A stretch of 64,000 nt of DNA from Thermoplasmata archaeon (lineage in GTDB: Archaea > Thermoplasmatota > Thermoplasmata > UBA10834). How positions within the stretch are numbered: the stretch's first letter is position 1; each line of letters opens with the position of its first letter. Below, one piece after another: positions 1-64,000 of the stretch. The stretch is from the NCBI GenBank assembly GCA_041554135.1, contig JBFFML010000005.1, positions 28,195 to 92,194 of the forward strand. The letters are read 5' to 3'. The position numbers and the translations under genes are program-made. Below the pieces are notes generated by a model. It was not told where the DNA came from and did not search any database. It saw only the letters and a list, made by a program, of their open reading frames with translations.

Positions 1-429
1 CGGTTCGACAAAGCGATCCGTCTCGCGAGGGCCGCTGGAGCGGAGCTCGTGGTGGTCCACGGTGAGTCGCCCGTCGAGCCCGTCGAGCACGGGACGAACC
101 GGGTGGCCGCGTCGAACCCAGAGGTCGACATACTGGCGCATCCCGGCATGATATCTGAGGACGACTCGGAGCTGGCGGGCGGCAACGGCGTCTATCTCGA
201 GATAACGTGCAGGAAGGGGCACTCGCTCGCCAACGGCCACGTCGTCAGGACTGCGGAGGCTACGGGCGCGAAGCTGCTCGTCAACACGGACTTGCACTCG
301 CCCGAGGATTTCAGCACAATGGCCTCCGCGACATCGGTTGCCCGAGGGGCCGGCATGGATTCAGAGGCGGTCCGTGAAGCGCTCGTCGGCAATCCCGAGA
401 CACTGCTCCGCAAGTTGAAGCGGCTCTGA
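1..429 (+). CDS. PHP-domain (histidinol-phosphatase-like) metal hydrolase, C-terminal part; 5' end outside window
   Basis: Frame 1 is open from the window edge. Motifs HGESPVEP, ILAHPG and LVNTDLHSPEDF resemble PHP-family hydrolases. Confidence 0.45.
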   Translation, partial: RFDKAIRLARAAGAELVVVHGESPVEPVEHGTNRVAASNPEVDILAHPGMISEDDSELAGGNGVYLEITCRKGHSLANGHVVRTAEATGAKLLVNTDLHSPEDFSTMASATSVARGAGMDSEAVREALVGNPETLLRKLKRL

Positions 430-498
430 GGGAATTATTATCAGAAGGCCAAGAACTTAATAACTCTGAAATATCACCTGAGACGTTGGCCAGATGAC

Positions 499-891
499 AT
501 GATAGTCAGCCTGTCCCTTCCAGAGGAGCTGCTTGTGCGATTCGACGAGGTCCTGAAGTCGAAGGGCTTCAACTCCCGGTCGGACGGCATGAGAGAGGCC
601 ATCCGGTCGTTCGTCGACGAAGCCGAGTGGGAACGGTCCGACGGAGCCAACCAGCTGGTCATAACGGCTATCTACGACGAGCATGGCCCAAGAGGCGAGC
701 TCTCCGTGCTTCAGCACAGGTACGAAGAGATCCAGATGATGCTCCATCTCCATCTCGAACGCGGGCAATGCATGGAACTGATCATCGCGAGAGGGCCAAA
801 CCCTGTGCTCAGAGAGATACTGCGAAAGGTGCGGAAGATCAGAGGCGTACGCTCTATCCGCTTCATATCGACCTCTCGTCCAGTCGGGTGA
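499..891 (+). CDS. nikR: Nickel-responsive regulator NikR (ribbon-helix-helix + metal-binding domain)
   Basis: N-terminal RHH (MIVSLSLPEELLVRFDEV..GFNSRSDGMREAIRSF). C-terminal domain has an HLHLE..C motif. ATG start at 499. Confidence 0.8.
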   Translation: MIVSLSLPEELLVRFDEVLKSKGFNSRSDGMREAIRSFVDEAEWERSDGANQLVITAIYDEHGPRGELSVLQHRYEEIQMMLHLHLERGQCMELIIARGPNPVLREILRKVRKIRGVRSIRFISTSRPVG

Positions 892-915
892 CCGACCGAT
901 CGAGGTAGAGACGGT

Positions 916-2184
916 TCACTTCATCGGGAACCAGCCGCACGTGGCCGAGTTGTACTCGTAGAGGAACTCTCCCCAGACGGTCTCTGTCGCGAACGGGACG
1001 TTGTTCATGTAGTCCAGCCAGTAGTATCTCCATTCCCAGTTGTGATATGCCCAGTACATCGATACGCCGCCGCAGTCGGCCTTCTCCTCTGGGTTGTACA
1101 TGGCTATCACAGCGTTGGATACGCACTCCATCATGGCCTCGGTCGCCTCGATGAATTCCTGGTCACCCGCAATCGACGGGCTCGATATCAGATACCTTCC
1201 GAGGTCAACCATGTCGACCTGGTAGTGCGCTATGCAAGACACCCATTCGCAATCCCTCAGGGCCATCCGGTAATCGTAGGTGTACGAGTCTAGCCTATCC
1301 AGCATTACCTCCGTCCAGTCGCCGATCACACCCACGTTGTCGTGGATCGCGCCGGCATCGACGGCGCTGAGTGTCGCGTACCATCCCCAAGTGATCGCGG
1401 AGTAGTACGCCTCCCAACCGTCTATCATGTCTGATGCGACTTGGACTGGCGTTCTTCCCGCCTCCTCCACTAGCGGGGCGAACATGAGGTCATAGGGAAA
1501 GCCATTGCCGGCTACGAGCTCCTCTGACCCGACGACTATGTCGACGAGCCCAGTCGTGGCGGCTGAGTATATGGTCTCAACGCTGGCCATGGCGCAGGCG
1601 TCGAACCCGATTATGTCGATGTGGACCTGGGCCCCGACGATGGCTTCGTACAGCTCATCAAGGTACATCCAGTCGTCCGAAGTGTAGTCTCCACAGAAGC
1701 CGTTCCATGCGCTGCCGTGGTCCCAAGCGATCATCGCGAAGTAGTTCGATGGGAATCGGACAGCCACGTCTGAGAGAGCCCATTCGAGCGTCTCGGCGTC
1801 TGCAAAGTTCTTCTCCTCTAGGGTCTCGGCAACCTGCCATTCGTCACCCTCGATCTCGATAATCTGCGTCCCCTCCGTGCTCATGAGATCCACGTAGGCC
1901 ACGAAGTTCACTGCATCGGTGCTTGGCAGGTTGAGGAGCATCGCCAGGCTCGCTCCCTCCCAGTAACTCTCTAGGTCGTTGTCCGCAGCCACGTACATCA
2001 TCACGGTCCAAGTCTCCGGCGCGTCGTCGGAGGGACTCTGTTTCCCCTGGACCATGCTTGTCATCATAAGCGAGCAAATCGTCATCACGGACAAGAGACT
2101 GATAATCCTCTTCGTGTTCAATACACTCCCCCCTGAATCAGTATCAGCATTCGATACTGACCGCCCCTCGATGACCGAGGTCAT
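916..2184 (-). CDS. Secreted clostripain-like cysteine peptidase (family C11), paralogue 1
   Basis: YVAADNDLE, AWDHGSAW (His) and GFDACAMAS (Cys) motifs. Hydrophobic signal/anchor ISLLSVMTICSLMM. The start is placed at the internal ATG 2184 because the longer ORF (to 2412) overlaps the peroxiredoxin gene. Confidence 0.7.
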   Translation of the reverse strand: MTSVIEGRSVSNADTDSGGSVLNTKRIISLLSVMTICSLMMTSMVQGKQSPSDDAPETWTVMMYVAADNDLESYWEGASLAMLLNLPSTDAVNFVAYVDLMSTEGTQIIEIEGDEWQVAETLEEKNFADAETLEWALSDVAVRFPSNYFAMIAWDHGSAWNGFCGDYTSDDWMYLDELYEAIVGAQVHIDIIGFDACAMASVETIYSAATTGLVDIVVGSEELVAGNGFPYDLMFAPLVEEAGRTPVQVASDMIDGWEAYYSAITWGWYATLSAVDAGAIHDNVGVIGDWTEVMLDRLDSYTYDYRMALRDCEWVSCIAHYQVDMVDLGRYLISSPSIAGDQEFIEATEAMMECVSNAVIAMYNPEEKADCGGVSMYWAYHNWEWRYYWLDYMNNVPFATETVWGEFLYEYNSATCGWFPMK

Positions 2185-2366
2185 AGAAAAAGCTTCCTCA
2201 ATGGACGTTGCCTGGGGAGGGGCGTCGCCGCATGGCGTCACCCCTTGCGGTTGCGGGAAAAGGCATATGTTATCGGCATCTGATTTGGCGCCATTCGGAG
2301 GGATACTGTGACATGTGAACACGAAACTGGAAGAGGGATACCTCTGCTGGGGAGAAATTCCCTGAG

Positions 2367-2966
2367 ATGGAAGTGCAGACAACCCATGGCAGGATGAAGC
2401 TGCCAGAGGCATACGCCGGGAAGTGGCTCGTGCTGTTCAGCCACCCAGGGGACTTCACTCCTGTGTGCACCACGGAGTTCGTCGCCTTCGCGAAGATGCA
2501 CGAGGAATTCAGGAAACTGAACTGCGAACTGATAGGCCTGTCCATAGACCAGGTGTTCTCACACATCAAGTGGGTTGAGTGGATCAAGGATAAGCTGGAC
2601 GTGCAGGTCACGTTCCCTGTTATAGCGGACGGTTCTGGCGCAGTGGCGAACAGGCTTGGCATGGTCCACCCAGGCAAGGGCACGAACACCGTAAGGGCCG
2701 TGTTCTTCGTCGACCCGAACGGCCTGATCAGGCTCATGATGTACTACCCGCAAGAGGTGGGCAGGAACATGGACGAGGTGCTCAGAGCTGTGAAGGCGCT
2801 CAAGACATCCGATGAGAACAAGGTTGCGACGCCAGCCAACTGGCCGGAGAACGACTTCCTGGGAGACAAGGTCATCATCCCACCGGCGACGGATGAGAAG
2901 ACCGCCAAGGAGCGCGTGAAACAGTTCGAGTGCTACGATTGGTGGTTTTGCACCAAGAAACTCTGA
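2367..2966 (+). CDS. Peroxiredoxin (archaeal Prx6/1-Cys-like type)
   Basis: [16 protein letters not shown] peroxidatic-Cys motif and a full-length match to archaeal Prx architecture. Conserved GEKFPE residues lie upstream of the first canonical start (see findings). Confidence 0.9.
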
Positions 2967-2995
2967 GGGCGAAGCCCTCGCCTTCCTTTTCCTTC
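2965..2995 (+). terminator. Hairpin (GAGGGC-GAA-GCCCTC) followed by a T-rich tract after the peroxiredoxin stop
   Basis: 6-bp GC stem at 2965-2979, then TTCCTTTTCCTTC. Confidence 0.35.
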
Positions 2996-3270
2996 AAACC
3001 GGCCATGAGCGGGCCGTGCTTATGGGCGGTCACCATCTTGGCGCGCGTGTAACCTATCTGACGACGAGGTAGTGATAGATAATTTGTGAATCTCTACTGG
3101 CGTGGTCGGCGGAAGTTATTGACCCGCAGAAGCGATGGGCGAGGGTTAGACCCGTGCCTCTCCCTGTTCTCTAACAGATGGGCGCCGTGACGCTTGCGAC
3201 AATCATCATCGTGCTAATCACCCCGAGAGCCAGGAATCGTCGAGCGGATACGGCATGAGCCTGAGAAGAG

Positions 3271-3377
3271 GTGGTGCTCCCGCCGGGATTTGAACCCGGG
3301 TATCGAGCTTGCTCCGGAGCCGACTTCCAGGATATCCGCGAGAGGCTCGAATGATTGGCCGGACTACACTACGGGAG
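3271..3377 (-). tRNA. tRNA-Glu(CUC) with a ~29-nt intron at 37/38; CCA encoded
   Basis: Manual cloverleaf: acceptor GCTCCCG/CGGGAGC, D-arm GTGT..TCAT, anticodon stem CGAGC/GCTCG, loop CT-CTC-G, T-arm CCGGG-TTCAAAT-CCCGG, then ACCA. Confidence 0.85.
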
Positions 3378-3487
3378 CCTGGTCAAAGCATCGAAATCCA
3401 GGAGCATTACATAAACTTTGGGGGTCCACCGTCCAAGGCAAAAGTAGATTTGAGCGTCAGGCAGTTACTTCGGCTGATGGTAATTGC

Positions 3488-4363
3488 ATGAGAAGGCTTG
3501 GCAAGGACAAGGCGATATTCGAGTTCGCCTCGGACGGCGAGGCCGCTTACTCCGTGGACCAGGGAGAGCGAGTCCTCATAGAGACACGGGACGCTTTCTG
3601 CGGCCAGCTGCTATCTCCTGACCAGCTCTTCGACGATGTGGACATGTCGTCCGTCAACCCTGCCACTGGCCCCATCCGTGTGCTCGGCGTGTCGAAAGGA
3701 GACACATTATGCGTGAGCATAGAGGAGATCAGATGTGGATCCGTCGGGGTGATTGTGTGTTCCCCCAAGTTCGGGAACCTGGCTGAGCTGGTCAAGAAGT
3801 CCCGCACGAAGGTCGTAGACATATATGACGGCGTCGCGAGTTGGTCCGATAGTGTGGAGATAGCCATCGACCCGCACGTGGGCGTGATAGGCGTCTCCCC
3901 ACTGTCTGGGCGCGTGCCCACGTATCATCCCGGTGATTTCGGGGGCAATATGGACACCAAAGAGGCACGCAAGGGTGCTAGGGTCTATCTCCCGGTTTTC
4001 GTGGACGGCGCGATGGTCTCGCTAGGGGACGTCCATGCCGTGATGGGCGATGGCGAGGTGAGCGGCGCAGGAATCGAGGTCTCAGCTGAGATCGAAGCGA
4101 CGTTCCGCAAAGCAGGGCGCATGAGTGTGAGGCGCCCATTGATCGAGACACCTACACACTGGGTATGCTATGCGGCGGCGGAGACTCTGGACGACGCTGC
4201 GAGGCTTGCGACATTGGACGCCACTTCCTTGATAATGCGCGAATCGGGGGTCGACTTCGAGGAAGCGTATATGCTGGCCAGCGCGGCCTGCGATCTGGCG
4301 ATATCTCAGGTGGTCGACCCGCTCGTCGCCGCCAAGATGCTCGTGCCTAAAGCGTGCCTCTAA
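3488..4363 (+). CDS. Acetamidase/formamidase-family amidohydrolase
   Basis: GDFGGNMDTKE and GDVHAVMGDGEVSG motifs typical of the FmdA/AmdA family. The start is moved to ATG 3488 because the longer ORF overlaps tRNA-Glu. Confidence 0.7.
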   Translation: MRRLGKDKAIFEFASDGEAAYSVDQGERVLIETRDAFCGQLLSPDQLFDDVDMSSVNPATGPIRVLGVSKGDTLCVSIEEIRCGSVGVIVCSPKFGNLAELVKKSRTKVVDIYDGVASWSDSVEIAIDPHVGVIGVSPLSGRVPTYHPGDFGGNMDTKEARKGARVYLPVFVDGAMVSLGDVHAVMGDGEVSGAGIEVSAEIEATFRKAGRMSVRRPLIETPTHWVCYAAAETLDDAARLATLDATSLIMRESGVDFEEAYMLASAACDLAISQVVDPLVAAKMLVPKACL

Positions 4364-4398
4364 CCCCTCGTTTTGGCGGCGGTCGTTGAGCGCAGCGC

Positions 4399-5613
4399 TC
4401 AGTTGTAATCTTCGAGGAACAGCCACCAGCCCATGTCCTCAGCGAAGGCGACTTCCGCATACGCCTCTCCGTAGGTCAGCCAATCGCCTGCGAGGCCCCA
4501 GTAGAGTGTCAGACCAGTGGCGGTGGGTATCTCATCCGCGTTCCAGTATGCGATAACGGACGACTCGATGACGCCGGCGACAGCTGATGTCGCAGCTCTA
4601 AGCGCTTCGTCGGTTATACCTTCGTCGGCGAGCAGCTGAACGCAGAGGTCGCCCATGTCCACATGTTCGCAGGTCGCCCATGCGCTGTACGCAGCTTTGA
4701 GCGCGCTCTTGTAGTTCCATTTGTAAGCGTCCAGGTTGTCATGCATGGCGCCGCACCACTCTTCGAACGCAGAGCTCTGCATTCCCACGCTGAGTGCGTC
4801 CGTGGCGGACAGGGCGGTAGTCTTGGCCCACGTCTCCGGGCCGTAGAACTCTCCCCAGCCGTCGACCATGTCCGTCGCGACCTGCTCGGGGGTGCGTGCG
4901 GGATCCTCCGCCACCGGTGTGAGCATCAGGTCATATGGGAAGCCGCTCAAAGGGATGGACTCCTCCGAAGCGACCACGATTCCGACAAGCTCGGTGAGCG
5001 CCACCTGGTAGACGACCTCTATCGCAGCCATGTTGCACGCGTCGAACGCAAGGATGTCGATGAACACTCCCGCGCCCTCTATCGCGGCCTGCAACTCGGG
5101 CATTGTGATCCGGTCGCCCGAAGTCGTGTCGTCGCTGAAGTATCGCCAGGCATAGCCGTGATCCCACCCTATCACGGCGAGATGGTCGGAGGGATATAGC
5201 GTGCTAGTCTCCGTTATGAACCACTGGAACGTGGCTCCGTCGCCGAAGTTCATCTCCTCATAGGAAGCTACTTCCGTGGTCACCCCGCCGGAGATCTCGT
5301 ATAGGTAAGTGCCGTTCTCGGCAAGCCAATCCATTACGGCGACTATCTGGACACCGGAGCTCGTTGGAATCTCCTCCAACAACGGCCTACTGTTCTCTCC
5401 CCAGTACTTCTCCAGATTGTTGTCGCCGCTGACAAACAAGGCTATGGTCCACGAGCCACCGAGCGACGTATCCGGCTTTCTGTTCGGATCCAAAGGCGGC
5501 TCCTGCCACATCGCCTGTTCTCCCACAGCGATGCACGGCATGACCATGATCGTCGCCAAGAAACCGCAGACACACAAACCTGAGATTGGAACTCTCACGT
5601 ATTCTCCCCCCAA
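4399..5613 (-). CDS. Secreted clostripain-like cysteine peptidase (family C11), paralogue 2
   Basis: VSGDNNLE, GWDHGYAW and AFDACNMAA motifs with an N-terminal hydrophobic signal. TTG at 5613, or GTG at 5598 preceded by GGGGGGAG. Confidence 0.7.
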   Translation of the reverse strand: MGGEYVRVPISGLCVCGFLATIMVMPCIAVGEQAMWQEPPLDPNRKPDTSLGGSWTIALFVSGDNNLEKYWGENSRPLLEEIPTSSGVQIVAVMDWLAENGTYLYEISGGVTTEVASYEEMNFGDGATFQWFITETSTLYPSDHLAVIGWDHGYAWRYFSDDTTSGDRITMPELQAAIEGAGVFIDILAFDACNMAAIEVVYQVALTELVGIVVASEESIPLSGFPYDLMLTPVAEDPARTPEQVATDMVDGWGEFYGPETWAKTTALSATDALSVGMQSSAFEEWCGAMHDNLDAYKWNYKSALKAAYSAWATCEHVDMGDLCVQLLADEGITDEALRAATSAVAGVIESSVIAYWNADEIPTATGLTLYWGLAGDWLTYGEAYAEVAFAEDMGWWLFLEDYN

Positions 5614-5788
5614 GAACCTCTAAGGGCGGTCCCGTTACTAGAGGTCCGACTGAGGTGCCGTTAACGCATACTGACTATTAATATCTCTCTGAGGCTAAAT
5701 ATACATTTCAGCCGTGGCCTTATGTCCATCGCCACCATGGGGCGATCCACGATTTCGCGCCCGCAGTTGGCGGGAACACGCACAGACC

Positions 5789-6607
5789 TCAGAGGTCCTC
5801 GTCGCCCTCTCTCCAGTCGAGTCCAGGCGTTCTCAGGCCGATCTTGACCGCGGGTGGGGACTTGCGTTTGTGCGAGGAACGCCTCACAAGCTCGGATATC
5901 CTCCGCACTTCCTTCAGCGGGACTTTCGTCTGTTTGGCAATCGTGCGTTCGTCCAAGGCGAGTTCGATGCGCCGAAGTATCGCGTCAAGAATGTCATAGG
6001 ATAGGCCGATCTCTTTCTCGTCCGTCTGTCCCTTCCAGAGTCCGGCGGACGGTCGCCTGTCCATGATCTCCCGCGGGATCCCGAGCCGTTCGGCCAATCG
6101 ACGGACATCTGTCTTGTAAAGGTCTCCGATAGGCTCCAGGTCCGCCCCTCCGTCTCCATACTTCGTGAAATAGCCAATCAGCAGCTCACTCTTGTTGCTC
6201 GTGCCGAGGACAAGCCTCCCTTCCGCCCCGGCGTAATGGTACAGCAAGACCATCCTGGCCCTTGCCTTGATGTTCGCGAGGCCACCTCTGGTGATTTTCT
6301 TGTCGATCGCCTCTGTGAACGCATCGATTATGGGTGTGATGTCGATGACTTCGTATCGGACACGCTGAGCCTCGCAAATCTCCTCCGCTAGTCGCCTATC
6401 ATCCTCGGGGGAGTCGCGCTCCGGCAGGATCAAGGCGAGCATCTTGTCTCTGCCCACGGCCTCGGTCGCGAGCTTCAGCACGACGGCAGAATCGATGCCG
6501 CCGCTGACGCCTAGGACATAGCCCTTCGCCCCAGACTTCCTCAGCTTCTCAGCCAAGAAGTGTTGGATGATCTCCTCGGGATCCGGCTTCGTATGGCCAA
6601 CAGACAT
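5789..6607 (-). CDS. nadE: NAD+ synthetase (NadE, synthetase domain only)
   Basis: GVSGGIDSAVV PP-loop and a conserved C-terminal region. ATG at 6607 (the track start at 6610 is TTG). Confidence 0.85.
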   Translation of the reverse strand: MSVGHTKPDPEEIIQHFLAEKLRKSGAKGYVLGVSGGIDSAVVLKLATEAVGRDKMLALILPERDSPEDDRRLAEEICEAQRVRYEVIDITPIIDAFTEAIDKKITRGGLANIKARARMVLLYHYAGAEGRLVLGTSNKSELLIGYFTKYGDGGADLEPIGDLYKTDVRRLAERLGIPREIMDRRPSAGLWKGQTDEKEIGLSYDILDAILRRIELALDERTIAKQTKVPLKEVRRISELVRRSSHKRKSPPAVKIGLRTPGLDWREGDEDL

Positions 6608-6707
6608 CAACGCGTGGATGGTTTGGTCTGGATATATCCGTTATGGTCGGGCACCGCACGATCCCGAAGCCCAATCATAATCTACCGGGAACTCAGTTCG
6701 TCCATTG

Positions 6708-7544
6708 ATGACTAAGACCTTGGTCACTCTGGCTCAGATCAACTGTCAGCTGCACGACAAGGAGGCGAACCTCCGCAGGATGCGCAAGGTACTCACAGCC
6801 TCGAAAGGAAGCATCGTCATATTCCCGGAACTGAATCTCACGGGGTACATGCCGAGGGATGACCTGTTCAAGCTTGCGGAGACTGAGAAGGGACCCACCA
6901 TACGCAAGGTCGTCTCGATCGCGAAGGAGACGCGCAAGGACGTCCTGTTCGGCATTCCCATGAAGGACGAGAAGGTCCACGGCCATATCTACAACTCTTG
7001 CCTGCTCGCCACCGGAGATGGCGAACTGTTCAGATACGACAAGATGTATCTTCCCACGTTCGGCCCATTCGAGGAACGGGTCTTCTTCGCCAGTGGGCGC
7101 AAGCCGGTCGTCGCGGATGGCATGCATGCGAGGATCGGCATGACCGTATGCTACGACATGTTCTTTCCAGAGCTGGTGAAGCTCGAGGCCCTGCGCGGGG
7201 CACAGATCATCGTGAACCTCTCCGCAGCCCCGACGACATCGAGACAGAGCTTCGAGCATGTGCTGCCCGCTCGCGCCGTCGAGAACGGCGTGTTCGTGGC
7301 CTATGTGAACATGGTCGGCGTCCACGGTAGTCTGGTGTTCAGCGGCGGCAGTGTCATCTTCAACCCGAAGGGCGAAGTCGTGTGCAGGGCGAGGAACCTC
7401 AGAGAGGACATCGTCGAGGCGGAGATCGATCTCGGGGACATCGCCATATCCCGGAGGTTCCGTCCTCTCGGCCGGGACGTTCGCCCAGAGGTGCTCGACG
7501 AGCTCTGTTCCGAACTGAAGTCGAACGACAGGGGGCCGTCCTGA
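6708..7544 (+). CDS. Carbon-nitrogen hydrolase (nitrilase superfamily), divergent from nadE
   Basis: FPELNLTGY (Glu), KMYLP (Lys) and the CYDMFFPE (Cys) catalytic-triad context. Confidence 0.75.
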   Translation: MTKTLVTLAQINCQLHDKEANLRRMRKVLTASKGSIVIFPELNLTGYMPRDDLFKLAETEKGPTIRKVVSIAKETRKDVLFGIPMKDEKVHGHIYNSCLLATGDGELFRYDKMYLPTFGPFEERVFFASGRKPVVADGMHARIGMTVCYDMFFPELVKLEALRGAQIIVNLSAAPTTSRQSFEHVLPARAVENGVFVAYVNMVGVHGSLVFSGGSVIFNPKGEVVCRARNLREDIVEAEIDLGDIAISRRFRPLGRDVRPEVLDELCSELKSNDRGPS

Positions 7545-7624
7545 CTGGCCGCTCCTCCGCCGAGCATTCCCTGCGGGATTCGTCGGATATCCTTATATAT
7601 GGTCACTTTTGTGAAGGTATCCAA

Positions 7625-7730
7625 GCTGAGGTGGCCCAGCCCGGTAAGGCGCGAGCCTGGAGCCTTGAATTGTCAAGCCCGATAGCTCGTGGCGCTCTGC
7701 GCCTCGGGAGTTCGAATCTCCCCCTCAGCG
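7625..7730 (+). tRNA. tRNA-Ser(GGA), class II, with a ~21-nt intron at 37/38; no encoded CCA
   Basis: Acceptor GCTGAGG/CCTCAGC, anticodon stem CGAGC/GCTCG, loop CT-GGA-G, long variable arm GGCGC-TCT-GCGCC, T-arm GGGAG-TTCGAAT-CTCCC. Confidence 0.85.
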
Positions 7731-7877
7731 CTCGCCCCATCTTCATACGGTGAGCCGAAGCCGTGAAAACAATCATATAGAGACAGCACAAATCGACCCT
7801 GGGAGTTCGACGAGGCACCGAATGATGGCCAACTGTTGTTGGGTGTGCGTTGGCCCGAATGAGGAGGCGGCGCTCAG

Positions 7878-8546
7878 ATGGGGAAGCCAGATGAGAAGCA
7901 GGAGTGGTATGACTCGATCTCCCGACAGCGTATACTGGAGGCGCAGCTTTCCTGGATATCCAGCCTCGTGCTGTTCTTCTGCACAGTCTATGTGGTCGTC
8001 AAGGTCGACATTCTCTGGGCGATATTCGGCGTGACCGCCCTCTCGCTATACGTCCTCCCGATAATAACGACCAGAGATCTCTTCAAGGCGCTGCCGTGGG
8101 AGATGACGATACTCCTGTCTGCGCCAGTCATGCTGCATATCTCCTCGGGATCGCAGATGATGAGCGAGCAGTTCGCGTGGTGGGACGACCTCACCTCCCT
8201 GGCGTTCGCCTTCTCGCTGTCCACGATAGGTTTCCTGCTCACGATCGAGCTGAACCTGTACACAGGTGTGAGGATGAACCGGGCGTTCTCCGTGTTCTTC
8301 GTCTTCATGTTCACGCTCTCGTCCTCCGGATTCTGGATGATGGGCGAGTACATCAGCGACAAGTTGTTCGGAACTGCCCATCTGTTGTCGAACGAGGCGG
8401 TCATGCGGGACTTCGTGTGGATCCTGATAGGGGGGATCCTCATGGGATTCGTCTATGCCGCTTACATCAGGACGATGTCTGAGAAGCGCCTCGAGGTCTT
8501 CGGACTCATACATCTCTGGGAGGTGCAACCACGGACAGAGGCTTGA
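7878..8546 (+). CDS. Polytopic membrane protein (uncharacterised), tandem paralogue A
   Basis: Several hydrophobic helices. Shares LPxE..H..G / W(W/G)D.LT / W..(G/V)EY / D(F/L).. IGG blocks with the next gene. Confidence 0.4.
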   Translation: MGKPDEKQEWYDSISRQRILEAQLSWISSLVLFFCTVYVVVKVDILWAIFGVTALSLYVLPIITTRDLFKALPWEMTILLSAPVMLHISSGSQMMSEQFAWWDDLTSLAFAFSLSTIGFLLTIELNLYTGVRMNRAFSVFFVFMFTLSSSGFWMMGEYISDKLFGTAHLLSNEAVMRDFVWILIGGILMGFVYAAYIRTMSEKRLEVFGLIHLWEVQPRTEA

Positions 8547-9181
8547 CTCTCGCCTCGAGGGGCATGCAGATTGGCATCGTAGGACTGGCCATCTCGGGGA
8601 CGGTGACCGGCGATGTCACTTATGTGCCGGCAGCCATCGCCGCGCTCGTCATAAGCGAGCTGCCGGCCATCATCCGGAAGGACTTGAAGCTCGTGTTGCC
8701 AGTCGAGCTGAATTTCTGGATAGTTCTGGCACTCTTCCTCCACGTCCTAGGCAGCTTCTCGGGGTTCTATGACAACGTCCCGGGCTGGGACCACCTCACA
8801 CATGCGATGTCTGCTTCCCTGATCGCGGCCCTCGGTTTTGTCATAGTCGTGGCCATCGACAAGTACGCTTACAGCATCAATCTTCCAAGGGCCTTCCTCG
8901 CGCTGTTCATAATCATGTTCACCGTGGCGGTCGGGGTCATATGGGAGGTTGTGGAGTACGCCATCGATTCTCTCACCGCCAGCCGCCTCCAGTACTCTCT
9001 AGACGACACGATGAAGGACCTGATGTTCGACGCTATCGGAGGATTGCTTATTGCGTGGGCAGGTGCCTACTACCTTGACCATACTACGGTCGATCACTTC
9101 GTGGATGCGCTGCGGGTCCCCGAGGCGAGGGCGAAGTTCAGGGAGATCGCCAATAGGAGGAAGGACAACAACGGGTCATAG
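8543..9181 (+). CDS. Polytopic membrane protein (uncharacterised), tandem paralogue B
   Basis: ATGA overlap with the upstream gene. Motifs GWDHLTHA, WEVVEYAIDS and DLMFDAIGG. Paralogous to 7878-8546. Confidence 0.4.
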   Translation: MTLASRGMQIGIVGLAISGTVTGDVTYVPAAIAALVISELPAIIRKDLKLVLPVELNFWIVLALFLHVLGSFSGFYDNVPGWDHLTHAMSASLIAALGFVIVVAIDKYAYSINLPRAFLALFIIMFTVAVGVIWEVVEYAIDSLTASRLQYSLDDTMKDLMFDAIGGLLIAWAGAYYLDHTTVDHFVDALRVPEARAKFREIANRRKDNNGS

Positions 9182-9784
9182 CCCGCCAGACTGACGCCTT
9201 ACGGCGACGTCGAAGTCATCCGGCGAGTTCACGTTCAGAAAGCTGTCGAGGTTATCATCGACCTCCCTCAGCTCCTCCTCCTCTATCACAGCCAGGTCAA
9301 GGAGGTGATACGCGTCCTTTGGCTTCCCTCTGCCGCAGGCCAGAGTCTCTCTGAACGCCTCTAGGCACATGTCCCTTGCGTAGCATGCGTTTAGCGGTTC
9401 GAGGTACCCTCGCACCCTCGGCACCGCGCCATCCCTGCCATTTGCCCGCTCCAGTAACAGGCCGCACACTGTTCGTCTAAGCAAGGGCGTGTCACATGGG
9501 CTGACGAGCACCTGCTCTCCCCGAGAAGCCTCCAGCGCAGTTATGAGTCCTTGTAGTGGTCCTCGCCCCGAGAGTCTGTCTTCGACGATGCTGACTCCTT
9601 CGCCGAGTGCCCTCGAGTAAGTCTCCGCCATCCCAGGCGCGACTGCCACGAGCACCTCGTCAGCTACATCGCTCAGGGCTCTTGCCACATGCAGGGCCAT
9701 GGGCACGCCGTTCAGTGCAGCCAGACCTTTGTCCGACCCGAATCGTGCGCTGCTTCCACCTGCCAGCACGGCACCCGTGATCAT
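9176..9784 (-). CDS. mobA: Molybdenum cofactor guanylyltransferase (MobA-like)
   Basis: N-terminal GAVLAGGSSARFGSDKGL NTP-transferase motif; ~200 aa. Confidence 0.7.
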   Translation of the reverse strand: MITGAVLAGGSSARFGSDKGLAALNGVPMALHVARALSDVADEVLVAVAPGMAETYSRALGEGVSIVEDRLSGRGPLQGLITALEASRGEQVLVSPCDTPLLRRTVCGLLLERANGRDGAVPRVRGYLEPLNACYARDMCLEAFRETLACGRGKPKDAYHLLDLAVIEEEELREVDDNLDSFLNVNSPDDFDVAVRRQSGGL

Positions 9785-9911
9785 GATCGCTCGTAGGTAT
9801 TTTCTCGTTGCTCATCAATGTTTTCCAGGCGATGCTGACACCATTGGCTGGTCTCCATGGCCAAAAAGGTTATAACGACGGAGCATTCTGGAGCCAAAGC
9901 TGGAGCGAGTA

Positions 9912-10958
9912 ATGTCGAAGATGACGATGGCCCAGGGCGCCGGCGGAGAGCGGATGCAGGACTTCATCAAGAAGTTTGTCCTGAGTGAGTTCGAGCACGA
10001 GATCGGGGAGATACCTCTTTCGGCCCTGGACGACGCCGCAGTCGTTGACGGCATAGTTTTCACGACAGACACCTACACGGTGAAGCCGCTCTTCTTCCCT
10101 GGAGGCGACATAGGACTACTGGCCGTTGCCGGCACTGTCAATGACCTGTCCGTCATGGGCGCGTCCCCTATGGCACTCTCGTGCGCGATGATAATCGAAG
10201 AGGGATTCGAGGAGGAGAGCCTTCTCAGGATAATTAGGACCATGAGCGACGCGGCAAAGGGTGCTGACGTTAGCTTTGTCACGGGCGACACGAAGGTCGT
10301 CGAGAAAGGTGCTTGCGACGGGCTGTTCATCAACACGAGTGGAATAGGCAGGCGGTCTAGCCACTTGGACGGCAATTTGGACGCGGTTCGTTCGTCGCGG
10401 AGTTTCAAGTGGAACTGGCCAAATGATTCCGCGGTGGCTGATGGAGATGTGCTGATCACCTCCGGATCGATCGGCAACCATGGCGTCGCCTTGCTGTCGT
10501 TCAGAGAGGGCTATGGCTTCGAGACCTCTGTCCGAACGGACGCCGCCCCAATGAACCACCTGATCGAGGCAGCACTGAAGGTCGGGGGAGTTGTCGCCAT
10601 GAAGGACCCCACGAGGGGCGGCGTGGCTAACCTGCTGAACGAATGGGCTGAGAAGTCAGGCGTCGGCCTCGTCGTGAGGGAGGAGGACCTCCCTATCGAC
10701 ACGCCCGTTATGTCCGCGTGCGAGATGTTAGGGATCGACCCGTTGGAGGTGGGCAACGAAGGTAAGGTCATCCTGGCAGTTGTCCCGGAATTCGCAGATC
10801 AGGTTCTCGAAGCGATTCGATCTACACGGGAGGGCAACAACGCCAGAATCATTGGCGTGGCCTCAGGAGACATCGAAGGCGTCGTCCTGGAGACCCATAC
10901 CGGTGGGCGTCGGTTGATAGAACCGCCGATTGGCGATCCTGTGCCGAGGATCTGCTGA
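9912..10958 (+). CDS. hypE: Hydrogenase maturation carbamoyl dehydratase HypE
   Basis: AIR-synthase-like repeats and the diagnostic C-terminal PRIC motif. Confidence 0.9.
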   Translation: MSKMTMAQGAGGERMQDFIKKFVLSEFEHEIGEIPLSALDDAAVVDGIVFTTDTYTVKPLFFPGGDIGLLAVAGTVNDLSVMGASPMALSCAMIIEEGFEEESLLRIIRTMSDAAKGADVSFVTGDTKVVEKGACDGLFINTSGIGRRSSHLDGNLDAVRSSRSFKWNWPNDSAVADGDVLITSGSIGNHGVALLSFREGYGFETSVRTDAAPMNHLIEAALKVGGVVAMKDPTRGGVANLLNEWAEKSGVGLVVREEDLPIDTPVMSACEMLGIDPLEVGNEGKVILAVVPEFADQVLEAIRSTREGNNARIIGVASGDIEGVVLETHTGGRRLIEPPIGDPVPRIC

Positions 10959-10966
10959 ACCCACCT

Positions 10967-11458
10967 CTACGCGCCAGCTTCGCCTATCATTCTCAGAATG
11001 CAGTCCACGATTGTAGGCACGGCTGCTGCGACGGGAGCCGTGAGCTCCTCGCTCACGTTCACGACGTCATCCGCCTCGACAGCTACGAAGTGGATCGTAT
11101 CTGGCATTTGGCCGGGTACGACGCGTCTCCCCATTGCGAGCGCCGTGGCAATGTTGATGCCGTGAGGGGAGGAGCCGTGTATCGTCCGTTCGAAGTCTCC
11201 TTCCTCGAGAACATACAACTCACCCGGCAGTCCATTGCCTGTGACGATGGCATCGATGATCACGACGGTGTCGTATCCGAGCACCATATCGAGCAGCTCT
11301 AGCCCGCTGGCTGGCAGTTCCTCCACGTCGACACCTGGCAAGCACAGTCCCCTCATCTTCCTCGCCACGTGTATGCCGACACCGTCGTCCGACAGGATCG
11401 GGTTTCCGACGCCAACAATGAGCGTCCGTTTCGCCCCGGCCACTTCGTCTCCTGTCAT
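10967..11458 (-). CDS. [NiFe]-hydrogenase maturation endopeptidase (HycI/HybD type)
   Basis: LIVGVGNPILSDDGVG motif. ATG at 11458 is preferred over the TTG at 11476. Confidence 0.8.
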   Translation of the reverse strand: MTGDEVAGAKRTLIVGVGNPILSDDGVGIHVARKMRGLCLPGVDVEELPASGLELLDMVLGYDTVVIIDAIVTGNGLPGELYVLEEGDFERTIHGSSPHGINIATALAMGRRVVPGQMPDTIHFVAVEADDVVNVSEELTAPVAAAVPTIVDCILRMIGEAGA

Positions 11459-11489
11459 GTAGGACAACCTCTGCAACGCGGTGGAACAT

Positions 11490-11523
11490 TGAAAAACATT
11501 GGCGCGAGGGGCTTCGCCCCTCG
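11490..11523 (-). terminator. Hairpin plus U-tract immediately downstream of mvhA
   Basis: Minus strand reads CGAGGGG-CGAAG-CCCCTCG (11523-11505), followed by GTTTTTC (11497-11491). Confidence 0.3.
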
Positions 11524-11536
11524 TGCTCTCCTGTCT

Positions 11537-13051
11537 TCAGAAGTTTCTCAGCGTCTCCAGTCTCGAACCGTCCGCACGCCTTACGTTGACCTCCAACGCT
11601 GGAGAACCATTCAGGGCGTGCGTGCCGCAGGAGTTGCACGGGTCGTAGCACCGGAACGCCATTTCGACCTTGTTGAGAAGACCCGGAGAGACCTCCCAAT
11701 TCTTGATCAAGGCCTTCGCAGCCTGGACGACGCTCGTGTTTATGGCCGCGTAGTTGTTGGTCGTGGCCACGATCATGTTGATCTTCGTGCACAGCCCGTC
11801 CTTGTCGGAGGCGTAGTGATGTATGAGCGTACCTCTTGGCGCCTCGCAAATGCCAACACCCTCTGTGGGCTCGCCCACCTCTCCACGGATGTCATCGCTC
11901 GTGATGCTCTTGTCGCTCGCCAGTTCGAGCATCCTCTCGGTGGCGTACTGTAGCTCGATCACCCTTGCCCAGTGGAAAGCCAGGGTGTGATGTACAGGCC
12001 CTGTCACTCCGAGGTCCTTCACCGTCTTCGCCAGTACCTCGTATTCCGCCTGAGCGAGTGGGGTGGTGTATCCCTCACAGACGTTGATTCTACCCAGCGG
12101 CCCTACTCTGTAGATGCCGCTCGATGGGCCGTCGGTGAAGCCGTTCCATCCAACCTGCTTCAAGAAGGGCATCTTCATGTATGTCCATGGTTCGACATGC
12201 TCTGCGATAACATCGAGATACTCGTCCGGCTTGTACTTGACGACCTCCTTGCCCGTCTGGTCGACAACACGGATGTCCCCGTCATAGAAGTTCGATTTGT
12301 TGTCCTTGTCCACCATGCCCATGTAGTACGTCTCGAGGTAGTATGCGTCCTGGTTCAGCACAAGGGCCATGTAGTCCTGGTTCGCCAGCACCACGTCGTG
12401 CAGGAGCTTCACGGTGAACTTGGCGAACTCGACGCATGACTTCGCCATCTCCTCCATCTGAGCGCGCTCCTCCTCGCTGATCTGCTTGGATACGCCTCCA
12501 GGAAGGCCGAAACAAGGATGCGTCGCTCTTCCTCCGACGATCTCTTGCACCTTCTGGCCGAATGATCGGTGCTTGATCACCTCTGCTCCTATCTCCACGC
12601 CCACGGCGTCGACTACACCGAGGACATTCCTCTTGTTGGACGGTGCGGACGGGCCCAGCACAAAGTCAGGCGCTGCCAGCGCGTAGAAGTGCGCTATGTG
12701 GCTGTGGGTGTACTGCCCCATGTAGAACAGCTCCCTGAGCTTCTTCGCCGTCTCGGTCGGCTCAGCGTCGAACACCGCGTCGAGAGCCTTTGTTGACGCT
12801 ATGTGGTGCGCGGCCGGACACACTCCGCACAGTCTGTTGGTCAGCACCGGCAACTCCTGCACATGCCTTCCGATGCAGAAGCGTTCGAACCCCCTCAATT
12901 CCGGTACCTGGAGATATGCGTTTGCGACGTTGCCCTGGTCGTTCAGGAATATCTCTATCTTGCCGTGCCCCTCGAGCCTCGTGATCGGGTCGATGGTTAT
13001 CTTCGTCTCCGTCGTCTTCGTCGTCTCGTCGTTTATGATAGGTCCTGACAT
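11537..13051 (-). CDS. mvhA: F420-non-reducing [NiFe] hydrogenase large subunit MvhA
   Basis: RLEGHGKIEI, RLCGVCPAAHH (N-terminal Ni-Fe cysteines), DPCNSCGTH (C-terminal cysteines) and a cleavable tail. Confidence 0.9.
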   Translation of the reverse strand: MSGPIINDETTKTTETKITIDPITRLEGHGKIEIFLNDQGNVANAYLQVPELRGFERFCIGRHVQELPVLTNRLCGVCPAAHHIASTKALDAVFDAEPTETAKKLRELFYMGQYTHSHIAHFYALAAPDFVLGPSAPSNKRNVLGVVDAVGVEIGAEVIKHRSFGQKVQEIVGGRATHPCFGLPGGVSKQISEEERAQMEEMAKSCVEFAKFTVKLLHDVVLANQDYMALVLNQDAYYLETYYMGMVDKDNKSNFYDGDIRVVDQTGKEVVKYKPDEYLDVIAEHVEPWTYMKMPFLKQVGWNGFTDGPSSGIYRVGPLGRINVCEGYTTPLAQAEYEVLAKTVKDLGVTGPVHHTLAFHWARVIELQYATERMLELASDKSITSDDIRGEVGEPTEGVGICEAPRGTLIHHYASDKDGLCTKINMIVATTNNYAAINTSVVQAAKALIKNWEVSPGLLNKVEMAFRCYDPCNSCGTHALNGSPALEVNVRRADGSRLETLRNF

Positions 13052-13057
13052 CTTGGC

Positions 13058-14074
13058 TCACTCCTTCTTCTTGCGCTTCTCGGTCACCGTGCGTCTCAGC
13101 AGCGACTTCGGCAGCGTGAAGGCGTAGAAGGTCCCGAGCGGGTCCTTCACCTGCATCATCAATTCCATTATCTGCTCCTCACTTAACTTTGACTCCGAAT
13201 CCGTGATGTTCAGGAGCGAGGACAGGGCGCTCAGCATGCTCCCGCCGTGGTCCATGACGGCCTTGGTCGGGCCCATGCAGCCTCTGCACGGCATGTTCGC
13301 GTTAGGGCACATCGCGCCGCAGCCCGCCCTCGTCGCGGGCCCGATGCAGATGATCCCCTGGTCGAGCAGGCACTTCTTGGGGTCGGCCTTGATCTCATAC
13401 GACTGGTATATCTTGTCTATCCGCCGTCCCTTCTCCACGCGCTCGCGGGGACACTCGTCGCAGAGCGTCTTGTCGGACGCGATGACCGTGCCCTTGGGCG
13501 GCAGGTCGGCGCCCTCCGTGACGTGCTTGGCCACGGCGTCCACCGCCATGGCTATCAGGTTGACCGTCGGCGGGCAGCCAGGCATGAAGTAATCGACGTC
13601 CACGACCTCGTCCAGCGTCTTGACGCTGTCGTAGAACACCGGTAGCTCGAGCTCGCCCTCCGGCACCGTCGAGATCGGCTGCGGCGTGACGAAGTCGGGG
13701 TTGTCCGTGGAGGCGGTGTTCTTGTAGACGGTCTCGAAGACCTCCTTCCTGTTGGTCACGTTCGCCAGCCCAGGCGTCCCGCCGAAGCAGGCGCACGAGC
13801 CGAAGGCGATCATGATGACCGACTTCTCCCTCAGCACCTTCGCCACATGCTCGTTCTCGCTGTTCCTGATAGCGCCGTTGTAGAACGAGACGGTTATCGA
13901 CTTGTCCGGCATCGCCTCGATCTCATGGAGCTTGCCGTCGAAGCCTATGGGCCAGAACACGACCTCCGCTATGGCGTGCACGTCCAGTATCTTTGCGTCT
14001 ATGTCCAGCAGCGCGACGTCGCAGCCTCCGCAGCCCGCGCCCCAGTACTGTGCGATTTTGATCTTGTCTGCCAT
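13058..14074 (-). CDS. mvhG: F420-non-reducing hydrogenase small subunit MvhG
   Basis: Starts MADKIKIAQYWGAGCGGCDVA, preceded by GGAGGTGAG. No Tat signal. Distal FeS cysteines CPNANMPCRGC. The track ORF's N-terminal 133 aa are out-of-frame overlap with the upstream gene. Confidence 0.85.
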   Translation of the reverse strand: MADKIKIAQYWGAGCGGCDVALLDIDAKILDVHAIAEVVFWPIGFDGKLHEIEAMPDKSITVSFYNGAIRNSENEHVAKVLREKSVIMIAFGSCACFGGTPGLANVTNRKEVFETVYKNTASTDNPDFVTPQPISTVPEGELELPVFYDSVKTLDEVVDVDYFMPGCPPTVNLIAMAVDAVAKHVTEGADLPPKGTVIASDKTLCDECPRERVEKGRRIDKIYQSYEIKADPKKCLLDQGIICIGPATRAGCGAMCPNANMPCRGCMGPTKAVMDHGGSMLSALSSLLNITDSESKLSEEQIMELMMQVKDPLGTFYAFTLPKSLLRRTVTEKRKKKE

Positions 14075-14076
14075 GG

Positions 14077-14469
14077 TCAGCTCACCTCCTCTCCTGAAGA
14101 CTCGGCCCTCATCGGGACCGCCGAGTATTGCGGCGACAGGCCTTTCATGCCGACCTGCTCGATCATCCGCCACCGCTTCAGGGCTATTATGTGCCTCACT
14201 ATCTCCGGCTTCGGTATGCCCGTCAGGTCGTGGAGCTCGTGCACCGTCTTGGGCCCATCCTCCATCTGCAGTATGAGCGCGTTTCTCTCGAGCTCGACCG
14301 AGGCAGCCTTCTGCAGTATGAAGCTGTATCTCGCCTCCGTGATGACCTCTCCGAACACGTTCTCGCCCGTGGTGAGGGCGCCCTTCTTGCCGAGCAGCCA
14401 CCTCACCCTCTCGCCCTCGAGCGTCCTTAGGGCGGCCCTTATCTTGGCGTCCCTGGGAGACATGCTCAC
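14077..14469 (-). CDS. Small winged-helix-like protein coupled to mvhD/mvhG (uncharacterised)
   Basis: GPKTVHELHDLTGIPKPEIVRHIIALKRWRMIEQ resembles a wHTH. Homologous to the C-terminal half of 17965-18786. GTGA overlap with the mvhD stop (or ATG at 14463). Confidence 0.5.
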   Translation of the reverse strand: MSMSPRDAKIRAALRTLEGERVRWLLGKKGALTTGENVFGEVITEARYSFILQKAASVELERNALILQMEDGPKTVHELHDLTGIPKPEIVRHIIALKRWRMIEQVGMKGLSPQYSAVPMRAESSGEEVS

Positions 14470-14930
14470 TCACCCTCCCTCGCTATGGGCGACGGCCCCA
14501 GCTCCTCGATCGTGTCCGTGAACTCGACCATCGTCTTCTGGAACTTCTCCCCCTCGCCCGCGGATATCCACTCGAGCCTCAGCCTGCCAGGGTCGAACCC
14601 GAACTGCTGCAGCAGTATCTTCAGGAGGGCGATCCTCCTCCGCGTCCTGTAGTTGCCCCCTATGTAGTGGCAGTCCGCGGGATGGCATCCCGCCACGAGT
14701 ATGCCGTCGGCGCCCTTCTGGAAAGCCCTCAGGACGAACTCGGGGTCGACCCTCGCGGAGCACATCACCCGGATCACCCTGAAGTGCGGCGGCATCTGCA
14801 ACCGGCTGACGCCCGCGAGGTCCGCGCCTGCGTACGAGCACCAGTTGCAGCAGAACACGATTATCTTCGGCTCGAAGTCCCCGGCGTCAGTCTTCGCCTG
14901 CCCCTCCGCGTTGGGTGCCGCGCTGCTCAC
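14466..14930 (-). CDS. mvhD: MvhD ([2Fe-2S] hydrogenase-Hdr connector), copy 4
   Basis: [22 protein letters not shown] and GCHPADCHY motifs. GTG start in a GTGA overlap with the upstream stop. Confidence 0.9.
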   Translation of the reverse strand: MSSAAPNAEGQAKTDAGDFEPKIIVFCCNWCSYAGADLAGVSRLQMPPHFRVIRVMCSARVDPEFVLRAFQKGADGILVAGCHPADCHYIGGNYRTRRRIALLKILLQQFGFDPGRLRLEWISAGEGEKFQKTMVEFTDTIEELGPSPIAREGE

Positions 14931-17900
14931 TGCCTCACCTCCTGCTTCTCGGCGTCGTCCTCAAGCGCCGCGTCGATCATCGCGACTATCTGCTCGTCCC
15001 TGAAGCCCTTCTGCGTGAGCGCGCCGGACGGGCACGCCCCGACACACGCCCCGCAACCCTTGCACAGGCCCACGTTGACGTCGACGAGCTTCTTCGTCTC
15101 GTCCTTCTGGTCGACTATGATCTCGAGCGCCTTGTACTCGCATGTCGGCACGCATATGCCGCAGCCGTCGCAGAGCGTCTCGTCTAGGCTCGCGACGATG
15201 CCCTCCGCCTCGAGGGTCTTCTTCGAGAGGATGGTCATCGCCCGCGACACCGACGCCAGGCCCTGGCCGATGCACTCGTCCAGGAACTTCGGCCCGTGCG
15301 CCAGCCCGGCGAGGTATACGCCCTCCGTGGCGAAGTCCACCGGCCTCAGCTTCATGTGTGCCTCGAGGAAGAAGCCCTCCTTCGTCAGTGGCACCTTGAG
15401 CATGGGCGCGAGCGCGTCCGCGCCCTCGTACGGCCTCGTGCCGCTCGCGAGGACGAGGTAGTCGGGGGTGATCTCGATGTCCTTGCCCGTGTCCTCGTCC
15501 GTGACGGAGACCACGAGCCTGTCACCCTTCGCCTCGACCTTCGGCTTCACGTCGTCCTCGAACCTGACGAAGGTGACGCCCTTCTCGGCCGCGGTCTTGT
15601 AGTACTCCTCCCTGAAGCCGTAGGTCCTGATGTCCCTGTACAGGATGAAGACCTTCGCGTCCGGGTCCTTCTCCTTGATCTTTATCGCCGCCGTCATCGT
15701 ACCCGTGCAGCATACGCGGGAGCAGTTAGGATGCCCCTCCTCGCGCGAGCCGACGCACTGGATGAACACGTACGAATCGCCCTTGACCTCGCCTTTCTTG
15801 AGCTTCTCCTTGAACTCCAGCAAAGTCAGCACGTTCGGGTTCTCGCCGTAGAGATACTCTCCTTTCGGCTTGTACTCCTGGCCCCCTACCGCGACTATGA
15901 CCGTCCCGTGCTCGAACTTCTCGTCGTTCTCCAGCGTCGTGACGAAGTTGCCCACGTAACCCTCGATGTTCTTCACGCCCACGCCGGCGTGCACCGTGAT
16001 GTTCTCGTTCGACGCGACCTCCTTCGCCAACGATTCCGCGAACTCGAGCGGGTCCTCGCCGGACGGCAGGTAGTGCAGCCTCCTCAGGTTGCCTCCGAGC
16101 TCCTTCTCCTTCTCGACGAGGTGGACCTTGACGCCCTGCTTCGCCAGCTCGAGCGCGGCGACCATCCCGGTCGCCCCGCCGCCGACGACGAGCCCGGCCT
16201 GGTTCACGTCGATCATGAGGTTCTCCAGCGGCTCCAGCAACCTGGACTTCGCGACGGCCATGCGTACGAGGTCCTTCGCCTTCTTCGTCGCGGCGTCGGC
16301 CTCGTGCATGTGTATCCACGAGCACTGGTCGCGTATGTTCGCCATCTCGAACAGGTACGGGTTGAGCCCCGCCTCCTTGATAGTGTTCTGGAACAGCGGC
16401 TCGTGCGTCCTCGGCGTGCAGCTCGCGACGACCACGCGGTTCAGGTCGTGCTCCTTGATCATCTCCTTGATCTTCTCCTGCGTGTCCTGTGAGCAGGTGT
16501 AGAGGTTCTCCTCGGCGTAGACCACGTTCGGCAGCGTCCTCGCGTACTCGGCGACGGACGGCACCTTCACGACGCCGCCGATGTTGATGCCGCAGTGGCA
16601 CACGAACACGCCTATGCGCGGCTCCTGACCGGTGATGTCCATCTCGGCGGGGTACTCCTTCTTCGTCACGAGAGTGTCCCTCGCGGAAGCTATCTGCGTC
16701 GCCGCCTTCGCCGCGGCGCCGCTCGCCTCAGCCACAGTCATCGGTATGTCCTTGGGCGACGAGAACGCGCCGCTGACGAACACGCCAGGCCTCGAGGAGC
16801 TGACTGGGTTCAGCACGTCTGTCTTGCAGAAACCGTCCTTGTTCAGCTGGAACTTCATCACGCGGCTCAACGTCTCGGCGTCCTCCGGGGGCCTGAAACC
16901 CACGGCGAGGACGACCAGGCCGAACTCCTCCTCCTTGGGCTCGCCCTTCTCGACGTACTTCACCACGAGGTTCTTCGTCTCGGGGTCCTCGAACACGGAC
17001 GCGACCCTGGAACGGACGAACTCTATGCCGTACTCGTCCTGTGCCCTGTTGTAGTACTCGTCGAACTCCTTCCCGAACGCCCTCATGTCCATGAAGAATA
17101 TCTTGGGCTGTATGTCCCCGCCATGCTCCTTGGCGATGATCGCCTCCTTGATGGAGTACATGCAGCAGACGCCCGAGCAGTACTCGTTGCCCACCTGCTC
17201 GTCCCTCGAGCCCACGCACTGTATGAACGCTATCTTCGCGGGTATGTCGCCGTCCGACGGGCGCATGACGGTGCCGAAGTACGGCCCCGTCGCGCTCAGC
17301 ATCCTCTCGAACTCGATGCTCGTGACGACGTTCTTGTACACCCCGTATCCGTACTCCCCCTTCAGGCGAGCGTTGAACTCGTCGAAGCCGGGCGACAGGA
17401 TTATCGACCCGACCTTGATCTCGAGGACCTTCTCCTTCTGGTCGTAGTCCACCGCGTTCGCCTTGCACTCCTCCGAGCATATGCCGCAGCCTATGCACTT
17501 CTCCGGGTCTATGGAGTAGACGAGCGGCACGGCCTGCGGGTACCTGACGTATATCGCCTTCCTGACCTTGGTGCCCTCGTTGTACTCGTCGGTCACCTCG
17601 ATCGGGCACTTCTGTGCGCATGACCCGCAACCTGTGCACTTGGTCGGGTCCACCCTGAACGCCCTCTGCTTCACGGTCACTGTGAAGTTGCCCTCCTGCC
17701 CGTCGACTATCGCTATGTCCGCGTTGGTGATCAGGTCTATGTTGTGATGCCTGCCCGTGGCCACGAGCTTGGGCGCCATGATGCACATCGCACAATCGTT
17801 CGTCGGGAAGGTCTTGTCCAGCTGGGCCATCGTGCCGCCTATGCTGGGCTGCTTCTCCACCAGGTATACCTTGAATCCGGAATCGGCCAGGTCAAGGGCG

Positions 17901-17968
17901 GACTGGAGGCCCGATATGCCGCCACCCACGACCATGACCGCGCCGATCTTCTCGCCTGCCGCCATCAC
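14927..17968 (-). CDS. Double HdrA-like flavoprotein (1013 aa; two thioredoxin-reductase-like FAD modules in one chain)
   Basis: N-half: [28 protein letters not shown], inserted 2x CxxCxxCxxxC(P), CVGSRD. C-half: [13 protein letters not shown]-domain, VVGGGATGMVAALELA, CVGSRE, and a C-terminal 2x Cys4 ferredoxin. Confidence 0.85.
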   Translation of the reverse strand: MMAAGEKIGAVMVVGGGISGLQSALDLADSGFKVYLVEKQPSIGGTMAQLDKTFPTNDCAMCIMAPKLVATGRHHNIDLITNADIAIVDGQEGNFTVTVKQRAFRVDPTKCTGCGSCAQKCPIEVTDEYNEGTKVRKAIYVRYPQAVPLVYSIDPEKCIGCGICSEECKANAVDYDQKEKVLEIKVGSIILSPGFDEFNARLKGEYGYGVYKNVVTSIEFERMLSATGPYFGTVMRPSDGDIPAKIAFIQCVGSRDEQVGNEYCSGVCCMYSIKEAIIAKEHGGDIQPKIFFMDMRAFGKEFDEYYNRAQDEYGIEFVRSRVASVFEDPETKNLVVKYVEKGEPKEEEFGLVVLAVGFRPPEDAETLSRVMKFQLNKDGFCKTDVLNPVSSSRPGVFVSGAFSSPKDIPMTVAEASGAAAKAATQIASARDTLVTKKEYPAEMDITGQEPRIGVFVCHCGINIGGVVKVPSVAEYARTLPNVVYAEENLYTCSQDTQEKIKEMIKEHDLNRVVVASCTPRTHEPLFQNTIKEAGLNPYLFEMANIRDQCSWIHMHEADAATKKAKDLVRMAVAKSRLLEPLENLMIDVNQAGLVVGGGATGMVAALELAKQGVKVHLVEKEKELGGNLRRLHYLPSGEDPLEFAESLAKEVASNENITVHAGVGVKNIEGYVGNFVTTLENDEKFEHGTVIVAVGGQEYKPKGEYLYGENPNVLTLLEFKEKLKKGEVKGDSYVFIQCVGSREEGHPNCSRVCCTGTMTAAIKIKEKDPDAKVFILYRDIRTYGFREEYYKTAAEKGVTFVRFEDDVKPKVEAKGDRLVVSVTDEDTGKDIEITPDYLVLASGTRPYEGADALAPMLKVPLTKEGFFLEAHMKLRPVDFATEGVYLAGLAHGPKFLDECIGQGLASVSRAMTILSKKTLEAEGIVASLDETLCDGCGICVPTCEYKALEIIVDQKDETKKLVDVNVGLCKGCGACVGACPSGALTQKGFRDEQIVAMIDAALEDDAEKQEVRQ

Positions 17969-18786
17969 TGCTCACCTCCGATCTCGATCGTCCTGTAAAG
18001 GGGCGTGTACCCCTCCGGGTGCTCCATGGCTATCTTGCTGTTCTGCCTCAGGAGGACGATGTGCCTCAGGATCCTGTCCGTCGGCGTCTCCATGAGCATC
18101 CCGAGCTGCTTCACCGACATCGGCCTTATCCTGGCGAGCTCCAGGATCATGGCCCTCTCGAACTCCTCCTCCGTGGCCTCGTCGATGACGCCCTTGAGCT
18201 CCTCGGGGTCCAGCTTGTTGCCGTACGCGTTGCCCTTCTCGACGAGGTTCAGCTCCTTGCCGACGAGCGCCTTGAGCCTGAAGGACTGCGAGGCGTCCTC
18301 CGCGGACGCGAGCCTCGTCCTGACCATGTCGTCCTCGCGGGCCTTGCACGGCCCGAGCGCCTTGATCTGCTCGGTGAACTCCGTGACGACCTTGGAGAAC
18401 TTCTCACCCTCGGACGCGGAGACCCACTCCAGCCTCAGCCTCGCTGGGTCCACTCCCGCCTCCTCGAGGAGTTTCTTCATCAGGCCGACCCTCTTCTCGG
18501 TGTAGAAGTTGCCCGATATGTAGTGGCAGTCGCCTATGTGGCAGCCCCCGAGCAGCACGCCGTCGGCCCCGGCCTTGAACAGGTCGAGCACGAGGTGCGG
18601 GCTCACCCTGGTCGAGCACATCACCCTGACCGCGCGTATGTTCGTCGGGTACTGGTACCTGCTGACGCCGCACAGGTCCGCGCCTGCGTACGAGCACCAG
18701 TTGCAGAGGAAGCCGATTATCTTCGGCTCCCACGGGCCTTCGTGCTTCTTCTCGTGGTGTCCGCCATGGTGGTGCTTGTCCGTCAT
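17965..18786 (-). CDS. MvhD domain fused to a C-terminal winged-helix-like domain
   Basis: N-terminal [24 protein letters not shown] (MvhD). The C-terminal ~120 aa (..ILELARIRPMSVKQLGMLMETPTDRILRHIVLLRQ..) are homologous to 14077-14469. Confidence 0.75.
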   Translation of the reverse strand: MTDKHHHGGHHEKKHEGPWEPKIIGFLCNWCSYAGADLCGVSRYQYPTNIRAVRVMCSTRVSPHLVLDLFKAGADGVLLGGCHIGDCHYISGNFYTEKRVGLMKKLLEEAGVDPARLRLEWVSASEGEKFSKVVTEFTEQIKALGPCKAREDDMVRTRLASAEDASQSFRLKALVGKELNLVEKGNAYGNKLDPEELKGVIDEATEEEFERAMILELARIRPMSVKQLGMLMETPTDRILRHIVLLRQNSKIAMEHPEGYTPLYRTIEIGGEQ

Positions 18787-18789
18787 GGT

Positions 18790-20658
18790 TCACACCTCCT
18801 CGTCAAGCGCGGCCTTCGCCTCCGCGAGCAGCTGCGCGTCGGTGTAGTTCGTCATGGTTATCGCTCCCTCGGGGCATGTGGCGCCGCAGCAGCCGCAGCC
18901 CTTGCAGGCGGCGACGATCACCTCGGCGATGCCCTCGTCGTTCTTCCTCAGGGCGCCGTACGGGCAGACCGTCACGCAGGTGCCGCAGCCAGTGCACTTC
19001 GTCTCGTCGATCACGGACGTGAGCGCCTCCGACTGGACGAACCCCTTGGCCATGGGTATGGCGGCTCGCGACGCCGCTGCGCCCCCTTGGATCGCGCAGT
19101 CCGTTATGTCCGCGGGTCCCCTGCAGGTGCCGGCGACGTACACGCCGTCGGTGGCGAAGTCCACCGGCCTGAGCTTGACGTGCGCCTCGAGGAAGAAGCC
19201 CTCCTGCCCCAGCGGGACCTTCAGCATCTTGGACAGGTCGCCCGCGTCCTGCTGCGCCACCAGCGGCGTGGACAGTATCACCATGTCCACCTGCATGGTC
19301 CTCTCCATCTTCAGCGTCTCGTGGAAGTACGTGATCATCAGCTGGTCGTCCTTCATGAACACCTTCGGGGCGTTGTCGGGCACGTACCGCACGAACTTGA
19401 CCCTCTTCTCCCTGGCCTTGTTGTAGGTCAGCTCGTGCTCGATGCCGTAGGCCATGACGTCCCTGTTGAAGACCGTGACCTCGATCTTGTCCGAAGGTCC
19501 GAGGCGCACCTCCTCCGCGCCCGCGTCCCCGCGGTCCCTGCCGCGCCGTCTCCGCCTCCGCTCCATGATCTCGTCAGGTGCCTTCTGCTCCACGGGCACG
19601 GTCTCGACCACCTCGCCCTCCTTCTCCGCGATACCGAGCATGTTCTCGTAGTTGTCCACGATGTTGATCGCGTTCTTGATGGCCACGTTGCAGCAGATCC
19701 TGGAGCAGTACGACAGCTGCTGCCCCCTCGAGCCCACGCACTGTATGAAAGCCACGTTCTTCAGCTTGGGCAGGGTCTTCTTCTTGCACAGTATCTCGAA
19801 CTCGGTCAGCGTCACGACGTTCGGGTACTGGTTGTATCCGTACAGCCCTTCAGGCACGAACTCGAGCGCCCCCGTCGCCACGATGATGGTCCCGACCTTG
19901 ACCTTCTGGGCCTCCTTGTCCTTCTCCGCGATCTCCACCTCGTAGTTGCCTATGAACCCCTCTGCGGACTTGACCGTCGAGTTGAGGTGGACGGTTATCT
20001 TGTCATTCGCCTGGACCTTGTCTATCATGGGTTTGATGGTCTCGATGGCGCTCTTCTGGGTGACGAACAGGTTGTTCAGGTTCCTGACGAACCCGCCGAG
20101 CTCGGACTCCCTCTCCACGAGGTGGACCGGGAAGCCCATGTCCGCTATCGACGCCGCGGCCGTCATCCCTGACACGCCGCCGCCGATGACCAGCGCCGTC
20201 GACTCCACGTCGACCTTGGCCTCCTCCTGAGGCTCCAGCAGCCGCGCCCGCGCGACGCCCATGCGCACGAGGTCCTTCGCCTTCTTCGTCGCCGCCTCCT
20301 TCTCCTTCATATGGACCCATGAGCAGTGTTCTCTGAGGTTCACGAAGGTGAAGAGGTATTTGTTAAGTCCAGCAGCCGCGCATGTGTTCTGGAACAGCGG
20401 GGCGTGCGTCCTCGGTGTGCAGCTCGCGACGATCACCCTGTTCAGCTTGTGCTCCTTTATCGCGTCCTTGATAGCCGTCAGCCCGTCGTCCGCGCACGTG
20501 TAGAGGTTGTCAGTCGCGTAGGCGACGTCCTTCAAGGTCTTAGCATAATCCGCAACGGACGGCACGTCCACGAACCCGCCTATGTTGCTGCCGCAGTGGC
20601 ACACGAACACGCCGATCCTCGTCTCCTCGTCCTTCCTCTCGTTCTCGCTCATCCGCAA
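18790..20658 (-). CDS. HdrA-like flavoprotein, 'C-half' type (N-terminal CHCG domain + FAD + C-terminal ferredoxin)
   Basis: [36 protein letters not shown] and C-terminal CTGCGTCVTVCP / CKGCGCCGATCP. The track start is TTG; ATG at 20652 is also possible. Confidence 0.85.
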   Translation of the reverse strand: MRMSENERKDEETRIGVFVCHCGSNIGGFVDVPSVADYAKTLKDVAYATDNLYTCADDGLTAIKDAIKEHKLNRVIVASCTPRTHAPLFQNTCAAAGLNKYLFTFVNLREHCSWVHMKEKEAATKKAKDLVRMGVARARLLEPQEEAKVDVESTALVIGGGVSGMTAAASIADMGFPVHLVERESELGGFVRNLNNLFVTQKSAIETIKPMIDKVQANDKITVHLNSTVKSAEGFIGNYEVEIAEKDKEAQKVKVGTIIVATGALEFVPEGLYGYNQYPNVVTLTEFEILCKKKTLPKLKNVAFIQCVGSRGQQLSYCSRICCNVAIKNAINIVDNYENMLGIAEKEGEVVETVPVEQKAPDEIMERRRRRRGRDRGDAGAEEVRLGPSDKIEVTVFNRDVMAYGIEHELTYNKAREKRVKFVRYVPDNAPKVFMKDDQLMITYFHETLKMERTMQVDMVILSTPLVAQQDAGDLSKMLKVPLGQEGFFLEAHVKLRPVDFATDGVYVAGTCRGPADITDCAIQGGAAASRAAIPMAKGFVQSEALTSVIDETKCTGCGTCVTVCPYGALRKNDEGIAEVIVAACKGCGCCGATCPEGAITMTNYTDAQLLAEAKAALDEEV

Positions 20659-21957
20659 TCACGCCCCTCCTGACTGGACGAGCGCCTCGACGGCCTTCGC
20701 CGCCGCGCTCGATCCCTGCGCGACCGATTCCGGTATGTCCGCGGGGCCTGCCGCGTAGCCCGCGAGATATATGCCTGGGACGACTGTCCTGCACGGGTCC
20801 AGCACACGGTCCGCCGCCTCGAGGAAGCCGAACTCGTCGGCCTTGATGCCGAGCATCTTGGCGACCTCCAAGGTCTCCTTCCTCGGCACGAGGGTCGTCG
20901 CCAGGACGACCATGTCGAACTCCTCGGACTGCTGCTTGCCCCCAACGTCGTACACTACGACGGGGTTCTGGTTGTCCGGGTTCTGCTGCACCGTCGCGTC
21001 GGAGTTGACGTACCTCACGCCGTAGTCGCGCTTGGCCCGTTCGACGTACTCGAAGAAGCCCTTCGCGCAGGCGCGCATGTCCTTGTAGAATATGACCGAC
21101 TCGATGTCATCGTAGTGCTCCCTGGCCAGCATGGCCTCCTTGGTCGAGTGCATGCAGCACACGGCGCAGCAGTACGGGTGCCCGACCTGCGGGTTCCTCG
21201 AGCCGACGCACTGGATGAACGCCATCTTCTTCGGACGCTCCTCGTCCGACCTCCTCTTTATGTGCCCATGGGTCGGCCCCGCGGCGTTTATCATCCGCTC
21301 GTACTCCATCGCGGTGAAGACGTTCGGATACTTGCCGTAGCCGTACTCGCTCGCGGATGTGGGGTCCCAGACATCGTAGCCCGTCGCGACGACTATCGCC
21401 CCGACCTCTATCTCGAGCATCTGGTCCTTCATCTCGTAGTCGATCGCCTCGCGGGCGCACACCTTCTTGCAGTTCCCGCACTTGTCCTTCGTGAGCTTGA
21501 TGCAGTTCTCCTTGTCGATCGTCATGACCCTGGGGACCGCCTGCATGAACGGCACGTAGATGGCCTTCCTGTTCTTCAGCCCCATCTCGAACTCGTCAGG
21601 GACCTTCACGGGGCACTTCTCGAGGCACTCGCCGCAGCCAGTGCACTTGTTCTCATCGACGTACCGCGCCTTCTTGAGAACCTTCACCTTGAACTCGCCA
21701 GCCTTCCCCTCGATTCCAACGACCTCCGAATACGTGATGACGTTCGTGTTCGGATGGCCGAAGCAATCCGCCATCTTGGGCGCGAGAATACATATCGAAC
21801 AGTCGTTCGTCGGGAAGGTCTTGTCCAGCTGTGCCATCCTGCCTCCTATGCTCGGAGACTTCTCGACCAGATGGACAATGATCCCCTTGTCCGCGAGGTC
21901 CAGAGCGGCCTGTATGCCCGCGACCCCGCCTCCAATCACCATTACTGACTTCTCCAT
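20659..21957 (-). CDS. HdrA-like flavoprotein, 'N-half' type (FAD + inserted ferredoxin; no CHCG domain, no C-terminal ferredoxin)
   Basis: [48 protein letters not shown] and CVGSRN. Its stop abuts the next gene. Confidence 0.85.
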   Translation of the reverse strand: MEKSVMVIGGGVAGIQAALDLADKGIIVHLVEKSPSIGGRMAQLDKTFPTNDCSICILAPKMADCFGHPNTNVITYSEVVGIEGKAGEFKVKVLKKARYVDENKCTGCGECLEKCPVKVPDEFEMGLKNRKAIYVPFMQAVPRVMTIDKENCIKLTKDKCGNCKKVCAREAIDYEMKDQMLEIEVGAIVVATGYDVWDPTSASEYGYGKYPNVFTAMEYERMINAAGPTHGHIKRRSDEERPKKMAFIQCVGSRNPQVGHPYCCAVCCMHSTKEAMLAREHYDDIESVIFYKDMRACAKGFFEYVERAKRDYGVRYVNSDATVQQNPDNQNPVVVYDVGGKQQSEEFDMVVLATTLVPRKETLEVAKMLGIKADEFGFLEAADRVLDPCRTVVPGIYLAGYAAGPADIPESVAQGSSAAAKAVEALVQSGGA

Positions 21958-22104
21958 TCACAACCCCTCCAAAGAGTGTCTTTGTGGTATCGCTCCTCTA
22001 CATTCACGCAGACGCGGTCCTCACCCGTCCGTGAGTCCTCGCCCCCTGTCGAACTGCCCTTTTCCGTAACTCCTACTCTCTATTATCTGTTTCGTTGACC
22101 GGCC

Positions 22105-22154
22105 GCGGGGCCCCCGGGGGTCGAAATCCGTCCATCGCGCCCCCCGGGGCCGTC
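22105..22154 (-). terminator. GC-rich hairpin directly after the stop of the Cys4 mini-protein gene (terminator or processing structure)
   Basis: GGCCCCCGGGGG (22109-22120) pairs with CCCCCCGGGGCC (22140-22151) at 11 of 12 positions, with a 19-nt loop. Confidence 0.35.
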
Positions 22155-22165
22155 CCGTTTCGTCC

Positions 22166-22588
22166 TCAGGTCACGGCCTTGCCCTTCTTCAGCACCTGCT
22201 TGACGTCCTTGTCCTTCTTGATCTCGGTCACCTTGACCTTGAACGGCACCTTCTTCCTGGCCTGCAGCACCTCGCTCGAGAACCTCTGGCAGTTGGGGTA
22301 TGTGCACGGCGAGCACTTCTTGTCCTTGCACGCCAGCTCGATCAGCACGAGCCTGTCGCGTGTGTCGTCGGGCTTAACCACCGGCTTCTTGACCTCGAAC
22401 ATCTTGGTCATCTTGGTCTCGAAGGGCACCTTCTTGGGCTTCATCTCCCTGACGAACCTCTGGCAGTTAGGGTACGTGCACGGCGAGCACTTCTGGTCCT
22501 TGCATGACAGCTCGATCAGCAGGAACCTCTGGTCGGCGTCGTCCTTCTTCTTCTTTTTCTCCTCGCTATCCACTTTCTTCGGTGACAT
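22166..22588 (-). CDS. Lys-rich mini-protein with two tandem Cys4 repeats (uncharacterised)
   Basis: Two ~58-aa repeats, each (F/L)(L/V)LIEL(S/A)CKD(Q/K)KCSPCTYPNCQRF...KKVPF. It lies 21 nt downstream of the MvhD-HdrCB fusion on the same strand. ATG start. Confidence 0.55.
   Translation of the reverse strand: MSPKKVDSEEKKKKKDDADQRFLLIELSCKDQKCSPCTYPNCQRFVREMKPKKVPFETKMTKMFEVKKPVVKPDDTRDRLVLIELACKDKKCSPCTYPNCQRFSSEVLQARKKVPFKVKVTEIKKDKDVKQVLKKGKAVT
22280..22521. repeat. Intragenic direct repeat: two 68-nt copies (22280-22347 and 22454-22521), period 174 nt
   Basis: By-eye alignment shows roughly 90 percent identity between the copies, while the flanking codons have diverged. Confidence 0.8.
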
Positions 22589-22609
22589 CTTAACATTCCT
22601 TCGTTCGCT

Positions 22610-24208
22610 CTACTCCAATGACTCTGCAATCGCCACGCTGATGTCCTTTATGGGTATGTCTACCTGCTCCTTCGGCACGCCCTCAGTCTTGTTGTCCCTG
22701 GCGCAAGCGAGGTGTATCAGGCATTTGTAGCAGCCGGTGACCAGGCACTCCGCCCCCGTCCTCTTCGCCTCTCTCAGCCTGTCGAGCTGCAGCCTCCGCG
22801 AGATCTCGTCGCATGTCGCCCAGGCGCTCACGCCGCAGCAGAGCGCCTTGTCCCTCGTGTTCTCCATCTCGACGATCTCCGTGCCGTCAGCCGCCTTGAG
22901 CGCGTCCCTGGGCTGGTCGTATATTCCGAGGTGCCTGCCCAGCCGGCAGGAATCCTGGAACGTCAGCTTCCTCGCGTTCGGCTTGAACTTGACCTTGCCC
23001 TCCTTTATCAGGTCGTCGACGTACTCCGATATGTGCACCATCTCGAAGTCCAGGTCGCCCATGAGGTCCTGGTAGTCCATGTCGAAGGTCCTCAGGCACT
23101 CGGGGCATGAGAAGACCACCTTCTTCGCGCCGGAGTCCTTGATCATGTCGATGTTCTTCTTCATGAGCTTCTGGAGGCCGAGCTCGTCCCCCGTCCAGTT
23201 GAGGTCGTGTCCGCAGCAGACCTCGTCGTTCCTGACGACGGGCGTGACGCCGGCCTTGTTCATTATCCTCACGACCGACCTCGGGATCTCCGTCAGTTCA
23301 AGGTCCCTGTCGCTGAGCATGTTGTCGAAGTACGATACGCACCCCGTGAAGTACAGCACCTCGCCCTTCTCGGCCACCTTCAGGTCCGGGGTGACCCAGC
23401 CGAGCCTGTCCTGCTTGAAATCCCCGTGCGCCTGTATCCTCATGAGGGCGTGCATCTGGCCCCCTTGGCTGCAAACGGCCTCGTTGTCCATCTTCGACGC
23501 CTCGACGCGCAGGCCCCTGATGAAGCCCGAGTAGTCCACCTTGTAAGGGCACATCGAGTTGCACTGCTCGCACGTGATGCATGTCCAGATGTCCCTGTTC
23601 GTGGCGAACGTTTCCGCCTGGCCCTCCGTAGCCTTGAGGACGATGGTCCTCGGGGCGAAGTCGGTGTTGTACTTAGCCACCGGGCACACCGTCGTGCACT
23701 TGCCGCACTCGACGCAGTCGAACGCGCCGGTGTCCTCTATGAGCTGGTCTACCTTGTCCTTCAGCTTCGATCGGTCGTACGGCAGCCTCGGTATCTTGGG
23801 CATGGGGTTCGGCCCGAGCCCGCGTATCTGCTCGGTGAACTCCTTCATCGTGGCCGCGAACTTCTGGCCTTCCGAGGCGGATATCCATTCGAGGCGCATC
23901 CTCTCCTGGCCTATGCCCACGATGTCGAGGAGCTCCTTCGTCATGTTCATCCGCTTCTCCGCCTCGACGTTGCCTGATATGTAGTGGCAGTCGCCTATGT
24001 GGCACCCAGCGACGAGGACGCCGTCGGCTCCGAGCTCGAACGCTCGGAGCACGAAGGTGGGCTCGATCCTCCCCGAGCACATCACCCGTATCACCCTCGC
24101 GTTGGGCGGATACTGCATGCGCCCCACGCCCGCGAGGTCCGCGCCCGCGTACGAGCACCAGTTGCAGCAGAACGCGACTATGTGTGGTTCGAATCTCGGC
24201 TCGGTCAT
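22610..24208 (-). CDS. Triple fusion MvhD + HdrC-like (2x[4Fe-4S]) + HdrB-like (2x CCG domain)
   Basis: [24 protein letters not shown], then [12 protein letters not shown] / [12 protein letters not shown], then FTGC..VCCGH..SCPEC and DSC..LCCGV..TGCYKC. ATG at 24208 sits in an ATGA overlap with the upstream stop. The track's N-terminal 125 aa are an out-of-frame artefact. Confidence 0.85.
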
Positions 24209-27200
24209 GTCCCCGCCTCCTGCTTCTCCTCGTCCCTCGCGAGCGCCGCCTCGATCATCGTCATTATCTGGTCTGTCCTGAAGTGCTTCGGGCGGATCGC
24301 CCTTGTGCAGCACTCGACCGCGCACGAGCCGCATCCCTTGCAGAGCGCCTCGTAGATGCGCGACTTGAATACGCCAGGGGAAACCTCCTCGAGTCTCGGG
24401 GCGCCGTACTCGCACAGCTCCTCGCACCTGCCGCAGCCGACGCACTTGTCCTCGTCGACCACGCTGACGACGCCCTCGGCCTCTATGGACGGCTTGGACA
24501 GGACGGTGTTGACCCTGGCCGCCGCGGCGAGCGCCTGGGATATGCTCTCGTCGATCAGTCTCGGCGAGTGCGCCAACCCGCATAGGAACACGCCATCCGT
24601 GGCGAAGTCCACTGGCCTGAGCTTCATGTGCGCCTCGAGGAAGTACCCCTCCTTGTTCTGCGGCACCTTCAGCAGCTGCGCCAGCTCCTTGTTGTCAGGG
24701 TTCGGGTGCACCGCGGCGTTGAGCACGACATATGTGGGCCTGATCGTGATGGTCTCCTCGATGAACTGCTCGTCGACTTCGACCACGAGGTCGTCGCCGT
24801 CGGCCCGCACGCTCGGCGGCGATGATGGGTCGTATCGCAGGAAGATAACTCCCTGCTTCGCCGCCTCGTTGTAGTTGTCCTCCGCGAAACCGTATGTGCG
24901 TATGTCTCTGAACAGGATGTAGACGCTCGTCCCGGGATGCTCCTTCTTGATCCTCAAGGCGTTGGCCATCGCCGTCGAGCAGCATATCCTCGAGCAGTTC
25001 GGGTGCTCATCGTCCCTCGAGCCCACGCACTGTATGATCACCACGCTCTTCGCGTCCAGCTTACCGGTCGCGATCATTTCGCCGAGGTCGGTCTGCCTGA
25101 TCACGCGCGGGTGCTCCCCGTAAAGGTACTCCTTTGGCTCGTACTCGATCCCGCCGGAGGCGACGACGATTGCTCCGTGCCTTATCTCCTCGCCGCTCCT
25201 CAGCCTGGTCTCGAAGTTGCCGATGTAGCCCTTTATCTCCTCGACGGAGTCCTCGAGGTGCACCTTGATCTTATCGTGATCGTGGATGTCTTTCTTCAGC
25301 GCGGCCAGGGTCTCCTGCGGGTCGATCCCCGCGAGGGTGTGGTATATCCTGCGCAGATGCCCACCGAGCTCCCTCTCCTTCTCGACGATATGTACCTCGA
25401 ACCCGGCCTTCGCGATCTCCAGCGCCGCCGTCATGCCGCTCAGGCCCCCGCCTATCACGAGCGCGACCGGCGTGACGGGTATCTTCGGCTGGGGCAGCGC
25501 CTCCAGCCGGGCGGCCTTCGCAACGGCCATGCGCACGAGGTCCTTGGCCTTCTCCGTGGCCGCCTCGGGCTCGTTGCGGTGGACCCACGAGCACTGGTCG
25601 CGTATGTTCGCCATGTCGAAGAGGTACTTGTTCAGGCCGGCCTCCCGGACGGTGTTCTGGAACAGCGGCTCGTGCGTCCTCGGCGTGCAGCTCGCGACGA
25701 CCACGCGGTTAAGGTCGTGTTCCTTGATCATGTCCCTTATCTTCTTCTGCGTGTCCTGGGAGCAAGTGTACAGGTTCTGCTCGGCGTATACGACGCCTGG
25801 AAGCTTGGACGCGTACTCCATGACCTCGGGTACGTCCACGACCGAGCCGATGTTGATGCCGCAGTGGCACACGAACACGCCTATGCGCGGCTCCTGGCCC
25901 GTGGCGTCCCTCTCCTCGGGGTACTCCTTCGCGGTCACGAGCGTCCCCCTCTCATCGGAGAGCAACGCGGCCGCCTTGCCCGCGGCCCCGCTCGCCTGGG
26001 CGACCGAGTCCGGGATGTCCTTCGGGCCAGAGAACGCCCCGCAGACGTAGATCCCTGGCACCGAAGTATCCACAGGAGCGAGCTCGTCGGTCTCGCAGAA
26101 GCCGTAGGCGTTGGCTTTCACGCCCAGCGTCTTCGCGAGCGCGCGGGCTGACTCGGGCGGCGTCGCGCCCGCCGACAGGACGACTATGTCGAACTGCTCC
26201 TCCTTTATGTCCGCCCCGTCTATGAAGCCCAGGATGAGCGAGCCCGTGTCCTCGTCCTGCTGGACCTTTGATATGCGGTTGTTCCTGAACACCCTGACGC
26301 CGTACTCCGTCTCCGCGCGGTGGAGGTACTCCTCGAACTCCTTGCCGAACGCGCGCGTGTCCATGAAGAATATCGTCGTCTTCAACCCGGGCACGTGCTC
26401 CTGCGCTATGACCGCCTGCTTGAGGGCGGCCATGCAACAGTACGACGAGCAATAGGTGTTGGGCGTCTGGGCGTCCCTGGAGCCGACGCATTGTATGAAC
26501 GCCACCTTCTGGGGCACGTCCCCGTCGGAAGGCCTGATGACATGTCCCTCCGTGGGGCCGGACGCGCTCAGCATCCTCTCGAACTCGATGTTGCTTACGA
26601 CGTTGGGGAACACCCCGTGGCCGTACATGGCCTTCCTCGAGACGTCGTAGACGTCGTATCCAGGCGCGAGTATGATCGCGCCCACCTCGATAGTCTCCTC
26701 TATGTCGGGCTCCATCGAGTACTTTATCGCGTCCGCTTCGCAGAACTTCTCACAAATGCCGCAGCCTATGCACAGTCCCCTGTCGATCGTGTACACGAGC
26801 GGGACCGCCTGCGGGAACGGGACGTATATCGCCTTCGCGGGCGCGAGGTCTCGGTCGAAGGCGCTCGTCCCCTCGATCGGGCAATGCTCGGCGCAGACGC
26901 CGCAGCCCGTGCACCTGTCCTCCAAGATGTACCTCGAGTGCCTGGTTATCGTGACATTGAACCGTCCGGCCTGTCCCTCGACCTTCTTCAGCTCGGCGTT
27001 CGTGAGCATATTGATGTTCTCGTGCCTGCCGGTGGCGACTAGCTTGGGCGAGAGGATGCACATCGAGCAGTCGTTCGTCGGGAAGGTCTTGTCCAGCTGG
27101 GCCATCGTGCCGCCGATGCTGGGCGTGCCCTCCAGGAGATATACCTTGTATCCGGAATCGGCGAGGTCCAATGCGGCCTGCATGCCCGCGGGCCCCCCGC

Positions 27201-27240
27201 CGACGATTAGCACCGCGCCCACTTTGCCGTTCTCAGCCAT
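24205..27240 (-). CDS. Double HdrA-like flavoprotein (1011 aa), paralogue of 14927-17968
   Basis: Same half-domain order: [16 protein letters not shown] + [12 protein letters not shown] + inserted ferredoxin, then [12 protein letters not shown] + [16 protein letters not shown] + C-terminal [11 protein letters not shown] / [11 protein letters not shown]. Confidence 0.85.
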
Positions 27241-27241
27241 G

Positions 27242-27691
27242 CTACGCGCCCCCTTCGGAGATCGGCCCGAGCTTCTCCAACTCGGAGACCATTTGCCTGA
27301 TCACTTCCGCGAACTTCTGTCCCTCGGACCCCGCGATCCACTCCACCCTGAACCGCTGCGGCTCTATGCCGGCCTCCTCTAGGAACTCGGAGAGGAACTC
27401 CCCTCTCAACGCCGTCTTCTCGTTCCCGTTGATGTAGTGGCAGTCGGATGGGTGGCATCCGGCGATGATCACGCCGTCGGCGCCCAGGGCGAACGCCTTC
27501 AGGACGAAGGCTGGGTCGACCCTCCCCGAGCACATGACCCTGACTATCTTCACGTTCGTGGGGTACTGCAGCCTGGTCGTGCCCGCGAGGTCCGCGCCTG
27601 CGTACGAGCACCAGTTGCAGCAGAACGCCACGATCCTTGGCTCATATGTCTCCTCTGTCTCCTGAGCGACCGCTTCCCCCTGCAGGCTCAC
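27242..27691 (-). CDS. mvhD: MvhD, copy 1 (follows hdrB)
   Basis: [22 protein letters not shown] and GCHPSDCHY. GTG at 27691 in a GTGA overlap with the hdrB stop, with AAGGGGGG upstream. The long track ORF extension is rejected. Confidence 0.85.
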   Translation of the reverse strand: MSLQGEAVAQETEETYEPRIVAFCCNWCSYAGADLAGTTRLQYPTNVKIVRVMCSGRVDPAFVLKAFALGADGVIIAGCHPSDCHYINGNEKTALRGEFLSEFLEEAGIEPQRFRVEWIAGSEGQKFAEVIRQMVSELEKLGPISEGGA

Positions 27692-28605
27692 ACCCCCCTT
27701 AGCTTCCTGAGGAAGGAGTGCGCCGACACGTGATGCGTGTCGAACCCGAGCGAGATGGGGTCGATGCCCATCGACAGCGCCTGGAACTGGGATATGTGCA
27801 TCACCGGGATGCCGTCCTTCGTGAACGACTTCTGGGCGTTGTCGAACTGCAGGAGACAGAATGGGCAGCCGGTGACTATGCAGTCCGCCTCGGCCGCAGC
27901 GATGTTCCTGCATTTGTCCTCGGTGAGCGAGTTGGCGAGCTCGACCACGTGCGACCTCACGCCACCTCCCGCGCCGCAGCAGTCCAGCTTGTCCTCGTAA
28001 TCGACGCTCGTCGCGCCGCAGGCCTCTATGATCTCGTCGATGTGGACGGGGTCGTTGGGGTCGTCGATGGTCTGGTTCTCCGTCGGCCTGAGGTAATGGC
28101 AACCATAGTGGACGGCCGCGCGTATGTTCTTTAGCGGCCTCTTCGTGCGCTCCCGTATCGCGTCGAGGCCTATGTCGCTCGTCATCATCTCGACGTAGTG
28201 ACGGACCTTCACGGGCCCCATTATGCGCCTTCTGCCCTCCGTCCTGCGCGGTATCCCCGTGTACTTCTTCCCTATCTGGGACAGCATACGGTTCACCTTC
28301 CCCAGGCTCTTGGGGTCCTCCAGGTACTCCGTCGCCTTGAGCAGGGATGTGAGGCATCCGTTGCACACGGTCAGTATCTCCCGCCGCTCGGGCTGGGCCA
28401 GCGTGAGGTTCCTGGCGGCGAGCACGAGCCACGTGTTCTTGTCCGATGAGTAGAATATGCCTGGTACCGGGCAGCAGGAAAATTCCGGGATGTCGATGAC
28501 GTCGAGGTCGAACCCGTCCTTCCCGCATACCCAACGCACGGCGTACTCGACGCCCGGGTATCTGTTTGGTATTATGCAACCGAAGAAGTAGGCGTAGCTG
28601 GTCAA
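27688..28605 (-). CDS. hdrB: Heterodisulfide reductase subunit B
   Basis: Two C..CC(P/G)..CxxC repeats (FGC..SCCPVPG..CNGC and YGC..DCCGAGGG..GCPFC). TTG start in a TTGA overlap with hdrC. Confidence 0.9.
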   Translation of the reverse strand: MTSYAYFFGCIIPNRYPGVEYAVRWVCGKDGFDLDVIDIPEFSCCPVPGIFYSSDKNTWLVLAARNLTLAQPERREILTVCNGCLTSLLKATEYLEDPKSLGKVNRMLSQIGKKYTGIPRRTEGRRRIMGPVKVRHYVEMMTSDIGLDAIRERTKRPLKNIRAAVHYGCHYLRPTENQTIDDPNDPVHIDEIIEACGATSVDYEDKLDCCGAGGGVRSHVVELANSLTEDKCRNIAAAEADCIVTGCPFCLLQFDNAQKSFTKDGIPVMHISQFQALSMGIDPISLGFDTHHVSAHSFLRKLRGV

Positions 28606-29186
28606 GCCTTCACCTCCTCCTCTATGCCTATGAGCTTGTCGTAGCCTACCGCGTGAACGAGGACGTTTATCTCCCTTATCACGCGCGCGTAGTCCTTTCC
28701 CCGAGACGGGACGTCATCGAGCTCCAGCTCCTTCCGTATCTTCTCGATCTCGGGATCGGGCTTGACGCTCTGGCCGTACTTCACCAGGTTGGTCGCGGCG
28801 ACCTTGATGAACGGCGGTATCACGCCCTCCCTGATGGCGATGTGCCTCAGGGCGATCATCACCTCGGCCGGGTTGATGTCAGCGGGGCAGTGCTCGTAGC
28901 ACCTGTAGCATGTCGCGCAGACCCAGCGCGTGCCCAGCGTGAACTTCTTCAGCCCGAACTGGCAGAACTTGATTATGCTCCTGGTCTTGTAGTCGATCTT
29001 CAGGCTTATGGGACAGACGCCCGTGCAGTTGCCGCATTGCAGGCACGTCATGACGTCCTTCCCGCCGTACTTGACTATCTCCTTCGCGAAACCGGGCTCC
29101 AGCTGCGACTCGTCTATGACCTTGTCCTCCACGAGTTTCTCGCTCAGGCCGCTGAGGAATGTCTTCTCGACCTCTCCCATCGTCAC
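28602..29186 (-). CDS. hdrC: Heterodisulfide reductase subunit C
   Basis: CLQCGNCTGVCP and CATCYRCYEHCP ferredoxin motifs. GTG 29186 (GTGA overlap) or ATG 29180 after GGAGGTG. Confidence 0.9.
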   Translation of the reverse strand: MTMGEVEKTFLSGLSEKLVEDKVIDESQLEPGFAKEIVKYGGKDVMTCLQCGNCTGVCPISLKIDYKTRSIIKFCQFGLKKFTLGTRWVCATCYRCYEHCPADINPAEVMIALRHIAIREGVIPPFIKVAATNLVKYGQSVKPDPEIEKIRKELELDDVPSRGKDYARVIREINVLVHAVGYDKLIGIEEEVKA

Positions 29187-31285
29187 ACCTCCTCTCCGGC
29201 CTTCCCGGCCTTCGCCTTGTCACCCTTGCTCGCGCCGCCCCCGTTCTCCGACAGGGCGGTGACTATCTCGCTGGTTATCTGGTCATCCGTGAACTGTTTC
29301 GCCGTGATCGCCTTCTGCGGACATGCGGCGACGCATGTACCGCACCCGTGGCAGAGCGCCTCAGTGACCCTCGCCTTGGTACCCTTCTCCGTCTCCACGA
29401 TCTCGGGGGCGCCGTACGGGCACATCTCCACGCACAGACCGCAACCCACGCACAGGTCCTCGTCGACCGACGCCGTCAGCGGTTCGATCCTGACCTTCTT
29501 GCCCGCCATGACGGCCGCCGCAGACGCGGCTGCGCCCTTGGCCTGCGCCACGGAGTCTGGTATGTCCTTCGGTGACTGTGCGCACCCCGCGAGGAATATG
29601 CCGTCCATGGCGGTGTCGACCGGCCTCAGCTTCGGGTGCGCCTCCATGAAGAAACCGTCCGGGCTGAGGGACAGCGACAGTATCTTGCCGATCCTCTTGC
29701 TGCCTTCCGAGGGCAGGAGCCCCGTCGAGAGCACTACGAGGTCGAACTCCCTCTCGGTGATCTTGTTCAGCAATGTCTCCTCCGCCCGTATGGTGACCGC
29801 CTTGGTCTCAGGGTTCTCGGTCAGCTTCGCCGGGCGCCCTCGGATGAACTCGACTGCGTATTCCTCCCTGACGCGGTGATACAGCTCTTCGAAGCCCTTC
29901 CCGAAGGCCCTGATGTCGTTGTAGTAGACCGCTATGTCGGTGTCCGGCTCGTGCTCCTTGATGATCTGCGTGTTCTTGATCGCGTACATGCAACACACGC
30001 GTGAGCAGTAGTCGTTCCCTAGCTTCTTGTTCCTCGAGCCGACGCATTGTATGAACGCGATCCTCTTCGGCGTCTCGCCGTCAGAAGGTCGTATCAGGTG
30101 GCCTCCTGTCGGCCCCGAGGCGTTGAGGAGGCGTTCCAGCTCCAGCCCTGTTATGACGTTCTCGTATTCCCAGTACTTGTACACGCCACGCTTCTTGGGC
30201 ACGTATATGTCGTACCCCGTGGCGACGATTATCGTCCCCACCTTGATGTCCACGACCTCGTCCTTCATCTCGTGGTCTATCGCTTCGTTCGCGCACGCCT
30301 TCACGCAGGCCTTGCACTTCCCGGTCTTGAAGTACAGACAGTGCTCCTTGTCGATAGTGTACTTGAGCGGGACCGCCTGTGGGAACGGGACGTAGATCGC
30401 CTTCCTCTTGCCGAAACCCATGTCGAAGGCGTTGTCCACCTTCACCGGGCAGGCGTCGGCGCACACGCCGCAGCCGACGCACTTGTCCTCGATGACGAAG
30501 CGCGCCTTCCTCCTGACCTTCACGTCGAAGTTGCCTATGAAGCCCTTGACCTCCTCGACCTCGGAGTAAGACAGGAGCGTTATGTTCGGATGCCTGGCCA
30601 GCTCGACCATCTTCGGCGCGAGGATGCATATCGCGCAGTCGCCCGTCGGGAAGGTCTTGTCCAGCTGGGCCATCCGCCCGCCGATGCTGGGCTCCGACTC
30701 GACGACGTACACCTTGAACCCCATCTGTGCCATGTCCAGGGCCGCCTGGATCCCAGATACGCCTCCGCCTATGACCAGAGAGGTCTGCTCCACTGGCACC
30801 TCGCGTGCCTCCAGCGGCTCGAGCCTCGACGCCTTGGCTATCCCCATCTTGACGAGCCCGATCGCCTTCTCCGTCGCCGCCTCCTTCTGCTGGGCGTGGA
30901 CCCACGAGCACTGCTCCCTCAGGTTCACCATCTGCAGAAGATACGGGTTCAGCCCCGCCTCCTTTATGCAGTTCCTGAATGTCGGCTCGTGCATCCTCGG
31001 GGAGCACGCGGCCACGACGACCCTCTCGACGCCGTTCTCCTTTATGGCTTTGATTATCTCGTCCTGGCCCAGGTCGGAGCACGTGTACTTGTTCTCCTTG
31101 GCCACGACCACGCCCGGCACCTTCTCCGCGGCCTCCCTCACCTTGGCCGTGTCGACGGTCCCCGCGATGTTGCTCCCGCAATGACAGATGAAAACGCCTA
31201 TCTTCGGAGCAGAAGTCGGACTGTCCACGGGTCTCTCCGGCGCCTCCTTCGCGAGGTTCTCTTCGAGTGGTTCGGACGAATTCAT
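29183..31285 (-). CDS. hdrA: Heterodisulfide reductase subunit A (complete, canonical domain set)
   Basis: IGVFICHCGSNIAG N-domain, VIGGGVSGIQAALDMA, DKTFPTGDCAIC, inserted CVGCGVCADACP / CKACVKAC, CVGSRN, and C-terminal CVGCGLCVEMCP / CHGCGTCVAACP. GGAGGGGAA precedes the ATG. Confidence 0.9.
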   Translation of the reverse strand: MNSSEPLEENLAKEAPERPVDSPTSAPKIGVFICHCGSNIAGTVDTAKVREAAEKVPGVVVAKENKYTCSDLGQDEIIKAIKENGVERVVVAACSPRMHEPTFRNCIKEAGLNPYLLQMVNLREQCSWVHAQQKEAATEKAIGLVKMGIAKASRLEPLEAREVPVEQTSLVIGGGVSGIQAALDMAQMGFKVYVVESEPSIGGRMAQLDKTFPTGDCAICILAPKMVELARHPNITLLSYSEVEEVKGFIGNFDVKVRRKARFVIEDKCVGCGVCADACPVKVDNAFDMGFGKRKAIYVPFPQAVPLKYTIDKEHCLYFKTGKCKACVKACANEAIDHEMKDEVVDIKVGTIIVATGYDIYVPKKRGVYKYWEYENVITGLELERLLNASGPTGGHLIRPSDGETPKRIAFIQCVGSRNKKLGNDYCSRVCCMYAIKNTQIIKEHEPDTDIAVYYNDIRAFGKGFEELYHRVREEYAVEFIRGRPAKLTENPETKAVTIRAEETLLNKITEREFDLVVLSTGLLPSEGSKRIGKILSLSLSPDGFFMEAHPKLRPVDTAMDGIFLAGCAQSPKDIPDSVAQAKGAAASAAAVMAGKKVRIEPLTASVDEDLCVGCGLCVEMCPYGAPEIVETEKGTKARVTEALCHGCGTCVAACPQKAITAKQFTDDQITSEIVTALSENGGGASKGDKAKAGKAGEEV

Positions 31286-31417
31286 TGTTCCCCTCCGGAC
31301 TCAGGCCAAGCTGAGTTGATCGCAGCCCGAGTGACCCCGCAGAGGTCGCCAGCAGCGCAAGTCTGGCGCATCCACTCGGCCCTGGCAATCTGACGTTTTG
31401 GTGTAACAAAGGCCCCC

Positions 31418-31426
31418 TTAATATAG
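31418..31426 (-). promoter_or_regulatory. TATA-like element (minus strand CTATATTAA) upstream of hdrA
   Basis: The only AT-rich TATA-like element in the 31286-31692 spacer. About 135 nt upstream of the hdrA ATG, preceded by the purine-rich GAAAG. Confidence 0.25.
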
Positions 31427-31430
31427 CTTT

Positions 31431-31566
31431 CGTTAACCACCTTTCGAAAACCGCTGCGTTTCCAGCGATAATCGTTAAATTGTCCGTTAATGAGGACCAG
31501 TTAGTTGTCCGGCAATCGGCGATGAGTTTCGAATTTCGTAAAACAGGGGTCACCAATTGTCCGTTG
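31431..31566. promoter_or_regulatory. Cluster of repeated short motifs upstream of the hdr/mvh super-operon
   Basis: The exact 11-mer AATTGTCCGTT occurs at 31478-31488 and 31555-31565. The TTGTCCG core occurs a third time at 31505-31511. CGTTAA occurs 3 times (31431, 31473, 31485). TTTCGAAA/TTTCGAAT palindromes are at 31442 and 31527. Confidence 0.3.
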
Positions 31567-31692
31567 TCGTCATCGTTCGGTTATGCGGGGTTGACGCCGT
31601 CTCAGGCGTTGTGAGGGCTGGACGCGCCCAAACACTGACTGGAAGACACCGATTACGAATGTAAGCGCTAGTAATGGGCCATCCCTGGACGC

Positions 31693-32775
31693 TCAACCCT
31701 TTCTTCGCCTGTATCTGTACGATATGTAGCAACTACCTTCGCGGGACACCATGCAAGGACCGATGGGGGCGTCTGGCGTGCAGCTCACGCCGAACAGCGG
31801 GCACTCCTCACTCGTTATTATGCCTCTCAGCATCTCCCCGCATCTGCAGCCTTCGGGCTCCTCATACTCCGTGTCAAGGACCTCTTCGAGATGGTCGCCA
31901 TGCCTCCTCCTCGCGTCGAAGGCAGAGAGCTCGTCCTTCAGCTCAAGACCGCTGCCGGGTATCACGGGGAATCCCCTCCAGCCGACGTCCGATGCGACGA
32001 ACGCCTCGTGCATCGCCCGGATCGCGCTTGGGTTGCCGTCCCTGCGGACCACCCGCGTGTACTCGTTCTGAACCTCCGCCCTCCCCTCGGATACCTGCTT
32101 CGCCAGCATGTAGACCGCCATCAGGAGATCGAGCGGCTCGAACCCCGCGACCACCTGTGGTATGCGGTGCTCGATGGACAAGAACTCGTACGGCGCCGTG
32201 CCTATGATCGTGCTGACGTGCCCTGGCTGTATCATGCCGTCCAGCTTCACCTCGCCCATCGAGACGATGGCCTTCAACGCGGGAGGCACGGTCCTGTGAA
32301 GGCTCAGCACGGAGAAGTTGCCGGGTGGTGCGGAGAGCAACGCCGTCGCCGTCGTGGGCGCGGTCGTCTCGAACCCTATGCCCACGAACACGACGTCTTC
32401 ACTTGTCCGTCTGGCCATCTGGACGGCGTCGTCGACGCCGAAGACTATCCTGACATCGGCCCCCTCGGTCCTGACGTCGTTCAGGGAGCCGCTCCTGCCA
32501 GGGACCTTCATCAGGTCGCCGAACGCTGCCAGCGTCACACCGGCCCTGGCGAGCGCGAGCGCCTCCTCGATCTCCTTCGGGGGCGTCACGCACACCGGAC
32601 AGCCAGGGCCTTGCCGGATGTCCACGCCGACGTCCCTGAACTCCTGGTCGAGCCCGAACCTGATGAGAGTGTCCTGGTGCGTCCCGCACACGTGCATCAG
32701 CGTGATGTCCAGCCGCATGGCGCGAAGCTCGTCCATGATCCTGCGGGACATCTCCTTGTCTCTAAGCCTGTACAT
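31693..32775 (-). CDS. hypD: Hydrogenase maturation factor HypD
   Basis: MHVCGTHQD, GPGCPVCVTP and the C-terminal CxxC..C motifs. Confidence 0.9.
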   Translation of the reverse strand: MYRLRDKEMSRRIMDELRAMRLDITLMHVCGTHQDTLIRFGLDQEFRDVGVDIRQGPGCPVCVTPPKEIEEALALARAGVTLAAFGDLMKVPGRSGSLNDVRTEGADVRIVFGVDDAVQMARRTSEDVVFVGIGFETTAPTTATALLSAPPGNFSVLSLHRTVPPALKAIVSMGEVKLDGMIQPGHVSTIIGTAPYEFLSIEHRIPQVVAGFEPLDLLMAVYMLAKQVSEGRAEVQNEYTRVVRRDGNPSAIRAMHEAFVASDVGWRGFPVIPGSGLELKDELSAFDARRRHGDHLEEVLDTEYEEPEGCRCGEMLRGIITSEECPLFGVSCTPDAPIGPCMVSREGSCYISYRYRRRKG

Positions 32776-33142
32776 CTGGAACGACCATCCTTATGTCCCT
32801 GATCACGCACTCCCGCCCGTCGACGATCTTGGCGCCACCTCCACACTTGGGACACTCCAGTATCGGGACGGCCCCGTGTGGCGCGTCGCTCTCGGGTGAC
32901 ACCTGTCCCTCGAAACCGCACGGGCATTCGATCCTCCCGGGTCTTGTGCGCAGGTCCAGCTTCGCATTCTCCAGCAACGTGTCCTTCGACAGTATGCCGA
33001 AGGCGAACTGCAGCTGCTCCTTGCCGAGCATCGTGAACTCCCCGATCTCCACGGTCACGCCGTCGATGCGGAGAGCGTCCCTCTTACGCGCCTCGTCGAT
33101 TATGCTCTTGACTATCTCGCTCATGACTGAGAATTCGTGCAT
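32762..33142 (-). CDS. hypA: Hydrogenase nickel-insertion protein HypA
   Basis: MHEFS N-terminus and a Zn site C.C..CPKCG. Confidence 0.85.
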   Translation of the reverse strand: MHEFSVMSEIVKSIIDEARKRDALRIDGVTVEIGEFTMLGKEQLQFAFGILSKDTLLENAKLDLRTRPGRIECPCGFEGQVSPESDAPHGAVPILECPKCGGGAKIVDGRECVIRDIRMVVPDVQA

Positions 33143-33145
33143 GCT

Positions 33146-33373
33146 CTACGCCCCAGCGTCTCCTTGAGAAAGCATCTCCCTGAAGAGTTCGAGCGTCTTC
33201 TCGGCCTCGTCCTTGTCCAGGATCTCTATCGCGTAGCCCGCATGCACTATCACATAGTCGCCCACGCGCGCATCCACGAGCGATAGGTTGACCGACCTCT
33301 TGACGCCTCCGAAGTCAGCTTCTCCCATGACGCCTTCGATGGATTTTATCTCGGCTGGAACGGCTAGACACAT
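33146..33373 (-). CDS. hypC: Hydrogenase assembly chaperone HypC
   Basis: MCLAVPA N-terminus; 75 aa. Confidence 0.85.
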   Translation of the reverse strand: MCLAVPAEIKSIEGVMGEADFGGVKRSVNLSLVDARVGDYVIVHAGYAIEILDKDEAEKTLELFREMLSQGDAGA

Positions 33374-33408
33374 CGAGCCGGTGTTATGAGCGGTCCGTTC
33401 ATAAAGTT

Positions 33409-35622
33409 TTAGCCGAGGAGGTTTCCCGCGATGGCGTTCTGTCCCACTGATATCCCACCGTCACCGTTCGGTACGCGCACGTGTCCGGCGAACCCCAGGC
33501 CGCGGCTCGTGACGACCGCCTCGACCCACGAGGCGATCGGGCTGCTGTACGACACCCCCCCTGACAGGCCCACCGTCTTCGCGCCTTCATCGTCTGCGAC
33601 GTCGCACGCCCTCTCCGTCAGCGCCGTCACCAGCGCCTTCACGAAAGACACCGCCGCGTCTGCCCTCTGCGCGTCGGACCCGATGCGAGTGCCCAGCAGC
33701 CGCTCGAACATGGGCGCGGTCTTCGCGAACTCAAGGGCGCCCCTTCGGCCGAACTCTACATCGTAGCTCTGCGTCGCCTCGCCGGCTTCAAGCCACCTCT
33801 CCAGCTTGATCGCCGGCTCGCCCTCGTAGGTTCGTTTGCAGCATATGCCGAGTATGCAGGAGACGGCGTCGAGCACCCTGCCCATGCTCGAGGTGGTCGT
33901 GCTCGTCTTCATCATCTTGGACAACACGTCGACTTCGCCCTCGTCTGCATATGACGGCTCCGACCCCAGCTTCAATTGTATCGCGGTCACCACTCGCCTC
34001 GGGTTCACCACTGCCCTGTCGCCTCCGAGGAGAGGGATGCCTTCGAGGGTGCAGTGTCTCGTGTATGATGAGTAGTCGCCGAACAGCGTCTCCCCGCCCC
34101 AGGACGTGCCGTCGTCCCCGTAGCCGGTCCCGTCCCATGTGAGGCACGCCATGGCGTCCTTCAGGCCGCGATCTATCATCAGAGACGCGAGGTGGGCATG
34201 GTAGTGCTGTGTCTCGATCATTTGACAGCCGTGTTCCTTCGCTAGCCTCTTCGCCATTATCCTCGTCGAGTATCTCGGGTGCCTGTCGAGCGCCACCGCC
34301 TCGACATCCTTCGTCCCGAGCAGTCCCGAGAGGTGATGGATCGCCTCACCCAGATACTGCAGCGTCGGGTGCTGCTGAGCCTCGCCTATGTACTGGGTGA
34401 GGAAAATCTCGCCGTTCCTGGTGATCGAACCGGTGACGTCCCACTGCGCGCCCACGCCGATGACCGTCCTTCGGTGGTTCGCTTCGAGGGGGACGGGCAC
34501 GAACCCCCGCGACTTCCGAAGGAAGACCGCCCTGCCGGACATCGTCTTCATCACGCTGTCGTCGCATCTGTGTATTATTCTCCTGTCGTGCATCAGATAG
34601 CAGTCGAGGCCCAGGTCGAACGCCTTCGAACTCTCTATCGCCATGGGCTCTCCCGGAGGATTCGCGGAGGTCATGACGACTGCGTCGGCCTCGAGATGCG
34701 TGAACAGGAGCAGATGCGCAGCCGAGTACGGTAGCATCACGCCGACGTTGCCCAGGCGCGGGGAGACTTCACTCAGGTCGTCGGCCGCCTCTTCCCGCTT
34801 CCTCAGGAGGACTATGGGCCTCTGAGGGGATGTCAGGAGCTCCTCTTCCTTCTCGCCAACGATAGCGTATCTTCGCACGGTCGCGAGGTCCCTCGCCATG
34901 ATCGCGTATGGTTTGTCCCCTCTCCGGTACAGTCCCCGCAGCCTCGAGGTGTGGGCGAGCGCACAGACGATGTGCATCCCACCCCAACCTTTGATGGCAC
35001 CGACCTCCCCGGAGTCTATCCTGGAGGCGAACGACCTGAACGGGTCTCCAGACACCGTCCTGCGGTCGCGGTCATACAGAGTATATCTAGGCCCGCACTC
35101 GGGGCATGAGATGGTCTGCGCGTGGAACCTCCTATCCGATGGCGAGGCGTACTCGCTCTCGCAGGAGTCACACATGGGGAAATCATACATGGCAGTGCGG
35201 GCGCGGTCGAAAGGTACGTCCGATATGATCGTGAACCTAGCCCCGCACTCCGTGCAGTTCGTGAAAGGGAACATGCTCCTCTTGTTGCCTGGCTCGGAGA
35301 AGTCGCGCGCGCAAGCGTCGCAGATAGCCGTGTCCGTGGGTATCAGCGAGACCCTCTTCCCCTCTCTGCTCTGTACGATGGTGAAGTCCTCATAGGCGCC
35401 CTTCGATTCCTCTATCTGCACAAGGTCGATCCTGGCCAGCGCCGGGAGGGCCTCTCGCAGCCTTCTGAGGAACTCCTCCGGGTCGCGGTCTATCACGATC
35501 TCCACATTGGAACCGTTGTTGAGGACGTATCCTCTGAGCCCCATCTCCTTGGCTACCCTGTACACAGTCGGCCTGAAGCCTACGCCCTGCACAATTCCGA
35601 ATATGGTTATCTTCATCATCAT
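33409..35622 (-). CDS. hypF: Carbamoyltransferase HypF
   Basis: Acylphosphatase domain (GIVQGVGFRP), two CxxC..CxxC zinc fingers, and YrdC/Kae1-like regions. Confidence 0.9.
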   Translation of the reverse strand: MMMKITIFGIVQGVGFRPTVYRVAKEMGLRGYVLNNGSNVEIVIDRDPEEFLRRLREALPALARIDLVQIEESKGAYEDFTIVQSREGKRVSLIPTDTAICDACARDFSEPGNKRSMFPFTNCTECGARFTIISDVPFDRARTAMYDFPMCDSCESEYASPSDRRFHAQTISCPECGPRYTLYDRDRRTVSGDPFRSFASRIDSGEVGAIKGWGGMHIVCALAHTSRLRGLYRRGDKPYAIMARDLATVRRYAIVGEKEEELLTSPQRPIVLLRKREEAADDLSEVSPRLGNVGVMLPYSAAHLLLFTHLEADAVVMTSANPPGEPMAIESSKAFDLGLDCYLMHDRRIIHRCDDSVMKTMSGRAVFLRKSRGFVPVPLEANHRRTVIGVGAQWDVTGSITRNGEIFLTQYIGEAQQHPTLQYLGEAIHHLSGLLGTKDVEAVALDRHPRYSTRIMAKRLAKEHGCQMIETQHYHAHLASLMIDRGLKDAMACLTWDGTGYGDDGTSWGGETLFGDYSSYTRHCTLEGIPLLGGDRAVVNPRRVVTAIQLKLGSEPSYADEGEVDVLSKMMKTSTTTSSMGRVLDAVSCILGICCKRTYEGEPAIKLERWLEAGEATQSYDVEFGRRGALEFAKTAPMFERLLGTRIGSDAQRADAAVSFVKALVTALTERACDVADDEGAKTVGLSGGVSYSSPIASWVEAVVTSRGLGFAGHVRVPNGDGGISVGQNAIAGNLLG

Positions 35623-35627
35623 GTCCT

Positions 35628-36326
35628 CTAGAGGTCGAGCGCGGCCAACAGTTCGTCGAATCCTTTGTCGTGCCGCGCGTCCATCTTGACGATCCTCGCC
35701 GCCGGGTTGGTCTTGTTGGCGTCCCTCTCGAGCACCTCCGGGTCCACCTCCATGGCGTCAGCCAGGTCCATCTTGTTGATGACGATGACATCGGAGAACG
35801 CGAATATCGCGGGGTGCTTTCTGACCATGTCGTCCCCCTCTGTCACGCTCACGACGACGACTCTGACGTGCGAGCCCAGCGGGAAGTCGACCGGGCAGAC
35901 GAGGTTGCCGACGTTCTCAACGAAGAGATAGTCGATATCGTCCAGGGGAAGTCTCTCCAGGGCGTGGTCGACCAGATGGGCGTCCAGGTGACATTCCTTG
36001 CCCGTGCTTATGTTCGCCGCGGGTATTCCGTGCGCCTCGAACCGCCTGTAATCGTCATCTCCCGACACATCGCCGGCGATGGCTGCGCACCGCTTGCCCC
36101 TCGCCTTCAACCGGTCGACCAGTCGCTCTATGATGAGCGTCTTGCCAGAGCCGATCGCACCGAGGAAATCGAAGGAGCGTATGCCGTGTTCGTCGAGGAG
36201 CGCCTGGTTCTGCTCGGCGAGCTTCCTGTTCGTGGAGAGGATGTCTTTCTCCATGTCGACCGTGACGACCTTGTGCATGATGCTGGGAAGCCGCCATCGC
36301 TGAATAATCTTTTCGCCCGAAACCAA
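35628..36326 (-). CDS. hypB: Hydrogenase nickel-incorporation GTPase HypB
   Basis: GAIGSGKT P-loop and ENVGNLVCP. The internal ATG at 36278 is an alternative start. Confidence 0.85.
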   Translation of the reverse strand: MVSGEKIIQRWRLPSIMHKVVTVDMEKDILSTNRKLAEQNQALLDEHGIRSFDFLGAIGSGKTLIIERLVDRLKARGKRCAAIAGDVSGDDDYRRFEAHGIPAANISTGKECHLDAHLVDHALERLPLDDIDYLFVENVGNLVCPVDFPLGSHVRVVVVSVTEGDDMVRKHPAIFAFSDVIVINKMDLADAMEVDPEVLERDANKTNPAARIVKMDARHDKGFDELLAALDL

Positions 36327-36386
36327 CCGATATTCTCATCGAGGGGGACAGCATGCGCGCTCGGTTCGATAGCCTTATGACGTTCG

Positions 36387-36977
36387 TTGGCTATGCCTAG
36401 AATCGGCATGGCTGAGGACGTGACTCCGGCTGTGAGTAGCGCCCCTTCGGGCTGGCTCAGCAAGGCCGCCAAGGAAGAGGCTCGCAAGGACCGCCTCCAG
36501 GGCCCAAACCTCCTCGGGGAGATCATCGCGGCCGTGTTTCTCTCCGTGCTGCTGTGGTTCTTCGTCGCACACAAACTGCAGGATACGGGGTTCTACACCG
36601 ACGACTTCGGAACCCTTGAGATGTTCATGCTCTACTCCGCCGGCGTGTTCGCGGTGTTCGTCGTGGCAGTCCGGCTGATACTGCGCAGGCGCAACATCGT
36701 CCGACCTCTGGACGTGGTGAGCCTTCTGATGCTGTCGGCCGCTCATGCGGTCCTGTTGGCATCGTTCCCGTTCGATTTCGAGCATGTCGAGGACGTGCTC
36801 CCGGACGCGCTCCAATGGACGGTCGGCTGGATGAGCGACTCGATTGGGACCATCTTACTGATTCTCGGGCTCATCGGAGGATTCATCGGTGCGGCGTTCA
36901 CTTCGGCTATCTATATTGGCGTGAAGAGAGAACTCGCCTCGTCCGAGCAACGAGAGTCGTCAGAAGCGGACGGTTAG
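36387..36977 (+). CDS. Membrane protein, uncharacterised (about 4 TM helices)
   Basis: Hydrophobic segments only; no recognisable motif. Confidence 0.35.
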   Translation: MAMPRIGMAEDVTPAVSSAPSGWLSKAAKEEARKDRLQGPNLLGEIIAAVFLSVLLWFFVAHKLQDTGFYTDDFGTLEMFMLYSAGVFAVFVVAVRLILRRRNIVRPLDVVSLLMLSAAHAVLLASFPFDFEHVEDVLPDALQWTVGWMSDSIGTILLILGLIGGFIGAAFTSAIYIGVKRELASSEQRESSEADG

Positions 36978-38152
36978 AGGCGCGTAAGCTCTTCGTTCAC
37001 CTGCAGCCCCTTCTCCTTGAGTCGCCTGACGAACTCACCCGCGGGCAACTGGTCCGGTACCAGAAGGCCCTTGTCTCGTATTAGCCCCTCGACGAGCATC
37101 TCCGTCGGCACTGCCCCGCCGATACCCACCAGATAACCGGTCGCGTTGGTGTGATACTCCTCATACGCCTTTTCGTGAGAGGCGAACGCCCACATCTTCG
37201 CCATCATCTTATGGCCGTCCTTCTCGCCGATCACCTCGACTACCGTCCCACCGTGGCCATTGATCCTGCCAGCCGTCTCGACGGGTCTGGGCATCAGAGC
37301 CGCCAACAGGTCCAGCGGACGTATCTCCACGCCCTTCACGTCGACTGGCTTCTTGCTGTGCAGCCCTAGCTTCCTGATGGTCTTCGCCATGCTCGCGAAG
37401 TTGTCGTCGATGGCTATCCTGAAATCCGCGTTCCTGACGCCTTTCATGTGTTTTGGGATGAGGAACGTCTCGTCATGCAGCGTCTTGTACACGGGCAGTG
37501 GGCCAATCGGTTCCGGGAAGTCGTAGACTTCCCTTTCGTTCAGCGGTGGCACATATCCTATCCTGCCGTCTCTGAAGACCGCGGCGGGGACACACACTTC
37601 GTCGATCCAATCCACGGGAGACCAGGTCGACGCGAAGTCGCGTCCTTCGATCACCCCGTTGTCCCCGTCTATCACATGCACTTCGCTCACGCTGTCGAGC
37701 TTTCCAGCGGCGTATCCCGCCAAGGCGTTGGATATGCCAGGCTCAAGTCCGACGGCGGTGATGGCGGTGATGCCGGCGTCGCGGCACATCGCATCGACCT
37801 TGTCGAAGTCGTCCATCGCCTCTTTGGTCAGGCAGAAATCGACATAGTCTATCCCCTCCGCCGCGGCCGTCTCCATGACCCTGCCGTTCAGGTCCCACGG
37901 GAGGGAGCACACAACGACATCCGAGCTGCGAAGCGCCTCCGTCAGCGCTTTCCGATCGCTGCCGTCCATTTCTTCGACGGTGACCTTGTCGCTCCCGAGC
38001 TTGTCCGCGAGCCCGCGTGCGCCATCAGTGACGGAGTCCGCGAGCACGAGCTCGTCTATCCTGGGATTCGCTGCCAGGACCTCGGCGCAGACAAGACCAG
38101 TTACTCCACAGCCCAGTTGGATGACCTTCACAGTACACACCCACGTGCGCAT
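36974..38152 (-). CDS. Saccharopine-dehydrogenase-family NAD(P) oxidoreductase
   Basis: N-terminal Rossmann motif VIQLGCGVTG, GLEPGISN, ~390 aa typical of the family. Substrate unknown. Confidence 0.65.
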   Translation of the reverse strand: MRTWVCTVKVIQLGCGVTGLVCAEVLAANPRIDELVLADSVTDGARGLADKLGSDKVTVEEMDGSDRKALTEALRSSDVVVCSLPWDLNGRVMETAAAEGIDYVDFCLTKEAMDDFDKVDAMCRDAGITAITAVGLEPGISNALAGYAAGKLDSVSEVHVIDGDNGVIEGRDFASTWSPVDWIDEVCVPAAVFRDGRIGYVPPLNEREVYDFPEPIGPLPVYKTLHDETFLIPKHMKGVRNADFRIAIDDNFASMAKTIRKLGLHSKKPVDVKGVEIRPLDLLAALMPRPVETAGRINGHGGTVVEVIGEKDGHKMMAKMWAFASHEKAYEEYHTNATGYLVGIGGAVPTEMLVEGLIRDKGLLVPDQLPAGEFVRRLKEKGLQVNEELTRL

Positions 38153-38221
38153 GGCGTCCGCTCGTTATGTGACTTCCGTTCGTACGTCTAGGTGCCCGGG
38201 CACACGACGGTCAACGCGCGT

Positions 38222-39835
38222 CTACGCCTGCTTCTCCCCGACCTCACCCGACCTGAGTCCTTCTCCGGAGGATGTCTCGTCGTACTCTCCGTTGACCCAG
38301 GATCCGAGGTCGAGCATCAGCACTATCGCTTCGAGCGCTCTTGCGCAATCGTTGTCGGTCAGATACGCGGCCGCCTCCCCGGCGTTGCCAGCGTCGATCA
38401 GGCCGATGGCGTACGCCTCGTCCGACTCAGCCTCCGTCCTTGCCTCTTCCTCCCACTCCTCGAACGTCGGCACCATGCATCCCCAATCGTTCTCGTTCAC
38501 GCTTCGGAGTCTCATGGAGACGAGCCAAGCCGTGCCGTCCCTGTACGGCATGAGCAGTTCGCCGGCGAGGTCGGCCTCGCTGACTAGGCCGTTGTGGAGG
38601 GGGACGTACGGGCACCAGCATGGATTGTAGATGGCGGTCCACATGCGGGACAACATCTCAGGGTGCTCCGCACTCATCTCGAAGACACCAGAGGACACGG
38701 TCCTCGCGTTGCATATGGAGAACCCAGGCCATCCGTCCTCCCAGCATTCCCACGGTATCTCTGGATGCTGGTCCTTTATCCAGTTCGGATGGGAGTTGCC
38801 GAAATCCTCCAGATCCCTGCAGAAGCTGATGACGAGTTCTGCGGATACGACATAATCTGCCTCCGCCATGAGTCGCAACCCGTTGTCATATCTGGCTATC
38901 GAAGGAGTCCACATCGTCCCGAAGCTCTCGTTGATGACCATCGAATAGTACGGCTCATAGATGTAGTGGTTCGTGTGGCACGACACGTTGTCCGTCACCT
39001 TCTTCGCCACTATGTCGGGTATCTCGGGGTTCTTCCAGTAGCCGTTTCCATCTGACGGCACGGTCTCGATGAACGCCGCCTCTTGCCGATCCGCTACCAT
39101 CAAGGTCGACCCGCCATATTTCGGAAGGTCGTCCATGAGCTGTATCGCCTCATCGACGGTTCCACACCGTTCAAGGACTATGCGGTTCGACGTTAGTTCC
39201 GTGTATCCTCCTTCCCAGAATGCGTCGCTCGGTATGGGCATCCAGTTGTTGCCATCGCACAGGCTCATCTCGTTCAGCCCGAAGGACACGCCCCAGTATC
39301 CCGCTTCCGTGACCGCGATGAATCCATAGCTCTCGTCGGTAGATTCCATGATCATCAGTATGTTCACTCCGCTTTCGTCTCTGTTCTTGGACGCGACAAC
39401 GTTCCCGTCCACGGTGCCTGAGCCCGCCGCGACGAACTGCGTGCAACCCCCCATGCCGCCGACGTCGCCCCCGTAGAGGTTCATGGCAAGCAGATCGATG
39501 TAATTGACACCGGCTCCCGAGGCCATCCCTCTGATCTCATCCCTCATGTCGTCAGGAAGCACGTTCTCCCTGGCTTCGGCCTTTGTCAACAGGCTGGAAG
39601 GACTGAGGTCGGAACCATCGACATCCTCCCAGAACAACGCGAGGTTCCCCTTTATCTGGTCACTGGCTAGGCGACCGTACTCGAAACCTCTCTCCTCAGG
39701 GCTCCCGCTCAACACGACCACGAGCATGGAATCCTGGTCGCTGCCTGCGCCAGCGACCTGCATTGCTATGCCAGGCACCGCGGCGATCAAGATAGCTATC
39801 GACGCCCAAACTGCGACAGACTTGAATCTCGTCAA
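38222..39835 (-). CDS. Secreted Ntn-hydrolase, C45/choloylglycine-like (tentative)
   Basis: Signal peptide AVWASIAILIAAVPGIAMQVAGA. GSPEERGFEYG, and GGCTQFVA with a candidate Cys nucleophile. TTG start. Confidence 0.5.
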   Translation of the reverse strand: MTRFKSVAVWASIAILIAAVPGIAMQVAGAGSDQDSMLVVVLSGSPEERGFEYGRLASDQIKGNLALFWEDVDGSDLSPSSLLTKAEARENVLPDDMRDEIRGMASGAGVNYIDLLAMNLYGGDVGGMGGCTQFVAAGSGTVDGNVVASKNRDESGVNILMIMESTDESYGFIAVTEAGYWGVSFGLNEMSLCDGNNWMPIPSDAFWEGGYTELTSNRIVLERCGTVDEAIQLMDDLPKYGGSTLMVADRQEAAFIETVPSDGNGYWKNPEIPDIVAKKVTDNVSCHTNHYIYEPYYSMVINESFGTMWTPSIARYDNGLRLMAEADYVVSAELVISFCRDLEDFGNSHPNWIKDQHPEIPWECWEDGWPGFSICNARTVSSGVFEMSAEHPEMLSRMWTAIYNPCWCPYVPLHNGLVSEADLAGELLMPYRDGTAWLVSMRLRSVNENDWGCMVPTFEEWEEEARTEAESDEAYAIGLIDAGNAGEAAAYLTDNDCARALEAIVLMLDLGSWVNGEYDETSSGEGLRSGEVGEKQA

Positions 39836-40207
39836 TGTAGACTCCCCCGCTCGATATCGCGGTCATCTGATTTCATGATATCTGCGTAGTCAGTATGCGG
39901 GAAATGCGGGCCCCTCCGCGGTCTATCGTCCCGTACCCTTCCATTGTGCCGAGCGTCCTCAAGACACTTGACGAATGGCAACATCATAGTGATGTAGAGG
40001 GGACGTCCCGCCTTAGGCTCGATATGCGTTCGGTTGAAAGTCCGACGACGAAGTCACCCTCGTTCTTGACGCGTTTCAAAGGCTGCATCACGGTTCGTCT
40101 CAATGGATCAGGCGGTCACAGCTGCCGGAAAGGCTTAGTTATCTCGTGGACGTTCGGCCTTGCGGGCGGAGCCTCACCTGCAAACATGATCCGAGGATGC
40201 GTGGACA

Positions 40208-41629
40208 ATGGCCAGGGCGAAGATTGAGTTCCTTTCGAGGGACGAGGAGGACCTCATCCACGAGAAGACCATCGAACTACTGGAGACCACGGGCGTGCTC
40301 ATTCGCAGCGATGCCGTCCTGAAGCTGATGGATGATTCCGGGGCGCATGTCGACGAGAAGGGCGTGGCGCGGATGCCCGAGTCCATGGTGGACGAGGCGA
40401 TCGCGAAAGCCCCAAAGGAGTTCGTGCTCTGTGGCCGCGACGAGGGCACGGACGTTGGCCTTCCATCCAACGGCCCGCCTCACCTGACGACGGACGGTCT
40501 GACACTATACGTCAGGGATTCTGAGACCGGCGAGAACAGGAACGCATCCCGGGCGGACTTCGCGAAGTTCGCGAAGTTGGCGGACGCCCTCGACCCGGTC
40601 AGTTTCTTCTGGCCGATAGTGACGATATCCGACGTCCCTGCGCATGTTCACAACCTTTACGAGCTCTGGGAGTCGCTCAGGAGCTGCGGGTTACACGTCC
40701 AATGCGATTGCGTGAGTGGCGAAGACGCCCGACGGCAGATGGCGCTCGCCTCGCTTGTAGTGGGTGGCGAGGAAGAGCTCAGGCGTCGTCCCATCTTCTC
40801 CTGCGCGATCGACCCTATCGCTCCGTTGTCGTTCGACGGAGGTCCTGCAGAGGCACAGGTCGCATTCGCGAAGGCCGGGGTTCCAGTGCTATGCCATTCG
40901 ATGAGCTTGAGCGGGCTTTCGAGCCTCGTCACAGTCGCGGGGACGCTCGTCAATGTGCACGCCGAGAATCTCGCGAGCCTCGTCATATCTCAATTCGCAT
41001 GCCCGGGCGCACCTCACATATATGGCTCGTCATCAACCCCGATCGACATGGTGACCGGTGCCATCGACTACACGGCACCCGAGGGGCTACTGATATCTGC
41101 GGGAGCCGGCCAGATGGCAAGGAGGTGTGGAAGGCCTTGCATGGTCTCCGATTGGGGCGCCGGCGTCAGAGGCCTTGGAATCAAGGCGAGCTTCACTGAG
41201 CTGGCCGCTCATGTCTGCACCGTGTTCGCCGGCAGCGACCTCGTACCTGGCATTGGGGGGATAGACGACGCCAAGGGGTGTTCCCTCGCTCAGATGGTCA
41301 TCGATTCGTCCCTATGGGACTGCTTCAGAGCCTTCCTGCGGGATTTCACGGTATCGGATACGACGGTCGCGCTGGACGTCGTCAAGGACGTGGGACACGG
41401 CAACTGCTTCCTGACACACAAGCACACTGCGGACAACTTCAGGGACGCATTGTTCATGTACGACAGAGATGCGCTGGACATGCAAGCCACGTTGTCTGGT
41501 TCGATGATATCAGCCGCATCGGAGGCAGCGGAGAAGTTGTTGGACTCGCATGAGCCTACACCGTTGGATTCGGACATAGCACGGGAGGGCGAGGCCCTCT
41601 TGCTGGACTTCTCGAAGGGCGAGCGGTGA
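40208..41629 (+). CDS. MttB-superfamily methyltransferase homologue, non-pyrrolysine type (1)
   Basis: N-terminal LSRDEEDLIHEKTIELLETTGV and family-length TIM-barrel protein (473 aa). The ORF is uninterrupted, with no in-frame TAG. Confidence 0.85.
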   Translation: MARAKIEFLSRDEEDLIHEKTIELLETTGVLIRSDAVLKLMDDSGAHVDEKGVARMPESMVDEAIAKAPKEFVLCGRDEGTDVGLPSNGPPHLTTDGLTLYVRDSETGENRNASRADFAKFAKLADALDPVSFFWPIVTISDVPAHVHNLYELWESLRSCGLHVQCDCVSGEDARRQMALASLVVGGEEELRRRPIFSCAIDPIAPLSFDGGPAEAQVAFAKAGVPVLCHSMSLSGLSSLVTVAGTLVNVHAENLASLVISQFACPGAPHIYGSSSTPIDMVTGAIDYTAPEGLLISAGAGQMARRCGRPCMVSDWGAGVRGLGIKASFTELAAHVCTVFAGSDLVPGIGGIDDAKGCSLAQMVIDSSLWDCFRAFLRDFTVSDTTVALDVVKDVGHGNCFLTHKHTADNFRDALFMYDRDALDMQATLSGSMISAASEAAEKLLDSHEPTPLDSDIAREGEALLLDFSKGER

Positions 41630-41715
41630 GCGCCGTTCCCCGAAGACGGCGGAGTCGAATCGATGGGAGCCTTTATCGCCTTCATCAGCTGATATTCGTC
41701 AGACGGGGGCCAGAG

Positions 41716-42387
41716 ATGGTGGACGCGAAGCCGTTGACAGAGTACGACCCGGTGATACGGCCATACGAGGATTCAGACAGGGGCGCGTGTGTGGCGATGT
41801 CCATCGAGGCCTGGCCTCGGATGAGTTCCGGCCTGCCGGGAGGCGTCGCCTCGGATTTCTGGGGGATGCTTCTCGACCTGGCAAGAGACTACTCCGACTC
41901 GCACGAGGTGGCTTGCGTGTCGGGTTCCGTGGCTGGCGTCCTATTCGGACGGAGACGCGGCGCGCTTTCGACGCCTGAGGCGATTGGTCAAGCAAGGATC
42001 TTCCTCTCAGCTATGCGTGGCATAGGAAGGAAGTGCTCGTTTCGCGAGAGGGTCTCACTGTTCAGCACCCTGATGCTGACCGAGATCAAGGTGTTTTTCA
42101 ACACACCCGACTGCGACGGCGAGATCGCGTTTTTCGTTGTTGGCCCCGGGTATCAAGGCAGTGGCATAGGCAACCTCCTCCTAGAGAGTTACCTGGCGCA
42201 CGCAAGGTCTGGGGGCCTGCGTCGAGTATCCTTATACACGACCGATCCCGCGTGCAACTGGGGATTCTACGAGCGGCGAGGGTTCCGCCGAGTGGCGCGA
42301 TTCGGTGATGATTTCGGCGCGCGTATCGAGGGGGAGGAAAGCTACGGGTTGATGTACGTTCTGGAGCTCGATGGCCCAGGACCTTGA
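41716..42387 (+). CDS. GNAT-family N-acetyltransferase
   Basis: GYQGSGIGNLLLESYL and WGFYERRGF motifs. ATG 41716 is preferred over the GTG at 41626. Confidence 0.65.
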   Translation: MVDAKPLTEYDPVIRPYEDSDRGACVAMSIEAWPRMSSGLPGGVASDFWGMLLDLARDYSDSHEVACVSGSVAGVLFGRRRGALSTPEAIGQARIFLSAMRGIGRKCSFRERVSLFSTLMLTEIKVFFNTPDCDGEIAFFVVGPGYQGSGIGNLLLESYLAHARSGGLRRVSLYTTDPACNWGFYERRGFRRVARFGDDFGARIEGEESYGLMYVLELDGPGP

Positions 42388-42450
42388 AGTGTTGCCCACC
42401 TCAGGTCATCGGCAAAAACCTATTATCTCAAGATTCGTCTAGCTCTCTCG

Positions 42451-43098
42451 ATGGAGCAGACTATCGAGTGCCCCAACTGTGGAACGACGAACCCAGCGGA
42501 TGCTCAGAACTGCAGGATATGCGGACAGCATCTCGCGCACTCCTACGAGGTCGTGGACGGCGCGTATGTCTGCAAGTCCTGTGGCGCAAGGAACGTGGAA
42601 GGGGCCCGTCTGTGCAACTCCTGCAAGACGCCTTTGAGGGAGCTGGTTGAGAGCAACATCCCAGGAGAGGTCAACGCTCAGGAGTGCGTCCATTGGTCCG
42701 AGAAGCCGCCGTCATCGGGCAGGGCTGCCCGAGTCATGATGGCAGGGGTGCTGATACTGATAGCGGGAGTGCTTGGCATCGCCCAGGCGGCGTTGGCGCT
42801 CAGCCCGGAGATAGGTGAGAACTTCATTGATGCATACGAGGACCTCGTACCAGGAGCGTCGGCCACGGACGATTTCCTGGGAGACTACATCCTGTTGCAG
42901 ATCGGCGTGTTCGTGTTCGGCGTCGTTGCGGTATTCGGAAGCATGTTCGCGTTGAGACAGTCCAGATTCGATGTCTCGCTGATCGGAGGCGTATTCGGCA
43001 TCTTGGCCATAGGCTTCCTCATCGGGGCGTTCCTGAGCCTGGTCGGCCTGCTGTTGATCGCCGTCTCGCGCAAGCAGTTCCTAGCTGCGTGTGCGTAG
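42451..43098 (+). CDS. Double zinc-ribbon protein with C-terminal TM helices (uncharacterised)
   Basis: CPNCG..CRICG and CKSCG..CNSC, followed by 3-4 hydrophobic helices. Confidence 0.5.
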   Translation: MEQTIECPNCGTTNPADAQNCRICGQHLAHSYEVVDGAYVCKSCGARNVEGARLCNSCKTPLRELVESNIPGEVNAQECVHWSEKPPSSGRAARVMMAGVLILIAGVLGIAQAALALSPEIGENFIDAYEDLVPGASATDDFLGDYILLQIGVFVFGVVAVFGSMFALRQSRFDVSLIGGVFGILAIGFLIGAFLSLVGLLLIAVSRKQFLAACA

Positions 43099-43121
43099 GC
43101 AGCGCGGTTCGGACGGTCCGG

Positions 43122-43460
43122 TCAGAGGTCCAGGAACTTCTGTATCTCGAGCCTTCTGCCTTCCGGGTCCCGGAAGAAGAAGTGGTATATCCTGTATCGC
43201 GCGTTCTCGGTCGGAGGCCCCTCCGCCAGGCCTCCGAGTCTCCGGTACATTTCATCCACCTCGCCCTTCGTTTCGAACCAGAAACAGATGATGCCTCCGG
43301 TGTCCGCGGATTCTCTCTGGCAGAACCCAAGGACGAGGTTGTCGCGCTTGAGTATCGTGCAATCCTCCTGTTCGATCCAGACGGTCATCCCCAATTCGGA
43401 CGTGTAGAATTCGACCAGCTCGTCTCGCATGCGGGTCGACAAGAACACGATTCCTGGCAT
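43122..43460 (-). CDS. VOC/glyoxalase-family protein
   Basis: A betaalphabetabetabeta-like pattern and an H/E-containing C-terminal YHFFFRDPEGRRLEI. ATG at 43460 (the track start is TTG at 43487). Confidence 0.6.
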   Translation of the reverse strand: MPGIVFLSTRMRDELVEFYTSELGMTVWIEQEDCTILKRDNLVLGFCQRESADTGGIICFWFETKGEVDEMYRRLGGLAEGPPTENARYRIYHFFFRDPEGRRLEIQKFLDL

Positions 43461-43500
43461 GTCACAGGGAAGGTGTGCCGAGGACAAAAAGGGTTCGTCT

Positions 43501-43516
43501 GATGTCGGCCGACATC
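43501..43516. promoter_or_regulatory. Perfect 16-bp palindrome GATGTCGGCCGACATC in a divergent promoter region
   Basis: Self-complementary by inspection. About 41 nt upstream of the VOC ATG and 96 nt upstream of the aguB ATG. Confidence 0.3.
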
Positions 43517-43611
43517 GCTGGGCATGTCAATCCTCGCCATGGCTCCCGTTAAGAAAAGGCTAAATCACCCGTAGCCCGCTTCATGGTCGAGCTCACGTTG
43601 CGTGGTCAGAC

Positions 43612-44523
43612 ATGGCGGAAGTAGTCGTCGCGGCGATGCAGATGGCTTGTGTCCAGGATTCCGAGAGGAACATCGAGAAAGCCGAGAGGCTCATACGCGA
43701 AGCCGCTGAGAAGGGCGCGCAGGTGATACTGCCACAGGAACTTTTCGCGACTCTGTACTTCTGTCAGAATCAGAAGGTGAGACATCTGTCTCTCGCCGAA
43801 GAGGCCTCCGACAATCCCTTGCTGAAGAGGATGTCCCGTCTGGCCGAGGAGCTTTCCGTCGTGCTTCCCATAAGCTTCTTCGAGAAGGCGAACAAGGCGT
43901 ATTTCAACTCCGTGATGATGATCGACGCTGACGGCACGCACCTCGGCGTCTACAGGAAGAGCCATATCCCGAACGACCCTGGTTACTGGGAGAAGTTCTG
44001 CTTCTCGCCGGGCGATACTGGGTTCAAGGTCTGGGCGACGAGGTACTGCAGGGTAGGCGTTGGCATATGCTGGGACCAATGGTTCCCCGAAGCCGCGAGG
44101 ATAATGGCACTCATGGGAGCCGATGTGATCATGTACCCGACCGCGATCGGCTCCGAACCCGTGTACGAGATGGACACCGCTGACCATTGGAGGATGGTGA
44201 TGAGGGGCCACGCCGCCGCCAACATGGTCCCCGTCTGCGCTTCCAACAGGGTCGGCTCTGAGAAGGGCGAGTCCACTGAGCTCACGTTCTACGGAAGTTC
44301 CTTCATCGCCGGACCCGACGGATCCATAGTCGCGGAGGCGGGCCGGGAAGAGGAGACGACCATCACGGCTAAGTTCGATCTCGACCGAATCGTCGAGATG
44401 CGTGACTCCTTTCACGTGTTCAGGGATAGGAGGCCAGATCTCTACTGGCCTTTGCTGACGATGGATGGCAGCACAGGCGTCCACAGGCAGGAGATGCCAG
44501 GCCGGGATGTCGGCACGGACTGA
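43612..44523 (+). CDS. aguB: N-carbamoylputrescine amidase (CN-hydrolase family)
   Basis: VILPQELF, YRKSHIP and GVGICWDQWFPEAAR (catalytic Cys), with size typical of AguB. Confidence 0.8.
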   Translation: MAEVVVAAMQMACVQDSERNIEKAERLIREAAEKGAQVILPQELFATLYFCQNQKVRHLSLAEEASDNPLLKRMSRLAEELSVVLPISFFEKANKAYFNSVMMIDADGTHLGVYRKSHIPNDPGYWEKFCFSPGDTGFKVWATRYCRVGVGICWDQWFPEAARIMALMGADVIMYPTAIGSEPVYEMDTADHWRMVMRGHAAANMVPVCASNRVGSEKGESTELTFYGSSFIAGPDGSIVAEAGREEETTITAKFDLDRIVEMRDSFHVFRDRRPDLYWPLLTMDGSTGVHRQEMPGRDVGTD

Positions 44524-44754
44524 TGCGCCTGGCAACCACGTCGATATGGCGAAAAGTGTACAGCGCGGTCATCGGGTTCGTCAGCCCTTTATGAAGGGGA
44601 CTGAGCAAGTGTTATCTATTGCGCTGATATTTCGGGGTTCTGGAAAGGGGTGCCCTAGTCTCTGGCATTGGCCGTGTGGGTCAACATCCGTTGACTTTGC
44701 CAGTAGTGCTGGGCTCGCCTGGGGTCCTTTTTCTTCGACAGTGAGGTATCGCAG

Positions 44755-46104
44755 ATGGCGAATGCATCCAAACCTGAGAGGAAGTACAAGCAGAAGACGC
44801 AGAAGTCCAAGAAGCACATAGAGTGGTCGAGGGGTCTGATGCCGGGCGGCGTTGAGAGCAACATACGCCTGTTCAAACCCTATCCGTTCGTGTCTAGGCG
44901 GGCGCAAGGCCCGTACATCTACGACATCGACGGTAACAAGATGACCGACTACACGCTTGGCTACGGGCCGCTCATCCTCGGCCACAGACACCCCAAGGTC
45001 GTGAAAGCAGTGAAGGAGCAGGTCGACCGGGGTAGCATGTTCGGCTCCCCGACGGAGCTCCCGGCGAAGTATGTGGAGCTGGTCAAGAAGGCGATGCCGT
45101 CGATCGAGATGTTCAGGTTCACGAACTCTGGATGCGAGGCCACCATGACATCGCTGAGGGTCGCCAGGGCATACACGGGGAAGGAGAAGATAGCCAAGGC
45201 GGAAGGTTCGTACCATGGCGGCTATGACTACATGATGCAGAGTGTGGACATACCGGAGGACAAGCTCAAGAAGGGGGTCAAGTGTCAGCCCCCCGTGCCG
45301 TGGGGCAAAGGCCTTCCCAAGTGCGTGTCCGACCTTGCGGTCATATATCCGTTCAACGAATGGGCGGAGACCGAGGAGATCATCAGGAGGAACGCCGATG
45401 ACCTCGCGGCCGTCATCGCGGAGCCCATCCACGCGGGCGGTGGCTGCGTCACTCCGAGAGACGGATATCTCAAGAAGCTGAGGAAGCTCACGAAGGAACT
45501 CGGCATACTCCTGATATTCGATGAGGTCCTGACCGGTTTCCGCATAGCGCGGGGCGGGGCTCAGGAGCGATACGGGGTCAAGCCGGACATCACGTGCATT
45601 GCCAAGGTCGCGGGCGGGGGTTATCAGCTGGGCGGCTTCGGCGGAAGGAAGGATATCATGCGGGAGATACTCCCGTGCGACGACGGCAACGTCTATCATG
45701 GAGGCACGTACAACGCTCACGCGGTTTCCGTCGCGGCTGGTTACGCGACCCTGAAGGAACTCTCGAAGGCGGGAACGTACGAGAAGCTGGAGCGCACGGG
45801 GGACTTGTTGTTCGACGGTCTGAGAGACCTTGCGGCCGACCGAGGCGTTGACGCTTGGGTAGAGAGCGCTGGATCCCTCGGCGAAGTCTTCTTCATCGAC
45901 AGGGAGATCAAGACATGGAGGGACGAACTCGACGTGGACGGGGAGAAATGGGAGCGTTGGTACCTGTCGGCCATCGCGAACGGCGTATTCTTCGGCGTAC
46001 CGCATCCCGACGGACACGCGTTCATCTCGACGGCCCACACAGACGACGTCATACAGAGCTCGCTCGAAGTGCTCGATGGCGCCTTCAAGAGCGTCGCGAA
46101 GTAG
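44755..46104 (+). CDS. Class-III PLP aminotransferase, glutamate-1-semialdehyde-aminomutase-like
   Basis: GGVESNIR, GYGPLILGH, FDEVLTGFR and the GGYQLGG region. Substrate not assignable. Confidence 0.75.
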   Translation: MANASKPERKYKQKTQKSKKHIEWSRGLMPGGVESNIRLFKPYPFVSRRAQGPYIYDIDGNKMTDYTLGYGPLILGHRHPKVVKAVKEQVDRGSMFGSPTELPAKYVELVKKAMPSIEMFRFTNSGCEATMTSLRVARAYTGKEKIAKAEGSYHGGYDYMMQSVDIPEDKLKKGVKCQPPVPWGKGLPKCVSDLAVIYPFNEWAETEEIIRRNADDLAAVIAEPIHAGGGCVTPRDGYLKKLRKLTKELGILLIFDEVLTGFRIARGGAQERYGVKPDITCIAKVAGGGYQLGGFGGRKDIMREILPCDDGNVYHGGTYNAHAVSVAAGYATLKELSKAGTYEKLERTGDLLFDGLRDLAADRGVDAWVESAGSLGEVFFIDREIKTWRDELDVDGEKWERWYLSAIANGVFFGVPHPDGHAFISTAHTDDVIQSSLEVLDGAFKSVAK

Positions 46105-46300
46105 ACCGCGCGTATCGAAGCTCAGCGGGCGAAGTCGCGAGACGCGGGACTCGGAGAACTAACAGCGTACGCCATGAATCGATCAGCCATATCGACCCAG
46201 TCTTCCTCAGACATCCTGTGAATTCGCCTTTCGAATCGTGCACAAACCCTTATGTATTTCGGACGGATGCCCTCTCACCGGAAGGTAAAGGGGTGAGCAG

Positions 46301-47767
46301 GTGGAGGCGTTTTCAGACAGATTCAAGGTAAGGAAGCCAGCATCGATAATGTCCAGGGAAGACAAGGAGGCGATACACGAGGCCGCGCTGGACGTGATGG
46401 CAACCGTGGGCGTGAGGGTTCACAGCACGGTCGCTCGAGAGTCTTTGAAGAAGGCGGGCGCGACTGTGGACGACAAGACAGGCGTGGTCAAGCTCCCGAC
46501 CGACCTGACCAAGTCGCTCATCTCCAAGGCGCCCAACACCGTGGTACTCGCGGGGCGTGAGAAGGAATACGACCTTCCCATGGACAAGAGCCACTGCTAC
46601 TACACGACCGACGGCTGCGGCGTCAGCGTCTGGGATCAGAAGTCAAAGACCCGCAGGCTTTCGGTGCTCCAGGATGTGAAGGACAGCGCCGTCATCGGCG
46701 ATTATCTCCCACACTGCAGCATATACGAACCGATGGTTGTCGCGTCGGACATGCCCGAGGAGATCCACGTTGCGGCTGGGATGTGCGAAGCCTTCAAGAC
46801 AACCCCCAAGCACCTCGAGAGCGAGTCGACGTCTACGCCCGAGGAAGCGCGCCTTCAGGTCAAGATGGCCTCTGAGATCGTAGGGGGGTTCGAGGAACTC
46901 AAGAAGAGACATATAATGTCGGCCATGGTCTGCACGATGTCGCCTCTGACATTGGACGAGGGCGCCACGGACGCCGCGATGGTATGGGCGGAGGCGCATG
47001 TTCCAGTGTACATCTGTGGAATGGCGATGATGGGCGTCAGTGGACCGGCGACTATCGCTGGCGACCTGGTCGTCAACCACGCCGAGACGATGGCGTTGGT
47101 TGCGGCGATGCAGGCCCACACCCCAGGCTCACCTGCCATCTATGGCTCCGTCCTGTCGAACATGAACCCCAGGACCGGCGCTATACAGCTGGCTTCGCCA
47201 GAGGCCCTGCTGCTTTGCGTCGCCGCGAACGAGATCGCCAGACATCTCGGCCTACCTTCGTCGGCAGGCGGGCTGGGCTCGAACGCGAAGATACCTGGCA
47301 TCCAGAGTTGCATGGAGAACAGCATGCTGGCTTTCGGAAGCACGTGTTTCTGTCAAGAGGTCAGCAACGGGATCGGGATGCTGGACTGCTCCACCGTCCT
47401 CTCCTACGAGCAGATGGTGATTGACGACGAGATCATCGGTCGGGCGCTCTCATGCGGAAGGGAGATCCGCGTCGCAGCTGACAGCCTGTGCGTCGATGTA
47501 ATCAAGGATGTCGGTATCCTCGGGATGGGGAAGAAGAAAGGAAGCTACCTCGCCGAGAGGAGCACGATGCTTGGCGCCCGGGAGTTCTTCCAGTCCGAGC
47601 TGTTCACCGGTGAGACTTACGACCAGTGGGTGGCGAAGGGCAAGAAGGACGAGCTCACCCTGGCCAAGGAGAAGGCCGACTGGATATTGAAGAACCACGA
47701 GCCTCAGCGGCTCGACAGGGACATCGCTGCAAGGCTCGACCAGATGGTCAAGGAGTCCGCGGAGTGA
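46301..47767 (+). CDS. MttB-superfamily methyltransferase homologue, non-pyrrolysine type (2)
   Basis: MSREDKEAIHEAALDVMATVGV and family length. No in-frame TAG. GTG start preceded by AAGGGGTGA. Confidence 0.85.
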   Translation: MEAFSDRFKVRKPASIMSREDKEAIHEAALDVMATVGVRVHSTVARESLKKAGATVDDKTGVVKLPTDLTKSLISKAPNTVVLAGREKEYDLPMDKSHCYYTTDGCGVSVWDQKSKTRRLSVLQDVKDSAVIGDYLPHCSIYEPMVVASDMPEEIHVAAGMCEAFKTTPKHLESESTSTPEEARLQVKMASEIVGGFEELKKRHIMSAMVCTMSPLTLDEGATDAAMVWAEAHVPVYICGMAMMGVSGPATIAGDLVVNHAETMALVAAMQAHTPGSPAIYGSVLSNMNPRTGAIQLASPEALLLCVAANEIARHLGLPSSAGGLGSNAKIPGIQSCMENSMLAFGSTCFCQEVSNGIGMLDCSTVLSYEQMVIDDEIIGRALSCGREIRVAADSLCVDVIKDVGILGMGKKKGSYLAERSTMLGAREFFQSELFTGETYDQWVAKGKKDELTLAKEKADWILKNHEPQRLDRDIAARLDQMVKESAE

Positions 47768-47799
47768 TCTCGGGGAGACGCCATGGAAGTGCGGAGCCA

Positions 47800-49146
47800 T
47801 CACGCGATCACGTGGTTCGCGCACTTCTGGTTCCCCGGTGCCGAGAAGTAGTACTCCATCAGGCACTCGACCCATGATGATTCATCGACGAGGTCCAGGC
47901 CTATGTCGTGATACACGAACTGCATCGCCCATTTCCACGACTCCCCGTTGTATAGTGCTAGATTCGGCGGGAAGTTGATGTTCAGGCCACTCGGGACGTC
48001 ATCGAACCTCGGGCTGCATCCGCTGTTCACCAGAGCCGCATCGAAAGCGTCCAGAAACGCGTCGATGGCGACATCTAGTTCGCTATCGATACCCTTCAGG
48101 TCGTTGAAGAGGGTGCAGGCGTCGGGGAGGTATTCCCACCCTCCCACGTTGGCCCACATGCCTATCAACGCATGGTCCCAGGCCTCTCTCACGACATCGG
48201 CGTTATCCGCGACGAGAGGTTCGAGCACATCTGTCATGTCCATGAACGCTGCACCAAGCTCCTCAACAAGCGACATGTCAAAAGCTGAGAAGCTCACGAA
48301 GTCCTGATCATACGGGTAGATGTGCTCGTAGAGCGTCCTGGAGCTGTAGTATTCCATGTACATGTCGACCATGTCATGTGACAACTCGCCAGGAGTCATC
48401 TCCGGTTCTTCGACGAGCGCTTGTACGATCATATCGTAGGGCAGGCCGTCGTACGGCACCACCAGTTGCGAGGCCGCGAACCAGTCGACGGTATCTCGAA
48501 GTTCGTATGCTATCTCCACTGTTGCGACGCTACAGGCATCGAGAGCGAGTATGTCGACTTTGGCGCCGTCACAAGTCTCGCCTGCATCCCTGATTGCCTG
48601 GGCCATGCCGTCAATCAGCATGATGTCGCCGCCGTCGGTGTCGTCCAGACATAACCCACGCCACGAGTATCCGTGGTTCTGAATCACGAGCATCGTCTTA
48701 TCCGCAGGATAGTTCTGCAGACCATATTCCAGGAATCTCTGCAGAGTAGCTGGTCTGGACGAGTCCAGCTCCTCCCACGTCTCCACTGTATGACACTCGC
48801 CGTCGTGAACGTCGTAGATCCAAGTGCCGTTCTCCGAAAGTATGTCTACATAGGCCACCAGGTTGACGTTCGTATTGGATGTGAGCGCATTCACCCATGT
48901 CTCCATCGCGAACTCTGTGCAGAACTCCAGGTTGTTGTCTGCGTCCCAGTATATCAGGAGCGTCCACTCCTTGCCTTCCTGGGTCTCGGCGACCGACTCC
49001 GAAGCAGCAATCGATGCAGTAGGAAGCGCGAAGGCAACGGCCAGAATCGCGCAGAACAGGGCTCTCAGGTGTCTCTGAATCACTCTCCAAACCCCCCGAT
49101 ATCTCGACTGATTAGATGCCTCATCTCGTCTATAACACTTGCCCAC
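47800..49146 (-). CDS. Secreted clostripain-like cysteine peptidase (family C11), paralogue 3
   Basis: YWDADNNLE, QNHGYSW and ALDACSVAT, with signal LRALFCAILAVAFALPTASIAA. The start (GTG 49146) is uncertain. Confidence 0.7.
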   Translation of the reverse strand: MGKCYRRDEASNQSRYRGVWRVIQRHLRALFCAILAVAFALPTASIAASESVAETQEGKEWTLLIYWDADNNLEFCTEFAMETWVNALTSNTNVNLVAYVDILSENGTWIYDVHDGECHTVETWEELDSSRPATLQRFLEYGLQNYPADKTMLVIQNHGYSWRGLCLDDTDGGDIMLIDGMAQAIRDAGETCDGAKVDILALDACSVATVEIAYELRDTVDWFAASQLVVPYDGLPYDMIVQALVEEPEMTPGELSHDMVDMYMEYYSSRTLYEHIYPYDQDFVSFSAFDMSLVEELGAAFMDMTDVLEPLVADNADVVREAWDHALIGMWANVGGWEYLPDACTLFNDLKGIDSELDVAIDAFLDAFDAALVNSGCSPRFDDVPSGLNINFPPNLALYNGESWKWAMQFVYHDIGLDLVDESSWVECLMEYYFSAPGNQKCANHVIA

Positions 49147-49233
49147 CGCAGGGAGGATGAGTATTTAAAGTCAGTATCTGTCCACGAATCGCTCTAAGGG
49201 CTTCAGGGTACGAGCCCGAGCAGTCCATAGAAT

Positions 49234-49806
49234 TCAGCCCATGACCTGCTTCGTATTCTGCTCGGCTCTCTTCACGACCTCTCGGATCCTTTTCTTCCTC
49301 GTCTCTGGTCGCTTGGCCGAAGTCACCCACCCGATATATGCATGACGGTAAGACCTTGCGAACGCCTGGAAGTTCCTCCAGGCCGAGTCATTCTCCATAA
49401 GCGCGTCCTTGAGGTCCTTTGGAATGCGGGGGACTTTGCTCGGTCGGACTGTCCGATTCCACGCACCACTCCTCTTTGCAGCTTTGATCTTGGCCATGCC
49501 ATGAGAGGTCATCTTGCCCTCCTCGATCAGCCTCTCAGCTATCGATCGGTTCCTTGTGGACCATATGCTCTTCTGCCTTCTGGGCGTGAACCTCAACTTG
49601 TAACGTTCGTCGTCTATGCGTTTCAGTCCGCAATCGATCCAGCCGTAGCAGAGAGCCTCCTCTAACGCTTCCGTATAACTGAGGCACCCTACTCCGACAT
49701 GTCTCTTGAATGCGAGGATCCAGATTTCCGATCGTTTATCGTGATTCTTGCGAAGCCACTTTCGCCATGATTCTCTATTCTTGAAGAACTGAGGTTCTGT
49801 CGCCAT
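49234..49806 (-). CDS. YdeI/OmpD-associated-family protein
   Basis: FKNRESWRKWLRKNH...EALCYGWID...RFTPRR pattern typical of this family. Confidence 0.55.
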   Translation of the reverse strand: MATEPQFFKNRESWRKWLRKNHDKRSEIWILAFKRHVGVGCLSYTEALEEALCYGWIDCGLKRIDDERYKLRFTPRRQKSIWSTRNRSIAERLIEEGKMTSHGMAKIKAAKRSGAWNRTVRPSKVPRIPKDLKDALMENDSAWRNFQAFARSYRHAYIGWVTSAKRPETRKKRIREVVKRAEQNTKQVMG

Positions 49807-49812
49807 GCGCGT

Positions 49813-50802
49813 CTAGCGCCTCCGCAGTTTCGGATTGAAGATGTCGTCGAGGGCATGGCCTACGAAAGTGAAACCAAGAACCACAAGCACGATAAATATC
49901 CCCGGCATGATGATCCACCAGTACAATCCGTTCAGCATTGCACCTTCCTGTATCGCGTCATCGAGCATGTTGCCCCAGGTCACTACTTCGTTGGATTGCG
50001 GTCCGAGGCGTATGAAACTCAGTGTGCTCTCGGACAGAATCGAGAGCGCGATCGTGAGAACTGCATTGGCGAACACCAATGGGAAGACGTTGGGAAACAC
50101 ATGCTTCCTGACTATGTGCATGTCGCCTGCCCCGATCGCTTGGGCGCGCTCGACGAATGCTCGTTCCTTGACGGAGAACACCTGGGCACGGACAATTCTC
50201 GCTGTGCTCGACCATCCGGTTATGCCAATGACGACAATGACCTTCCATACGCTAGGCCCTCCAGGGAGGACAGTCGCGAGGACTATCATCAAGACGAGCC
50301 ATGGAATCACGAGGAAGACATCGGTGACCCGCATCAGGACCGCGTCCTTCCAACCTCCCCAATAGCCGCTCAGTATTCCCACACCCGCTCCGAGCACCAT
50401 TGAGACCAGCGCAGCCACGAATCCTATGATGAGCGACACGCGTGCGCCGTGGATCAGCCTTGCGAACAGATCCCAACCCCTTCCGTCCGTCCCCATCCAA
50501 TGCTCATCTGAAGGCGGGTGCGCGTATCCGTCGAAGTCAGGCATGACCTCAAACGGATCCCAAGGCGATTCCCATCCTCCGATGAGATAGCAGAGGTACA
50601 CTATCTGGTTGGCGAAGAGTGCCATCGCGACGAAACCGATGAGTATGGCCAGACCGACCATGCCAAATCGATTCCTGTAGAAAACCTTCCAGCTCGCTGT
50701 GGCGCGGTTCATCAGGATTCTAAGCTTCTCGCCCCTCGTCTCTGAGATGATCCTCGTCTTCCAGGAGGGGCGCCCGTCCTGCGGTTTGTCGATCGAAGTC
50801 AT
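49813..50802 (-). CDS. ABC transporter permease, DppC/OppC type
   Basis: N-terminal OppC-like segment and an EAA-type loop (ERAQAIGAG..IVRKHVFPN). Confidence 0.85.
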   Translation of the reverse strand: MTSIDKPQDGRPSWKTRIISETRGEKLRILMNRATASWKVFYRNRFGMVGLAILIGFVAMALFANQIVYLCYLIGGWESPWDPFEVMPDFDGYAHPPSDEHWMGTDGRGWDLFARLIHGARVSLIIGFVAALVSMVLGAGVGILSGYWGGWKDAVLMRVTDVFLVIPWLVLMIVLATVLPGGPSVWKVIVVIGITGWSSTARIVRAQVFSVKERAFVERAQAIGAGDMHIVRKHVFPNVFPLVFANAVLTIALSILSESTLSFIRLGPQSNEVVTWGNMLDDAIQEGAMLNGLYWWIIMPGIFIVLVVLGFTFVGHALDDIFNPKLRRR

Positions 50803-51728
50803 CCCGTCGCCTCCGACTTGATTCGTGGGTCAAGATACATCAGCAATATATCCGCAATGAAGTTCGCAACTATTACCGTCAGAGTAATGATGAAGAAAGC
50901 TGCCTGTAGCACAGGGTAGTCCATTTCGTATGTGGCCAAGATGGTCCTCCATCCGATGCCTGGATAACTGAATACATACTCCGTCTGGAACGCCCCACCC
51001 ACTATGAAGGCGAGGCTTATTGCGATCAGAGACACCATCGGCAGCATGGCGTTGGGGACGGCATGGTTCCTCAAGACCTTCATCTTCGACAAGCCTTTCG
51101 CCCTCGCCGTTATGATGTATTCCTCTGTCATGACATCAGTGAGGGCTCCCCGCATGATGATCGAGAATGCGGCGATGCTCACTAAGGTCAAGCTTGCAGC
51201 TGGGAGAGCAAGATGCCACAGGAGGTCGTAGATAGACTCCCAGGACCAATCCAGTGTGCCTCCAATGCTCAAAGCTCTGGATGAAGGGAACCATTCTAGA
51301 TTCACTGAGAACAGTGCGACGAACATCATGGAGAGCCAGAACGTCGGCATTGCGTAGAAGAACAAAGAGAAGACGAGGCTGAAGGTGTCGAACCTGCCTC
51401 CTCTGTTGGCGGCGCCAAGGATGCCGATCGCCATCCCTATGACAATCATGAGGATAGATGACGTACCTGTTAAGATTAGAGTCCATTTCATATGATCCAT
51501 GACGATTTCCATTGCGGGCGTATTCCGTTCGATGAACGAATTCCCGAAGTTGAGTGTAAGGCAGCTCTTTATGTAAGTCACGAACTGAACATGCATGGGG
51601 TCGTCAAGGTCGAACTCGTCGATCAATCTCTCCTTCAGCTCGTCGCCGAATTTGGGATTGTTCGATATCATGAAATTGATCGGGTCCCCCGGCATCATTC
51701 GGAAGAGGATGAAGTTCAGTAGAATCAC
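50799..51728 (-). CDS. ABC transporter permease, DppB/OppB type (true N-terminus probably extends to about 51782-51791 without a canonical start codon)
   Basis: PGDP motif and EAA loop (ARAKGLS). The in-frame upstream codons encode TTKFILKSATNSLITVIL, which completes TM1. Confidence 0.8.
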   Translation of the reverse strand: MILLNFILFRMMPGDPINFMISNNPKFGDELKERLIDEFDLDDPMHVQFVTYIKSCLTLNFGNSFIERNTPAMEIVMDHMKWTLILTGTSSILMIVIGMAIGILGAANRGGRFDTFSLVFSLFFYAMPTFWLSMMFVALFSVNLEWFPSSRALSIGGTLDWSWESIYDLLWHLALPAASLTLVSIAAFSIIMRGALTDVMTEEYIITARAKGLSKMKVLRNHAVPNAMLPMVSLIAISLAFIVGGAFQTEYVFSYPGIGWRTILATYEMDYPVLQAAFFIITLTVIVANFIADILLMYLDPRIKSEATG

Positions 51729-51915
51729 TAGTATAACTGTGATGAGAGAGTTCGTGGCACTCTTTAGAATGAACTTGGTCGTGCGATTCGTATCTCTCCC
51801 CCCTTTGTCTCTCTGTTATAACCGATGTCAGCCTTTCAGATGTCTATTCTGCCTCCGTAGTCCTTATAGTGAAATGACGGAAAGGGTTTCAGATGTCACT
51901 AGCCTCGGCCAGCGC

Positions 51916-54621
51916 CTACTCCGGAGGCGGAGGATTGAACCGCTCTTCAGATGACGTAGGCGTTTCACCCTTCTTTCTACGCTTGAGCAGGACCATCGCA
52001 ACGACAGCTAAGGCTATGAGAGCGACAGCTCCTATGGCAACCAATGCGGCCGTAGACAATCCACCAGCCGGCTTCTCATCGAGGCGGATATCGACCGTGA
52101 CCGTCTCGCCGACAACGACCTCAACGGTGGTGCTGTTCTCCTTGTATCCCGCCTTTGTAGCCGTCACAGTGTACGTTCCCTCAGGGACAACATTGAACTC
52201 GAAGTATCCCGTGTCGGTTGTGGTGAACGAATCCGCCACGCCTCCTCCCGCGATCTTGACGACGGAGTTCTCGATGCCCTCTCCAGTCTCGCTGTCAATC
52301 ACATGGCCTATGACATTACCTGCAGTGGCAGTCAAGGTGAAGTTCTGCCAGGTCGTGGCGTTCGCCACCACGGTCACCTCTTTCGAATCGTTTGAGTATC
52401 CAGCCTTGGTGACGTTCACCACGTACGAGCCCTCCGCAACGATGAAGCTATACAGCCCCGTCGAATCAGACTGATGCGTGTTTCCTCCGACCGTGACGCT
52501 GGCCCCCACTATCGGCTCGCTCGAGCTCGTGTTCACATATCCTTTGATGAAGCCAGCATTCTCAGGAATATCTGTCACGGTGATCGTGATCAGATCGCTC
52601 GCGCTCAGGCCGTCAGGATCGGTGACCGTCAGCGTTATGCCAACCTCGCCCAAATTGTCGAATGTGTAGTCGATGGTTCGACCGCTGAGCGAAGTCACAT
52701 CTCCGCCGTCATCGATATCCCAGTCCCAGGTCAGGGAGTCTATTGGGTCGTTCACATCCTTGGCTTCCCCGGTAAAGCTTAGGGTCTCTCCCACTACGCA
52801 AGTCGTGTCCACTCCTGCGTCTACCATGCTGGGCGCAACTGGCGAGCCGATTTTGTATATCTCATAGTAGAACCAGAAACTGTCAGGGCTGATTCCAGCA
52901 TTGACCACCATGTCCGGGAAGTTGGTGAACTCGTCAGTTCTGTATGCGTCCAATCCGGAAGGATACCACAGGATCTCGTAAGGGCAGTCTCTGTATGCAA
53001 TTCTCTGCATCTCGAATACGATTTCCTGCCTCTCTGACATGTTCAGTGCTTGCTGCTGTTTGATGAAAAGCTCGTCATATTCTGGGTTCGAATAGTAGCA
53101 GTCGGACCACGCGGTCTTGTCCTTAGAATTCGCCGGAATCTCCTCCGTAGTCAGGACAGACAGCAGGAAGCTCGGGTCGACATCGGGCTGCCAGTTCCAT
53201 ATGAACAGATCATACTCCATGCCGAACCACATGGTGTATAGAATGCCCTCCATGACGCCTTGCGGCTCTGCTCTTATACCAATATCCGCAAGCCAGAGGC
53301 TTATCTGGTCTGCGGTTTCCACATCCTGCGGGTTGGTGCTGATGTAGAAGAAGTCGAAGTCGAGAAGCACGCCGCTCGTCTCGTTCTCCCTCACCTCTGT
53401 GCTGTTGATGTACTTGTATCCGGCGTCCTCGAGAAGCTGTCTGGCCTCATCCAGGTCGTTCGACCATTTCTCCTCTTCGGGCACCTCCCAATGCCAGTAC
53501 GGAGTGGCTGGAGGTATCAACGAACTTCCCACGGTGGATAGGTTGTGCATGATATACTGATTGATCCACACCTCATCAATGGCTATTGACATGGCCTGTC
53601 TCACCGCAATGTTGCAGGTCTCATAGTTGTCGCTAGCCTGAGGGAAGTTGGGCTGTCCTTTATCGTTGACACTCTCCCGGACTTCTTGCGGGGCACAATT
53701 ACTGCCGAATTCTGTAAGGTCCAGAGCAGGCGCCACCTGCCCTTCGATATCATCTAGAGCAATCGTCGCATCCCATTGACTGGGCGGAACGCCCATCGCG
53801 AGGTCGATCTCTCCCGTGTCGAGTGCAGTTATCATGGCATTAGCTTGGGTGTAGATCACCAACTGGAGTACGTCTATGTTCACCTTCCCCCAGTGATACT
53901 GGTCCCATGCCTGCAATGTGACAAGCCCTTCCGTCCGTCTGTACTCCTTCAAGATGAACGGACCGGAGCCAATCGGGCCATCTGGAAATACTGCCGTGTC
54001 GAACATGTCAACGTTTGCCAGCTCCGTGGTTGGTATCTGGCTCCAGAGATGCTCAGGGAGAATCGGCACCGTAAGACACTCCATGTCCGCCCTTGAACAG
54101 TTGAGCTCGAACACAACAGTGTAGTCATCTGTCGCAGTCACACTTGTGATATTCTTCACATATGCCGCGAACATCCCGCATTCGATCGGGTTATCGACTA
54201 TCAGGTCGAAGGTGAACTCCACATCGTGTGCCGTCACAGGCGTGCCGTCATGGAAGACGGAATCTCTCACCAAGTGATACGTCCAGACAGTGGCTTCTTC
54301 AGTCGCCTCCCATGAGCTAGCAAGCTGCTCGTGCGGTTCCATCTTCTCAGGACCCGGTGTTATCAGGAATTCATATGTCATCCAGAGGACGGAATACGAG
54401 ATGCCTGTCGTCATCTCAAACGGGTTGAAATCGTCTGGCACAAGCGTTGTCCCTATCGAGTAGACTATCGGGTCTGCAGCTGCTACGTTGCTCACTTCAG
54501 GCACTGCAAGAGCTGCAAAGGTAGTCGTAGCCATCAAGAGGGCTGCAAACCACGAGAGGCACACAAACCGACGCCCCCTACAGATGCCCCCTCTACTCGC
54601 CCAAGGTCGAATCTCTGTCAT
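51916..54621 (-). CDS. Family-5 (peptide/nickel) ABC substrate-binding protein with C-terminal PKD-like and beta-sandwich repeats and a TM anchor
   Basis: SBP_bac_5-like core. DWDIDDGGD..ITLTVTDPDG (PKD-like). Two G.V.D..(T/S)G..I....V repeats (CarboxypepD_reg-like). C-terminal LVAIGAVALIALAVVAMVLLKRRKK. Start at ATG 54621 before the signal sequence. Confidence 0.8.
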   Translation of the reverse strand: MTEIRPWASRGGICRGRRFVCLSWFAALLMATTTFAALAVPEVSNVAAADPIVYSIGTTLVPDDFNPFEMTTGISYSVLWMTYEFLITPGPEKMEPHEQLASSWEATEEATVWTYHLVRDSVFHDGTPVTAHDVEFTFDLIVDNPIECGMFAAYVKNITSVTATDDYTVVFELNCSRADMECLTVPILPEHLWSQIPTTELANVDMFDTAVFPDGPIGSGPFILKEYRRTEGLVTLQAWDQYHWGKVNIDVLQLVIYTQANAMITALDTGEIDLAMGVPPSQWDATIALDDIEGQVAPALDLTEFGSNCAPQEVRESVNDKGQPNFPQASDNYETCNIAVRQAMSIAIDEVWINQYIMHNLSTVGSSLIPPATPYWHWEVPEEEKWSNDLDEARQLLEDAGYKYINSTEVRENETSGVLLDFDFFYISTNPQDVETADQISLWLADIGIRAEPQGVMEGILYTMWFGMEYDLFIWNWQPDVDPSFLLSVLTTEEIPANSKDKTAWSDCYYSNPEYDELFIKQQQALNMSERQEIVFEMQRIAYRDCPYEILWYPSGLDAYRTDEFTNFPDMVVNAGISPDSFWFYYEIYKIGSPVAPSMVDAGVDTTCVVGETLSFTGEAKDVNDPIDSLTWDWDIDDGGDVTSLSGRTIDYTFDNLGEVGITLTVTDPDGLSASDLITITVTDIPENAGFIKGYVNTSSSEPIVGASVTVGGNTHQSDSTGLYSFIVAEGSYVVNVTKAGYSNDSKEVTVVANATTWQNFTLTATAGNVIGHVIDSETGEGIENSVVKIAGGGVADSFTTTDTGYFEFNVVPEGTYTVTATKAGYKENSTTVEVVVGETVTVDIRLDEKPAGGLSTAALVAIGAVALIALAVVAMVLLKRRKKGETPTSSEERFNPPPPE

Positions 54622-55074
54622 CAACTGACAATCCCCCTGCCGCTTCTGACATCTCATACGGAAGCGAAGCGGTTGAGCCCGTAATGGCAATAATCCGCTA
54701 AAATGGTACGGATGATTGCTGAGGAGTCTGGCAAGGGCATAACTACGATATTCGACATCGCAGTACGATATCAGTGGAACGAGGAGCGCGGGTTTCTGCC
54801 TCAGCCGGGCTAGCATCTCTGTGATTCAGGAAGATAAATGGAATCTCATCCCATGCTGGGACGGGCGCTTTCTTGTCACTCGTCGGTCATTCTGCCATTG
54901 GCGCGTACAGAAATGGCATCTCTTTGTCTTTGGATATCCAGGAGATCAGCGATCCCGCGTTTGGAGAAGTGGTATCTTAGGAATATGGATATCCGTCTTC
55001 CACTTCTTCGCGAACGACTACTCACAAGAGATGATCGGTCGAATGGTCTGCTTTGAACGGTCTTCGGTGTTTGC

Positions 55075-56388
55075 ATGAAGGATGCCAATCGAAGAAACGG
55101 CGGATCCAAGTGGTTAAGGGAGACATTTGCCCTTTCGCGGGACTTCACGGTCATAGTCATAGCACTCATTGTGGTTAGCCTGGGCTTCGGTCTTCTTGGT
55201 CCGCTCATGCCAACATTTCGCGAAATCCTTGGCATGTCTGAGGCCGAACTCGGAGCGGCGTACTCTCTCTTCGCCTTCGCCTTCGTCTTCACTCTCCCGC
55301 CGGCAGGCCTACTCGCTGACAAAGTGGGCAGGAAACGCATGATATCTTCCGGTGTACTACTGTTTGGAATCACGACCTACGCCTTGGTGCTGATAACAGA
55401 GCCCTATCAGTTCGCGCTCTTGAGGATTCTGGAAGGCGTTGGATCTGCGATGGTCACCCCCGCTGCTTTCGCTCTGACGCTCGACATTGTGCCGGAGGGC
55501 AAGCGCGGAGTGGCAATGGGCGCGGAGGGCACAGCTCAGCTTCTTGGCGGTTTGGCTGGCCCTGCTCTTGGAGGCATAATTGCGGGCCAAATGGGATTCT
55601 ATGTCCCGTTCTACTTCGCAGCGATACTTGCCATCGCCTGTGCTATCATCGTTCTGTTCATCAGAGAGCCGAAAACTGTTCGCTCTGAGGATGAGAAAGT
55701 CTCGCTGGTAACCATGTTCAGTGCCTGGAGCAGGAATGCTGCTGAGAACCGCGCTCTGCTCCCACTCACAGTCAGAGCTCTTGTCATGGGCATTGTACAG
55801 GGCCTCTGGGCCCTCGGTCTTATCATGTTCTGGGAGGACAGGCTCGACATGACTCACACGGAGGTCGGACTTGCCATGTCAATAGGCATGGCAACGATGG
55901 CAATTGGCACGATCCCTTTTGGAGTGATGTCCGACAAGTATGGAAGAAAACGGTTCATAATCATCGGCGGCTCGTTTATGGCGGGTGGACTGGCAGCAAT
56001 GGCGTTTGTGACCGATACCTGGCAAGTGTACGCCCTGGTTGCGATCTCCGAGCTCGGCGCGGCTGTGTCTAATCCCTCTGTCGGAGCTCTGCTCGGAGAC
56101 GTCATGAATCAGAAAGAAAGGGGGCGGGTCATGGGCGCATATCAGACGGTTCAGGGGATCGGCAACATAGCTGGCTTCTCCGCCCTCGGCCTTATGTACG
56201 AGAAGATGGGTCCGAGAGCCCCGATTCTCGCGTGTGCTGGCGCGCTCGCGTCAGCCACCACAATCATCGCCCTGTTCGTGGATGAGACTCACAAAGCACA
56301 GAGGAAGGACTTCTCCTTGGAACCTTCGAAAGAGAGAACGCAGCTTCGAGAAGGAAGCACAGGAGCATCCGACGACATAGTCTCCTGA
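55075..56388 (+). CDS. MFS transporter
   Basis: 12-TM pattern and the LADKVGRKR loop motif. Confidence 0.8.
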   Translation: MKDANRRNGGSKWLRETFALSRDFTVIVIALIVVSLGFGLLGPLMPTFREILGMSEAELGAAYSLFAFAFVFTLPPAGLLADKVGRKRMISSGVLLFGITTYALVLITEPYQFALLRILEGVGSAMVTPAAFALTLDIVPEGKRGVAMGAEGTAQLLGGLAGPALGGIIAGQMGFYVPFYFAAILAIACAIIVLFIREPKTVRSEDEKVSLVTMFSAWSRNAAENRALLPLTVRALVMGIVQGLWALGLIMFWEDRLDMTHTEVGLAMSIGMATMAIGTIPFGVMSDKYGRKRFIIIGGSFMAGGLAAMAFVTDTWQVYALVAISELGAAVSNPSVGALLGDVMNQKERGRVMGAYQTVQGIGNIAGFSALGLMYEKMGPRAPILACAGALASATTIIALFVDETHKAQRKDFSLEPSKERTQLREGSTGASDDIVS

Positions 56389-56477
56389 GGTTCAGAATGG
56401 AGATCCGGCCACTGCAATCGGGCATTCCTTCCCTAATTTTATAAGCCGTGAGGCCGTGAAGGGGCGAGAGGCCGGGA

Positions 56478-57413
56478 TTGACAGTGAACGACCCCACCGC
56501 AGTTATCGAGACAGTCGATATCACTAAGCGTTTCAAAGACGTCCTCGCAGTGGACTCACTGAGCTTGAAGGTGCAGAAGGGGGAGATATTCGGCTTCCTG
56601 GGGCCGAACGGGGCGGGCAAGAGCACGACAATCAAGATGGTGATGGGCCTCTTCCATCCGACCTCAGGTTCAGCATTCATAAACGGCAAGCCCGCTGGCC
56701 CTGATTCCGTCGAGCTCCGCCGGGACATCGGGTTCCTGCCGGAGCGCATATCGTTCTACGACAACCTGACACCGACTCAGACGCTGGACTTCTACTGCGA
56801 GCTCCGCGGAGCAGATAAGTCCGTTGTACCCTCGCTTATAAGAGAGGTGGGCTTGAATCATGCAGCGAACCGCAAGGTCGGCACGTTCTCCAAGGGGATG
56901 GTTCAACTCCTGGGCGTGGCCCAGGCGATGATAGGTACGCCATCCATCTACATCATGGATGAGCCGACGGGAGGGTTGGACGCGAGATGGGTGAAGGTTG
57001 TCAGGGACAAGATCCGGGCACTGAACGAGCAAGGGGCCACGATAATATTCTCCTCGCACATCCTCTCAGAAGTGCAGGCCCTGTGTCACAGGATTGCCAT
57101 CATAGACAAGGGCCGGCTCGTGGTCGAAGGCACAGTCGAGGACATCAGCGACCGCCTCCGCATAATGCCTCGATTGTGGGTCCAGGCATCGGGCGTTGAT
57201 GAAGGAACGATCACAGCGATTCGCTCGATCGCCGGAGTCGACGAGGTTGCCGTGGACGATGAGGCTCTGCTGGTCACTTGCGAGACGGAGGCTCGGATGG
57301 AAGTCATGGCAGCCCTGCGGGAGAGCGGCGTCGTAGTGAGCGATTTCAAGACGATTGAACCGTCGCTTGAGGAGGCCTTCGTCAGGCTCCTCACCGAGAA
57401 GGAGGGGTTCTAG
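56478..57413 (+). CDS. ABC transporter ATP-binding protein (ABC-2 subfamily)
   Basis: GPNGAGKSTT Walker A, the signature FSKGMVQLLG, and IMDEPTGGLD Walker B. TTG start. Confidence 0.85.
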   Translation: MTVNDPTAVIETVDITKRFKDVLAVDSLSLKVQKGEIFGFLGPNGAGKSTTIKMVMGLFHPTSGSAFINGKPAGPDSVELRRDIGFLPERISFYDNLTPTQTLDFYCELRGADKSVVPSLIREVGLNHAANRKVGTFSKGMVQLLGVAQAMIGTPSIYIMDEPTGGLDARWVKVVRDKIRALNEQGATIIFSSHILSEVQALCHRIAIIDKGRLVVEGTVEDISDRLRIMPRLWVQASGVDEGTITAIRSIAGVDEVAVDDEALLVTCETEARMEVMAALRESGVVVSDFKTIEPSLEEAFVRLLTEKEGF

Positions 57414-58253
57414 ATGCCAATCACTCTGAGATCGATCTACACGATAGCGAAGAAGGAGTTCGCGGACAATGCTAGGAACAAGTGGATTATCTCTCTCATC
57501 TCCATCTTCCTGGTCCTGACGATCGCAGCTTCCTTCATGGCTGGTCAGGGCAGGGTAGGCGAGATGGATGTCACAGTTGGCGTGCTGATAAGCATCTCCA
57601 GCATGCTGGTGCCTATAATATCCATCATGCTAGGATACGCCACGATTTCAGGCGAAGCTGAGAGCGGTGCTCTGTCCGTCGTCCTCGCATGCCCGGTCAG
57701 ACGCATTGAGGTCCTCCTCGGCAAATTCATCGGCCTGGGTTCTGTCATATGCCTGTCGATCCTCGCCGGCTTTGGAATCTCAGGCATCCTGATTTCCGCG
57801 TCGACAGGGAAGGCGGAGTGGAGCGGGTACATCGGCTTCATACTGCTCACTATGCTCCTCGGTATGCTATATCTCAGCGTATCAGTGTGCATCTCATCAG
57901 TCTTGAAGAGACGTGTCACCTCCCTCGGGGCGGGGGTAATTGTGTTCTTCTGGGGGATGATCTGCGGAATGATATGGATAGGCGCGTACATGGCGACTGG
58001 CGGCGATGCCATGGCATTCCTTAGTGGGGACACTTCCGGAGTCCCTGATTGGTTCTGGTTCGAGGTATTCCTCAGTCCTCAGGACGGGAGCGGTACGGCA
58101 GCGATGCTCGCGTTCGGAGAGACAGAGCTCATGGGATACAGCGTAGACTTACCGTCATGGGTCAACCTCGGAACGCTTCTCCTCGCCCATCTGATCTGGA
58201 CCTTGGTACCTATCGCGCTAGCTGGTTGGTGGTTCCAGAAGAGGGACGTTTGA
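57414..58253 (+). CDS. ABC-2-type permease
   Basis: Adjacent to the ATPase (TAG ATG junction). Six hydrophobic helices with a NosY-like N-terminus. Confidence 0.7.
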   Translation: MPITLRSIYTIAKKEFADNARNKWIISLISIFLVLTIAASFMAGQGRVGEMDVTVGVLISISSMLVPIISIMLGYATISGEAESGALSVVLACPVRRIEVLLGKFIGLGSVICLSILAGFGISGILISASTGKAEWSGYIGFILLTMLLGMLYLSVSVCISSVLKRRVTSLGAGVIVFFWGMICGMIWIGAYMATGGDAMAFLSGDTSGVPDWFWFEVFLSPQDGSGTAAMLAFGETELMGYSVDLPSWVNLGTLLLAHLIWTLVPIALAGWWFQKRDV

Positions 58254-58607
58254 AGATTCACAGTAGCTCGCCTAACGGCTGGGCTATCGTGCGTCCCATG
58301 CGAGGATAGGTAATGTGGGGCAGAAGGCTTTGAACCCCTGCCTATCCAGTGTGTCGGAAGCCTAAAAGAATCAACAGGAATCTCGCACCGGGGACAAACT
58401 TCGTTCTTTGTCCTCGTTCACTTTGTTAACCAAGGCAATTCCCGGCCTTCTCTGCGGCAACAAACACTATCTTCACGTGCATCACCCTCTTTTCCATCGG
58501 CGACAGGGCCGGCGGTCCCAGATTGTGAGTGGCCGCCATTCAGATGGATCCCCTGTGGGGCTCTCTCTGATGTGAACGGTTCATCGAGGACAGGTCCCGT
58601 CGAACGG

Positions 58608-59114
58608 CTACTGGACCTGAGCAAACACGATTGCGTAGTTGTGTCCGTAGATCTTCGCGCACCTGGGGCATGTGGTGAAGTAGAAGAAGTACTTCATCGG
58701 CTTCTCACCCATCAACTCGACGAACTCTGCCATCTCCTTGACCCAGATGGGTGGGGAGCTGTACGGTCCATCGAACACCTTGGTTACGTACCTGCCCGAC
58801 AGCTTGACATTCTCCGCTCCGGGGACGTCCTTCGTGACCGCCATGTACAGCTCCGACTTCCACGGTGACGGGTCGTACGCTAGCAGCAGGAAATCCTCTA
58901 TCTTCGGATCGGCGCCTGAATCCTTCGCCAACTTCCACATGCGCCCGATGGTCTTCCCCATGCTTCGCGGCAGGGGCCTATGGAGTATCTGTCCTACGGA
59001 ATCCTTGATGAACGGCTTGCCGTCCCATTCGTGCGTCTTTCCATCCCATGGCTCTGGATCGAACTTTGGGCAGCATGGCTCTGCCGAATCCTTGCAGTTC
59101 TTGCTCATCGCCAT
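58608..59114 (-). CDS. Conserved hypothetical Cys-containing protein
   Basis: CCPKFDPEPWDGK N-terminus and a C-terminal TTCPRCAKIYGHNY. ATG 59114 is chosen because the longer ORF runs into tRNA-Trp. Confidence 0.45.
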   Translation of the reverse strand: MAMSKNCKDSAEPCCPKFDPEPWDGKTHEWDGKPFIKDSVGQILHRPLPRSMGKTIGRMWKLAKDSGADPKIEDFLLLAYDPSPWKSELYMAVTKDVPGAENVKLSGRYVTKVFDGPYSSPPIWVKEMAEFVELMGEKPMKYFFYFTTCPRCAKIYGHNYAIVFAQVQ

Positions 59115-59254
59115 CTCAGCAGCCAAGCACGTATTTAACTGCTGTCGACGGTTGTGTGAATGTGCAGGCCTTGGATGATGCCATGCCAGGCACCCCCGGT
59201 ACAAGAAACCCCTTGATTTCTCGGCCTGACGATTATACTGGCTATGCGTAGGAG

Positions 59255-59425
59255 TGGGGGCAGAGGGATTTGAACCCCCATCGACGGGTTTCCACCACGT
59301 GGAGAGCGACTCCACGCGTTCAGACATGGGTCATCGCTCCAGTTACTCATCACTGGTCAGCAAACCCAACGGAAATCATTCCCATAACTGGAGCCCGTTA
59401 GGATACCAGACTACCCCATACCCCC
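59255..59425 (-). tRNA. tRNA-Trp(CCA) with a ~98-nt intron at 37/38
   Basis: Acceptor GGGGGTA/TGCCCCC, anticodon stem ACGGG/CCCGT, loop CT-CCA-G, T-arm GGGGG-TTCAAAT-CCCTC, discriminator A. No encoded CCA. Confidence 0.85.
59290..59387 (-). ncRNA. Intron-encoded box C/D guide RNA within pre-tRNA-Trp
   Basis: GUGAUGA at 59353-59347, CUGA boxes, and two antisense elements complementary to the anticodon loop and to the exon-2 junction (details in findings). Confidence 0.6.
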
Positions 59426-59451
59426 GGTTGTGCACAGTCGCGGAGAAGCCT

Positions 59452-59559
59452 CTACTTCTTCCGGAGCTTCTGAGCTCTCTTGCGCCTTCTCATCTTCTTC
59501 TTGCGCCACTTCCAGCGCTGCTTTCCGCGCTTCTTCCACGCTCGAGAACTCCTCTTCAT
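59452..59559 (-). CDS. rpl41e: Ribosomal protein L41e (35 aa; below the ORF-track cutoff)
   Basis: Manual translation gives MKRSSRAWKKRGKQRWKWRKKKMRRRKRAQKLRKK with ATG and TAG. This is the extreme Arg/Lys/Trp pattern of archaeal L41e. Confidence 0.55.
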   Translation of the reverse strand: MKRSSRAWKKRGKQRWKWRKKKMRRRKRAQKLRKK

Positions 59560-59619
59560 GCGTCAAACTCCTCTTGCGACTGTTGGCCGTACATCGCTTC
59601 CTTTTTATATTCCTTTTGA

Positions 59620-59840
59620 TGGGGCGCAGCGGGCCGGTCGGGAATTTCGGGCGCTTCGGCGCCTTTCGAACCCGAGACCACTGGCTGTCTTCGGCTCGTT
59701 GGGAGAGCCGTAGAAGGCCAGTGCTATATCCTGACTAAGCCACCGGCCCATCTGGCCGGATGACACATGAGCCCCCTCCGTATAAAACCTTGGTCTGGAC
59801 TTCGTCGGCGTCCCATACACCTCCGGCCCGCTGTGATTCT
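59620..59840 (+). ncRNA. Unassigned structured RNA candidate (~210 nt); strand tentative
   Basis: An 11-bp closing helix (59627-59637 with 59823-59833) and several internal hairpins, including two C(UUCG)G tetraloops on the plus strand. TTTTTATAT lies at 59602-59610 just upstream. Confidence 0.4.
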
Positions 59841-59886
59841 GCGAACGCTTTAAGGGGGGTATTCATCATACCATCTCCTGTTCTCG

Positions 59887-60660
59887 ATGGATGAAGTTGA
59901 GATAGTCGAGCTGAGGAAGATAGACCTCAGGGGCGCCGTGATCATAGATGGGTTCCCCAGCGTTGGACTTGTGAGTTCGATCGTGGCAAACTATCTGATA
60001 GCCCTGCTCAAGCTCGAGTACGTAGCAGTGATGGATTCCGGACTCTTCCCAACGGTATCGTTGGTGCGGAACTCCGAGCCGTTGGGACCCGCAAGGGTGT
60101 ATGCCCGGCCGAACCTCCGGCCAGGCGAGCAGCAAGTCGTGGTCTTCTCCACGGAGCTGCAGCCATCGGCCAATCTCCTTCGCCCTATCGGCAGGGCGAT
60201 AATGGACTTCGCACAGGAGCAGAAGTGCGATCTCATAATCTCCGCGGGAGGCCTCATCGTGGAGGGCGACGAGACGAGCGTTGAGGATGAGGAGAGAGGT
60301 GAGGTGTCCGTGTACGGAATAGGAAGCACTGAGAACGCGGAGAGGCTCCTCGTCGCGGCAGACGCCACACCCTTCACCGACGGCGTCATATCCGGAACGG
60401 CCGGCGTACTGCTCAACGAAGGACGGCGAAGAGGCATGGACGTGATCACGCTCCTCGCGGAGGCGCGGCCCGACATGGCCGACGCGCGGGCCGCGGCCCT
60501 TATCCTCACCTCGATCGATCAGATGGTCATGCATCTCAGGCTCGACGTCGAACCCTTGTGTAAGGAGGCCGAGAGGCTCGAGGCCCAGCTCAAGATCCTG
60601 CACAAGGACGCGGAGAAGAAGAGCAGGGAATCGTTGGAGCCCGTCGCTGGTTACCACTGA
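59887..60660 (+). CDS. PAC2-family proteasome assembly chaperone
   Basis: IIDGFPSVGLVSSIVANYLI and the GGL..E region typical of archaeal PAC2 proteins. Confidence 0.7.
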   Translation: MDEVEIVELRKIDLRGAVIIDGFPSVGLVSSIVANYLIALLKLEYVAVMDSGLFPTVSLVRNSEPLGPARVYARPNLRPGEQQVVVFSTELQPSANLLRPIGRAIMDFAQEQKCDLIISAGGLIVEGDETSVEDEERGEVSVYGIGSTENAERLLVAADATPFTDGVISGTAGVLLNEGRRRGMDVITLLAEARPDMADARAAALILTSIDQMVMHLRLDVEPLCKEAERLEAQLKILHKDAEKKSRESLEPVAGYH

Positions 60661-60797
60661 TCCAGCCAGCGAGCCTGTGTCAGGAACCTTATTATAGCCG
60701 TCCCCGGTTGTGTTCACGTGTCGGGAGTCAAGGCGGTCTGGCGCGTGGAAACCCGACAGGTTTGAGGATGCGATAGGCATCGGGGGAGGAGCCTGGC

Positions 60798-61958
60798 TTG
60801 ATCGACGTGTTTTTCACCGTTATCCTCGCCACGATTGTCGTGATGTGGGTGCTGGGCGTGCGCGGGATCCTTTTGGGACGGATCGCGGTCGCCATCAAAC
60901 GGCACCTCCTGGTCGCCTCGTCGCTCTTCTGGCTGGCCTTCTTCTTGTTCGCGGCAGTATTCGTCGTCAATTTCGACTACTTCGACAGGATCCACGACAT
61001 CGACGAGGCAGTGGACGCCGCAGTCGCTAGTCTGGAGGCTGGCATAAACCCCTACGAGGAGTACGTGATCCCTCGGTTCGAGGGCAGGTGGAGCCCCGAC
61101 GTCAATTGGACGGATGGGCCGTACAACTACCTGCCCCTGGACTTGTTTGTGTATTATGGACTCCATGGCGTCTTGGCAGGCCTCGATTCCCCCATGTGGT
61201 TCGTCGTGGCCAACCTCCTGTTCTCGTATGCTGCGTTCCTGGTATTGAGGGACATGATCACCTCGGACTGGATCGTGTACGCTCCCCTAGCCGGGATCGT
61301 CATGCTGTTCTACTCATTCGACAACGCGTCGCTCACCTTGTTCTTGATAGTACTGTCAGCCTGGGTGTACAAGAAGGCCAGCTGGCACCCCGCCGCCCTG
61401 GCAGTCATCGTGATGGCGCTCGCGACCATGACCAAGGTCTTCGCCGTGATACCTCTTGCTGTGATGGTCATCTACGAACTCGAATCGGGCGCGAAGGCCA
61501 AGGACTGGAGGAGGATCGCCGAGACGCTCGCCGCGGTCGCGGTCGGCGCGGTCGCCGCGCTGCTCATGATGCTGCCATTCGGCGTCGGCTCGGTCCTTGA
61601 CGCAGCCGTGTTCTTCCACGCAAGCGAAGACCTGAGGGTGGGCACGTCCACTGGTGGCACGCTCTTGAGCGAACTGATGGCCAGCAGCGGATACTACTCG
61701 ATGGTCAGCGTCGCGGTGGTGCTCGCCTCGCTCGTGGTCGGGATGCGCTTCAGGAGCCTGAACGACCGGGTGTTGCTGACAACGGTCGCCTTCATGCTCG
61801 TTGCGGTCAAGAGCAGCCTCGCCTTGCCCATGGTTGCGGGCGTGTTCCTCATGCTGCGTCTCAGGGAACTGCATGACGAGCGGCACGAGCCGGAGGGCGC
61901 AGCCCGGGAAGCCGTCCGTGCCATATCTGACGCGGAACCGAACGACGACATCCGCTGA
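60798..61958 (+). CDS. Polytopic membrane protein, possibly a GT-C/DUF2029-like glycosyltransferase
   Basis: About 10 TM helices and a PYNYLPLDLF loop motif. TTG start. The call is weak. Confidence 0.35.
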   Translation: MIDVFFTVILATIVVMWVLGVRGILLGRIAVAIKRHLLVASSLFWLAFFLFAAVFVVNFDYFDRIHDIDEAVDAAVASLEAGINPYEEYVIPRFEGRWSPDVNWTDGPYNYLPLDLFVYYGLHGVLAGLDSPMWFVVANLLFSYAAFLVLRDMITSDWIVYAPLAGIVMLFYSFDNASLTLFLIVLSAWVYKKASWHPAALAVIVMALATMTKVFAVIPLAVMVIYELESGAKAKDWRRIAETLAAVAVGAVAALLMMLPFGVGSVLDAAVFFHASEDLRVGTSTGGTLLSELMASSGYYSMVSVAVVLASLVVGMRFRSLNDRVLLTTVAFMLVAVKSSLALPMVAGVFLMLRLRELHDERHEPEGAAREAVRAISDAEPNDDIR

Positions 61959-62069
61959 GCGGATCGGAGACGCCTCTCCCGCGCCGTCATTTCTACTAAA
62001 GAAATATCTATTATTTCAACCATGACCGGAATGACGCGAAGTATGTAGCAAGAACTTCGAGGTGTAGGT

Positions 62070-63407
62070 ATGTCTTCGAAATATGCTTCAATAACGACCG
62101 CAGAAGTGCCTGGTCCCAAGTCCGCCCAGCTCGGAAAGATGAGGGAGCAGCTGATCGCAAAGGGCGTTGGGATAGTCGCTCCGGTTTTCATAGACAAGGC
62201 CGCCGGGTCCATCCTGACGGATGTCGACGGGAACTCCTACATAGACATGGGGAGCGGCATTGGCGTGACGAACATCGGCCACAGGCCAGCCGAGGTGGAG
62301 GCAGCCATCAAGGCCCAGGCGGGGAAGTTCATCCACACGTGCTTCCAGGTCACGCCCTACGAGAGCTATCTCAGGGTGGCCGAGAAGATAGCGAAGTCCG
62401 CCCCGGGCTCCGGCCTGACGAAGAGCGTCCTGTTCAACGCAGGTGCCGAGGCGGTGGAGAACTCCGTGAAGATATCGAGGCATTACAACAAGAAGGCGGC
62501 CTCGTTCTCCTTCAACCACAGCTTCCACGGAAGGACCATGATGGCGCTCGCCTTGACCGCGAAGGAGATGCCCTACAAGGCGGGGTTCGGCCCATTACCT
62601 GAGACATACAAGGTCGAGTTCGCCTACTGCTACAGATGCCCGTTCAACATGACATATCCATCCTGCGGTGTCGCGTGCGCGGACAAGATAGACGAGCTGT
62701 GGTCGACCCCACAGTTCGATGGGAAGGTGTCCTCCCTCATCGGGGAGCCGATCGCCGGCGAGGGCGGCTTCATCGTGCCTCCCAAGGAGTTCTACCCCAA
62801 GGTCTCCAAGATATGCAACAAGCACGGCGTCGTCTATATAGACGACGAGATACAGACCGGGGCGGGGCGTACGGGCAAGATGTGGTGTGTCGAGCACTGG
62901 CCTGGGACCGAACCTGACATACTGGTATGCGGCAAGGGCATCGGCGGGGGATTCCCAGTGTCCGCCACCACAGGGAGGCCGGAGATAATGGATGCCCCTC
63001 AGGTCGGCGGCCTTGGAGGTACTTTCGGCGGGAACCCCGTGGCGTGCGCCGCGGCGTTGGCCCAGATGGACATCATCGAGAAGAGCCTAGGGAACGTCGG
63101 GACCATAAACTCCTACATGGTCAAGCGTCTGGAGGAGATGAAGCAGAAGTTCCCGGTGATAGGCGATGTCAGGGGCATCGGCGCCATGATGGCGCTGGAA
63201 CTGGTCAGCGACCCGAAGACGAAGGAGCCCGCTGCGAAGGAGACCGGCGCGGTCAAGAACGCGGCGCTGAAGAAGGGACTCCTGATACTGACATGTGGCA
63301 CTTACAACAACGTCATCCGCATGCATCCGTCGATACTGATGCCGCAGGACATGCTTGAGGAGTCGATGGACATCCTCGAGGAGTCCTTCAAAGAAGTTGT
63401 CTCGTAG
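62070..63407 (+). CDS. Class-III aminotransferase, 4-aminobutyrate-aminotransferase-like
   Basis: SFHGRT, DDEIQTGAGRTGKMW and GGTFGGNP motifs; 445 aa. Confidence 0.85.
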   Translation: MSSKYASITTAEVPGPKSAQLGKMREQLIAKGVGIVAPVFIDKAAGSILTDVDGNSYIDMGSGIGVTNIGHRPAEVEAAIKAQAGKFIHTCFQVTPYESYLRVAEKIAKSAPGSGLTKSVLFNAGAEAVENSVKISRHYNKKAASFSFNHSFHGRTMMALALTAKEMPYKAGFGPLPETYKVEFAYCYRCPFNMTYPSCGVACADKIDELWSTPQFDGKVSSLIGEPIAGEGGFIVPPKEFYPKVSKICNKHGVVYIDDEIQTGAGRTGKMWCVEHWPGTEPDILVCGKGIGGGFPVSATTGRPEIMDAPQVGGLGGTFGGNPVACAAALAQMDIIEKSLGNVGTINSYMVKRLEEMKQKFPVIGDVRGIGAMMALELVSDPKTKEPAAKETGAVKNAALKKGLLILTCGTYNNVIRMHPSILMPQDMLEESMDILEESFKEVVS

Positions 63408-63444
63408 GAGCTGCGAGCGTCCACAGAGCATGAATGAAGTCCGG

Positions 63445-64000
63445 TCAGATGCCTCGCTGGACGGCGATGTCATTCGCCCGTTCCAGGTCTTCCTCGTCGT
63501 TGACGTTCACCGCGAGAAGCGGGTCCGCGAATCTGGCGGTCGCCGTCACTGGCTCCGGCGTGACGATGTTCAACCCGATCCATACGAGCCGTGGTCCTGA
63601 GCCGTCTTCCGCTACCGAGCCATGATCTGACGCGAGACGCGTCATCGTCTCAGGTACGACCCCCGCAAGGCTGCCCCCGTCGAACTTGTCTAGCAGCTCG
63701 GTCACATGCTCCTTTCGCACGAACGGCACATCAACGTTGAGCGTGAGGAAGCAGTCCCGTTCCTTGAGGAGCGCGATAACGTCCTCATGATATCCCACGC
63801 CGTCAGTCTCGACGACTAGTATGCCGAGCCTCTGGGCCTCGGCCTTCGTCTTCGGGGTATGGGGCGACACCGCGACCACGATATCCTCGAGCCCGTCGAC
63901 GTCAAGGGCATCCACCGACCGTCTTAGGAGGCTTCTGTCCCCAACGACGAGGAGGCCCTTCTCGACCGGGCTCTTGAACCTGGTCGCTCTCCCACCAGCC
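63445..64000 (-). CDS. MobA/CobY-like nucleotidyltransferase, N-terminus just beyond the window edge
   Basis: The frame stays open to position 64000. The N-terminal region reads AGGRATRFKSPVEKGLL (NTP-transferase glycine-rich loop). Confidence 0.5.
   Translation of the reverse strand, partial: AGGRATRFKSPVEKGLLVVGDRSLLRRSVDALDVDGLEDIVVAVSPHTPKTKAEAQRLGILVVETDGVGYHEDVIALLKERDCFLTLNVDVPFVRKEHVTELLDKFDGGSLAGVVPETMTRLASDHGSVAEDGSGPRLVWIGLNIVTPEPVTATARFADPLLAVNVNDEEDLERANDIAVQRGI

What the first reader, a model, noticed from the sequence alone, without database searches (positions are those of the whole stretch)
10967..31285. Hdr/Mvh super-operon: seven HdrA-type flavin modules and four MvhD domains around a single [NiFe] hydrogenase
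Seen: 16 co-directional minus-strand genes run from hdrA (31285) to the maturation protease (10967). Only three gaps exceed 10 nt (21 nt at 22589-22609, 208 nt at 21958-22165, 60-78 nt at 11459-11536). GxGxxG FAD motifs in HdrA-type proteins total 7: one in 29183-31285, two in 24205-27240, one each in 20659-21957 and 18790-20658, and two in 14927-17968. The MvhD signature [11 protein letters not shown] (preceded by FC/LC) occurs four times (27242-27691, 22610-24208, 17965-18786, 14466-14930). CCG-type catalytic domains occur in two proteins (hdrB and the fusion at 22610-24208). mvhG and mvhA occur once. Established: in the characterised MvhAGD-HdrABC complex, one MvhD wires the hydrogenase to one HdrA. 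Inference: the locus encodes either four alternative electron-bifurcating modules sharing one hydrogenase, or a multi-module megacomplex. I do not recognise this arrangement as described, but I cannot search.
Basis: partly seen in the sequence, partly recalled or inferred. Interest (0 to 1): 0.8.

Follow-up and report, generated by a model that had tools for sequence, protein, structure and literature searches.

The report
Four Hdr modules, one hydrogenase
An uncultured, apparently non-methanogenic Thermoplasmata archaeon carries a conserved 20-kb gene array that joins four different electron-splitting (HdrA-type) units, each with its own MvhD adaptor, to one hydrogen-oxidising enzyme; each part is of a known kind, but I found no description of this combination.

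Summary
Sixteen tightly packed minus-strand genes (31285 to 10967) encode seven HdrA-type FAD domains, four MvhD domains, two CCG reductases and one MvhG/MvhA [NiFe] hydrogenase with its protease.

It is not an assembly artefact. The same order recurs in dozens of independent Thermoplasmata MAGs and metagenome contigs, including Ca. Gimiplasmatales/UBA10834 and closed chromosomes.

The seven flavin domains reduce to four functional units. One is a canonical HdrA. Three are complementary "alpha+beta" pairs, two fused and one split. Alpha keeps Cys194/197, the inserted ferredoxin domain and the bifurcation residues E356/K409. Beta supplies the N-terminal cluster domain and the MvhD-facing C-terminal ferredoxin domain. 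This matches one-to-one with the four MvhD proteins. It is the architecture now resolved by cryo-EM in BamE/BamF/BamD of class II benzoyl-CoA reductase.

Two units carry CCG reductases. The other two are paralogous and instead carry a winged-helix domain, fused to MvhD in one and free in the other.

A conserved consensus promoter motif lies inside the 208-nt gap, so the array is probably at least two transcription units.

That all units share the hydrogenase, and what their acceptors are, remain inferences.

Verdict: a new variant of a known kind, of moderate interest.

The parts
31419..31434 (-). P1: BRE/TATA-like promoter motif AACGAAAGCTATATTA, about 135 nt upstream of the hdrA ATG
   Evidence: One of only two exact matches to CGAAANNNWTAWWW in the 64 kb (0.05 expected). 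A motif occurs within 260 nt upstream of hdrA in 27 of 29 related loci.
29183..31285 (-). Module 1: canonical HdrA (700 aa) with all domains
   Evidence: 59% identical to M. wolfeii HdrA over 643 aa. All cluster-ligand Cys, Cys194/197 and E356/K409 are kept.
28602..29186 (-). Module 1: HdrC (194 aa, two [4Fe-4S] motifs)
   Evidence: Pfam Fer4 dicluster families. The gene overlaps its neighbours by 4 nt.
27688..28605 (-). Module 1: HdrB (305 aa, two CCG domains)
   Evidence: Pfam CCG with two stretches. E = 1.7e-83 to 5ODC_B, with the Cys of both CCG motifs aligned. TIGR03288 scores 319.7 bits, just below the 345 cut-off.
27242..27691 (-). Module 1: MvhD (149 aa)
   Evidence: Pfam FlpD, E = 9.5e-55, full length.
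24205..27240 (-). Module 2: fused alpha-beta HdrA (1011 aa). The alpha half is about aa 1-439 and the beta half about aa 440-1011.
   Evidence: Domain and Cys complementarity. The beta half lacks E356/K409 (G/A), and this holds in 36 of 36 homologues. Homologues of about 1011 aa occur in more than 100 clusters.
22610..24208 (-). Module 2: MvhD fused to an HdrC-like di-cluster and an HdrB/HdrD-like double-CCG domain (532 aa)
   Evidence: Pfam FlpD + Fer4 + CCG x2. The best NCBIfam matches for the C-terminal part are TfrB, LdhH and GlpC, all below cut-off. The two parts are separate genes in L026, L028, L130, L140 and L147.
22166..22588 (-). cys140: small basic protein with two repeats, ELSCKDxKCxPCTYPNCQRF (8 invariant Cys); putative di-metal or Fe-S protein
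   Evidence: Invariant Cys columns. Only a weak PF04060/RnfB-type hit. Orphan family: 276 clusters, with every source name that is given pointing to Thermoplasmata, and only 28 representatives in 1.84 billion.
22109..22151 (-). GC-rich hairpin directly after the cys140 stop codon
   Evidence: Read from the sequence. Related loci have non-homologous hairpin-forming sequence at the same place. No T-run follows, so termination is uncertain.
22081..22096 (-). P2: BRE/TATA-like promoter motif AACGAAACAGATAATA inside the 208-nt gap, about 125 nt upstream of the A432 ATG
   Evidence: The second of the two exact matches in the window. The block is conserved in an alignment of about 30 related intergenic regions, followed by a conserved TACGG. 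In related loci, 44 of 52 motif hits lie upstream of hdrA or A432.
20659..21957 (-). Module 3: alpha-type HdrA (432 aa)
   Evidence: No N-terminal domain and no C-terminal ferredoxin domain. It keeps Cys194/197, the inserted ferredoxin domain, the HA4 motif and E356/K409.
18790..20658 (-). Module 3: beta-type HdrA (622 aa)
   Evidence: [quoted passage not shown] Cys194/197 and the inserted ferredoxin domain are absent. E356/K409 are retained, in 42 of 42 homologues.
17965..18786 (-). Module 3: MvhD fused to a C-terminal winged-helix domain X (273 aa)
   Evidence: Pfam FlpD at aa 23-145. The C-terminal 125 aa are homologous to the free X protein (28% identity, E = 8e-10).
14927..17968 (-). Module 4: fused alpha-beta HdrA (1013 aa)
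   Evidence: Same complementarity as the 1011-aa protein. Cys59/Cys62 and Lys274 lie in the alpha half; Thr759 sits at the Lys position of the beta half.
14466..14930 (-). Module 4: MvhD (154 aa)
   Evidence: Pfam FlpD, E = 9.4e-56. E = 2e-54 to 5ODC_D.
14077..14469 (-). Module 4: free X protein (130 aa), an ArsR/SmtB-like winged helix with no Cys and pI 9.05
   Evidence: Weak Pfam HTH_5/HTH_IclR hits. AF2 model with pLDDT 78. Foldseek's best matches are SmtB, BigR, HlyU and SqrR. The gene is conserved between mvhD and mvhG in dozens of loci. The family contains only free proteins or proteins fused after MvhD.
13058..14074 (-). MvhG, [NiFe] hydrogenase small subunit (338 aa)
   Evidence: Pfam Oxidored_q6. 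Best NCBIfam match is VhuG. The start codon was corrected.
11537..13051 (-). MvhA, [NiFe] hydrogenase large subunit (504 aa)
   Evidence: Pfam NiFeSe_Hases. Best NCBIfam match is VhuA. RLCGVCPAAHH and DPCNSCGTH motifs, with a C-terminal extension, are visible in the translation.
11492..11523 (-). Hairpin (CGAGGGGCGAAGCCCCTCG) followed by T5 after the mvhA stop codon; terminator-like
   Evidence: Read from the sequence.
10967..11476 (-). HycI-type hydrogenase maturation protease
   Evidence: Pfam HycI. Conserved after mvhA in related loci.
31693..36326 (-). Flanking hydrogenase maturation genes hypD, hypF and hypB
   Evidence: Pfam HypD, HypF domains and CobW/HypB.
9912..10958 (+). Flanking AIRS-family gene at the conserved position convergent to hycI (here called hypE)
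   Evidence: Pfam AIRS/AIRS_C; the name hypE is inferred from these domains and from the hydrogenase-maturation context. The position is conserved in related loci.

Best explanation
The locus is a conserved, lineage-specific array in Ca. Gimiplasmatales/UBA10834 and neighbouring Thermoplasmata. It places four distinct HdrA-type flavin-based electron-bifurcating (or confurcating) units, each with a dedicated MvhD [2Fe-2S] adaptor, next to the only electron-input enzyme encoded there: one Mvh-type [NiFe] hydrogenase with its protease, flanked by hyp maturation genes.

Unit 1 is a classical HdrABC plus MvhD.

Units 2-4 use an asymmetric HdrA 'pseudo-dimer'.
- The alpha part carries the bifurcating FAD (E356/K409), the Cys194/197 pair, the inserted ferredoxin domain (the low-potential exit) and the HA4 cluster (the high-potential exit).
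- In the two fused proteins the beta flavin has lost the bifurcation residues and is probably structural.

Outputs differ between units.
- Units 1 and 2 end in CCG-type reductases: HdrBC in unit 1, and an HdrD/BamD-like domain fused to MvhD in unit 2.
- Units 3 and 4 are paralogues that encode no CCG partner. Instead a winged-helix domain is attached to MvhD (unit 3) or encoded next to it (unit 4). By analogy with BamF, this is most likely a docking element for a partner module.

Proposed flow: H2 -> MvhA -> MvhG -> the MvhD of whichever unit is docked -> beta C-terminal ferredoxin domain -> alpha FAD. There the electron pair splits, towards ferredoxin (possibly the small Cys-rich protein) and towards a unit-specific higher-potential acceptor.

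Shown: gene content, domain and ligand complementarity, conservation, and variable module number. Inferred: physical docking of all four MvhD proteins on one hydrogenase, the direction of electron flow, the acceptors, and the two-promoter transcription.
For: - Domain calls.
- Complementary loss and retention of every HdrA cluster ligand against M. wolfeii HdrA.
- The residue pattern Cys194, Cys197, E356, K409 ('CCEK') is kept in every alpha-type and canonical sequence scored. The beta halves of the fused proteins lack these residues.
- The count is one-to-one: four units and four MvhD.
- Units 3 and 4 are paralogous down to the X domain.
- The array is conserved across more than 40 species genomes and dozens of metagenome contigs.
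- Module number varies around the same mvhGA: five modules in COMBO-56-21-like loci, and fewer in CP070736. This argues for separable plug-in units.
- Single-module equivalents exist in bacteria: WOR-3 has A2x-mvhD-mvhG-mvhA, and a deltaproteobacterium has hdrCB-A2x-mvhD.
- Cryo-EM of BamDEF shows that a fused HdrA dimer has one bifurcating N-terminal FAD (Lys280, Cys59-Cys62) and one structural FAD. It also shows an MvhD adaptor that is more than 100 aa longer than other MvhD adaptors and has a winged helix that docks the input module, and an HdrD-like BamD. The 1013-aa protein here has Cys59/Cys62, Lys274 and Thr759.
- The published heterodimer reasoning for tandem HdrA.
- hyp genes flank the array.
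Against: - There is no expression or protein data for this lineage.
- MvhD homologues act as adaptors without any hydrogenase in BamF, HdrA2 and MetFV-Hdr. Four MvhD proteins therefore do not prove four hydrogenase partners.
- Units 3 and 4 have no encoded high-potential acceptor, so their reaction is unknown.
- The beta subunit of unit 3 keeps E356/K409, so a second active flavin cannot be excluded there.
- The free X protein is basic and ArsR-like. It could simply be a transcription factor.
- The clade is reported to lack mcr, so the substrate of a very canonical-looking HdrB is unexplained.
- The internal promoter means that stoichiometric co-expression of all units is not guaranteed.
Confidence: 0.55

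Rival explanations
1. All four units and the hydrogenase assemble into one multi-module super-assembly. Several bifurcation sites would then be electronically coupled, for example with the output of one unit feeding another.
For: - Most junctions are tight and translationally coupled.
- Hdr-based super-assemblies are real: multi-megadalton Hdr-Vhu-Fwd and (Mvh-Hdr)2-Fmd4 complexes are listed, and BCRII couples two bifurcation modules.
- The alpha and beta parts could in principle cross-pair between units.
Against: - Module number varies from about three to five among relatives around the same hydrogenase genes.
- Each alpha-beta pair is self-complementary.
- A conserved internal promoter splits the array.
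- Single modules work as stand-alone clusters in bacteria.
- No scaffold or polyferredoxin subunit is encoded.
Confidence: 0.15
2. Only the unit or units next to mvhGA are hydrogenase-coupled: unit 4 and perhaps unit 3, which share a transcription unit with the hydrogenase. In the upstream units MvhD is a generic electron adaptor to partners encoded elsewhere, such as MetFV, ETF, FrhB/FdhB-like or NAD(P)H modules. The array would then be a collection of different redox couplers rather than one hydrogenase hub.
For: - MvhD-type adaptors work without a hydrogenase in BamF, HdrA2 and MetFV-HdrABC-MvhD.
- The bacterial hdrCB-A2x-mvhD cluster has no adjacent hydrogenase, whereas WOR-3 has A2x-mvhD-mvhGA.
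- P2 separates units 1-2 from units 3-4 and the hydrogenase.
- Sister genomes carry GltD/NAD(P)H-type insertions in the unit-3 alpha subunit, and in 1471-1493-aa tandem HdrA proteins. This shows that other donors or acceptors are used in this family.
Against: - Unit 1 is the textbook hydrogenase partner (HdrABC + MvhD), yet it lies in the upstream part of the array.
- No other input module is encoded anywhere in the 20 kb.
- The array and mvhGA stay linked in nearly all relatives.
Confidence: 0.25
3. The winged-helix protein X and the MvhD::X fusion are regulators rather than enzyme subunits. They would form a [2Fe-2S]-based redox sensor coupled to an ArsR-like DNA-binding domain that controls the two shared promoters.
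For: - X has an ArsR/SmtB-like fold, and its closest structures include the redox- or persulfide-sensing repressors BigR, SqrR, HlyU and YodB.
- The free X protein is basic, with pI 9.05.
- Two promoter-like motifs with the same layout lie in front of hdrA and A432.
Against: - The fused X domain is acidic, with pI 5.15.
- The MvhD part of the fusion is as conserved as the other MvhD proteins and sits exactly where each unit has its MvhD.
- X occupies the position that the HdrD-like domain holds in the unit-2 fusion.
- BamF shows that a winged helix on an MvhD adaptor serves as a protein-protein interface.
- The shared motif is a plain BRE/TATA consensus, not an obvious operator.
Confidence: 0.1
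4. The repeated genes are an assembly or binning chimera, or decaying redundant paralogues.
For: The window comes from a metagenome-assembled contig, and paralogue-rich regions can mis-assemble.
Against: - The same order is found in many independent assemblies, including closed chromosomes CP070732, CP070748 and OY970070.
- The paralogues are only 46-63% identical.
- All ORFs are intact, with conserved ligands.
Confidence: 0.02

Closest known systems
MvhAGD-HdrABC of Methanothermobacter wolfeii and related methanogens (PDB 5ODC and relatives)
   Same: Unit 1 plus mvhGA reproduces the full subunit set. HdrA is 59% identical with all ligands kept. HdrB matches at E = 1.7e-83. All four MvhD proteins match at about 1e-54 or better.
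   Different: - The host clade is reported to lack mcr, so CoM-S-S-CoB as the substrate is unproven.
- hdrACB-mvhD is separated from mvhGA by about 13 kb holding three further HdrA units.
- HdrB falls just below the NCBIfam equivalog cut-off.
BamDEF module of class II benzoyl-CoA reductase, Geobacter metallireducens (cryo-EM preprint 10.64898/2026.04.10.717634)
   Same: - A fused HdrA dimer with the bifurcating FAD in the N-terminal TrxR domain (Cys59-Cys62, Lys280) and a non-bifurcating second FAD.
- An MvhD adaptor extended by a winged helix.
- An HdrBC-fusion/HdrD-like CCG subunit.

The window's 1013- and 1011-aa proteins, the MvhD::X fusion and the MvhD::HdrD-like fusion mirror these features.
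   Different: - No BamB/C tungsten module and no BamGHI input module is present; the only input enzyme encoded is a [NiFe] hydrogenase.
- MvhD is fused to the CCG subunit in unit 2.
- One pair is split into two genes.
- Homology of X to the BamF winged helix could not be tested, because the coordinates and sequence are not in the PDB copy held here.
Tandem or fused heterodimeric HdrA of ANME archaea and methanogens ('type II HdrA'; Chadwick 2022, PMC9012536; PMC12054007)
   Same: Two TrxR-like domains, with complementary presence of the N-terminal domain versus Cys197 and of the ferredoxin domains. This is interpreted as an obligate heterodimer.
   Different: - The order of the halves is reversed. 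In ANME HdrA3/4 the copy with the N-terminal domain comes first; here the copy bearing Cys197 comes first.
- Partner genes there are FdhB/FrhB and a molybdopterin protein, not Mvh.
- That study reports the K409/E356 pair conserved in 75% of type II sequences, suggesting both domains could bifurcate. Here the fused beta halves lack these residues.
MetFV-HdrABC-MvhD methylene-THF reductase of Moorella thermoacetica and Sporomusa ovata
   Same: An alpha-first double HdrA whose C-terminal half lacks the inserted ferredoxin domain, with a separate MvhD and HdrBC. Only one flavin carries the bifurcation signature. The Moorella HdrA has a GltD insertion, like the 1471-1493-aa relatives and the 901-aa unit-3 alpha in sister loci.
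   Different: - No metF or metV was found among the window ORFs scanned.
- A hydrogenase is encoded here instead.
- The window's own proteins have no GltD insertion.
HdrA2B2C2 of Methanosarcina acetivorans (HdrA-MvhD fusion)
   Same: It shows that MvhD can be covalently built into an Hdr unit and can work without a hydrogenase.
   Different: There MvhD is fused to HdrA. Here it is free, fused to an HdrD-like domain, or fused to a winged helix.

Membership tests
MvhAGD-HdrABC (H2:heterodisulfide/ferredoxin oxidoreductase) | [NiFe] large subunit with N-terminal RxCGxC and C-terminal DPCxxC motifs, plus a small subunit of the Mvh/Vhu type | tested here: met
   Pfam NiFeSe_Hases and Oxidored_q6. 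The best NCBIfam models are VhuA and VhuG, although below their equivalog cut-offs. The motifs were read in the translation.
MvhAGD-HdrABC (H2:heterodisulfide/ferredoxin oxidoreductase) | MvhD [2Fe-2S] subunit (FlpD fold) | tested here: met
   Four full-length FlpD matches, E from 6e-53 to 4e-56. E of about 1e-54 or better to 5ODC_D.
MvhAGD-HdrABC (H2:heterodisulfide/ferredoxin oxidoreductase) | HdrA with the N-terminal domain, Cys197, the inserted and C-terminal ferredoxin domains, HA4, and E356/K409 | tested here: met
   Met by the 700-aa HdrA only.
MvhAGD-HdrABC (H2:heterodisulfide/ferredoxin oxidoreductase) | HdrB with two complete CCG motifs, and HdrC with two [4Fe-4S] motifs | tested here: met
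   TIGR03288 scores 319.7 against a cut-off of 345, so equivalog status is formally missed.
MvhAGD-HdrABC (H2:heterodisulfide/ferredoxin oxidoreductase) | The substrate is CoM-S-S-CoB in an organism that makes it (Mcr, and CoM/CoB biosynthesis) | not testable with these tools
   Only 64 kb of this genome is available. The literature reports no mcr in UBA10834 MAGs.
MvhAGD-HdrABC (H2:heterodisulfide/ferredoxin oxidoreductase) | Physical complex of the hydrogenase with Hdr, and H2-dependent bifurcation | not testable with these tools
   This needs biochemistry.
Heterodimeric / fused (type II, BamE-like) HdrA | Two TrxR-like FAD domains, in one polypeptide or in adjacent genes | tested here: met
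   The 1011- and 1013-aa fusions and the 432 + 622 aa pair.
Heterodimeric / fused (type II, BamE-like) HdrA | Complementarity: one half has Cys197 but no N-terminal domain, and the other half the reverse | tested here: met
   The pattern is conserved across 34-62 homologues per type.
Heterodimeric / fused (type II, BamE-like) HdrA | Order of the halves as in ANME HdrA3/4 (the half with the N-terminal domain comes first) | tested here: not met
   The order here is reversed (alpha-first), as in BamE and Sporomusa/Moorella HdrA.
Heterodimeric / fused (type II, BamE-like) HdrA | One bifurcating FAD (Lys/Glu pair) in the N-terminal TrxR domain and a non-bifurcating second FAD (BamE) | tested here: met
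   Met for both fused proteins. Not met for the split pair, whose beta subunit keeps E356/K409.
Class II benzoyl-CoA reductase (BamB-I) | BamB/C tungsten-AOR catalytic module and BamGHI (HydABC-like) input module | tested here: not met
   No such domains were found in the 16 genes or among the neighbouring ORFs scanned.
ArsR/SmtB transcription factors (for X) | Winged-helix fold of the ArsR type | tested here: inconclusive
   Pfam HTH_5 scores 22.7 bits, at the cut-off. NCBIfam scores 15.8 against a cut-off of 55. Foldseek E is about 2e-3 with TM 0.4-0.6.
ArsR/SmtB transcription factors (for X) | DNA binding and a sensory metal or thiol site | not testable with these tools

The most novel reading that the evidence does not exclude
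A single cytoplasmic [NiFe] hydrogenase acts as a hub. Dedicated MvhD adaptors plug it onto three to five different HdrA bifurcation units. At least two of these units work without any CCG or disulfide chemistry and use a clade-specific winged-helix docking domain, and perhaps a new 8-Cys mini-protein, to reach unknown acceptors. This would be a switchboard that lets a non-methanogenic archaeon couple H2 to several different endergonic and exergonic redox pairs.
Probability: 0.2. Interest if true: 0.8.

Novelty: new variant of a known kind. Interest (0 to 1): 0.55.

Why it matters
HdrA-type electron bifurcation is best understood in methanogens, where the acceptor is CoM-S-S-CoB. The role of the many HdrA paralogues in non-methanogens is an open question. 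One 2025 survey states that no biochemistry has been done on the fused 'type II' HdrA.

This array gives a compact, widely conserved natural test set. One organism and one hydrogenase serve four differently wired HdrA units: a canonical one, an alpha-beta pair with an HdrD-like reductase, and two alpha-beta pairs with a winged helix. Sister genomes add or remove modules, or swap in NAD(P)H-type (GltD) insertions.

It makes several questions testable:
- how MvhD adaptors select partners;
- whether alpha-beta HdrA has one or two active flavins;
- what Hdr does in a lineage without methanogenesis. This lineage (UBA10834) is reported as abundant at anoxic depths of floodplain sediments.

It also defines two small clade-specific protein families, cys140 and X, that are tied to bifurcation modules.

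Tried and rejected
- An exact-sequence look-up of the window's 1011-aa protein in the contig index found nothing. Its provenance is known only as an NCBI contig of 95,324 bp.
- ARAGORN found no tRNAs. Rfam found two intron-containing tRNAs, and this was used as evidence for an archaeal origin.
- The published Zinke 2021 and Hu 2021 (Gimiplasmatales) papers are not held. Only the Zinke preprint could be read, so a description of the array in Hu et al. cannot be excluded.
- The cys140 model is unusable (pLDDT 39), so no fold search was run on it.
- The full HMMER scan for cys140 found no link to any larger family.
- The PDB copy holds no fused HdrA and no BamE or BamF. The winged helix of X could therefore not be compared with that of BamF.
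- The bacterial sigma-70 promoter/terminator scanner was called with too large a range and was then dropped as unsuitable for an archaeon. Promoter inference rests instead on the conserved BRE/TATA-like motif.
- NAD(P)H binding by the beta flavin domain was considered and set aside. The position of the TrxR NADPH loop is occupied by the HA4 Cys motif in all seven domains.
- Assembly chimera was rejected on synteny and on paralogue divergence.

Full report
**1. Observation.**

ORF listing and translation give sixteen minus-strand genes between 31285 and 10967. Their junctions are overlaps of 4 nt or gaps of 0-6 nt. The exceptions are 21 nt (22589-22609), 208 nt (21958-22165) and 60-78 nt before the protease gene. 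Almost all starts are preceded by a GGAGG-type ribosome-binding site.

Pfam confirms each assignment:

| Coordinates | Product | Size |
|---|---|---|
| 29183-31285 | HdrA | 700 aa |
| 28602-29186 | HdrC | 194 aa |
| 27688-28605 | HdrB, two CCG domains | 305 aa |
| 27242-27691 | MvhD | 149 aa |
| 24205-27240 | double HdrA | 1011 aa |
| 22610-24208 | MvhD + di-cluster + two CCG domains | 532 aa |
| 22166-22588 | Cys-rich protein with no family | 140 aa |
| 20659-21957 | HdrA-like | 432 aa |
| 18790-20658 | HdrA-like | 622 aa |
| 17965-18786 | MvhD with a C-terminal extension | 273 aa |
| 14927-17968 | second double HdrA | 1013 aa |
| 14466-14930 | MvhD | 154 aa |
| 14077-14469 | HTH protein | 130 aa |
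| 13058-14074 | MvhG | 338 aa |
| 11537-13051 | MvhA | 504 aa |
| 10967-11476 | HycI-type protease | 169 aa |

The only correction is the mvhG start, which is the ATG at 14074.

**2. Source and context.**

Two intron-containing tRNAs were detected by Rfam but not by bacterial-mode ARAGORN, which points to an archaeon.

The 1011-aa protein is 100% identical to an NCBI protein from a 95-kb contig. It has more than 100 homologue clusters of about 1011 aa at 63-87% identity, and those that carry a source name are labelled Thermoplasmata, Thermoplasmatota, Methanobacteriota, Euryarchaeota or 'Methanomassiliicoccales' MAGs.

A scan of one genome per GTDB species returned 43 loci from genomes labelled as archaeal. 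These include isolates UBA10834, UBA9653 and RBG_19FT_COMBO_56_21. Those are the MAGs on which the order UBA10834 (Ca. Gimiplasmatales) was defined. That order is described as non-methanogenic. It lacks mcr but has hdrABCD, mvh, CODH/ACS and MttB-family genes. In the papers I could read, Hdr/Mvh are listed as present without any description of the gene arrangement.

The array is flanked by hypD, hypF and hypB upstream, and by a convergent AIRS-family gene (taken here as hypE) downstream.

**3. Not an artefact; conserved and modular.**

I mapped all ORFs of the fetched loci onto the 16 proteins. This shows the same order from hdrA to the second double HdrA in the genome loci.

A second scan seeded with MvhG shows the distal half in dozens of metagenome contigs at 60-94% identity. 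That half runs from the Cys-rich protein through to mvhA, hycI, the convergent hypE and mobA. Closed MAG chromosomes (CP070732, CP070748, OY970070) carry the array.

The paralogues are old: 46-63% identity between like parts.

Module content varies among relatives.
- COMBO-56-21-like loci have a fifth cassette, an extra MvhD::X and double HdrA.
- Some loci have MvhD and the HdrD-like protein as separate genes.
- CP070736 lacks several genes, and its array is not followed by mvhGA.
- One group replaces the 432-aa protein with a 901-aa version that carries a GltD/NfnB-like NAD(P)H module inside the inserted ferredoxin domain. That group mostly lacks the Cys-rich gene.

Single-cassette equivalents occur in bacteria:
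- WOR-3: double HdrA-mvhD-mvhG-mvhA.
- A deltaproteobacterium: hdrC-hdrB-double HdrA-mvhD.
- A Desulfobacteraceae MAG: a split pair.

**4. Seven flavin domains are four units.**

I aligned the seven HdrA-type domains to M. wolfeii HdrA. Its sequence came from the PDB alignment. The result is a clean complementary pattern.

| Feature | 'Alpha' domains | 'Beta' domains |
|---|---|---|
| Members | N-halves of the 1011- and 1013-aa proteins; the 432-aa protein | C-halves of the 1011- and 1013-aa proteins; the 622-aa protein |
| N-terminal cluster domain (Cys11, 13, 46, 71, 103) | absent | present |
| Cys194/Cys197 | present | absent |
| Inserted ferredoxin domain (8 Cys) | present | absent |
| HA4 motif (4 Cys) | present | present |
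| C-terminal ferredoxin domain (8 Cys) | absent | present |

In the M. wolfeii complex, Cys197 of one HdrA completes the N-terminal cluster of its partner. [quoted passage not shown] Low-potential electrons leave through that N-terminal cluster and the inserted ferredoxin domain. Each alpha-beta pair therefore rebuilds exactly one complete path.

The residues proposed to mark a bifurcating flavin, E356 and K409, behave as follows.
- The canonical HdrA and all alpha domains keep them. Every alpha-type and canonical sequence scored carries Cys194, Cys197, E356 and K409.
- The beta halves of the fused proteins do not. The 1011-type has G/A in most of 36 homologues and none keeps the pair; the 1013-type mostly has K/T.
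- The split beta (622 aa) keeps them in 42 of 42 homologues.

The result is four units for four MvhD proteins.

**5. Comparison with characterised systems.**

The heterodimer idea was proposed for tandem and fused HdrA of ANME archaea, but there the half with the N-terminal domain comes first. A 2025 survey calls such proteins 'type II HdrA' and notes that no biochemistry has been done on them.

The alpha-first order seen here is that of Sporomusa and Moorella HdrA in the MetFV-HdrABC-MvhD system and of BamE in class II benzoyl-CoA reductase. A 2026 cryo-EM preprint on that reductase shows three things.
- BamE is a fused HdrA dimer. Its N-terminal FAD is the bifurcating one (Lys280, Cys59-Cys62), and its second FAD is non-bifurcating and structural (Gln768).
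- BamF is an MvhD adaptor that is more than 100 aa longer than other MvhD adaptors and includes a winged helix-turn-helix. That motif docks the input module.
- BamD is an HdrBC-fusion/HdrD-like subunit that hands electrons to an ETF, not to a disulfide.

The window's 1013-aa protein has Cys59/Cys62, Lys274 and Thr759.

The PDB copy available here holds only canonical HdrA and MvhD. A direct comparison with BamE or BamF was therefore not possible.

**6. The accessory parts.**

*The X domain.* The C-terminal 125 aa of the 273-aa MvhD protein are homologous to the free 130-aa protein encoded between mvhD and mvhG (28% identity, E = 8e-10). Units 3 and 4 are therefore paralogous sets: alpha, beta, MvhD and X.

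X homologues were found only as free proteins of about 120-130 aa or fused after MvhD, and every source name given points to Thermoplasmata or related archaeal MAGs. An AlphaFold model (pLDDT 78) resembles ArsR/SmtB winged-helix repressors only weakly (E about 2e-3). The free form is basic and has no Cys; the fused form is acidic.

X is attached to MvhD exactly where unit 2 has its HdrD-like domain. BamF shows a winged helix acting as a docking surface. For these two reasons I favour a structural adaptor role, with a regulator role as a rival.

*The Cys-rich protein.* The 140-aa protein has two invariant repeats, ELSCKDxKCxPCTYPNCQRF. It has only a faint resemblance to the RnfB/AcsC N-terminal Fe-S motif. 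It belongs to a tiny orphan family of 28 representatives among 1.84 billion. Its model was unusable. A role as a dedicated small electron carrier is a guess.

**7. Transcription.**

The 208-nt gap contains AACGAAACAGATAATA (22081-22096). This is a BRE/TATA-like block conserved in about 30 related intergenic regions and followed by a conserved TACGG.

The only other exact match to CGAAANNNWTAWWW in the 64 kb is AACGAAAGCTATATTA (31419-31434), upstream of hdrA (0.05 expected by chance). In 1.56 Mb of related loci, 44 of 52 same-strand matches lie within 300 nt upstream of hdrA or of the 432-aa gene.

A GC-rich hairpin follows the Cys-rich gene. A hairpin plus T5 follows mvhA.

The array is therefore probably two transcription units, hdrA to cys140 and alpha432 to mvhA, with hycI read through or transcribed separately. 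This is an inference from motifs only.

**8. Mechanism, rivals and verdict.**

The best-supported reading is a set of four separable bifurcation units that can each be wired by their own MvhD to the one encoded hydrogenase. Two have CCG-type exits and two have unknown exits (confidence about 0.55).

The rivals are:
- a single super-assembly, disfavoured by the variable module number and the self-complementary pairs;
- hydrogenase coupling of the adjacent unit or units only, which is plausible because MvhD adaptors often work without a hydrogenase;
- a regulatory role for X;
- an artefact, which is rejected.

The parts are all of known kinds. The concatenated, conserved, variable-copy array in a non-methanogenic lineage, the reversed (BamE-like) fusion order in archaea, the MvhD::HdrD-like and MvhD::winged-helix fusions, and the two orphan families are not described in anything I could search. 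I rate it a new variant of a known kind, with an interest score of about 0.55.

Noticed in passing
window 3275-3378 (-) and 7625-7730 (+): Two tRNA genes of 104 and 106 nt were found by Rfam but missed by ARAGORN in bacterial mode. They presumably contain introns, which fits an archaeal genome.
   Followed up: partly
window 40208-41629 (+) and 46301-47767 (+): Two full-length MttB-superfamily genes read through as uninterrupted ORFs. The one that was scored (40208-41629) falls below the TIGR02369 cut-off (348 vs 525 bits). They are probably non-pyrrolysine MttB homologues, such as glycine-betaine-type methyltransferases, as reported for this clade.
   Followed up: partly
window 916-2412, 4399-5613, 47800-49146 (all -); 49813-54816 (-): There are three clostripain-family (C11) peptidase genes. 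There is also a peptide ABC transporter with a 966-aa substrate-binding protein carrying PKD, PEGA and CarboxypepD_reg domains. This suggests a peptide-scavenging lifestyle.
   Followed up: no
window about 48000-58000: GC content drops to 0.53-0.57, against about 0.60 elsewhere. The low-GC stretch covers the peptide transporter, MFS and ABC-2 genes and may be a horizontally acquired segment.
   Followed up: no
L002 14787-17489 (also L003-L006, L017, L027, L030, L036): In these sister genomes the unit-3 alpha subunit is 901 aa long. It carries a GltD/NfnB-like insertion (Fer4_20 + NAD(P)-binding Pyr_redox_2) inside the inserted ferredoxin domain, like 'type III HdrA' or Moorella HdrA. These loci lack the Cys-rich gene, whereas L132 has both.
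   Followed up: partly
P0111-P0116; L038 10001-14404: Tandem HdrA proteins of 1471-1493 aa carrying a PF14691 (GltD-type) domain occur in related Thermoplasmata MAGs (for example RBG_13_61_15). This is architecturally like the 1487-aa Moorella thermoacetica HdrA.
   Followed up: no
L008, L029, L081, L091, L104, L105, L127, L143: COMBO-56-21-like loci carry a fifth cassette between unit 3 and unit 4. It consists of an extra MvhD::X (about 50-58% identity) and a double HdrA (about 59% identity). That gives nine flavin domains and five MvhD around one mvhGA.
   Followed up: partly
L021 (CP070736.1) 9950-15763: In this closed MAG the array is shortened. The MvhD::HdrD-like gene, cys140, alpha432 and beta622 are missing. 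It ends in a 660-aa HdrA-like ORF followed by unrelated opposite-strand genes. An X homologue (P0238) lies on the same chromosome, at a position that was not determined.
   Followed up: partly
window 18790-20658 (-), about aa 335-395 of the 622-aa protein: A roughly 60-aa acidic and Arg-rich low-complexity insertion (…EIMERRRRRRGRDRGD…) lies directly after the HA4 Cys motif. It is absent from M. wolfeii HdrA and from the fused beta halves.
   Followed up: no
L140 (OMKS01000107.1), downstream of hycI: A second, distant [NiFe] hydrogenase pair (27-28% identity to MvhG and MvhA) lies next to the array in one relative. Some genomes in the clade therefore encode more than one soluble hydrogenase nearby.
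   Followed up: no

Follow-up and report, generated by a model that had tools for sequence, protein, structure and literature searches.

A winged-helix extension of the adaptor MvhD and its free-standing homologue in a multi-HdrA operon from Thermoplasmata: a probable docking unit

MvhD adaptors and the extended subunit BamF

MvhD is a universal plug that joins electron donors (hydrogenase, formate dehydrogenase and NADH modules) to HdrA-type bifurcating flavoproteins; to our knowledge, how it recognises these different donors is poorly understood. The solved MvhD chains, from Mvh-Hdr and Fdh-Hdr complexes (5ODC chain D, 7BKB chain F and 8RVU chain F), are 129–141 aa long and carry no extension, and a sequence search combined with Foldseek found no MvhD chain longer than 141 aa in the PDB. 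MvhD also occurs fused to a partner, as in HdrA2 of Methanosarcina (an HdrA-MvhD fusion; NCBIfam NF040770), whose model of 777 positions stops with the MvhD domain and holds no winged helix-turn-helix (wHTH). In methanogen operons, mvhG is found directly after mvhD.

A longer form of the adaptor has been described in class II benzoyl-CoA reductase (BCRII). In the cryo-EM structure of the BamBCDEFGHI complex from G. metallireducens, the MvhD adaptor BamF exceeds the classical length by more than 100 aa. It is encoded beside BamE, an HdrA dimer fused into one chain, and bound to it, carries a selenocysteine at position 19 (Sec19), and interfaces through its wHTH with the input subunit BamI in the mature complex (bioRxiv 10.64898/2026.04.10.717634). 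The same preprint mentions “two Rossmann-fold domains”, which we did not manage to place on the AF2 model presented here (bioRxiv 10.64898/2026.04.10.717634).

The window analysed here (i.e. the whole stretch of DNA, 64,000 nt of contig JBFFML010000005.1 from the Thermoplasmata assembly GCA_041554135.1) encodes both a long MvhD of the BamF type and a small separate gene, hereafter X, whose product is homologous to the extension of the long form. Coordinates refer to positions within the window, and all genes discussed are encoded on the reverse (−) strand.

A long MvhD and a free-standing homologue of its extension

The operon contains three double (i.e. fused-dimer) HdrAs, four MvhDs, one HdrCB and MvhAG, arranged in one long co-directional cluster, so that the boundaries drawn between modules are putative. 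A split double HdrA (18790..21957), made up of a 432-aa N-terminal part (20659-21957) and a 622-aa C-terminal part (18790-20658), was assigned by Pfam, and its order is kept in related loci. It precedes the long mvhD gene (17965..18786), which is followed by a BamE-like double HdrA of 1013 aa (14927..17968) with two Pyr_redox_2/FAD units and several Fer4 domains (Pfam); the long MvhD is thus encoded between two double HdrAs. Downstream lie a short mvhD of 154 aa (14466..14930; Pfam FlpD, E=9e-56, 187.6 bits), gene X (14077..14463), the [NiFe] hydrogenase small subunit gene mvhG (13058..14074), the large subunit gene mvhA (11537..13051) and, at the cluster end, a HycI-type hydrogenase maturation protease (10967..11476). 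The last three were identified by the Pfam families Oxidored_q6, NiFeSe_Hases/HoxH and HycI, respectively, in the identical locus L001, and MvhG is 85–95% identical in related loci. The short mvhD precedes mvhG and mvhA as it does in methanogens, with the difference that X is inserted in between. The sole CCG-domain gene of the operon is an MvhD-HdrC/B fusion at 22610-24583, behind the third double HdrA; the preliminary description's statement that neither module carrying the winged-helix unit has its own CCG subunit is therefore true of the gene order, within module boundaries that are themselves putative.

The 273-aa product of the long gene consists, as had been proposed, of MvhD followed by a C-terminal domain. 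The Pfam family FlpD (PF02662) matched residues 23-145 (E=6e-53; 178.5 bits, cut-off 22.3), while residues 146-273 (17968..18351), an extension of ∼125 aa, are covered by no Pfam family. Over its first 145 residues the protein is a genuine MvhD by comparison with the classical chain 5ODC D (phmmer E=3e-56; Foldseek TM 0.83, normalised to the target), and the [2Fe-2S] cysteine pattern CNWC...C...GCHxGDCHY is present and aligned with the family. The window's MvhD copies differ from HdrA2 in that they are not fused to HdrA.

X is homologous to the whole of this extension. In a BLASTP comparison it shared 28% identity over 104 aa with residues 170-272 of the 273-aa protein (E=7e-9), and the profiles of the X family and the fused family aligned over 116 columns with hhalign (99.8% probability, E=1.4e-28). 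The similarity lies far beyond chance and takes in both the helical linker and the HTH, and the Rosetta-stone relationship suggested earlier is consequently stronger than could be seen from the window alone. In both cases the unit comes after a double HdrA and an MvhD.

The open frame of X extends from 14469 to 14077 (stop at 14079-14077), and a GTG at 14469 overlaps the TGA of the upstream mvhD (14468-14466) as GTGA. Since homologues begin with MSPR, MTPR or MSLR and are 123–130 aa long, the true start is almost certainly the ATG at 14463, which yields 128 aa, and the GTG was dropped as a candidate. This ATG lies 2 nt past the mvhD stop and is preceded by GGAGGGTGA, and the stop of X is separated from the mvhG ATG (14074) by 2 nt. 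The position between mvhD and mvhG, the GTGA overlap and the 2-nt gap reported previously all stand, with the amendment that the GTG is probably not the start. A 471-aa frame spanning X (13058-14473) was judged to be an N-terminally over-extended mvhG.

X is a real gene under purifying selection. Its close homologues form 146 clusters of constant length (119–130 aa), and dN/dS was 0.10–0.28, at near-saturated dS. Of 39 related loci, 32 have the order mvhD-X-mvhG, and the gap between X and mvhG is mostly 1–2 nt; the others are truncated or frameshifted, with the single exception of L044, where X overlaps an HdrA gene. Median identity across loci was 73.5% for X, compared to 84% for MvhD, 80.5% for the double HdrA and 66% for HycI, and a divergent clade of X (42–48% identity; L040-L043) holds the same gene position. 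The window is rich in GC (∼60%) and in long spurious ORFs in other frames, of which the 471-aa frame is an example, and X could in principle be such a frame or what is left of a long-MvhD gene that was duplicated and is now decaying. We regard this as extremely improbable; the homologues, synteny and dN/dS effectively refute it, and the retained position in the divergent clade and a confident AF2 fold argue in the same direction. In the close relatives L051, L053 and L057, X is missing, mvhD directly abuts mvhG, and MvhG is equally conserved; assembly of MvhD with MvhG therefore does not need X. The MvhD that precedes hydrogenase genes in Bathyarchaeota carries no wHTH.

Distribution and architectures of the family

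The domain profile matched at least 286 clusters at 50% identity, most of them with MvhD N-terminally, contrary to the possibility raised earlier that homologues are never linked to MvhD elsewhere. The fused form was found in Thermoplasmata, Bathyarchaeota (thousands of sequences) and bacteria; among the best 120 matches of a third homologue search, only 258-aa Bathyarchaeota proteins appeared. Each of the 65 fused genes inspected has an HdrA-type gene or the end of the contig on either side, and in archaeal loci the neighbour is a double HdrA. Tandem arrays of double HdrA and long MvhD occur in L015, L033, L040 and L056. Further fusions include HdrA-MvhD-wHTH triple fusions (P0128, P0178, P0220 and P0232), among which P0128 is HdrA2-like with the extension at its extreme C-terminus, and an MvhD-wHTH-NfnB-like protein (P0263). 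Some members are auto-annotated in IMG as [quoted passage not shown]; given these labels and the BCRII preprint of April 2026, the earlier remark that an MvhD-wHTH architecture is undescribed is out of date.

The likeness of the 273-aa protein to BamF extends to several features. It has the same length class and domain order (MvhD plus an extension of more than 100 aa with a winged HTH), and its gene adjoins the 1013-aa double HdrA as BamF adjoins BamE. Furthermore, a bacterial member in L077, located downstream of a Sec-containing double HdrA and upstream of NuoE/NuoF/NuoG-like genes, has a TGA at codon 19, the position of Sec19 in BamF. Based on architecture, context and the Sec19 position, the window extension is probably homologous to the BamF wHTH. 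Unlike BamF, the window proteins carry Cys here, within CNWC. Enzymes of this class often exchange Sec and Cys, and Sec19 is probably not a defining feature of BamF-type long MvhDs.

The surroundings differ from those of BCRII. Electron input in BCRII comes through the HydBC-like BamGHI; in the window, this place is taken by MvhAG, a [NiFe] hydrogenase, by additional double-HdrA modules, or by both. The window also lacks a BamBC (tungsten AOR) unit, and the extension in the last module is a separate gene. Context inspection of the bacterial candidates P0244, P0172, P0179, P0152 and P0169 found no BamB (AOR) neighbour, with NfnB-like, NuoEF/Fdh-like and MetVF genes encountered instead; the contigs of P0145 and P0169 were too short to inform on context.

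The distribution bears on whether X might be a transient, chaperone-like factor for assembly or maturation of MvhD or of the hydrogenase small subunit, as opposed to a stable subunit. The place of its gene, with mvhD before it, mvhG after it and the gene for the maturation protease further downstream, would suit such a role, as would the loss of X in some lineages with MvhG and MvhD visibly unchanged and a degree of conservation between that of the structural subunits and HycI. However, hundreds of lineages have the unit permanently joined to MvhD, some of them with no hydrogenase nearby (L075, L077 and L079), which argues for a stable structural role, and the BamF wHTH was resolved within a mature complex. 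We consider an assembly factor improbable.

Winged-helix fold, candidate partners and implications

The AF2 models of X (pLDDT 80.6 overall) and of the long MvhD (pLDDT 84.8, pTM 0.82) have an identical order of secondary structure, in which a helical linker and a conserved GNV[YF]G loop (GNVFG in X) precede a wHTH. The wHTH core of X (residues 43-115; 14119..14337) is predicted as a long helix, a second helix, a recognition helix and a beta-hairpin wing (H43-68, H74-81, H85-97, E101-107, E110-115; pLDDT 86–97), and that of the long MvhD (residues 194-266; 17989-18207) as H194-220, H225-232, H236-248 and a hairpin at 252-266 (pLDDT 87–97). The HTH that the preliminary description had anticipated is thus present in both models, and its winged-helix-like character is upheld by a beta-hairpin wing, pLDDT values above 90 in this region and Foldseek matches of the ArsR/SmtB type. 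For X, these top wHTH matches were weak (E∼1e-3, TM 0.4–0.6); for the long MvhD, Foldseek returned first the MvhD 5odc_D and then ArsR-like wHTHs. Pfam matches in residues 62-106 of X were borderline (E∼9e-5), with 22.7 bits for HTH_5 and 22.5 for HTH_IclR, both against a cut-off of 22, and no HTH match (Pfam, E<0.1) was obtained in the window's fused copy. The linker was modelled with pLDDT 86–94 in the fusion (residues 151-200) and 62–74 in X alone (residues 1-40), a comparison confounded by differing alignment depths; to that extent, a confident linker only in the fused context would fit packing of this region on MvhD.

Two functions had been put forward for the domain, namely a structural adaptor that docks onto a partner and a [2Fe-2S]-linked, redox-sensing regulator. 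In the latter case X, perhaps together with the fused domain, would be a DNA-binding ArsR-like factor that autoregulates the mvh/hdr operon, and its release or capture might report the redox state of MvhD. The nearest solved folds, the ArsR/SmtB-type repressors SmtB (8QKF), BigR (3PQK) and SqrR (6O8K), are DNA-binding proteins whose HTH and beta-hairpin wing are shared with the wHTH core, and this counts against docking, as do the Arg, His, Lys and Arg residues in the recognition helix of X. The Pfam scores just above cut-off, the naming of many X homologues in databases as “ArsR family transcriptional regulator”, the mildly basic character of X overall (pI 9.0) and its dispensability in the three loci that lack it, as is often the case for regulators, point the same way. 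The net charge of the wHTH core (median 0 to +1) does not discriminate between DNA and protein binding.

X nevertheless departs from ArsR/SmtB repressors in several respects. Sequence inspection found no cysteine and no metal-site motif, i.e. neither sensing cysteines nor metal ligands, and the alignment of the X family revealed no conserved His/Asp cluster past the wing. Past the wing hairpin, where the C-terminal dimerisation helix of ArsR proteins would be expected, both AF2 models have only a disordered tail, and the NCBIfam ArsR/SmtB model (NF033788) scored 15.8 bits on X, far under its cut-off of 55. Conversely, ArsR proteins lack the N-terminal linker motif R..L.GK...GNV[YF]G that is invariant in the X/long-MvhD unit, which is nearly always fused to or adjoining MvhD. 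In most of the family the domain is covalently attached to MvhD, HdrA-MvhD or an NfnB-like protein, and in the window's fused copy the C-terminal part has an acidic pI of 5.3. The mid-operon position of X, with junctions of 1–2 nt, implies stoichiometric co-production, and the wHTH of BamF, the one solved relative of the architecture, touches a protein. A palindrome search in two intergenic regions turned up no inverted repeat at 31286-31692, where the promoter is presumed to lie, which may also count against regulation; in the other region (21958-22165), it found only a GC-rich, stem-loop-like inverted repeat at 22109-22151. Taken together, we consider a role as regulator unlikely.

The alternative, that the ∼125-aa unit is a docking adaptor domain of MvhD in double-HdrA complexes, and that X is a gene-fission variant that binds MvhD in trans, appears likely to us. 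It is supported by the strict embedding of the unit in HdrA/MvhD clusters, the additional fusions with HdrA and with an NfnB-like protein, the translationally coupled gene junctions, and the cryo-EM precedent in which the BamF wHTH touches BamI. From Thermoplasmata to Bathyarchaeota, the His of the recognition helix and the G..P.Y of the wing are among the residues that never vary, a pattern that would be more in keeping with a conserved partner protein than with operators that differ between lineages.

Under this docking model, the linker, GNV[YF]G loop and winged helix would together extend the [2Fe-2S] adaptor MvhD by a unit for docking onto other proteins, in complexes built on double HdrA. 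The 273-aa protein would hold the unit in cis, as a BamF-type long MvhD between its two double HdrAs; in the last module, an ancient fission of the gene, or a duplication, may have separated the unit from MvhD. X, whose gene is translationally coupled to its neighbours mvhD and mvhG, would most likely bind MvhD in trans via its N-terminal helices, mimicking the cis layout. It could then offer its winged helix to a neighbouring redox module, for which the hydrogenase MvhAG and a double HdrA are candidates, and so hold in a fixed geometry the route that electrons take from H2 to the bifurcating flavin modules.

A more speculative possibility, which we hold only tentatively, is that the winged-helix extension daisy-chains repeated units of double HdrA and long MvhD, ending in MvhAG, as a megacomplex in uncultured Thermoplasmata and Bathyarchaeota. 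If so, X would form the final, detachable connection to the hydrogenase, its loss or exchange might re-wire the chain, and the operon would encode a serially coupled, H2-driven bifurcation machine analogous to the coupled modules of BCRII.

Our data indicate that a dedicated docking extension of MvhD, structurally seen so far only in BamF, belongs to a large family, and that alongside the widespread fused form the docking domain would also occur as a separate subunit, X. In metagenomes, the extension may serve as a straightforward sequence marker of BamE/BamF-type modules, and many annotations as “ArsR family transcriptional regulator” would be corrected. Lastly, it suggests testable subunit contacts for uncultured archaea, whose multi-HdrA/MvhD operons are otherwise hard to interpret.

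Organization of the hdr/mvh cluster

A single long co-directional cluster occupies the minus strand of the window from ∼31.3 kb down to ∼11 kb. In transcription order it opens with an HdrA-like protein (29183-31285), a small ferredoxin (28602-29186), a short MvhD (∼27263-27682), a double HdrA (24205-27240), an MvhD fused to HdrC/HdrB-like CCG domains (22610 to ∼24200) and a 140-aa Cys-repeat protein (22166-22588). These are followed by a split double HdrA (20659-21957 and 18790-20658), a C-terminally extended 273-aa MvhD (17965-18786), a 1013-aa double HdrA that is the second intact one (14927-17968), another short MvhD (14466-14930), the small ORF referred to here as X (14077-14463), mvhG (13058-14074), mvhA (11537-13051) and, last, a HycI-type protease (10967-11476). 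Directly upstream on the same strand (31693-36326) lie the hydrogenase maturation genes hypD (31693-32775), hypF (33409-35622) and a hypB/cobW-type GTPase gene (35628-36326). The nearest relatives are MAGs from uncultured Thermoplasmata; GCA_041561925.1 carries a copy of X identical to that of the window, and further loci are 70–85% identical.

The four MvhD paralogues of this one cluster (27263-27682, 23795-24193, 18328-18732 and 14469-14930, all minus strand) all differ in C-terminal arrangement, having respectively no addition, the HdrC/HdrB-like CCG fusion, a fused winged helix (wHTH) and a wHTH encoded as a separate gene. The 140-aa protein is lysine-rich, carries the motif CKD[QK]KCSPCTYPNCQRF twice and has no significant Pfam family. 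Many Thermoplasmata loci have it at 61–79% identity in the same place, with the MvhD-HdrCB fusion on one side and the split double HdrA on the other, and it may serve as a small subunit that binds a metal or cluster. A GC-rich inverted repeat at 22109-22151 (GGCCCCCGGGGG ... CCCCCCGGGGCC; 12-nt arms, 92% complementary) in the 208-nt gap from the Cys-repeat gene to the split double HdrA looks more like an RNA stem-loop than an operator. In one subgroup of related loci (L005, L006, L008, L009, L011-L014 and L027; positions ∼1080-3800), the split double HdrA has an N-terminal half of ∼900 aa vs 432 aa, the extra ∼470 aa forming an insertion between residues ∼150 and 628 that matched none of the window proteins.

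X and the MvhD extension

The preliminary description had divided the 273-aa protein into MvhD and a C-terminal domain to which the stand-alone ORF aligns, and both observations were borne out. Residues 23-145 are FlpD/MvhD (Pfam, E=6e-53), with no Pfam family over the remainder of the protein, and X aligns to residues 170-272 at 28% identity over 104 residues (E=7e-9). Family profiles of the two forms matched over 116 columns (hhalign probability 99.8%, E=1.4e-28), so homology spans the whole extension, which runs from two or three short helices through an invariant R..L.GK...GNV[YF]G loop to the winged helix.

X is a real gene. Close homologues form 146 clusters in Thermoplasmata metagenomes (68–100% identity, 119–130 aa), and a divergent clade at 42–48% identity (L040-L043) keeps the same position. 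Pairwise dN/dS against eight loci was 0.10–0.28 (dS ∼0.7–1.5), with 0.07–0.20 for mvhD and 0.04–0.12 for mvhG in the matching comparison. Median identity to the window was 73.5% for X, 84% for MvhD, 88% for MvhG and MvhA, 80.5% for double HdrA and 66% for HycI. The order mvhD-X-mvhG was found in 32 of 39 loci with a free-standing X, mostly with a gap of 1–2 nt to mvhG. The remaining loci are cut off by a contig end or come from frameshifted long-read assemblies, the sole true exception being L044, where X overlaps the start of an HdrA gene.

The 2-nt gap reported earlier between the X stop and mvhG stands. The overlapping GTG start at 14469 is less likely than ATG 14463, since homologues begin MSPR/MTPR; X is then 128 aa long and starts 2 nt past the mvhD stop, preceded by the Shine-Dalgarno-like GGAGGGTGA. 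That motif is also the end of mvhD (..REGE*; 14470-14485, minus strand), just as the end of X (..GEEVS*; 14080-14095, minus strand) doubles as the Shine-Dalgarno-like GGAGAGGAGGTGA ahead of mvhG, an overlap that probably explains the acidic ..E[VM]S tails conserved in X homologues. A 471-aa frame at 13058-14473 (minus strand) was rejected as mvhG plus a spurious 133-aa N-terminal extension crossing X in another frame; such long spurious ORFs are many in this ∼60% GC DNA.

In a neighbor-joining tree of the extension, all the free-standing copies group in a single clade inside Thermoplasmata, apparent exceptions being Sec-split or partial calls. Because of this single clade, X was not copied recently from the fused domain of the same operon, with which it shares ∼25% identity. 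Three loci without X, in which mvhD abuts mvhG (L051:5556-7048, L053:13152-14874 and L057:13386-14871) and MvhG is still 85–88% identical to that of the window, nest among X-bearing relatives and look like clean secondary losses. Given one clade with X-less loci nested inside it, X arose once, by fission or duplication of the extension of a long MvhD, and was lost later in some lineages; that loss shows X to be accessory.

AlphaFold2 modeled X with a mean pLDDT of 80.6 (22-sequence alignment) as helices 3-13, 16-23, 27-32, 43-68, 74-81 and 85-97 and a hairpin at 101-115, the winged helix reaching 86–97. The fused protein (mean pLDDT 84.8, pTM 0.82; 41-sequence alignment) has the same element order offset by ∼149 residues. 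In Foldseek against the PDB, X gave weak ArsR/SmtB/BigR/SqrR-type winged-helix matches (E ∼1e-3), and the fusion gave MvhD chains first (5odc_D, target-normalized TM 0.83), then the same winged helices. No solved MvhD chain in the PDB exceeds 141 residues. The helical linker had a much higher pLDDT in the fusion (86–94) than in X alone (62–74), a comparison confounded by the differing alignment depths, and from this we cautiously suggest that the linker packs on MvhD.

This fold resemblance and database names make up the case for a redox-sensing, DNA-binding regulator, the second of two readings offered in the preliminary description. X is cysteine-free, however, lacks a helix past the wing, and scores 15.8 against the NCBIfam ArsR/SmtB cut-off of 55.

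Spread and genomic company of the extension

An extension profile matched 286 clusters at 50% identity (E ≤1e-3), 150 of them at ≤1e-10. Most of these best 150 proved on re-annotation to have an N-terminal MvhD domain; many shorter entries were gene calls ended at in-frame TGA codons. HdrA-MvhD-wHTH fusions also occur (P0128, P0178, P0220, P0232), and in P0263 MvhD-wHTH runs on into an NfnB/GltD-like flavoprotein. A full-length long-MvhD profile matched 7,930 proteins at E ≤1e-10, a count that may include short MvhDs. Among the best 120, nearly all are 257–261 aa (three are 263–283 aa), the only organism-named protein is from Bathyarchaeota, and several bear the IMG annotation 'delta subunit/predicted transcriptional regulator'.

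All 65 fused genes in 74 genomic loci have an HdrA-type gene or a contig end on each side. The recurring unit is a double HdrA, intact or split, followed by a long MvhD, repeated two to three times in L015, L033, L040 and L056; in bacteria the long MvhD comes after a Sec-containing double HdrA. Downstream of the bacterial long MvhD, three kinds of neighbor were found: NfnB-like proteins in L075, an NfnB-like protein with NuoE/NuoF/NuoG-Fdh-like genes in L077, and in L079 (7852-13522) another double HdrA and MvhD, with MetV (DUF5981)/MetF (MTHFR) at the end. The P0263 fusion and the L079 cluster thus place the extension with more than one kind of terminal module.

Bacterial long MvhDs are selenoproteins with TGA at two sites (L060:9575-10342; L077:9914-10687): in place of the first Cys of GCHxGDCHY in L060 (Planctomycetota), and at codon 19, inside a CxW(C/U) motif, in L077 (MKMGEDNSIKILTFACTW*GYG). 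This accounts for many truncated metagenome calls of 165–175 aa and 228–234 aa.

Proposed docking of redox modules

The preliminary description knew of no account of an MvhD-wHTH architecture. In the accessible literature, the sole mention of a winged helix on an MvhD-type protein is a preprint of April 2026 that presents a cryo-EM structure of class II benzoyl-CoA reductase (bioRxiv 10.64898/2026.04.10.717634). There BamF, an MvhD adaptor over 100 aa longer than usual whose winged helix meets BamI, joins the input module BamGHI to BamED, BamE is 'a fused HdrA dimer', and Sec19 of BamF is close to the [2Fe-2S] cluster. The double HdrA and 273-aa MvhD-wHTH pair of the window matches the BamE/BamF arrangement, and the L077 family member has a Sec-containing double HdrA on one side and, on the other, genes resembling BamG/H/I in Pfam content. 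We strongly infer that BamF belongs to the extension's sequence family; its structure lowers the novelty of the window's MvhD-wHTH.

We consider a docking role for the extension fairly likely. The linker would clamp onto MvhD, doing so in cis within the 273-aa protein but in trans where X is concerned, and the winged helix would touch a neighboring redox module and so fix the electron path to the bifurcating flavin. Gene order suggests MvhG/MvhA as the partner of the X wing, and the flanking double HdrAs are candidates for the fused copy; the BamF-BamI contact and the fusion of P0263 to an NfnB-like input protein point to the electron-donor side. A regulatory function of X is conceivable, above all as moonlighting, but unlikely, given its mid-operon position with coupled junctions, the pervasive redox-protein fusions of the extension family and an upstream region free of palindromes.

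The split/fused pair of the window is real and was correctly observed, and a structural adaptor is the better interpretation. What is new is that the extension is a large family adjoining HdrA-type genes wherever context was examined (double HdrA in archaeal loci), that archaeal clusters linked to H2 and made up of several stacked modules contain it, and that in one Thermoplasmata lineage it has become a subunit of its own, whose gene lies between mvhD and mvhG and which is at present mis-annotated as an ArsR regulator.

Follow-up and report, generated by a model that had tools for sequence, protein, structure and literature searches.

The DNA analysed here, which we call the window, is a stretch of 64,000 nucleotides from a Thermoplasmata archaeon. 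It hosts an operon of 17 genes encoding MvhAGD, four MvhD domains (as stand-alone genes or joined to HdrCB), HdrBC and an HdrCB fusion, together with several forms of HdrA. With mvhA, mvhG, mvhD, hdrA, hdrB and hdrC found together, the locus is of the MvhADG-HdrABC type, and it holds two HdrB-type modules for four HdrA units. All open reading frames are on the minus strand, and the coordinates given by an earlier, sequence-only reading of this DNA are confirmed. The features are listed below, where D1 and D2 are the two fusion proteins and S_N and S_C the split pair.

29183-31285, minus strand: canonical hdrA, 700 aa, four domains
28602-29186, minus strand: hdrC
27688-28605, minus strand: hdrB, with 2xCCG, between hdrC and mvhD
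27242-27691, minus strand: mvhD next to hdrB
24205-27240, minus strand: D2, fusion, 1011 aa
25921-27240, minus strand: N-type half of D2, aa 1-440, elements as in the D1 N-type half
24205-25920, minus strand: C-type half of D2
22610-24208, minus strand: fusion of MvhD, an HdrC-like 2x[4Fe-4S] part and an HdrB-like 2xCCG part, 532 aa, directly downstream of D2
22166-22588, minus strand: conserved protein of 140 aa in which the repeat C-x4-C-x2-C-x4-C occurs twice, upstream of S_N
20659-21957, minus strand: S_N, separate gene for an N-type half, 432 aa, carrying the Cys pair, the inserted ferredoxin and a lysine equivalent to Lys409
20650-20675, minus strand: S_N/S_C junction, GGAGGGG, TGA stop, 6 nt and ATG, all in frame
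18790-20658, minus strand: S_C, separate gene for a C-type half, 622 aa from TTG, Lys409 equivalent kept
17965-18786, minus strand: long MvhD, 273 aa, MvhD fold followed by a helical extension with a winged-helix-like domain at its end, between S_C and D1
14927-17968, minus strand: D1, fusion, 1013 aa (1012 aa counted from the ATG at 17965)
16649-17968, minus strand: N-type half of D1, aa 1-440
14927-16648, minus strand: C-type half of D1, aa 441-1013
14466-14930, minus strand: second mvhD, downstream of D1
14077-14469, minus strand: ArsR/IclR-type HTH protein, downstream of D1
13058-14074, minus strand: mvhG, downstream of D1
11537-13051, minus strand: mvhA, downstream of D1
10967-11476, minus strand: hycI-type protease, downstream of D1

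The true start of S_C is likely the ATG at 20652, giving 620 aa, rather than the TTG. This protein also carries an Arg-rich insertion of ~55 aa. The extension at the C-terminus of the 273-aa MvhD has no Pfam match.

The sequence-only reading had proposed that the 1013-aa and 1011-aa proteins each consist of an N-type and a C-type HdrA half, that these two halves also occur as separate genes of 432 aa and 622 aa, and that the gene at 29183-31285 is a canonical hdrA with all elements. We aligned the six halves (MAFFT) against the canonical HdrA of the window and compared them with the PDB using phmmer; the alignment bears out all three proposals, and phmmer agrees for the fusions. The N-type halves contain a GGG-FAD motif, the segment [12 protein letters not shown] and the inserted 2xCys4 ferredoxin, as well as a pair equivalent to Cys194/Cys197 and the cluster of the thioredoxin-reductase (TrxR) domain; they are without the CHCG domain and the C-terminal ferredoxin. 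The C-type halves contain VFVCHCG, a second GGG-FAD motif and the C-terminal 2xCys4 ferredoxin. Retention of the inserted ferredoxin or of a DKTFPTNDC equivalent in the C-type halves would have spoken against this division, and both are absent from them in the alignment with canonical HdrA.

D1 is described in full here. Its residues 12-371, 448-601 and 846-1005 align with residues 147-508, 2-155 and 497-653 of the 5ODC HdrA, with phmmer E-values of ~1e-223 to 4e-223. The N-type half has its FAD motif at G15-G20, Cys59/Cys62 as the equivalents of Cys194/197 in 5ODC HdrA, the inserted ferredoxin at Cys111-121 and Cys158-168, the TrxR cluster at Cys251/264/268/269, and Lys274 as the equivalent of Lys409, the contact to flavin N5. 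After a linker of only ~25 residues, the C-type half has the N-domain cluster at Cys457/459/492/517(/549), the second FAD motif at G596-G601/E619, the TrxR cluster at Cys738/749/753/754 and the C-terminal ferredoxin at Cys933-943 and Cys969-979. The Lys409 equivalent in this half is Thr759 in D1 and an Ala in D2. D1 and D2 are 56% identical in their N-type halves and 57% in their C-type halves.

None of the ligand cysteines varies across 45 homologues, which together with the E-values near 1e-223 means that the domain map is not due to chance. The Cys pair is found in 49/49 N-type halves and in essentially none of 68 C-type halves, and the Lys409 equivalent is a lysine in all 49 N-type halves versus 22 of 40 fused C-type halves. 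The FAD motif (GxGxxG/E) and the TrxR cluster cysteines are retained in every half of either type. These proteins carry the TrxR-fold FAD domain, the GxGxxG motif and the C..C..CC [4Fe-4S] site that characterize the HdrA superfamily. D1, D2, S_N and S_C are not canonical HdrA equivalogs, defined by four domains in one ~650-aa chain and a score above the NCBIfam cut-off; two domains are missing from each half, and the scores in this test were 747 for NF041778 (cut-off 1400) and 1025 for NF040770 (cut-off 1100). The protein at 29183-31285 is the only one with all four domains, and it also scores below both cut-offs (700 and 954, respectively). With two TrxR/FAD modules per chain and complementary domain loss, D1 and D2 have the features of a fused pseudo-dimer.

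This architecture has already been described, in BamE of Geobacter, HdrA of Moorella and HdrA3/4 of ANME archaea, and the idea is not new. One of the closest descriptions is that of BamE from the class II benzoyl-CoA reductase of Geobacter metallireducens, reported from cryo-EM as a ‘fused HdrA dimer’ (2026 preprint, bioRxiv 10.64898/2026.04.10.717634). In BamE the bifurcating FAD lies in TrxR1, with Lys280 and Cys59-Cys62, TrxR2 holds a non-bifurcating FAD and lacks the lysine, and the clusters are numbered E1-E7 (bioRxiv 10.64898/2026.04.10.717634). Judged by the text of the preprint, D1 and D2 match it in being one ~1000-aa chain with inserted and C-terminal ferredoxins and seven [4Fe-4S] sites, with the Cys-pair/lysine module first and the lysine of the second module missing; the cysteines of D1 are even at exactly 59 and 62. 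BamE is partnered by BamF, a long MvhD-type adaptor that bears a winged helix, and by BamD, an HdrBC fusion. The 273-aa MvhD and, at 22610-24208, the MvhD-HdrCB fusion correspond to them here, the latter being an analogue of BamF plus BamD. However, the present locus is archaeal, shows no evident Sec codons and has the MvhAG [NiFe] hydrogenase as its donor module. The window genes that were scanned with Pfam include neither the tungsten enzyme genes BamB/BamC (AOR-type) nor the NuoEFG-like BamGHI, which rules out a Bam cluster; the bacterial loci L068 and L072 are likewise not Bam clusters.

In ANME archaea, HdrA3/4 are fused and HdrA5/6 and 12/13 are in tandem, and self-heterodimers or heterodimers that break the two-fold symmetry have been proposed (Chadwick et al. 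2022, PMC9012536). As here, these proteins show complementary losses, of the N-terminal domain in one partner as against Cys197 and the C-terminal ferredoxin in the other, and their gene clusters contain multiple copies of hdrA together with mvhD and HdrD-like genes. The ANME proteins differ in lineage, in having FdhAB-like partners and in the order of the halves: as worded by Chadwick et al., the half with the N-domain comes first in HdrA3/4 (PMC9012536), whereas the Cys197 half is first in all 79 fusions seen here. The HdrA of Moorella thermoacetica (MetFV-HdrABC-MvhD) is, in the accounts that cite Mock et al. 2014 (PMC5861303, PMC9012536), a double HdrA with two FADs, one of them proposed to bifurcate. 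It is likewise associated with MvhD and HdrBC but, as far as these accounts go, uses NADH as donor and methylene-H4F as acceptor via MetFV, with no hydrogenase.

The note of a ‘QmoA-QmoB-like’ arrangement in the sequence-only reading stands as a loose analogy. S_N and S_C do resemble the pair of short and long HdrA-like flavoproteins in sulfate reducers, but the MvhD fused to QmoB, the membrane haem-b protein QmoC and the linkage to aprBA have no counterpart here: no apr genes were found in the window, and the qmoC model matches only the HdrC-like Fe-S part.

The folds, the cofactor motifs and the electron wiring across two protomers are those of canonical HdrA (5ODC, 8RVU, 7BKB). The canonical enzyme is a symmetric homodimer with two full circuits. 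We consider it quite probable that D1 and D2 are single-chain, asymmetric versions of this homodimer, that S_N and S_C form the equivalent heterodimer from two coupled genes, and that in each case one circuit is kept. In the canonical dimer, one chain contributes FAD', the Cys pair, the TrxR cluster and the inserted ferredoxin, and the other the N-domain shuttle cluster, the C-terminal ferredoxin and MvhD (PMC13580544); Lys409 contacts the flavin N5 (PMC6405883). As each canonical flavin uses elements of both chains, complementary losses would leave one complete bifurcation circuit.

In this scheme, the N-type half would be the catalytic protomer, binding the bifurcating FAD with the lysine at N5 and carrying the Cys194/197-type pair. 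Its TrxR-domain [4Fe-4S] cluster would be wired to an HdrC/HdrB-type partner and its inserted 2x[4Fe-4S] ferredoxin would serve as the low-potential exit. The C-type half would be an ‘arm’ protomer that gives the shuttle cluster of the N-terminal domain in trans, to be completed by the Cys197 equivalent of the N-type half, and its C-terminal 2x[4Fe-4S] ferredoxin would dock MvhD. The TrxR module of the C-type half, with its FAD and cluster motifs still present, probably has a structural role in D1 and D2. One full circuit (7 [4Fe-4S] and 2 FAD) would thus be retained and the symmetric second circuit deleted. We infer which flavin bifurcates, how the halves pack within the chain and that H2 is the donor. 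The sequence-only reading had proposed covalently fused, asymmetric HdrA pseudo-dimers, and this is supported by the complementary domain map, the trans-wiring of the canonical enzyme, an AF2 model and the cryo-EM description of BamE.

An alternative is that both flavins are competent, making these proteins two-site enzymes or QmoAB-like, non-bifurcating electron-transfer modules rather than one-site pseudo-dimers. The universal FAD motif and TrxR cysteines of the C-type halves fit this, and the two FADs of Qmo have no assigned roles (PMC3333476). Since the Lys409 equivalent is kept in S_C and in roughly every second fused C-type half, the second flavin may be active in those proteins. We nevertheless regard this alternative as unlikely as a general account: the C-type halves have neither the Cys pair nor the inserted ferredoxin, the lysine has become Thr in D1 and Ala in D2, and the second FAD of BamE is off the branching point and is termed structural (bioRxiv 10.64898/2026.04.10.717634).

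It is also conceivable that the halves are swapped between two fusion proteins, the N-type half of one working with the C-type half of the other, so that a dimer of fusions would hold two circuits. Canonical HdrA is an obligate dimer and the linker is short, both of which are in favour of a swap. However, the AF2 model of the single chain has a pLDDT of 85.3 and a pTM of 0.87 with a confident linker region, the pTM indicating a fixed arrangement of the halves in the prediction. In Foldseek comparisons this model matches the full HdrA chain 5odh_A with a TM of 0.78 and, over the TrxR and inserted-ferredoxin core, 8rwn_A with a TM of 0.94. Furthermore, BamE is described as a single chain making the dimer-equivalent inside one protomer (bioRxiv 10.64898/2026.04.10.717634), and the split pair shows that the functional unit is a 1:1 heterodimer. 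A swap is therefore rather improbable.

Finally, the fusions could be due to frameshift or assembly errors, and the split to a nonsense mutation, to a pseudogene or to a TGA that is recoded or read through, e.g. for selenocysteine, given that S_N and S_C share a frame with a single TGA between them and that Sec is present in BamF, the adaptor in the related Bam complex (bioRxiv 10.64898/2026.04.10.717634). The fusion is full length, at 1002-1017 aa, in >100 database clusters, and ~130 of the best 150 representatives at 50% identity have at least 940 aa, which rules out an error that joined the halves. The split is equally well conserved: S_C orthologues are 618-626 aa long in 120/120 top clusters, and the two-gene state is kept in 51 loci, where the two genes share a frame in 19 and are offset by +2 in 30 and by +1 in 2, and the stop is TAA in four. 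The junctions are either ATGA overlaps or have the ATG 5-6 nt past the stop, with GGAGG upstream, all of which, including the one in the window, is typical of translational coupling. The conserved split, the varying frames and the TAA stops rule out nonsense mutation, pseudogene, Sec and read-through, and at the level of sequence an artefact is refuted as a general explanation, leaving it a negligible chance.

N-type halves form one clade (bootstrap 100%) and C-type halves another (bootstrap 95%), whether fused or split; pairs from Methanoperedens cluster in the clade of the S pair. The synteny of the locus is conserved in locus L002 and many further loci. The nearest loci are from Thermoplasmata MAGs, including UBA10834. 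The sequence-only reading had suggested that one locus captures both the fused and the split state. This is true as a description, but the split pair, at ~48% identity to the fusions, is an old and separately conserved paralogue, and by their sequences the two forms are old paralogues rather than two states of one gene.

A more speculative proposal, to which we give a slim chance, is that the 17 genes form one modular bifurcation hub, in which a single MvhAG would feed a canonical HdrA dimer and three asymmetric pseudo-dimers, each served by an MvhD adaptor of its own and leading to a different high-potential outlet. The S pair, with the lysine in both halves, would also be a heterodimer with two flavins whose mechanism differs from that of BamE.

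As the principle is established for BamE, Moorella HdrA and the ANME proteins, this locus is of value as an archaeal example that is well conserved and as a natural set for comparing fused with split forms. The one-circuit reading implies that an obligate homodimeric bifurcating enzyme may become a one-site, asymmetric enzyme through duplication and complementary loss, one capable of binding a single donor adaptor and a single acceptor module. The host belongs to Thermoplasmata whose relatives include lineages reported to be non-methanogenic. The presence of three such modules next to a canonical Hdr and an Mvh hydrogenase points to several distinct H2-driven bifurcation reactions in this organism.

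Two double HdrAs (D1 and D2), a split HdrA (S_N and S_C, together the S pair) and a canonical hdrA lie in a run of 17 genes that are packed tightly on the minus strand, from ~10.9 kb to 31.3 kb. The run includes:

29183-31285, minus strand: canonical hdrA, 700 aa
24205-27240, minus strand: D2, double HdrA, 1011 aa
22610-24208, minus strand: three-way fusion of MvhD, HdrC-like 2x[4Fe-4S] and HdrB-like 2xCCG, 532 aa; kept in the related locus L002 (531 aa)
22166-22588, minus strand: small Cys protein, 140 aa; two repeats, each C-x4-C-x2-C-x4-C (LIELSCKDxKCSPCTYPNCQRF)
20659-21957, minus strand: S_N, 432 aa
18790-20658, minus strand: S_C, 622 aa
17965-18786, minus strand: long MvhD, 273 aa; MvhD fold, extended in an AF2 model by two long helices and a winged-helix-like domain at the C-terminus
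14927-17968, minus strand: D1, double HdrA, 1013 aa
14077-14469, minus strand: ArsR/IclR-type HTH protein, 130 aa, between mvhD and mvhG with a 4-nt overlap on each side; kept in L002

All of the open reading frames named by the sequence-only reading were found at their coordinates. The genes run in the order hdrA, hdrC, hdrB, mvhD, D2, MvhD-HdrCB fusion, small Cys protein, S_N, S_C, long MvhD, D1, mvhD, HTH protein, mvhG, mvhA, hycI, and this entire order is kept in many Thermoplasmata and Methanomassiliicoccales contigs. Junctions among the 17 genes (10967-31285, minus strand, hdrA to hycI) are 4-nt overlaps or gaps of at most 60 nt. The one exception is a 208-nt gap ahead of S_N (21958-22165), which may be the site of an internal promoter. 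There are only two HdrB-type modules in the operon, against four HdrA units. The 140-aa Cys protein has no match in Pfam or NCBIfam; it is found with 71-74% identity at the matching operon position in L001 and L002, two related loci, and is possibly a small partner protein of the S pair that binds metal.

A phmmer search of D1 against PDB sequences matched three segments to the HdrA of 5ODC (overall E = 4e-223). Residues 12-371 correspond to HdrA 147-508 (the thioredoxin-reductase (TrxR) domain with the inserted ferredoxin), residues 448-601 to 2-155 (the N-terminal domain) and residues 846-1005 to 497-653 (the end of the TrxR domain and the C-terminal ferredoxin). When the six halves and the in-window canonical HdrA were aligned with MAFFT, the earlier domain map was reproduced exactly. 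Both types carry a GGG-FAD motif, a second one in C-type halves, and the CVGSR...C...CC cluster. N-type halves add the inserted 2x Cys4 domain, without the CHCG domain or C-terminal ferredoxin. C-type halves add VFVCHCG and the C-terminal 2x Cys4 domain; neither DKTFPTNDC nor the inserted ferredoxin is present in them in this alignment. The AF2 model of D1 is a confident single body (pLDDT 85.3, pTM 0.87), which Foldseek matches to the full HdrA chain 5odh_A (TM 0.78, target-normalised) and to the TrxR and inserted-ferredoxin core of 8rwn_A (TM 0.94).

The residues at the two flavins were compared across the window and 82 loci, in 117 halves after dereplication. Every N-type half (49/49) has the Cys pair, which C-type halves essentially lack. 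Lys409 of 5ODC HdrA contacts flavin N5 (PMC6405883); all 49 N-type halves have a lysine at this position (Lys274 in D1), as do only 22 of the 40 fused C-type halves, and the second module has Thr759 here in D1 and Ala in D2. No half has lost the FAD-binding glycines, the β2 glutamate or the TrxR cluster cysteines. Across 45 homologues the 28 cluster-ligand cysteines and Cys59/62 are all invariant, which makes seven [4Fe-4S] sites, next to two FAD sites. The second flavin of D1 and D2 is probably structural.

In the canonical (HdrA)2 both chains serve each flavin. One protomer supplies FAD', the Cys pair, the TrxR cluster toward HdrBC and the inserted-ferredoxin clusters, and the other the N-domain 'shuttle' cluster, the C-terminal ferredoxin domain and MvhD (PMC13580544). 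Cys197 acts in trans in this dimer (PMC9012536). Judged by their motifs, N-type halves match the first protomer's set exactly and C-type halves that of the other, which supports the proposal of the sequence-only reading that D1 and D2 are covalently fused, asymmetric pseudo-dimers of HdrA. Electrons would then pass from H2 through MvhAG and the MvhD [2Fe-2S] cluster, enter the C-type half at its C-terminal ferredoxin domain and reach the N-type half at its FAD, where they would bifurcate. The high-potential electron would leave by the N-half TrxR cluster for an HdrC/HdrB-type module (hdrCB for the canonical hdrA, the MvhD-HdrCB fusion for D2). The low-potential electron would cross to the N-domain shuttle cluster in the C-type half, return to the N-type half at its inserted ferredoxin and go on to ferredoxin.

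Neither the fusions nor the split can be put down to sequencing error. More than 100 clusters of 1002-1017 aa match D1 (61-100% identity); they come from Thermoplasmata, Thermoplasmatota and Methanomassiliicoccales MAGs. When 1.84 billion 50%-identity representatives were searched without filters, ~130 of the 150 best had a length of at least 940 aa, most of them colinear across residues ~5-1002. These matches show the fusion to be genuine and widespread and rule out a frameshift. Among the same 150 are ~35 double HdrAs of 1275-1530 aa (P0361-P0375 and others), with an extra insertion of ~470-500 aa where the inserted ferredoxin sits; a candidate for it is the NfnB-like insertion that ANME-1 HdrA9-11 are reported to have.

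S_N and S_C share one frame with a single TGA between them, a GGAGGGG just 5' and an ATG 6 nt 3'. The pair is two genes in 51/51 related loci, joined by an ATGA overlap or by a stop, 5-6 nt and ATG. The S_N stop is TGA in 47 and TAA in 4; S_C follows in the same frame in 19, at an offset of +2 in 30 and at +1 in 2. The best 120 clusters of S_C orthologues (75-100% identity) are all 618-626 aa. The conserved split, the varying frames and the four TAA stops rule out a nonsense mutation, a sequencing error and a Sec or read-through site; from these junctions, the S pair is a conserved two-gene arrangement, predicted to be translationally coupled. The S_C product also has an insertion of ~55 aa with a RRRRRRGRDRGD stretch within the TrxR module (~aa 345-400), which the orthologue lengths suggest is conserved.

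D1 and D2 are 57% identical, and each is ~48% identical to S_N+S_C. In a quick and rough neighbour-joining tree (320 columns, 100 bootstraps) the N-type halves form one clade (100% bootstrap), and the C-type halves are set apart from the N-type halves and canonical HdrA (95%). This grouping is independent of the fused or split state and spans Thermoplasmata, Methanoperedens, Asgard archaea, Desulfobacterota and Syntrophales, which argues that the asymmetric pair arose once and that both states are old. The split S halves group as a single clade within either half type (90% and 99%); among the N-type halves that clade is sister to the fused one. One locus was thought to capture both states of the same unit. 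Both forms are indeed present, but on this phylogeny D1, D2 and the S pair are three ancient paralogues rather than a single unit in two states.

Fused or asymmetric HdrA dimers have been put forward before, in more than one publication. ANME HdrAs, both tandem and fused, in which losses of the N-domain and of Cys197 complement each other were described by Chadwick et al. 2022 (PMC9012536), Moorella HdrA was found with two FAD bound (PMC5861303), and a 2024 survey reported duplicated-HdrA fusions across Archaea. The half order worded for ANME HdrA3/4 (PMC9012536) differs from that of the fusions recovered here, where the Cys197 half comes first in 79/79. A 2026 preprint describes Geobacter BamE by cryo-EM as 'a fused HdrA dimer', with a bifurcating FAD (Lys280, Cys59-Cys62) in TrxR1, a non-bifurcating FAD (Gln768) in TrxR2 and clusters E1-E7; its partners are BamF, long and MvhD-like with a winged helix, and BamD, an HdrBC fusion (bioRxiv 10.64898/2026.04.10.717634). 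D1, too, has cysteines at exactly positions 59 and 62. Going by the preprint's description, the counterpart of BamD is the MvhD-HdrCB fusion, and a putative counterpart of BamF is the 273-aa MvhD, whose modelled extension ends in a winged-helix-like domain (pLDDT 71; local Foldseek matches to IclR/ArsR/Zα with E-values that are not significant). The locus does not encode a benzoyl-CoA reductase, as a Pfam scan of genes in the window found no BamB/C/GHI. Nor is it Qmo, as no HdrA half has MvhD fused to it and QmoC and apr genes are absent.

The closest loci are from Thermoplasmata MAGs, UBA10834 among them. This is one of the lineages basal to Methanomassiliicoccales, reported to be non-methanogenic and to have several hdr/mvh homologues. 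The remainder of the window holds peptidases, Opp-type transport, aminotransferases and MttB-family proteins:

916-2412, 4399-5613 and 47800-49146, minus strand: three clostripain-family (C11) peptidase genes
40208-41629 and 46301-47767, plus strand: two homologues of MttB-family methyltransferases, neither with an in-frame stop, amid aminotransferase, nitrilase-family and GNAT genes
49813-54816: Opp-type peptide transporter with a 966-aa PKD/PEGA-decorated binding protein

Lacking an in-frame stop, the MttB homologues would be non-pyrrolysine members. The C11 peptidases and the transporter fit a peptide-degrading lifestyle. Outside the Archaea, a bacterial MAG (Ca. Desulfopertinax, L068:9443-13804) encodes a 1015-aa double HdrA followed by an HdrCB-type fusion, near formate-tetrahydrofolate ligase; the module of a double HdrA and an HdrCB-type protein also occurs, then, in a Wood-Ljungdahl context.
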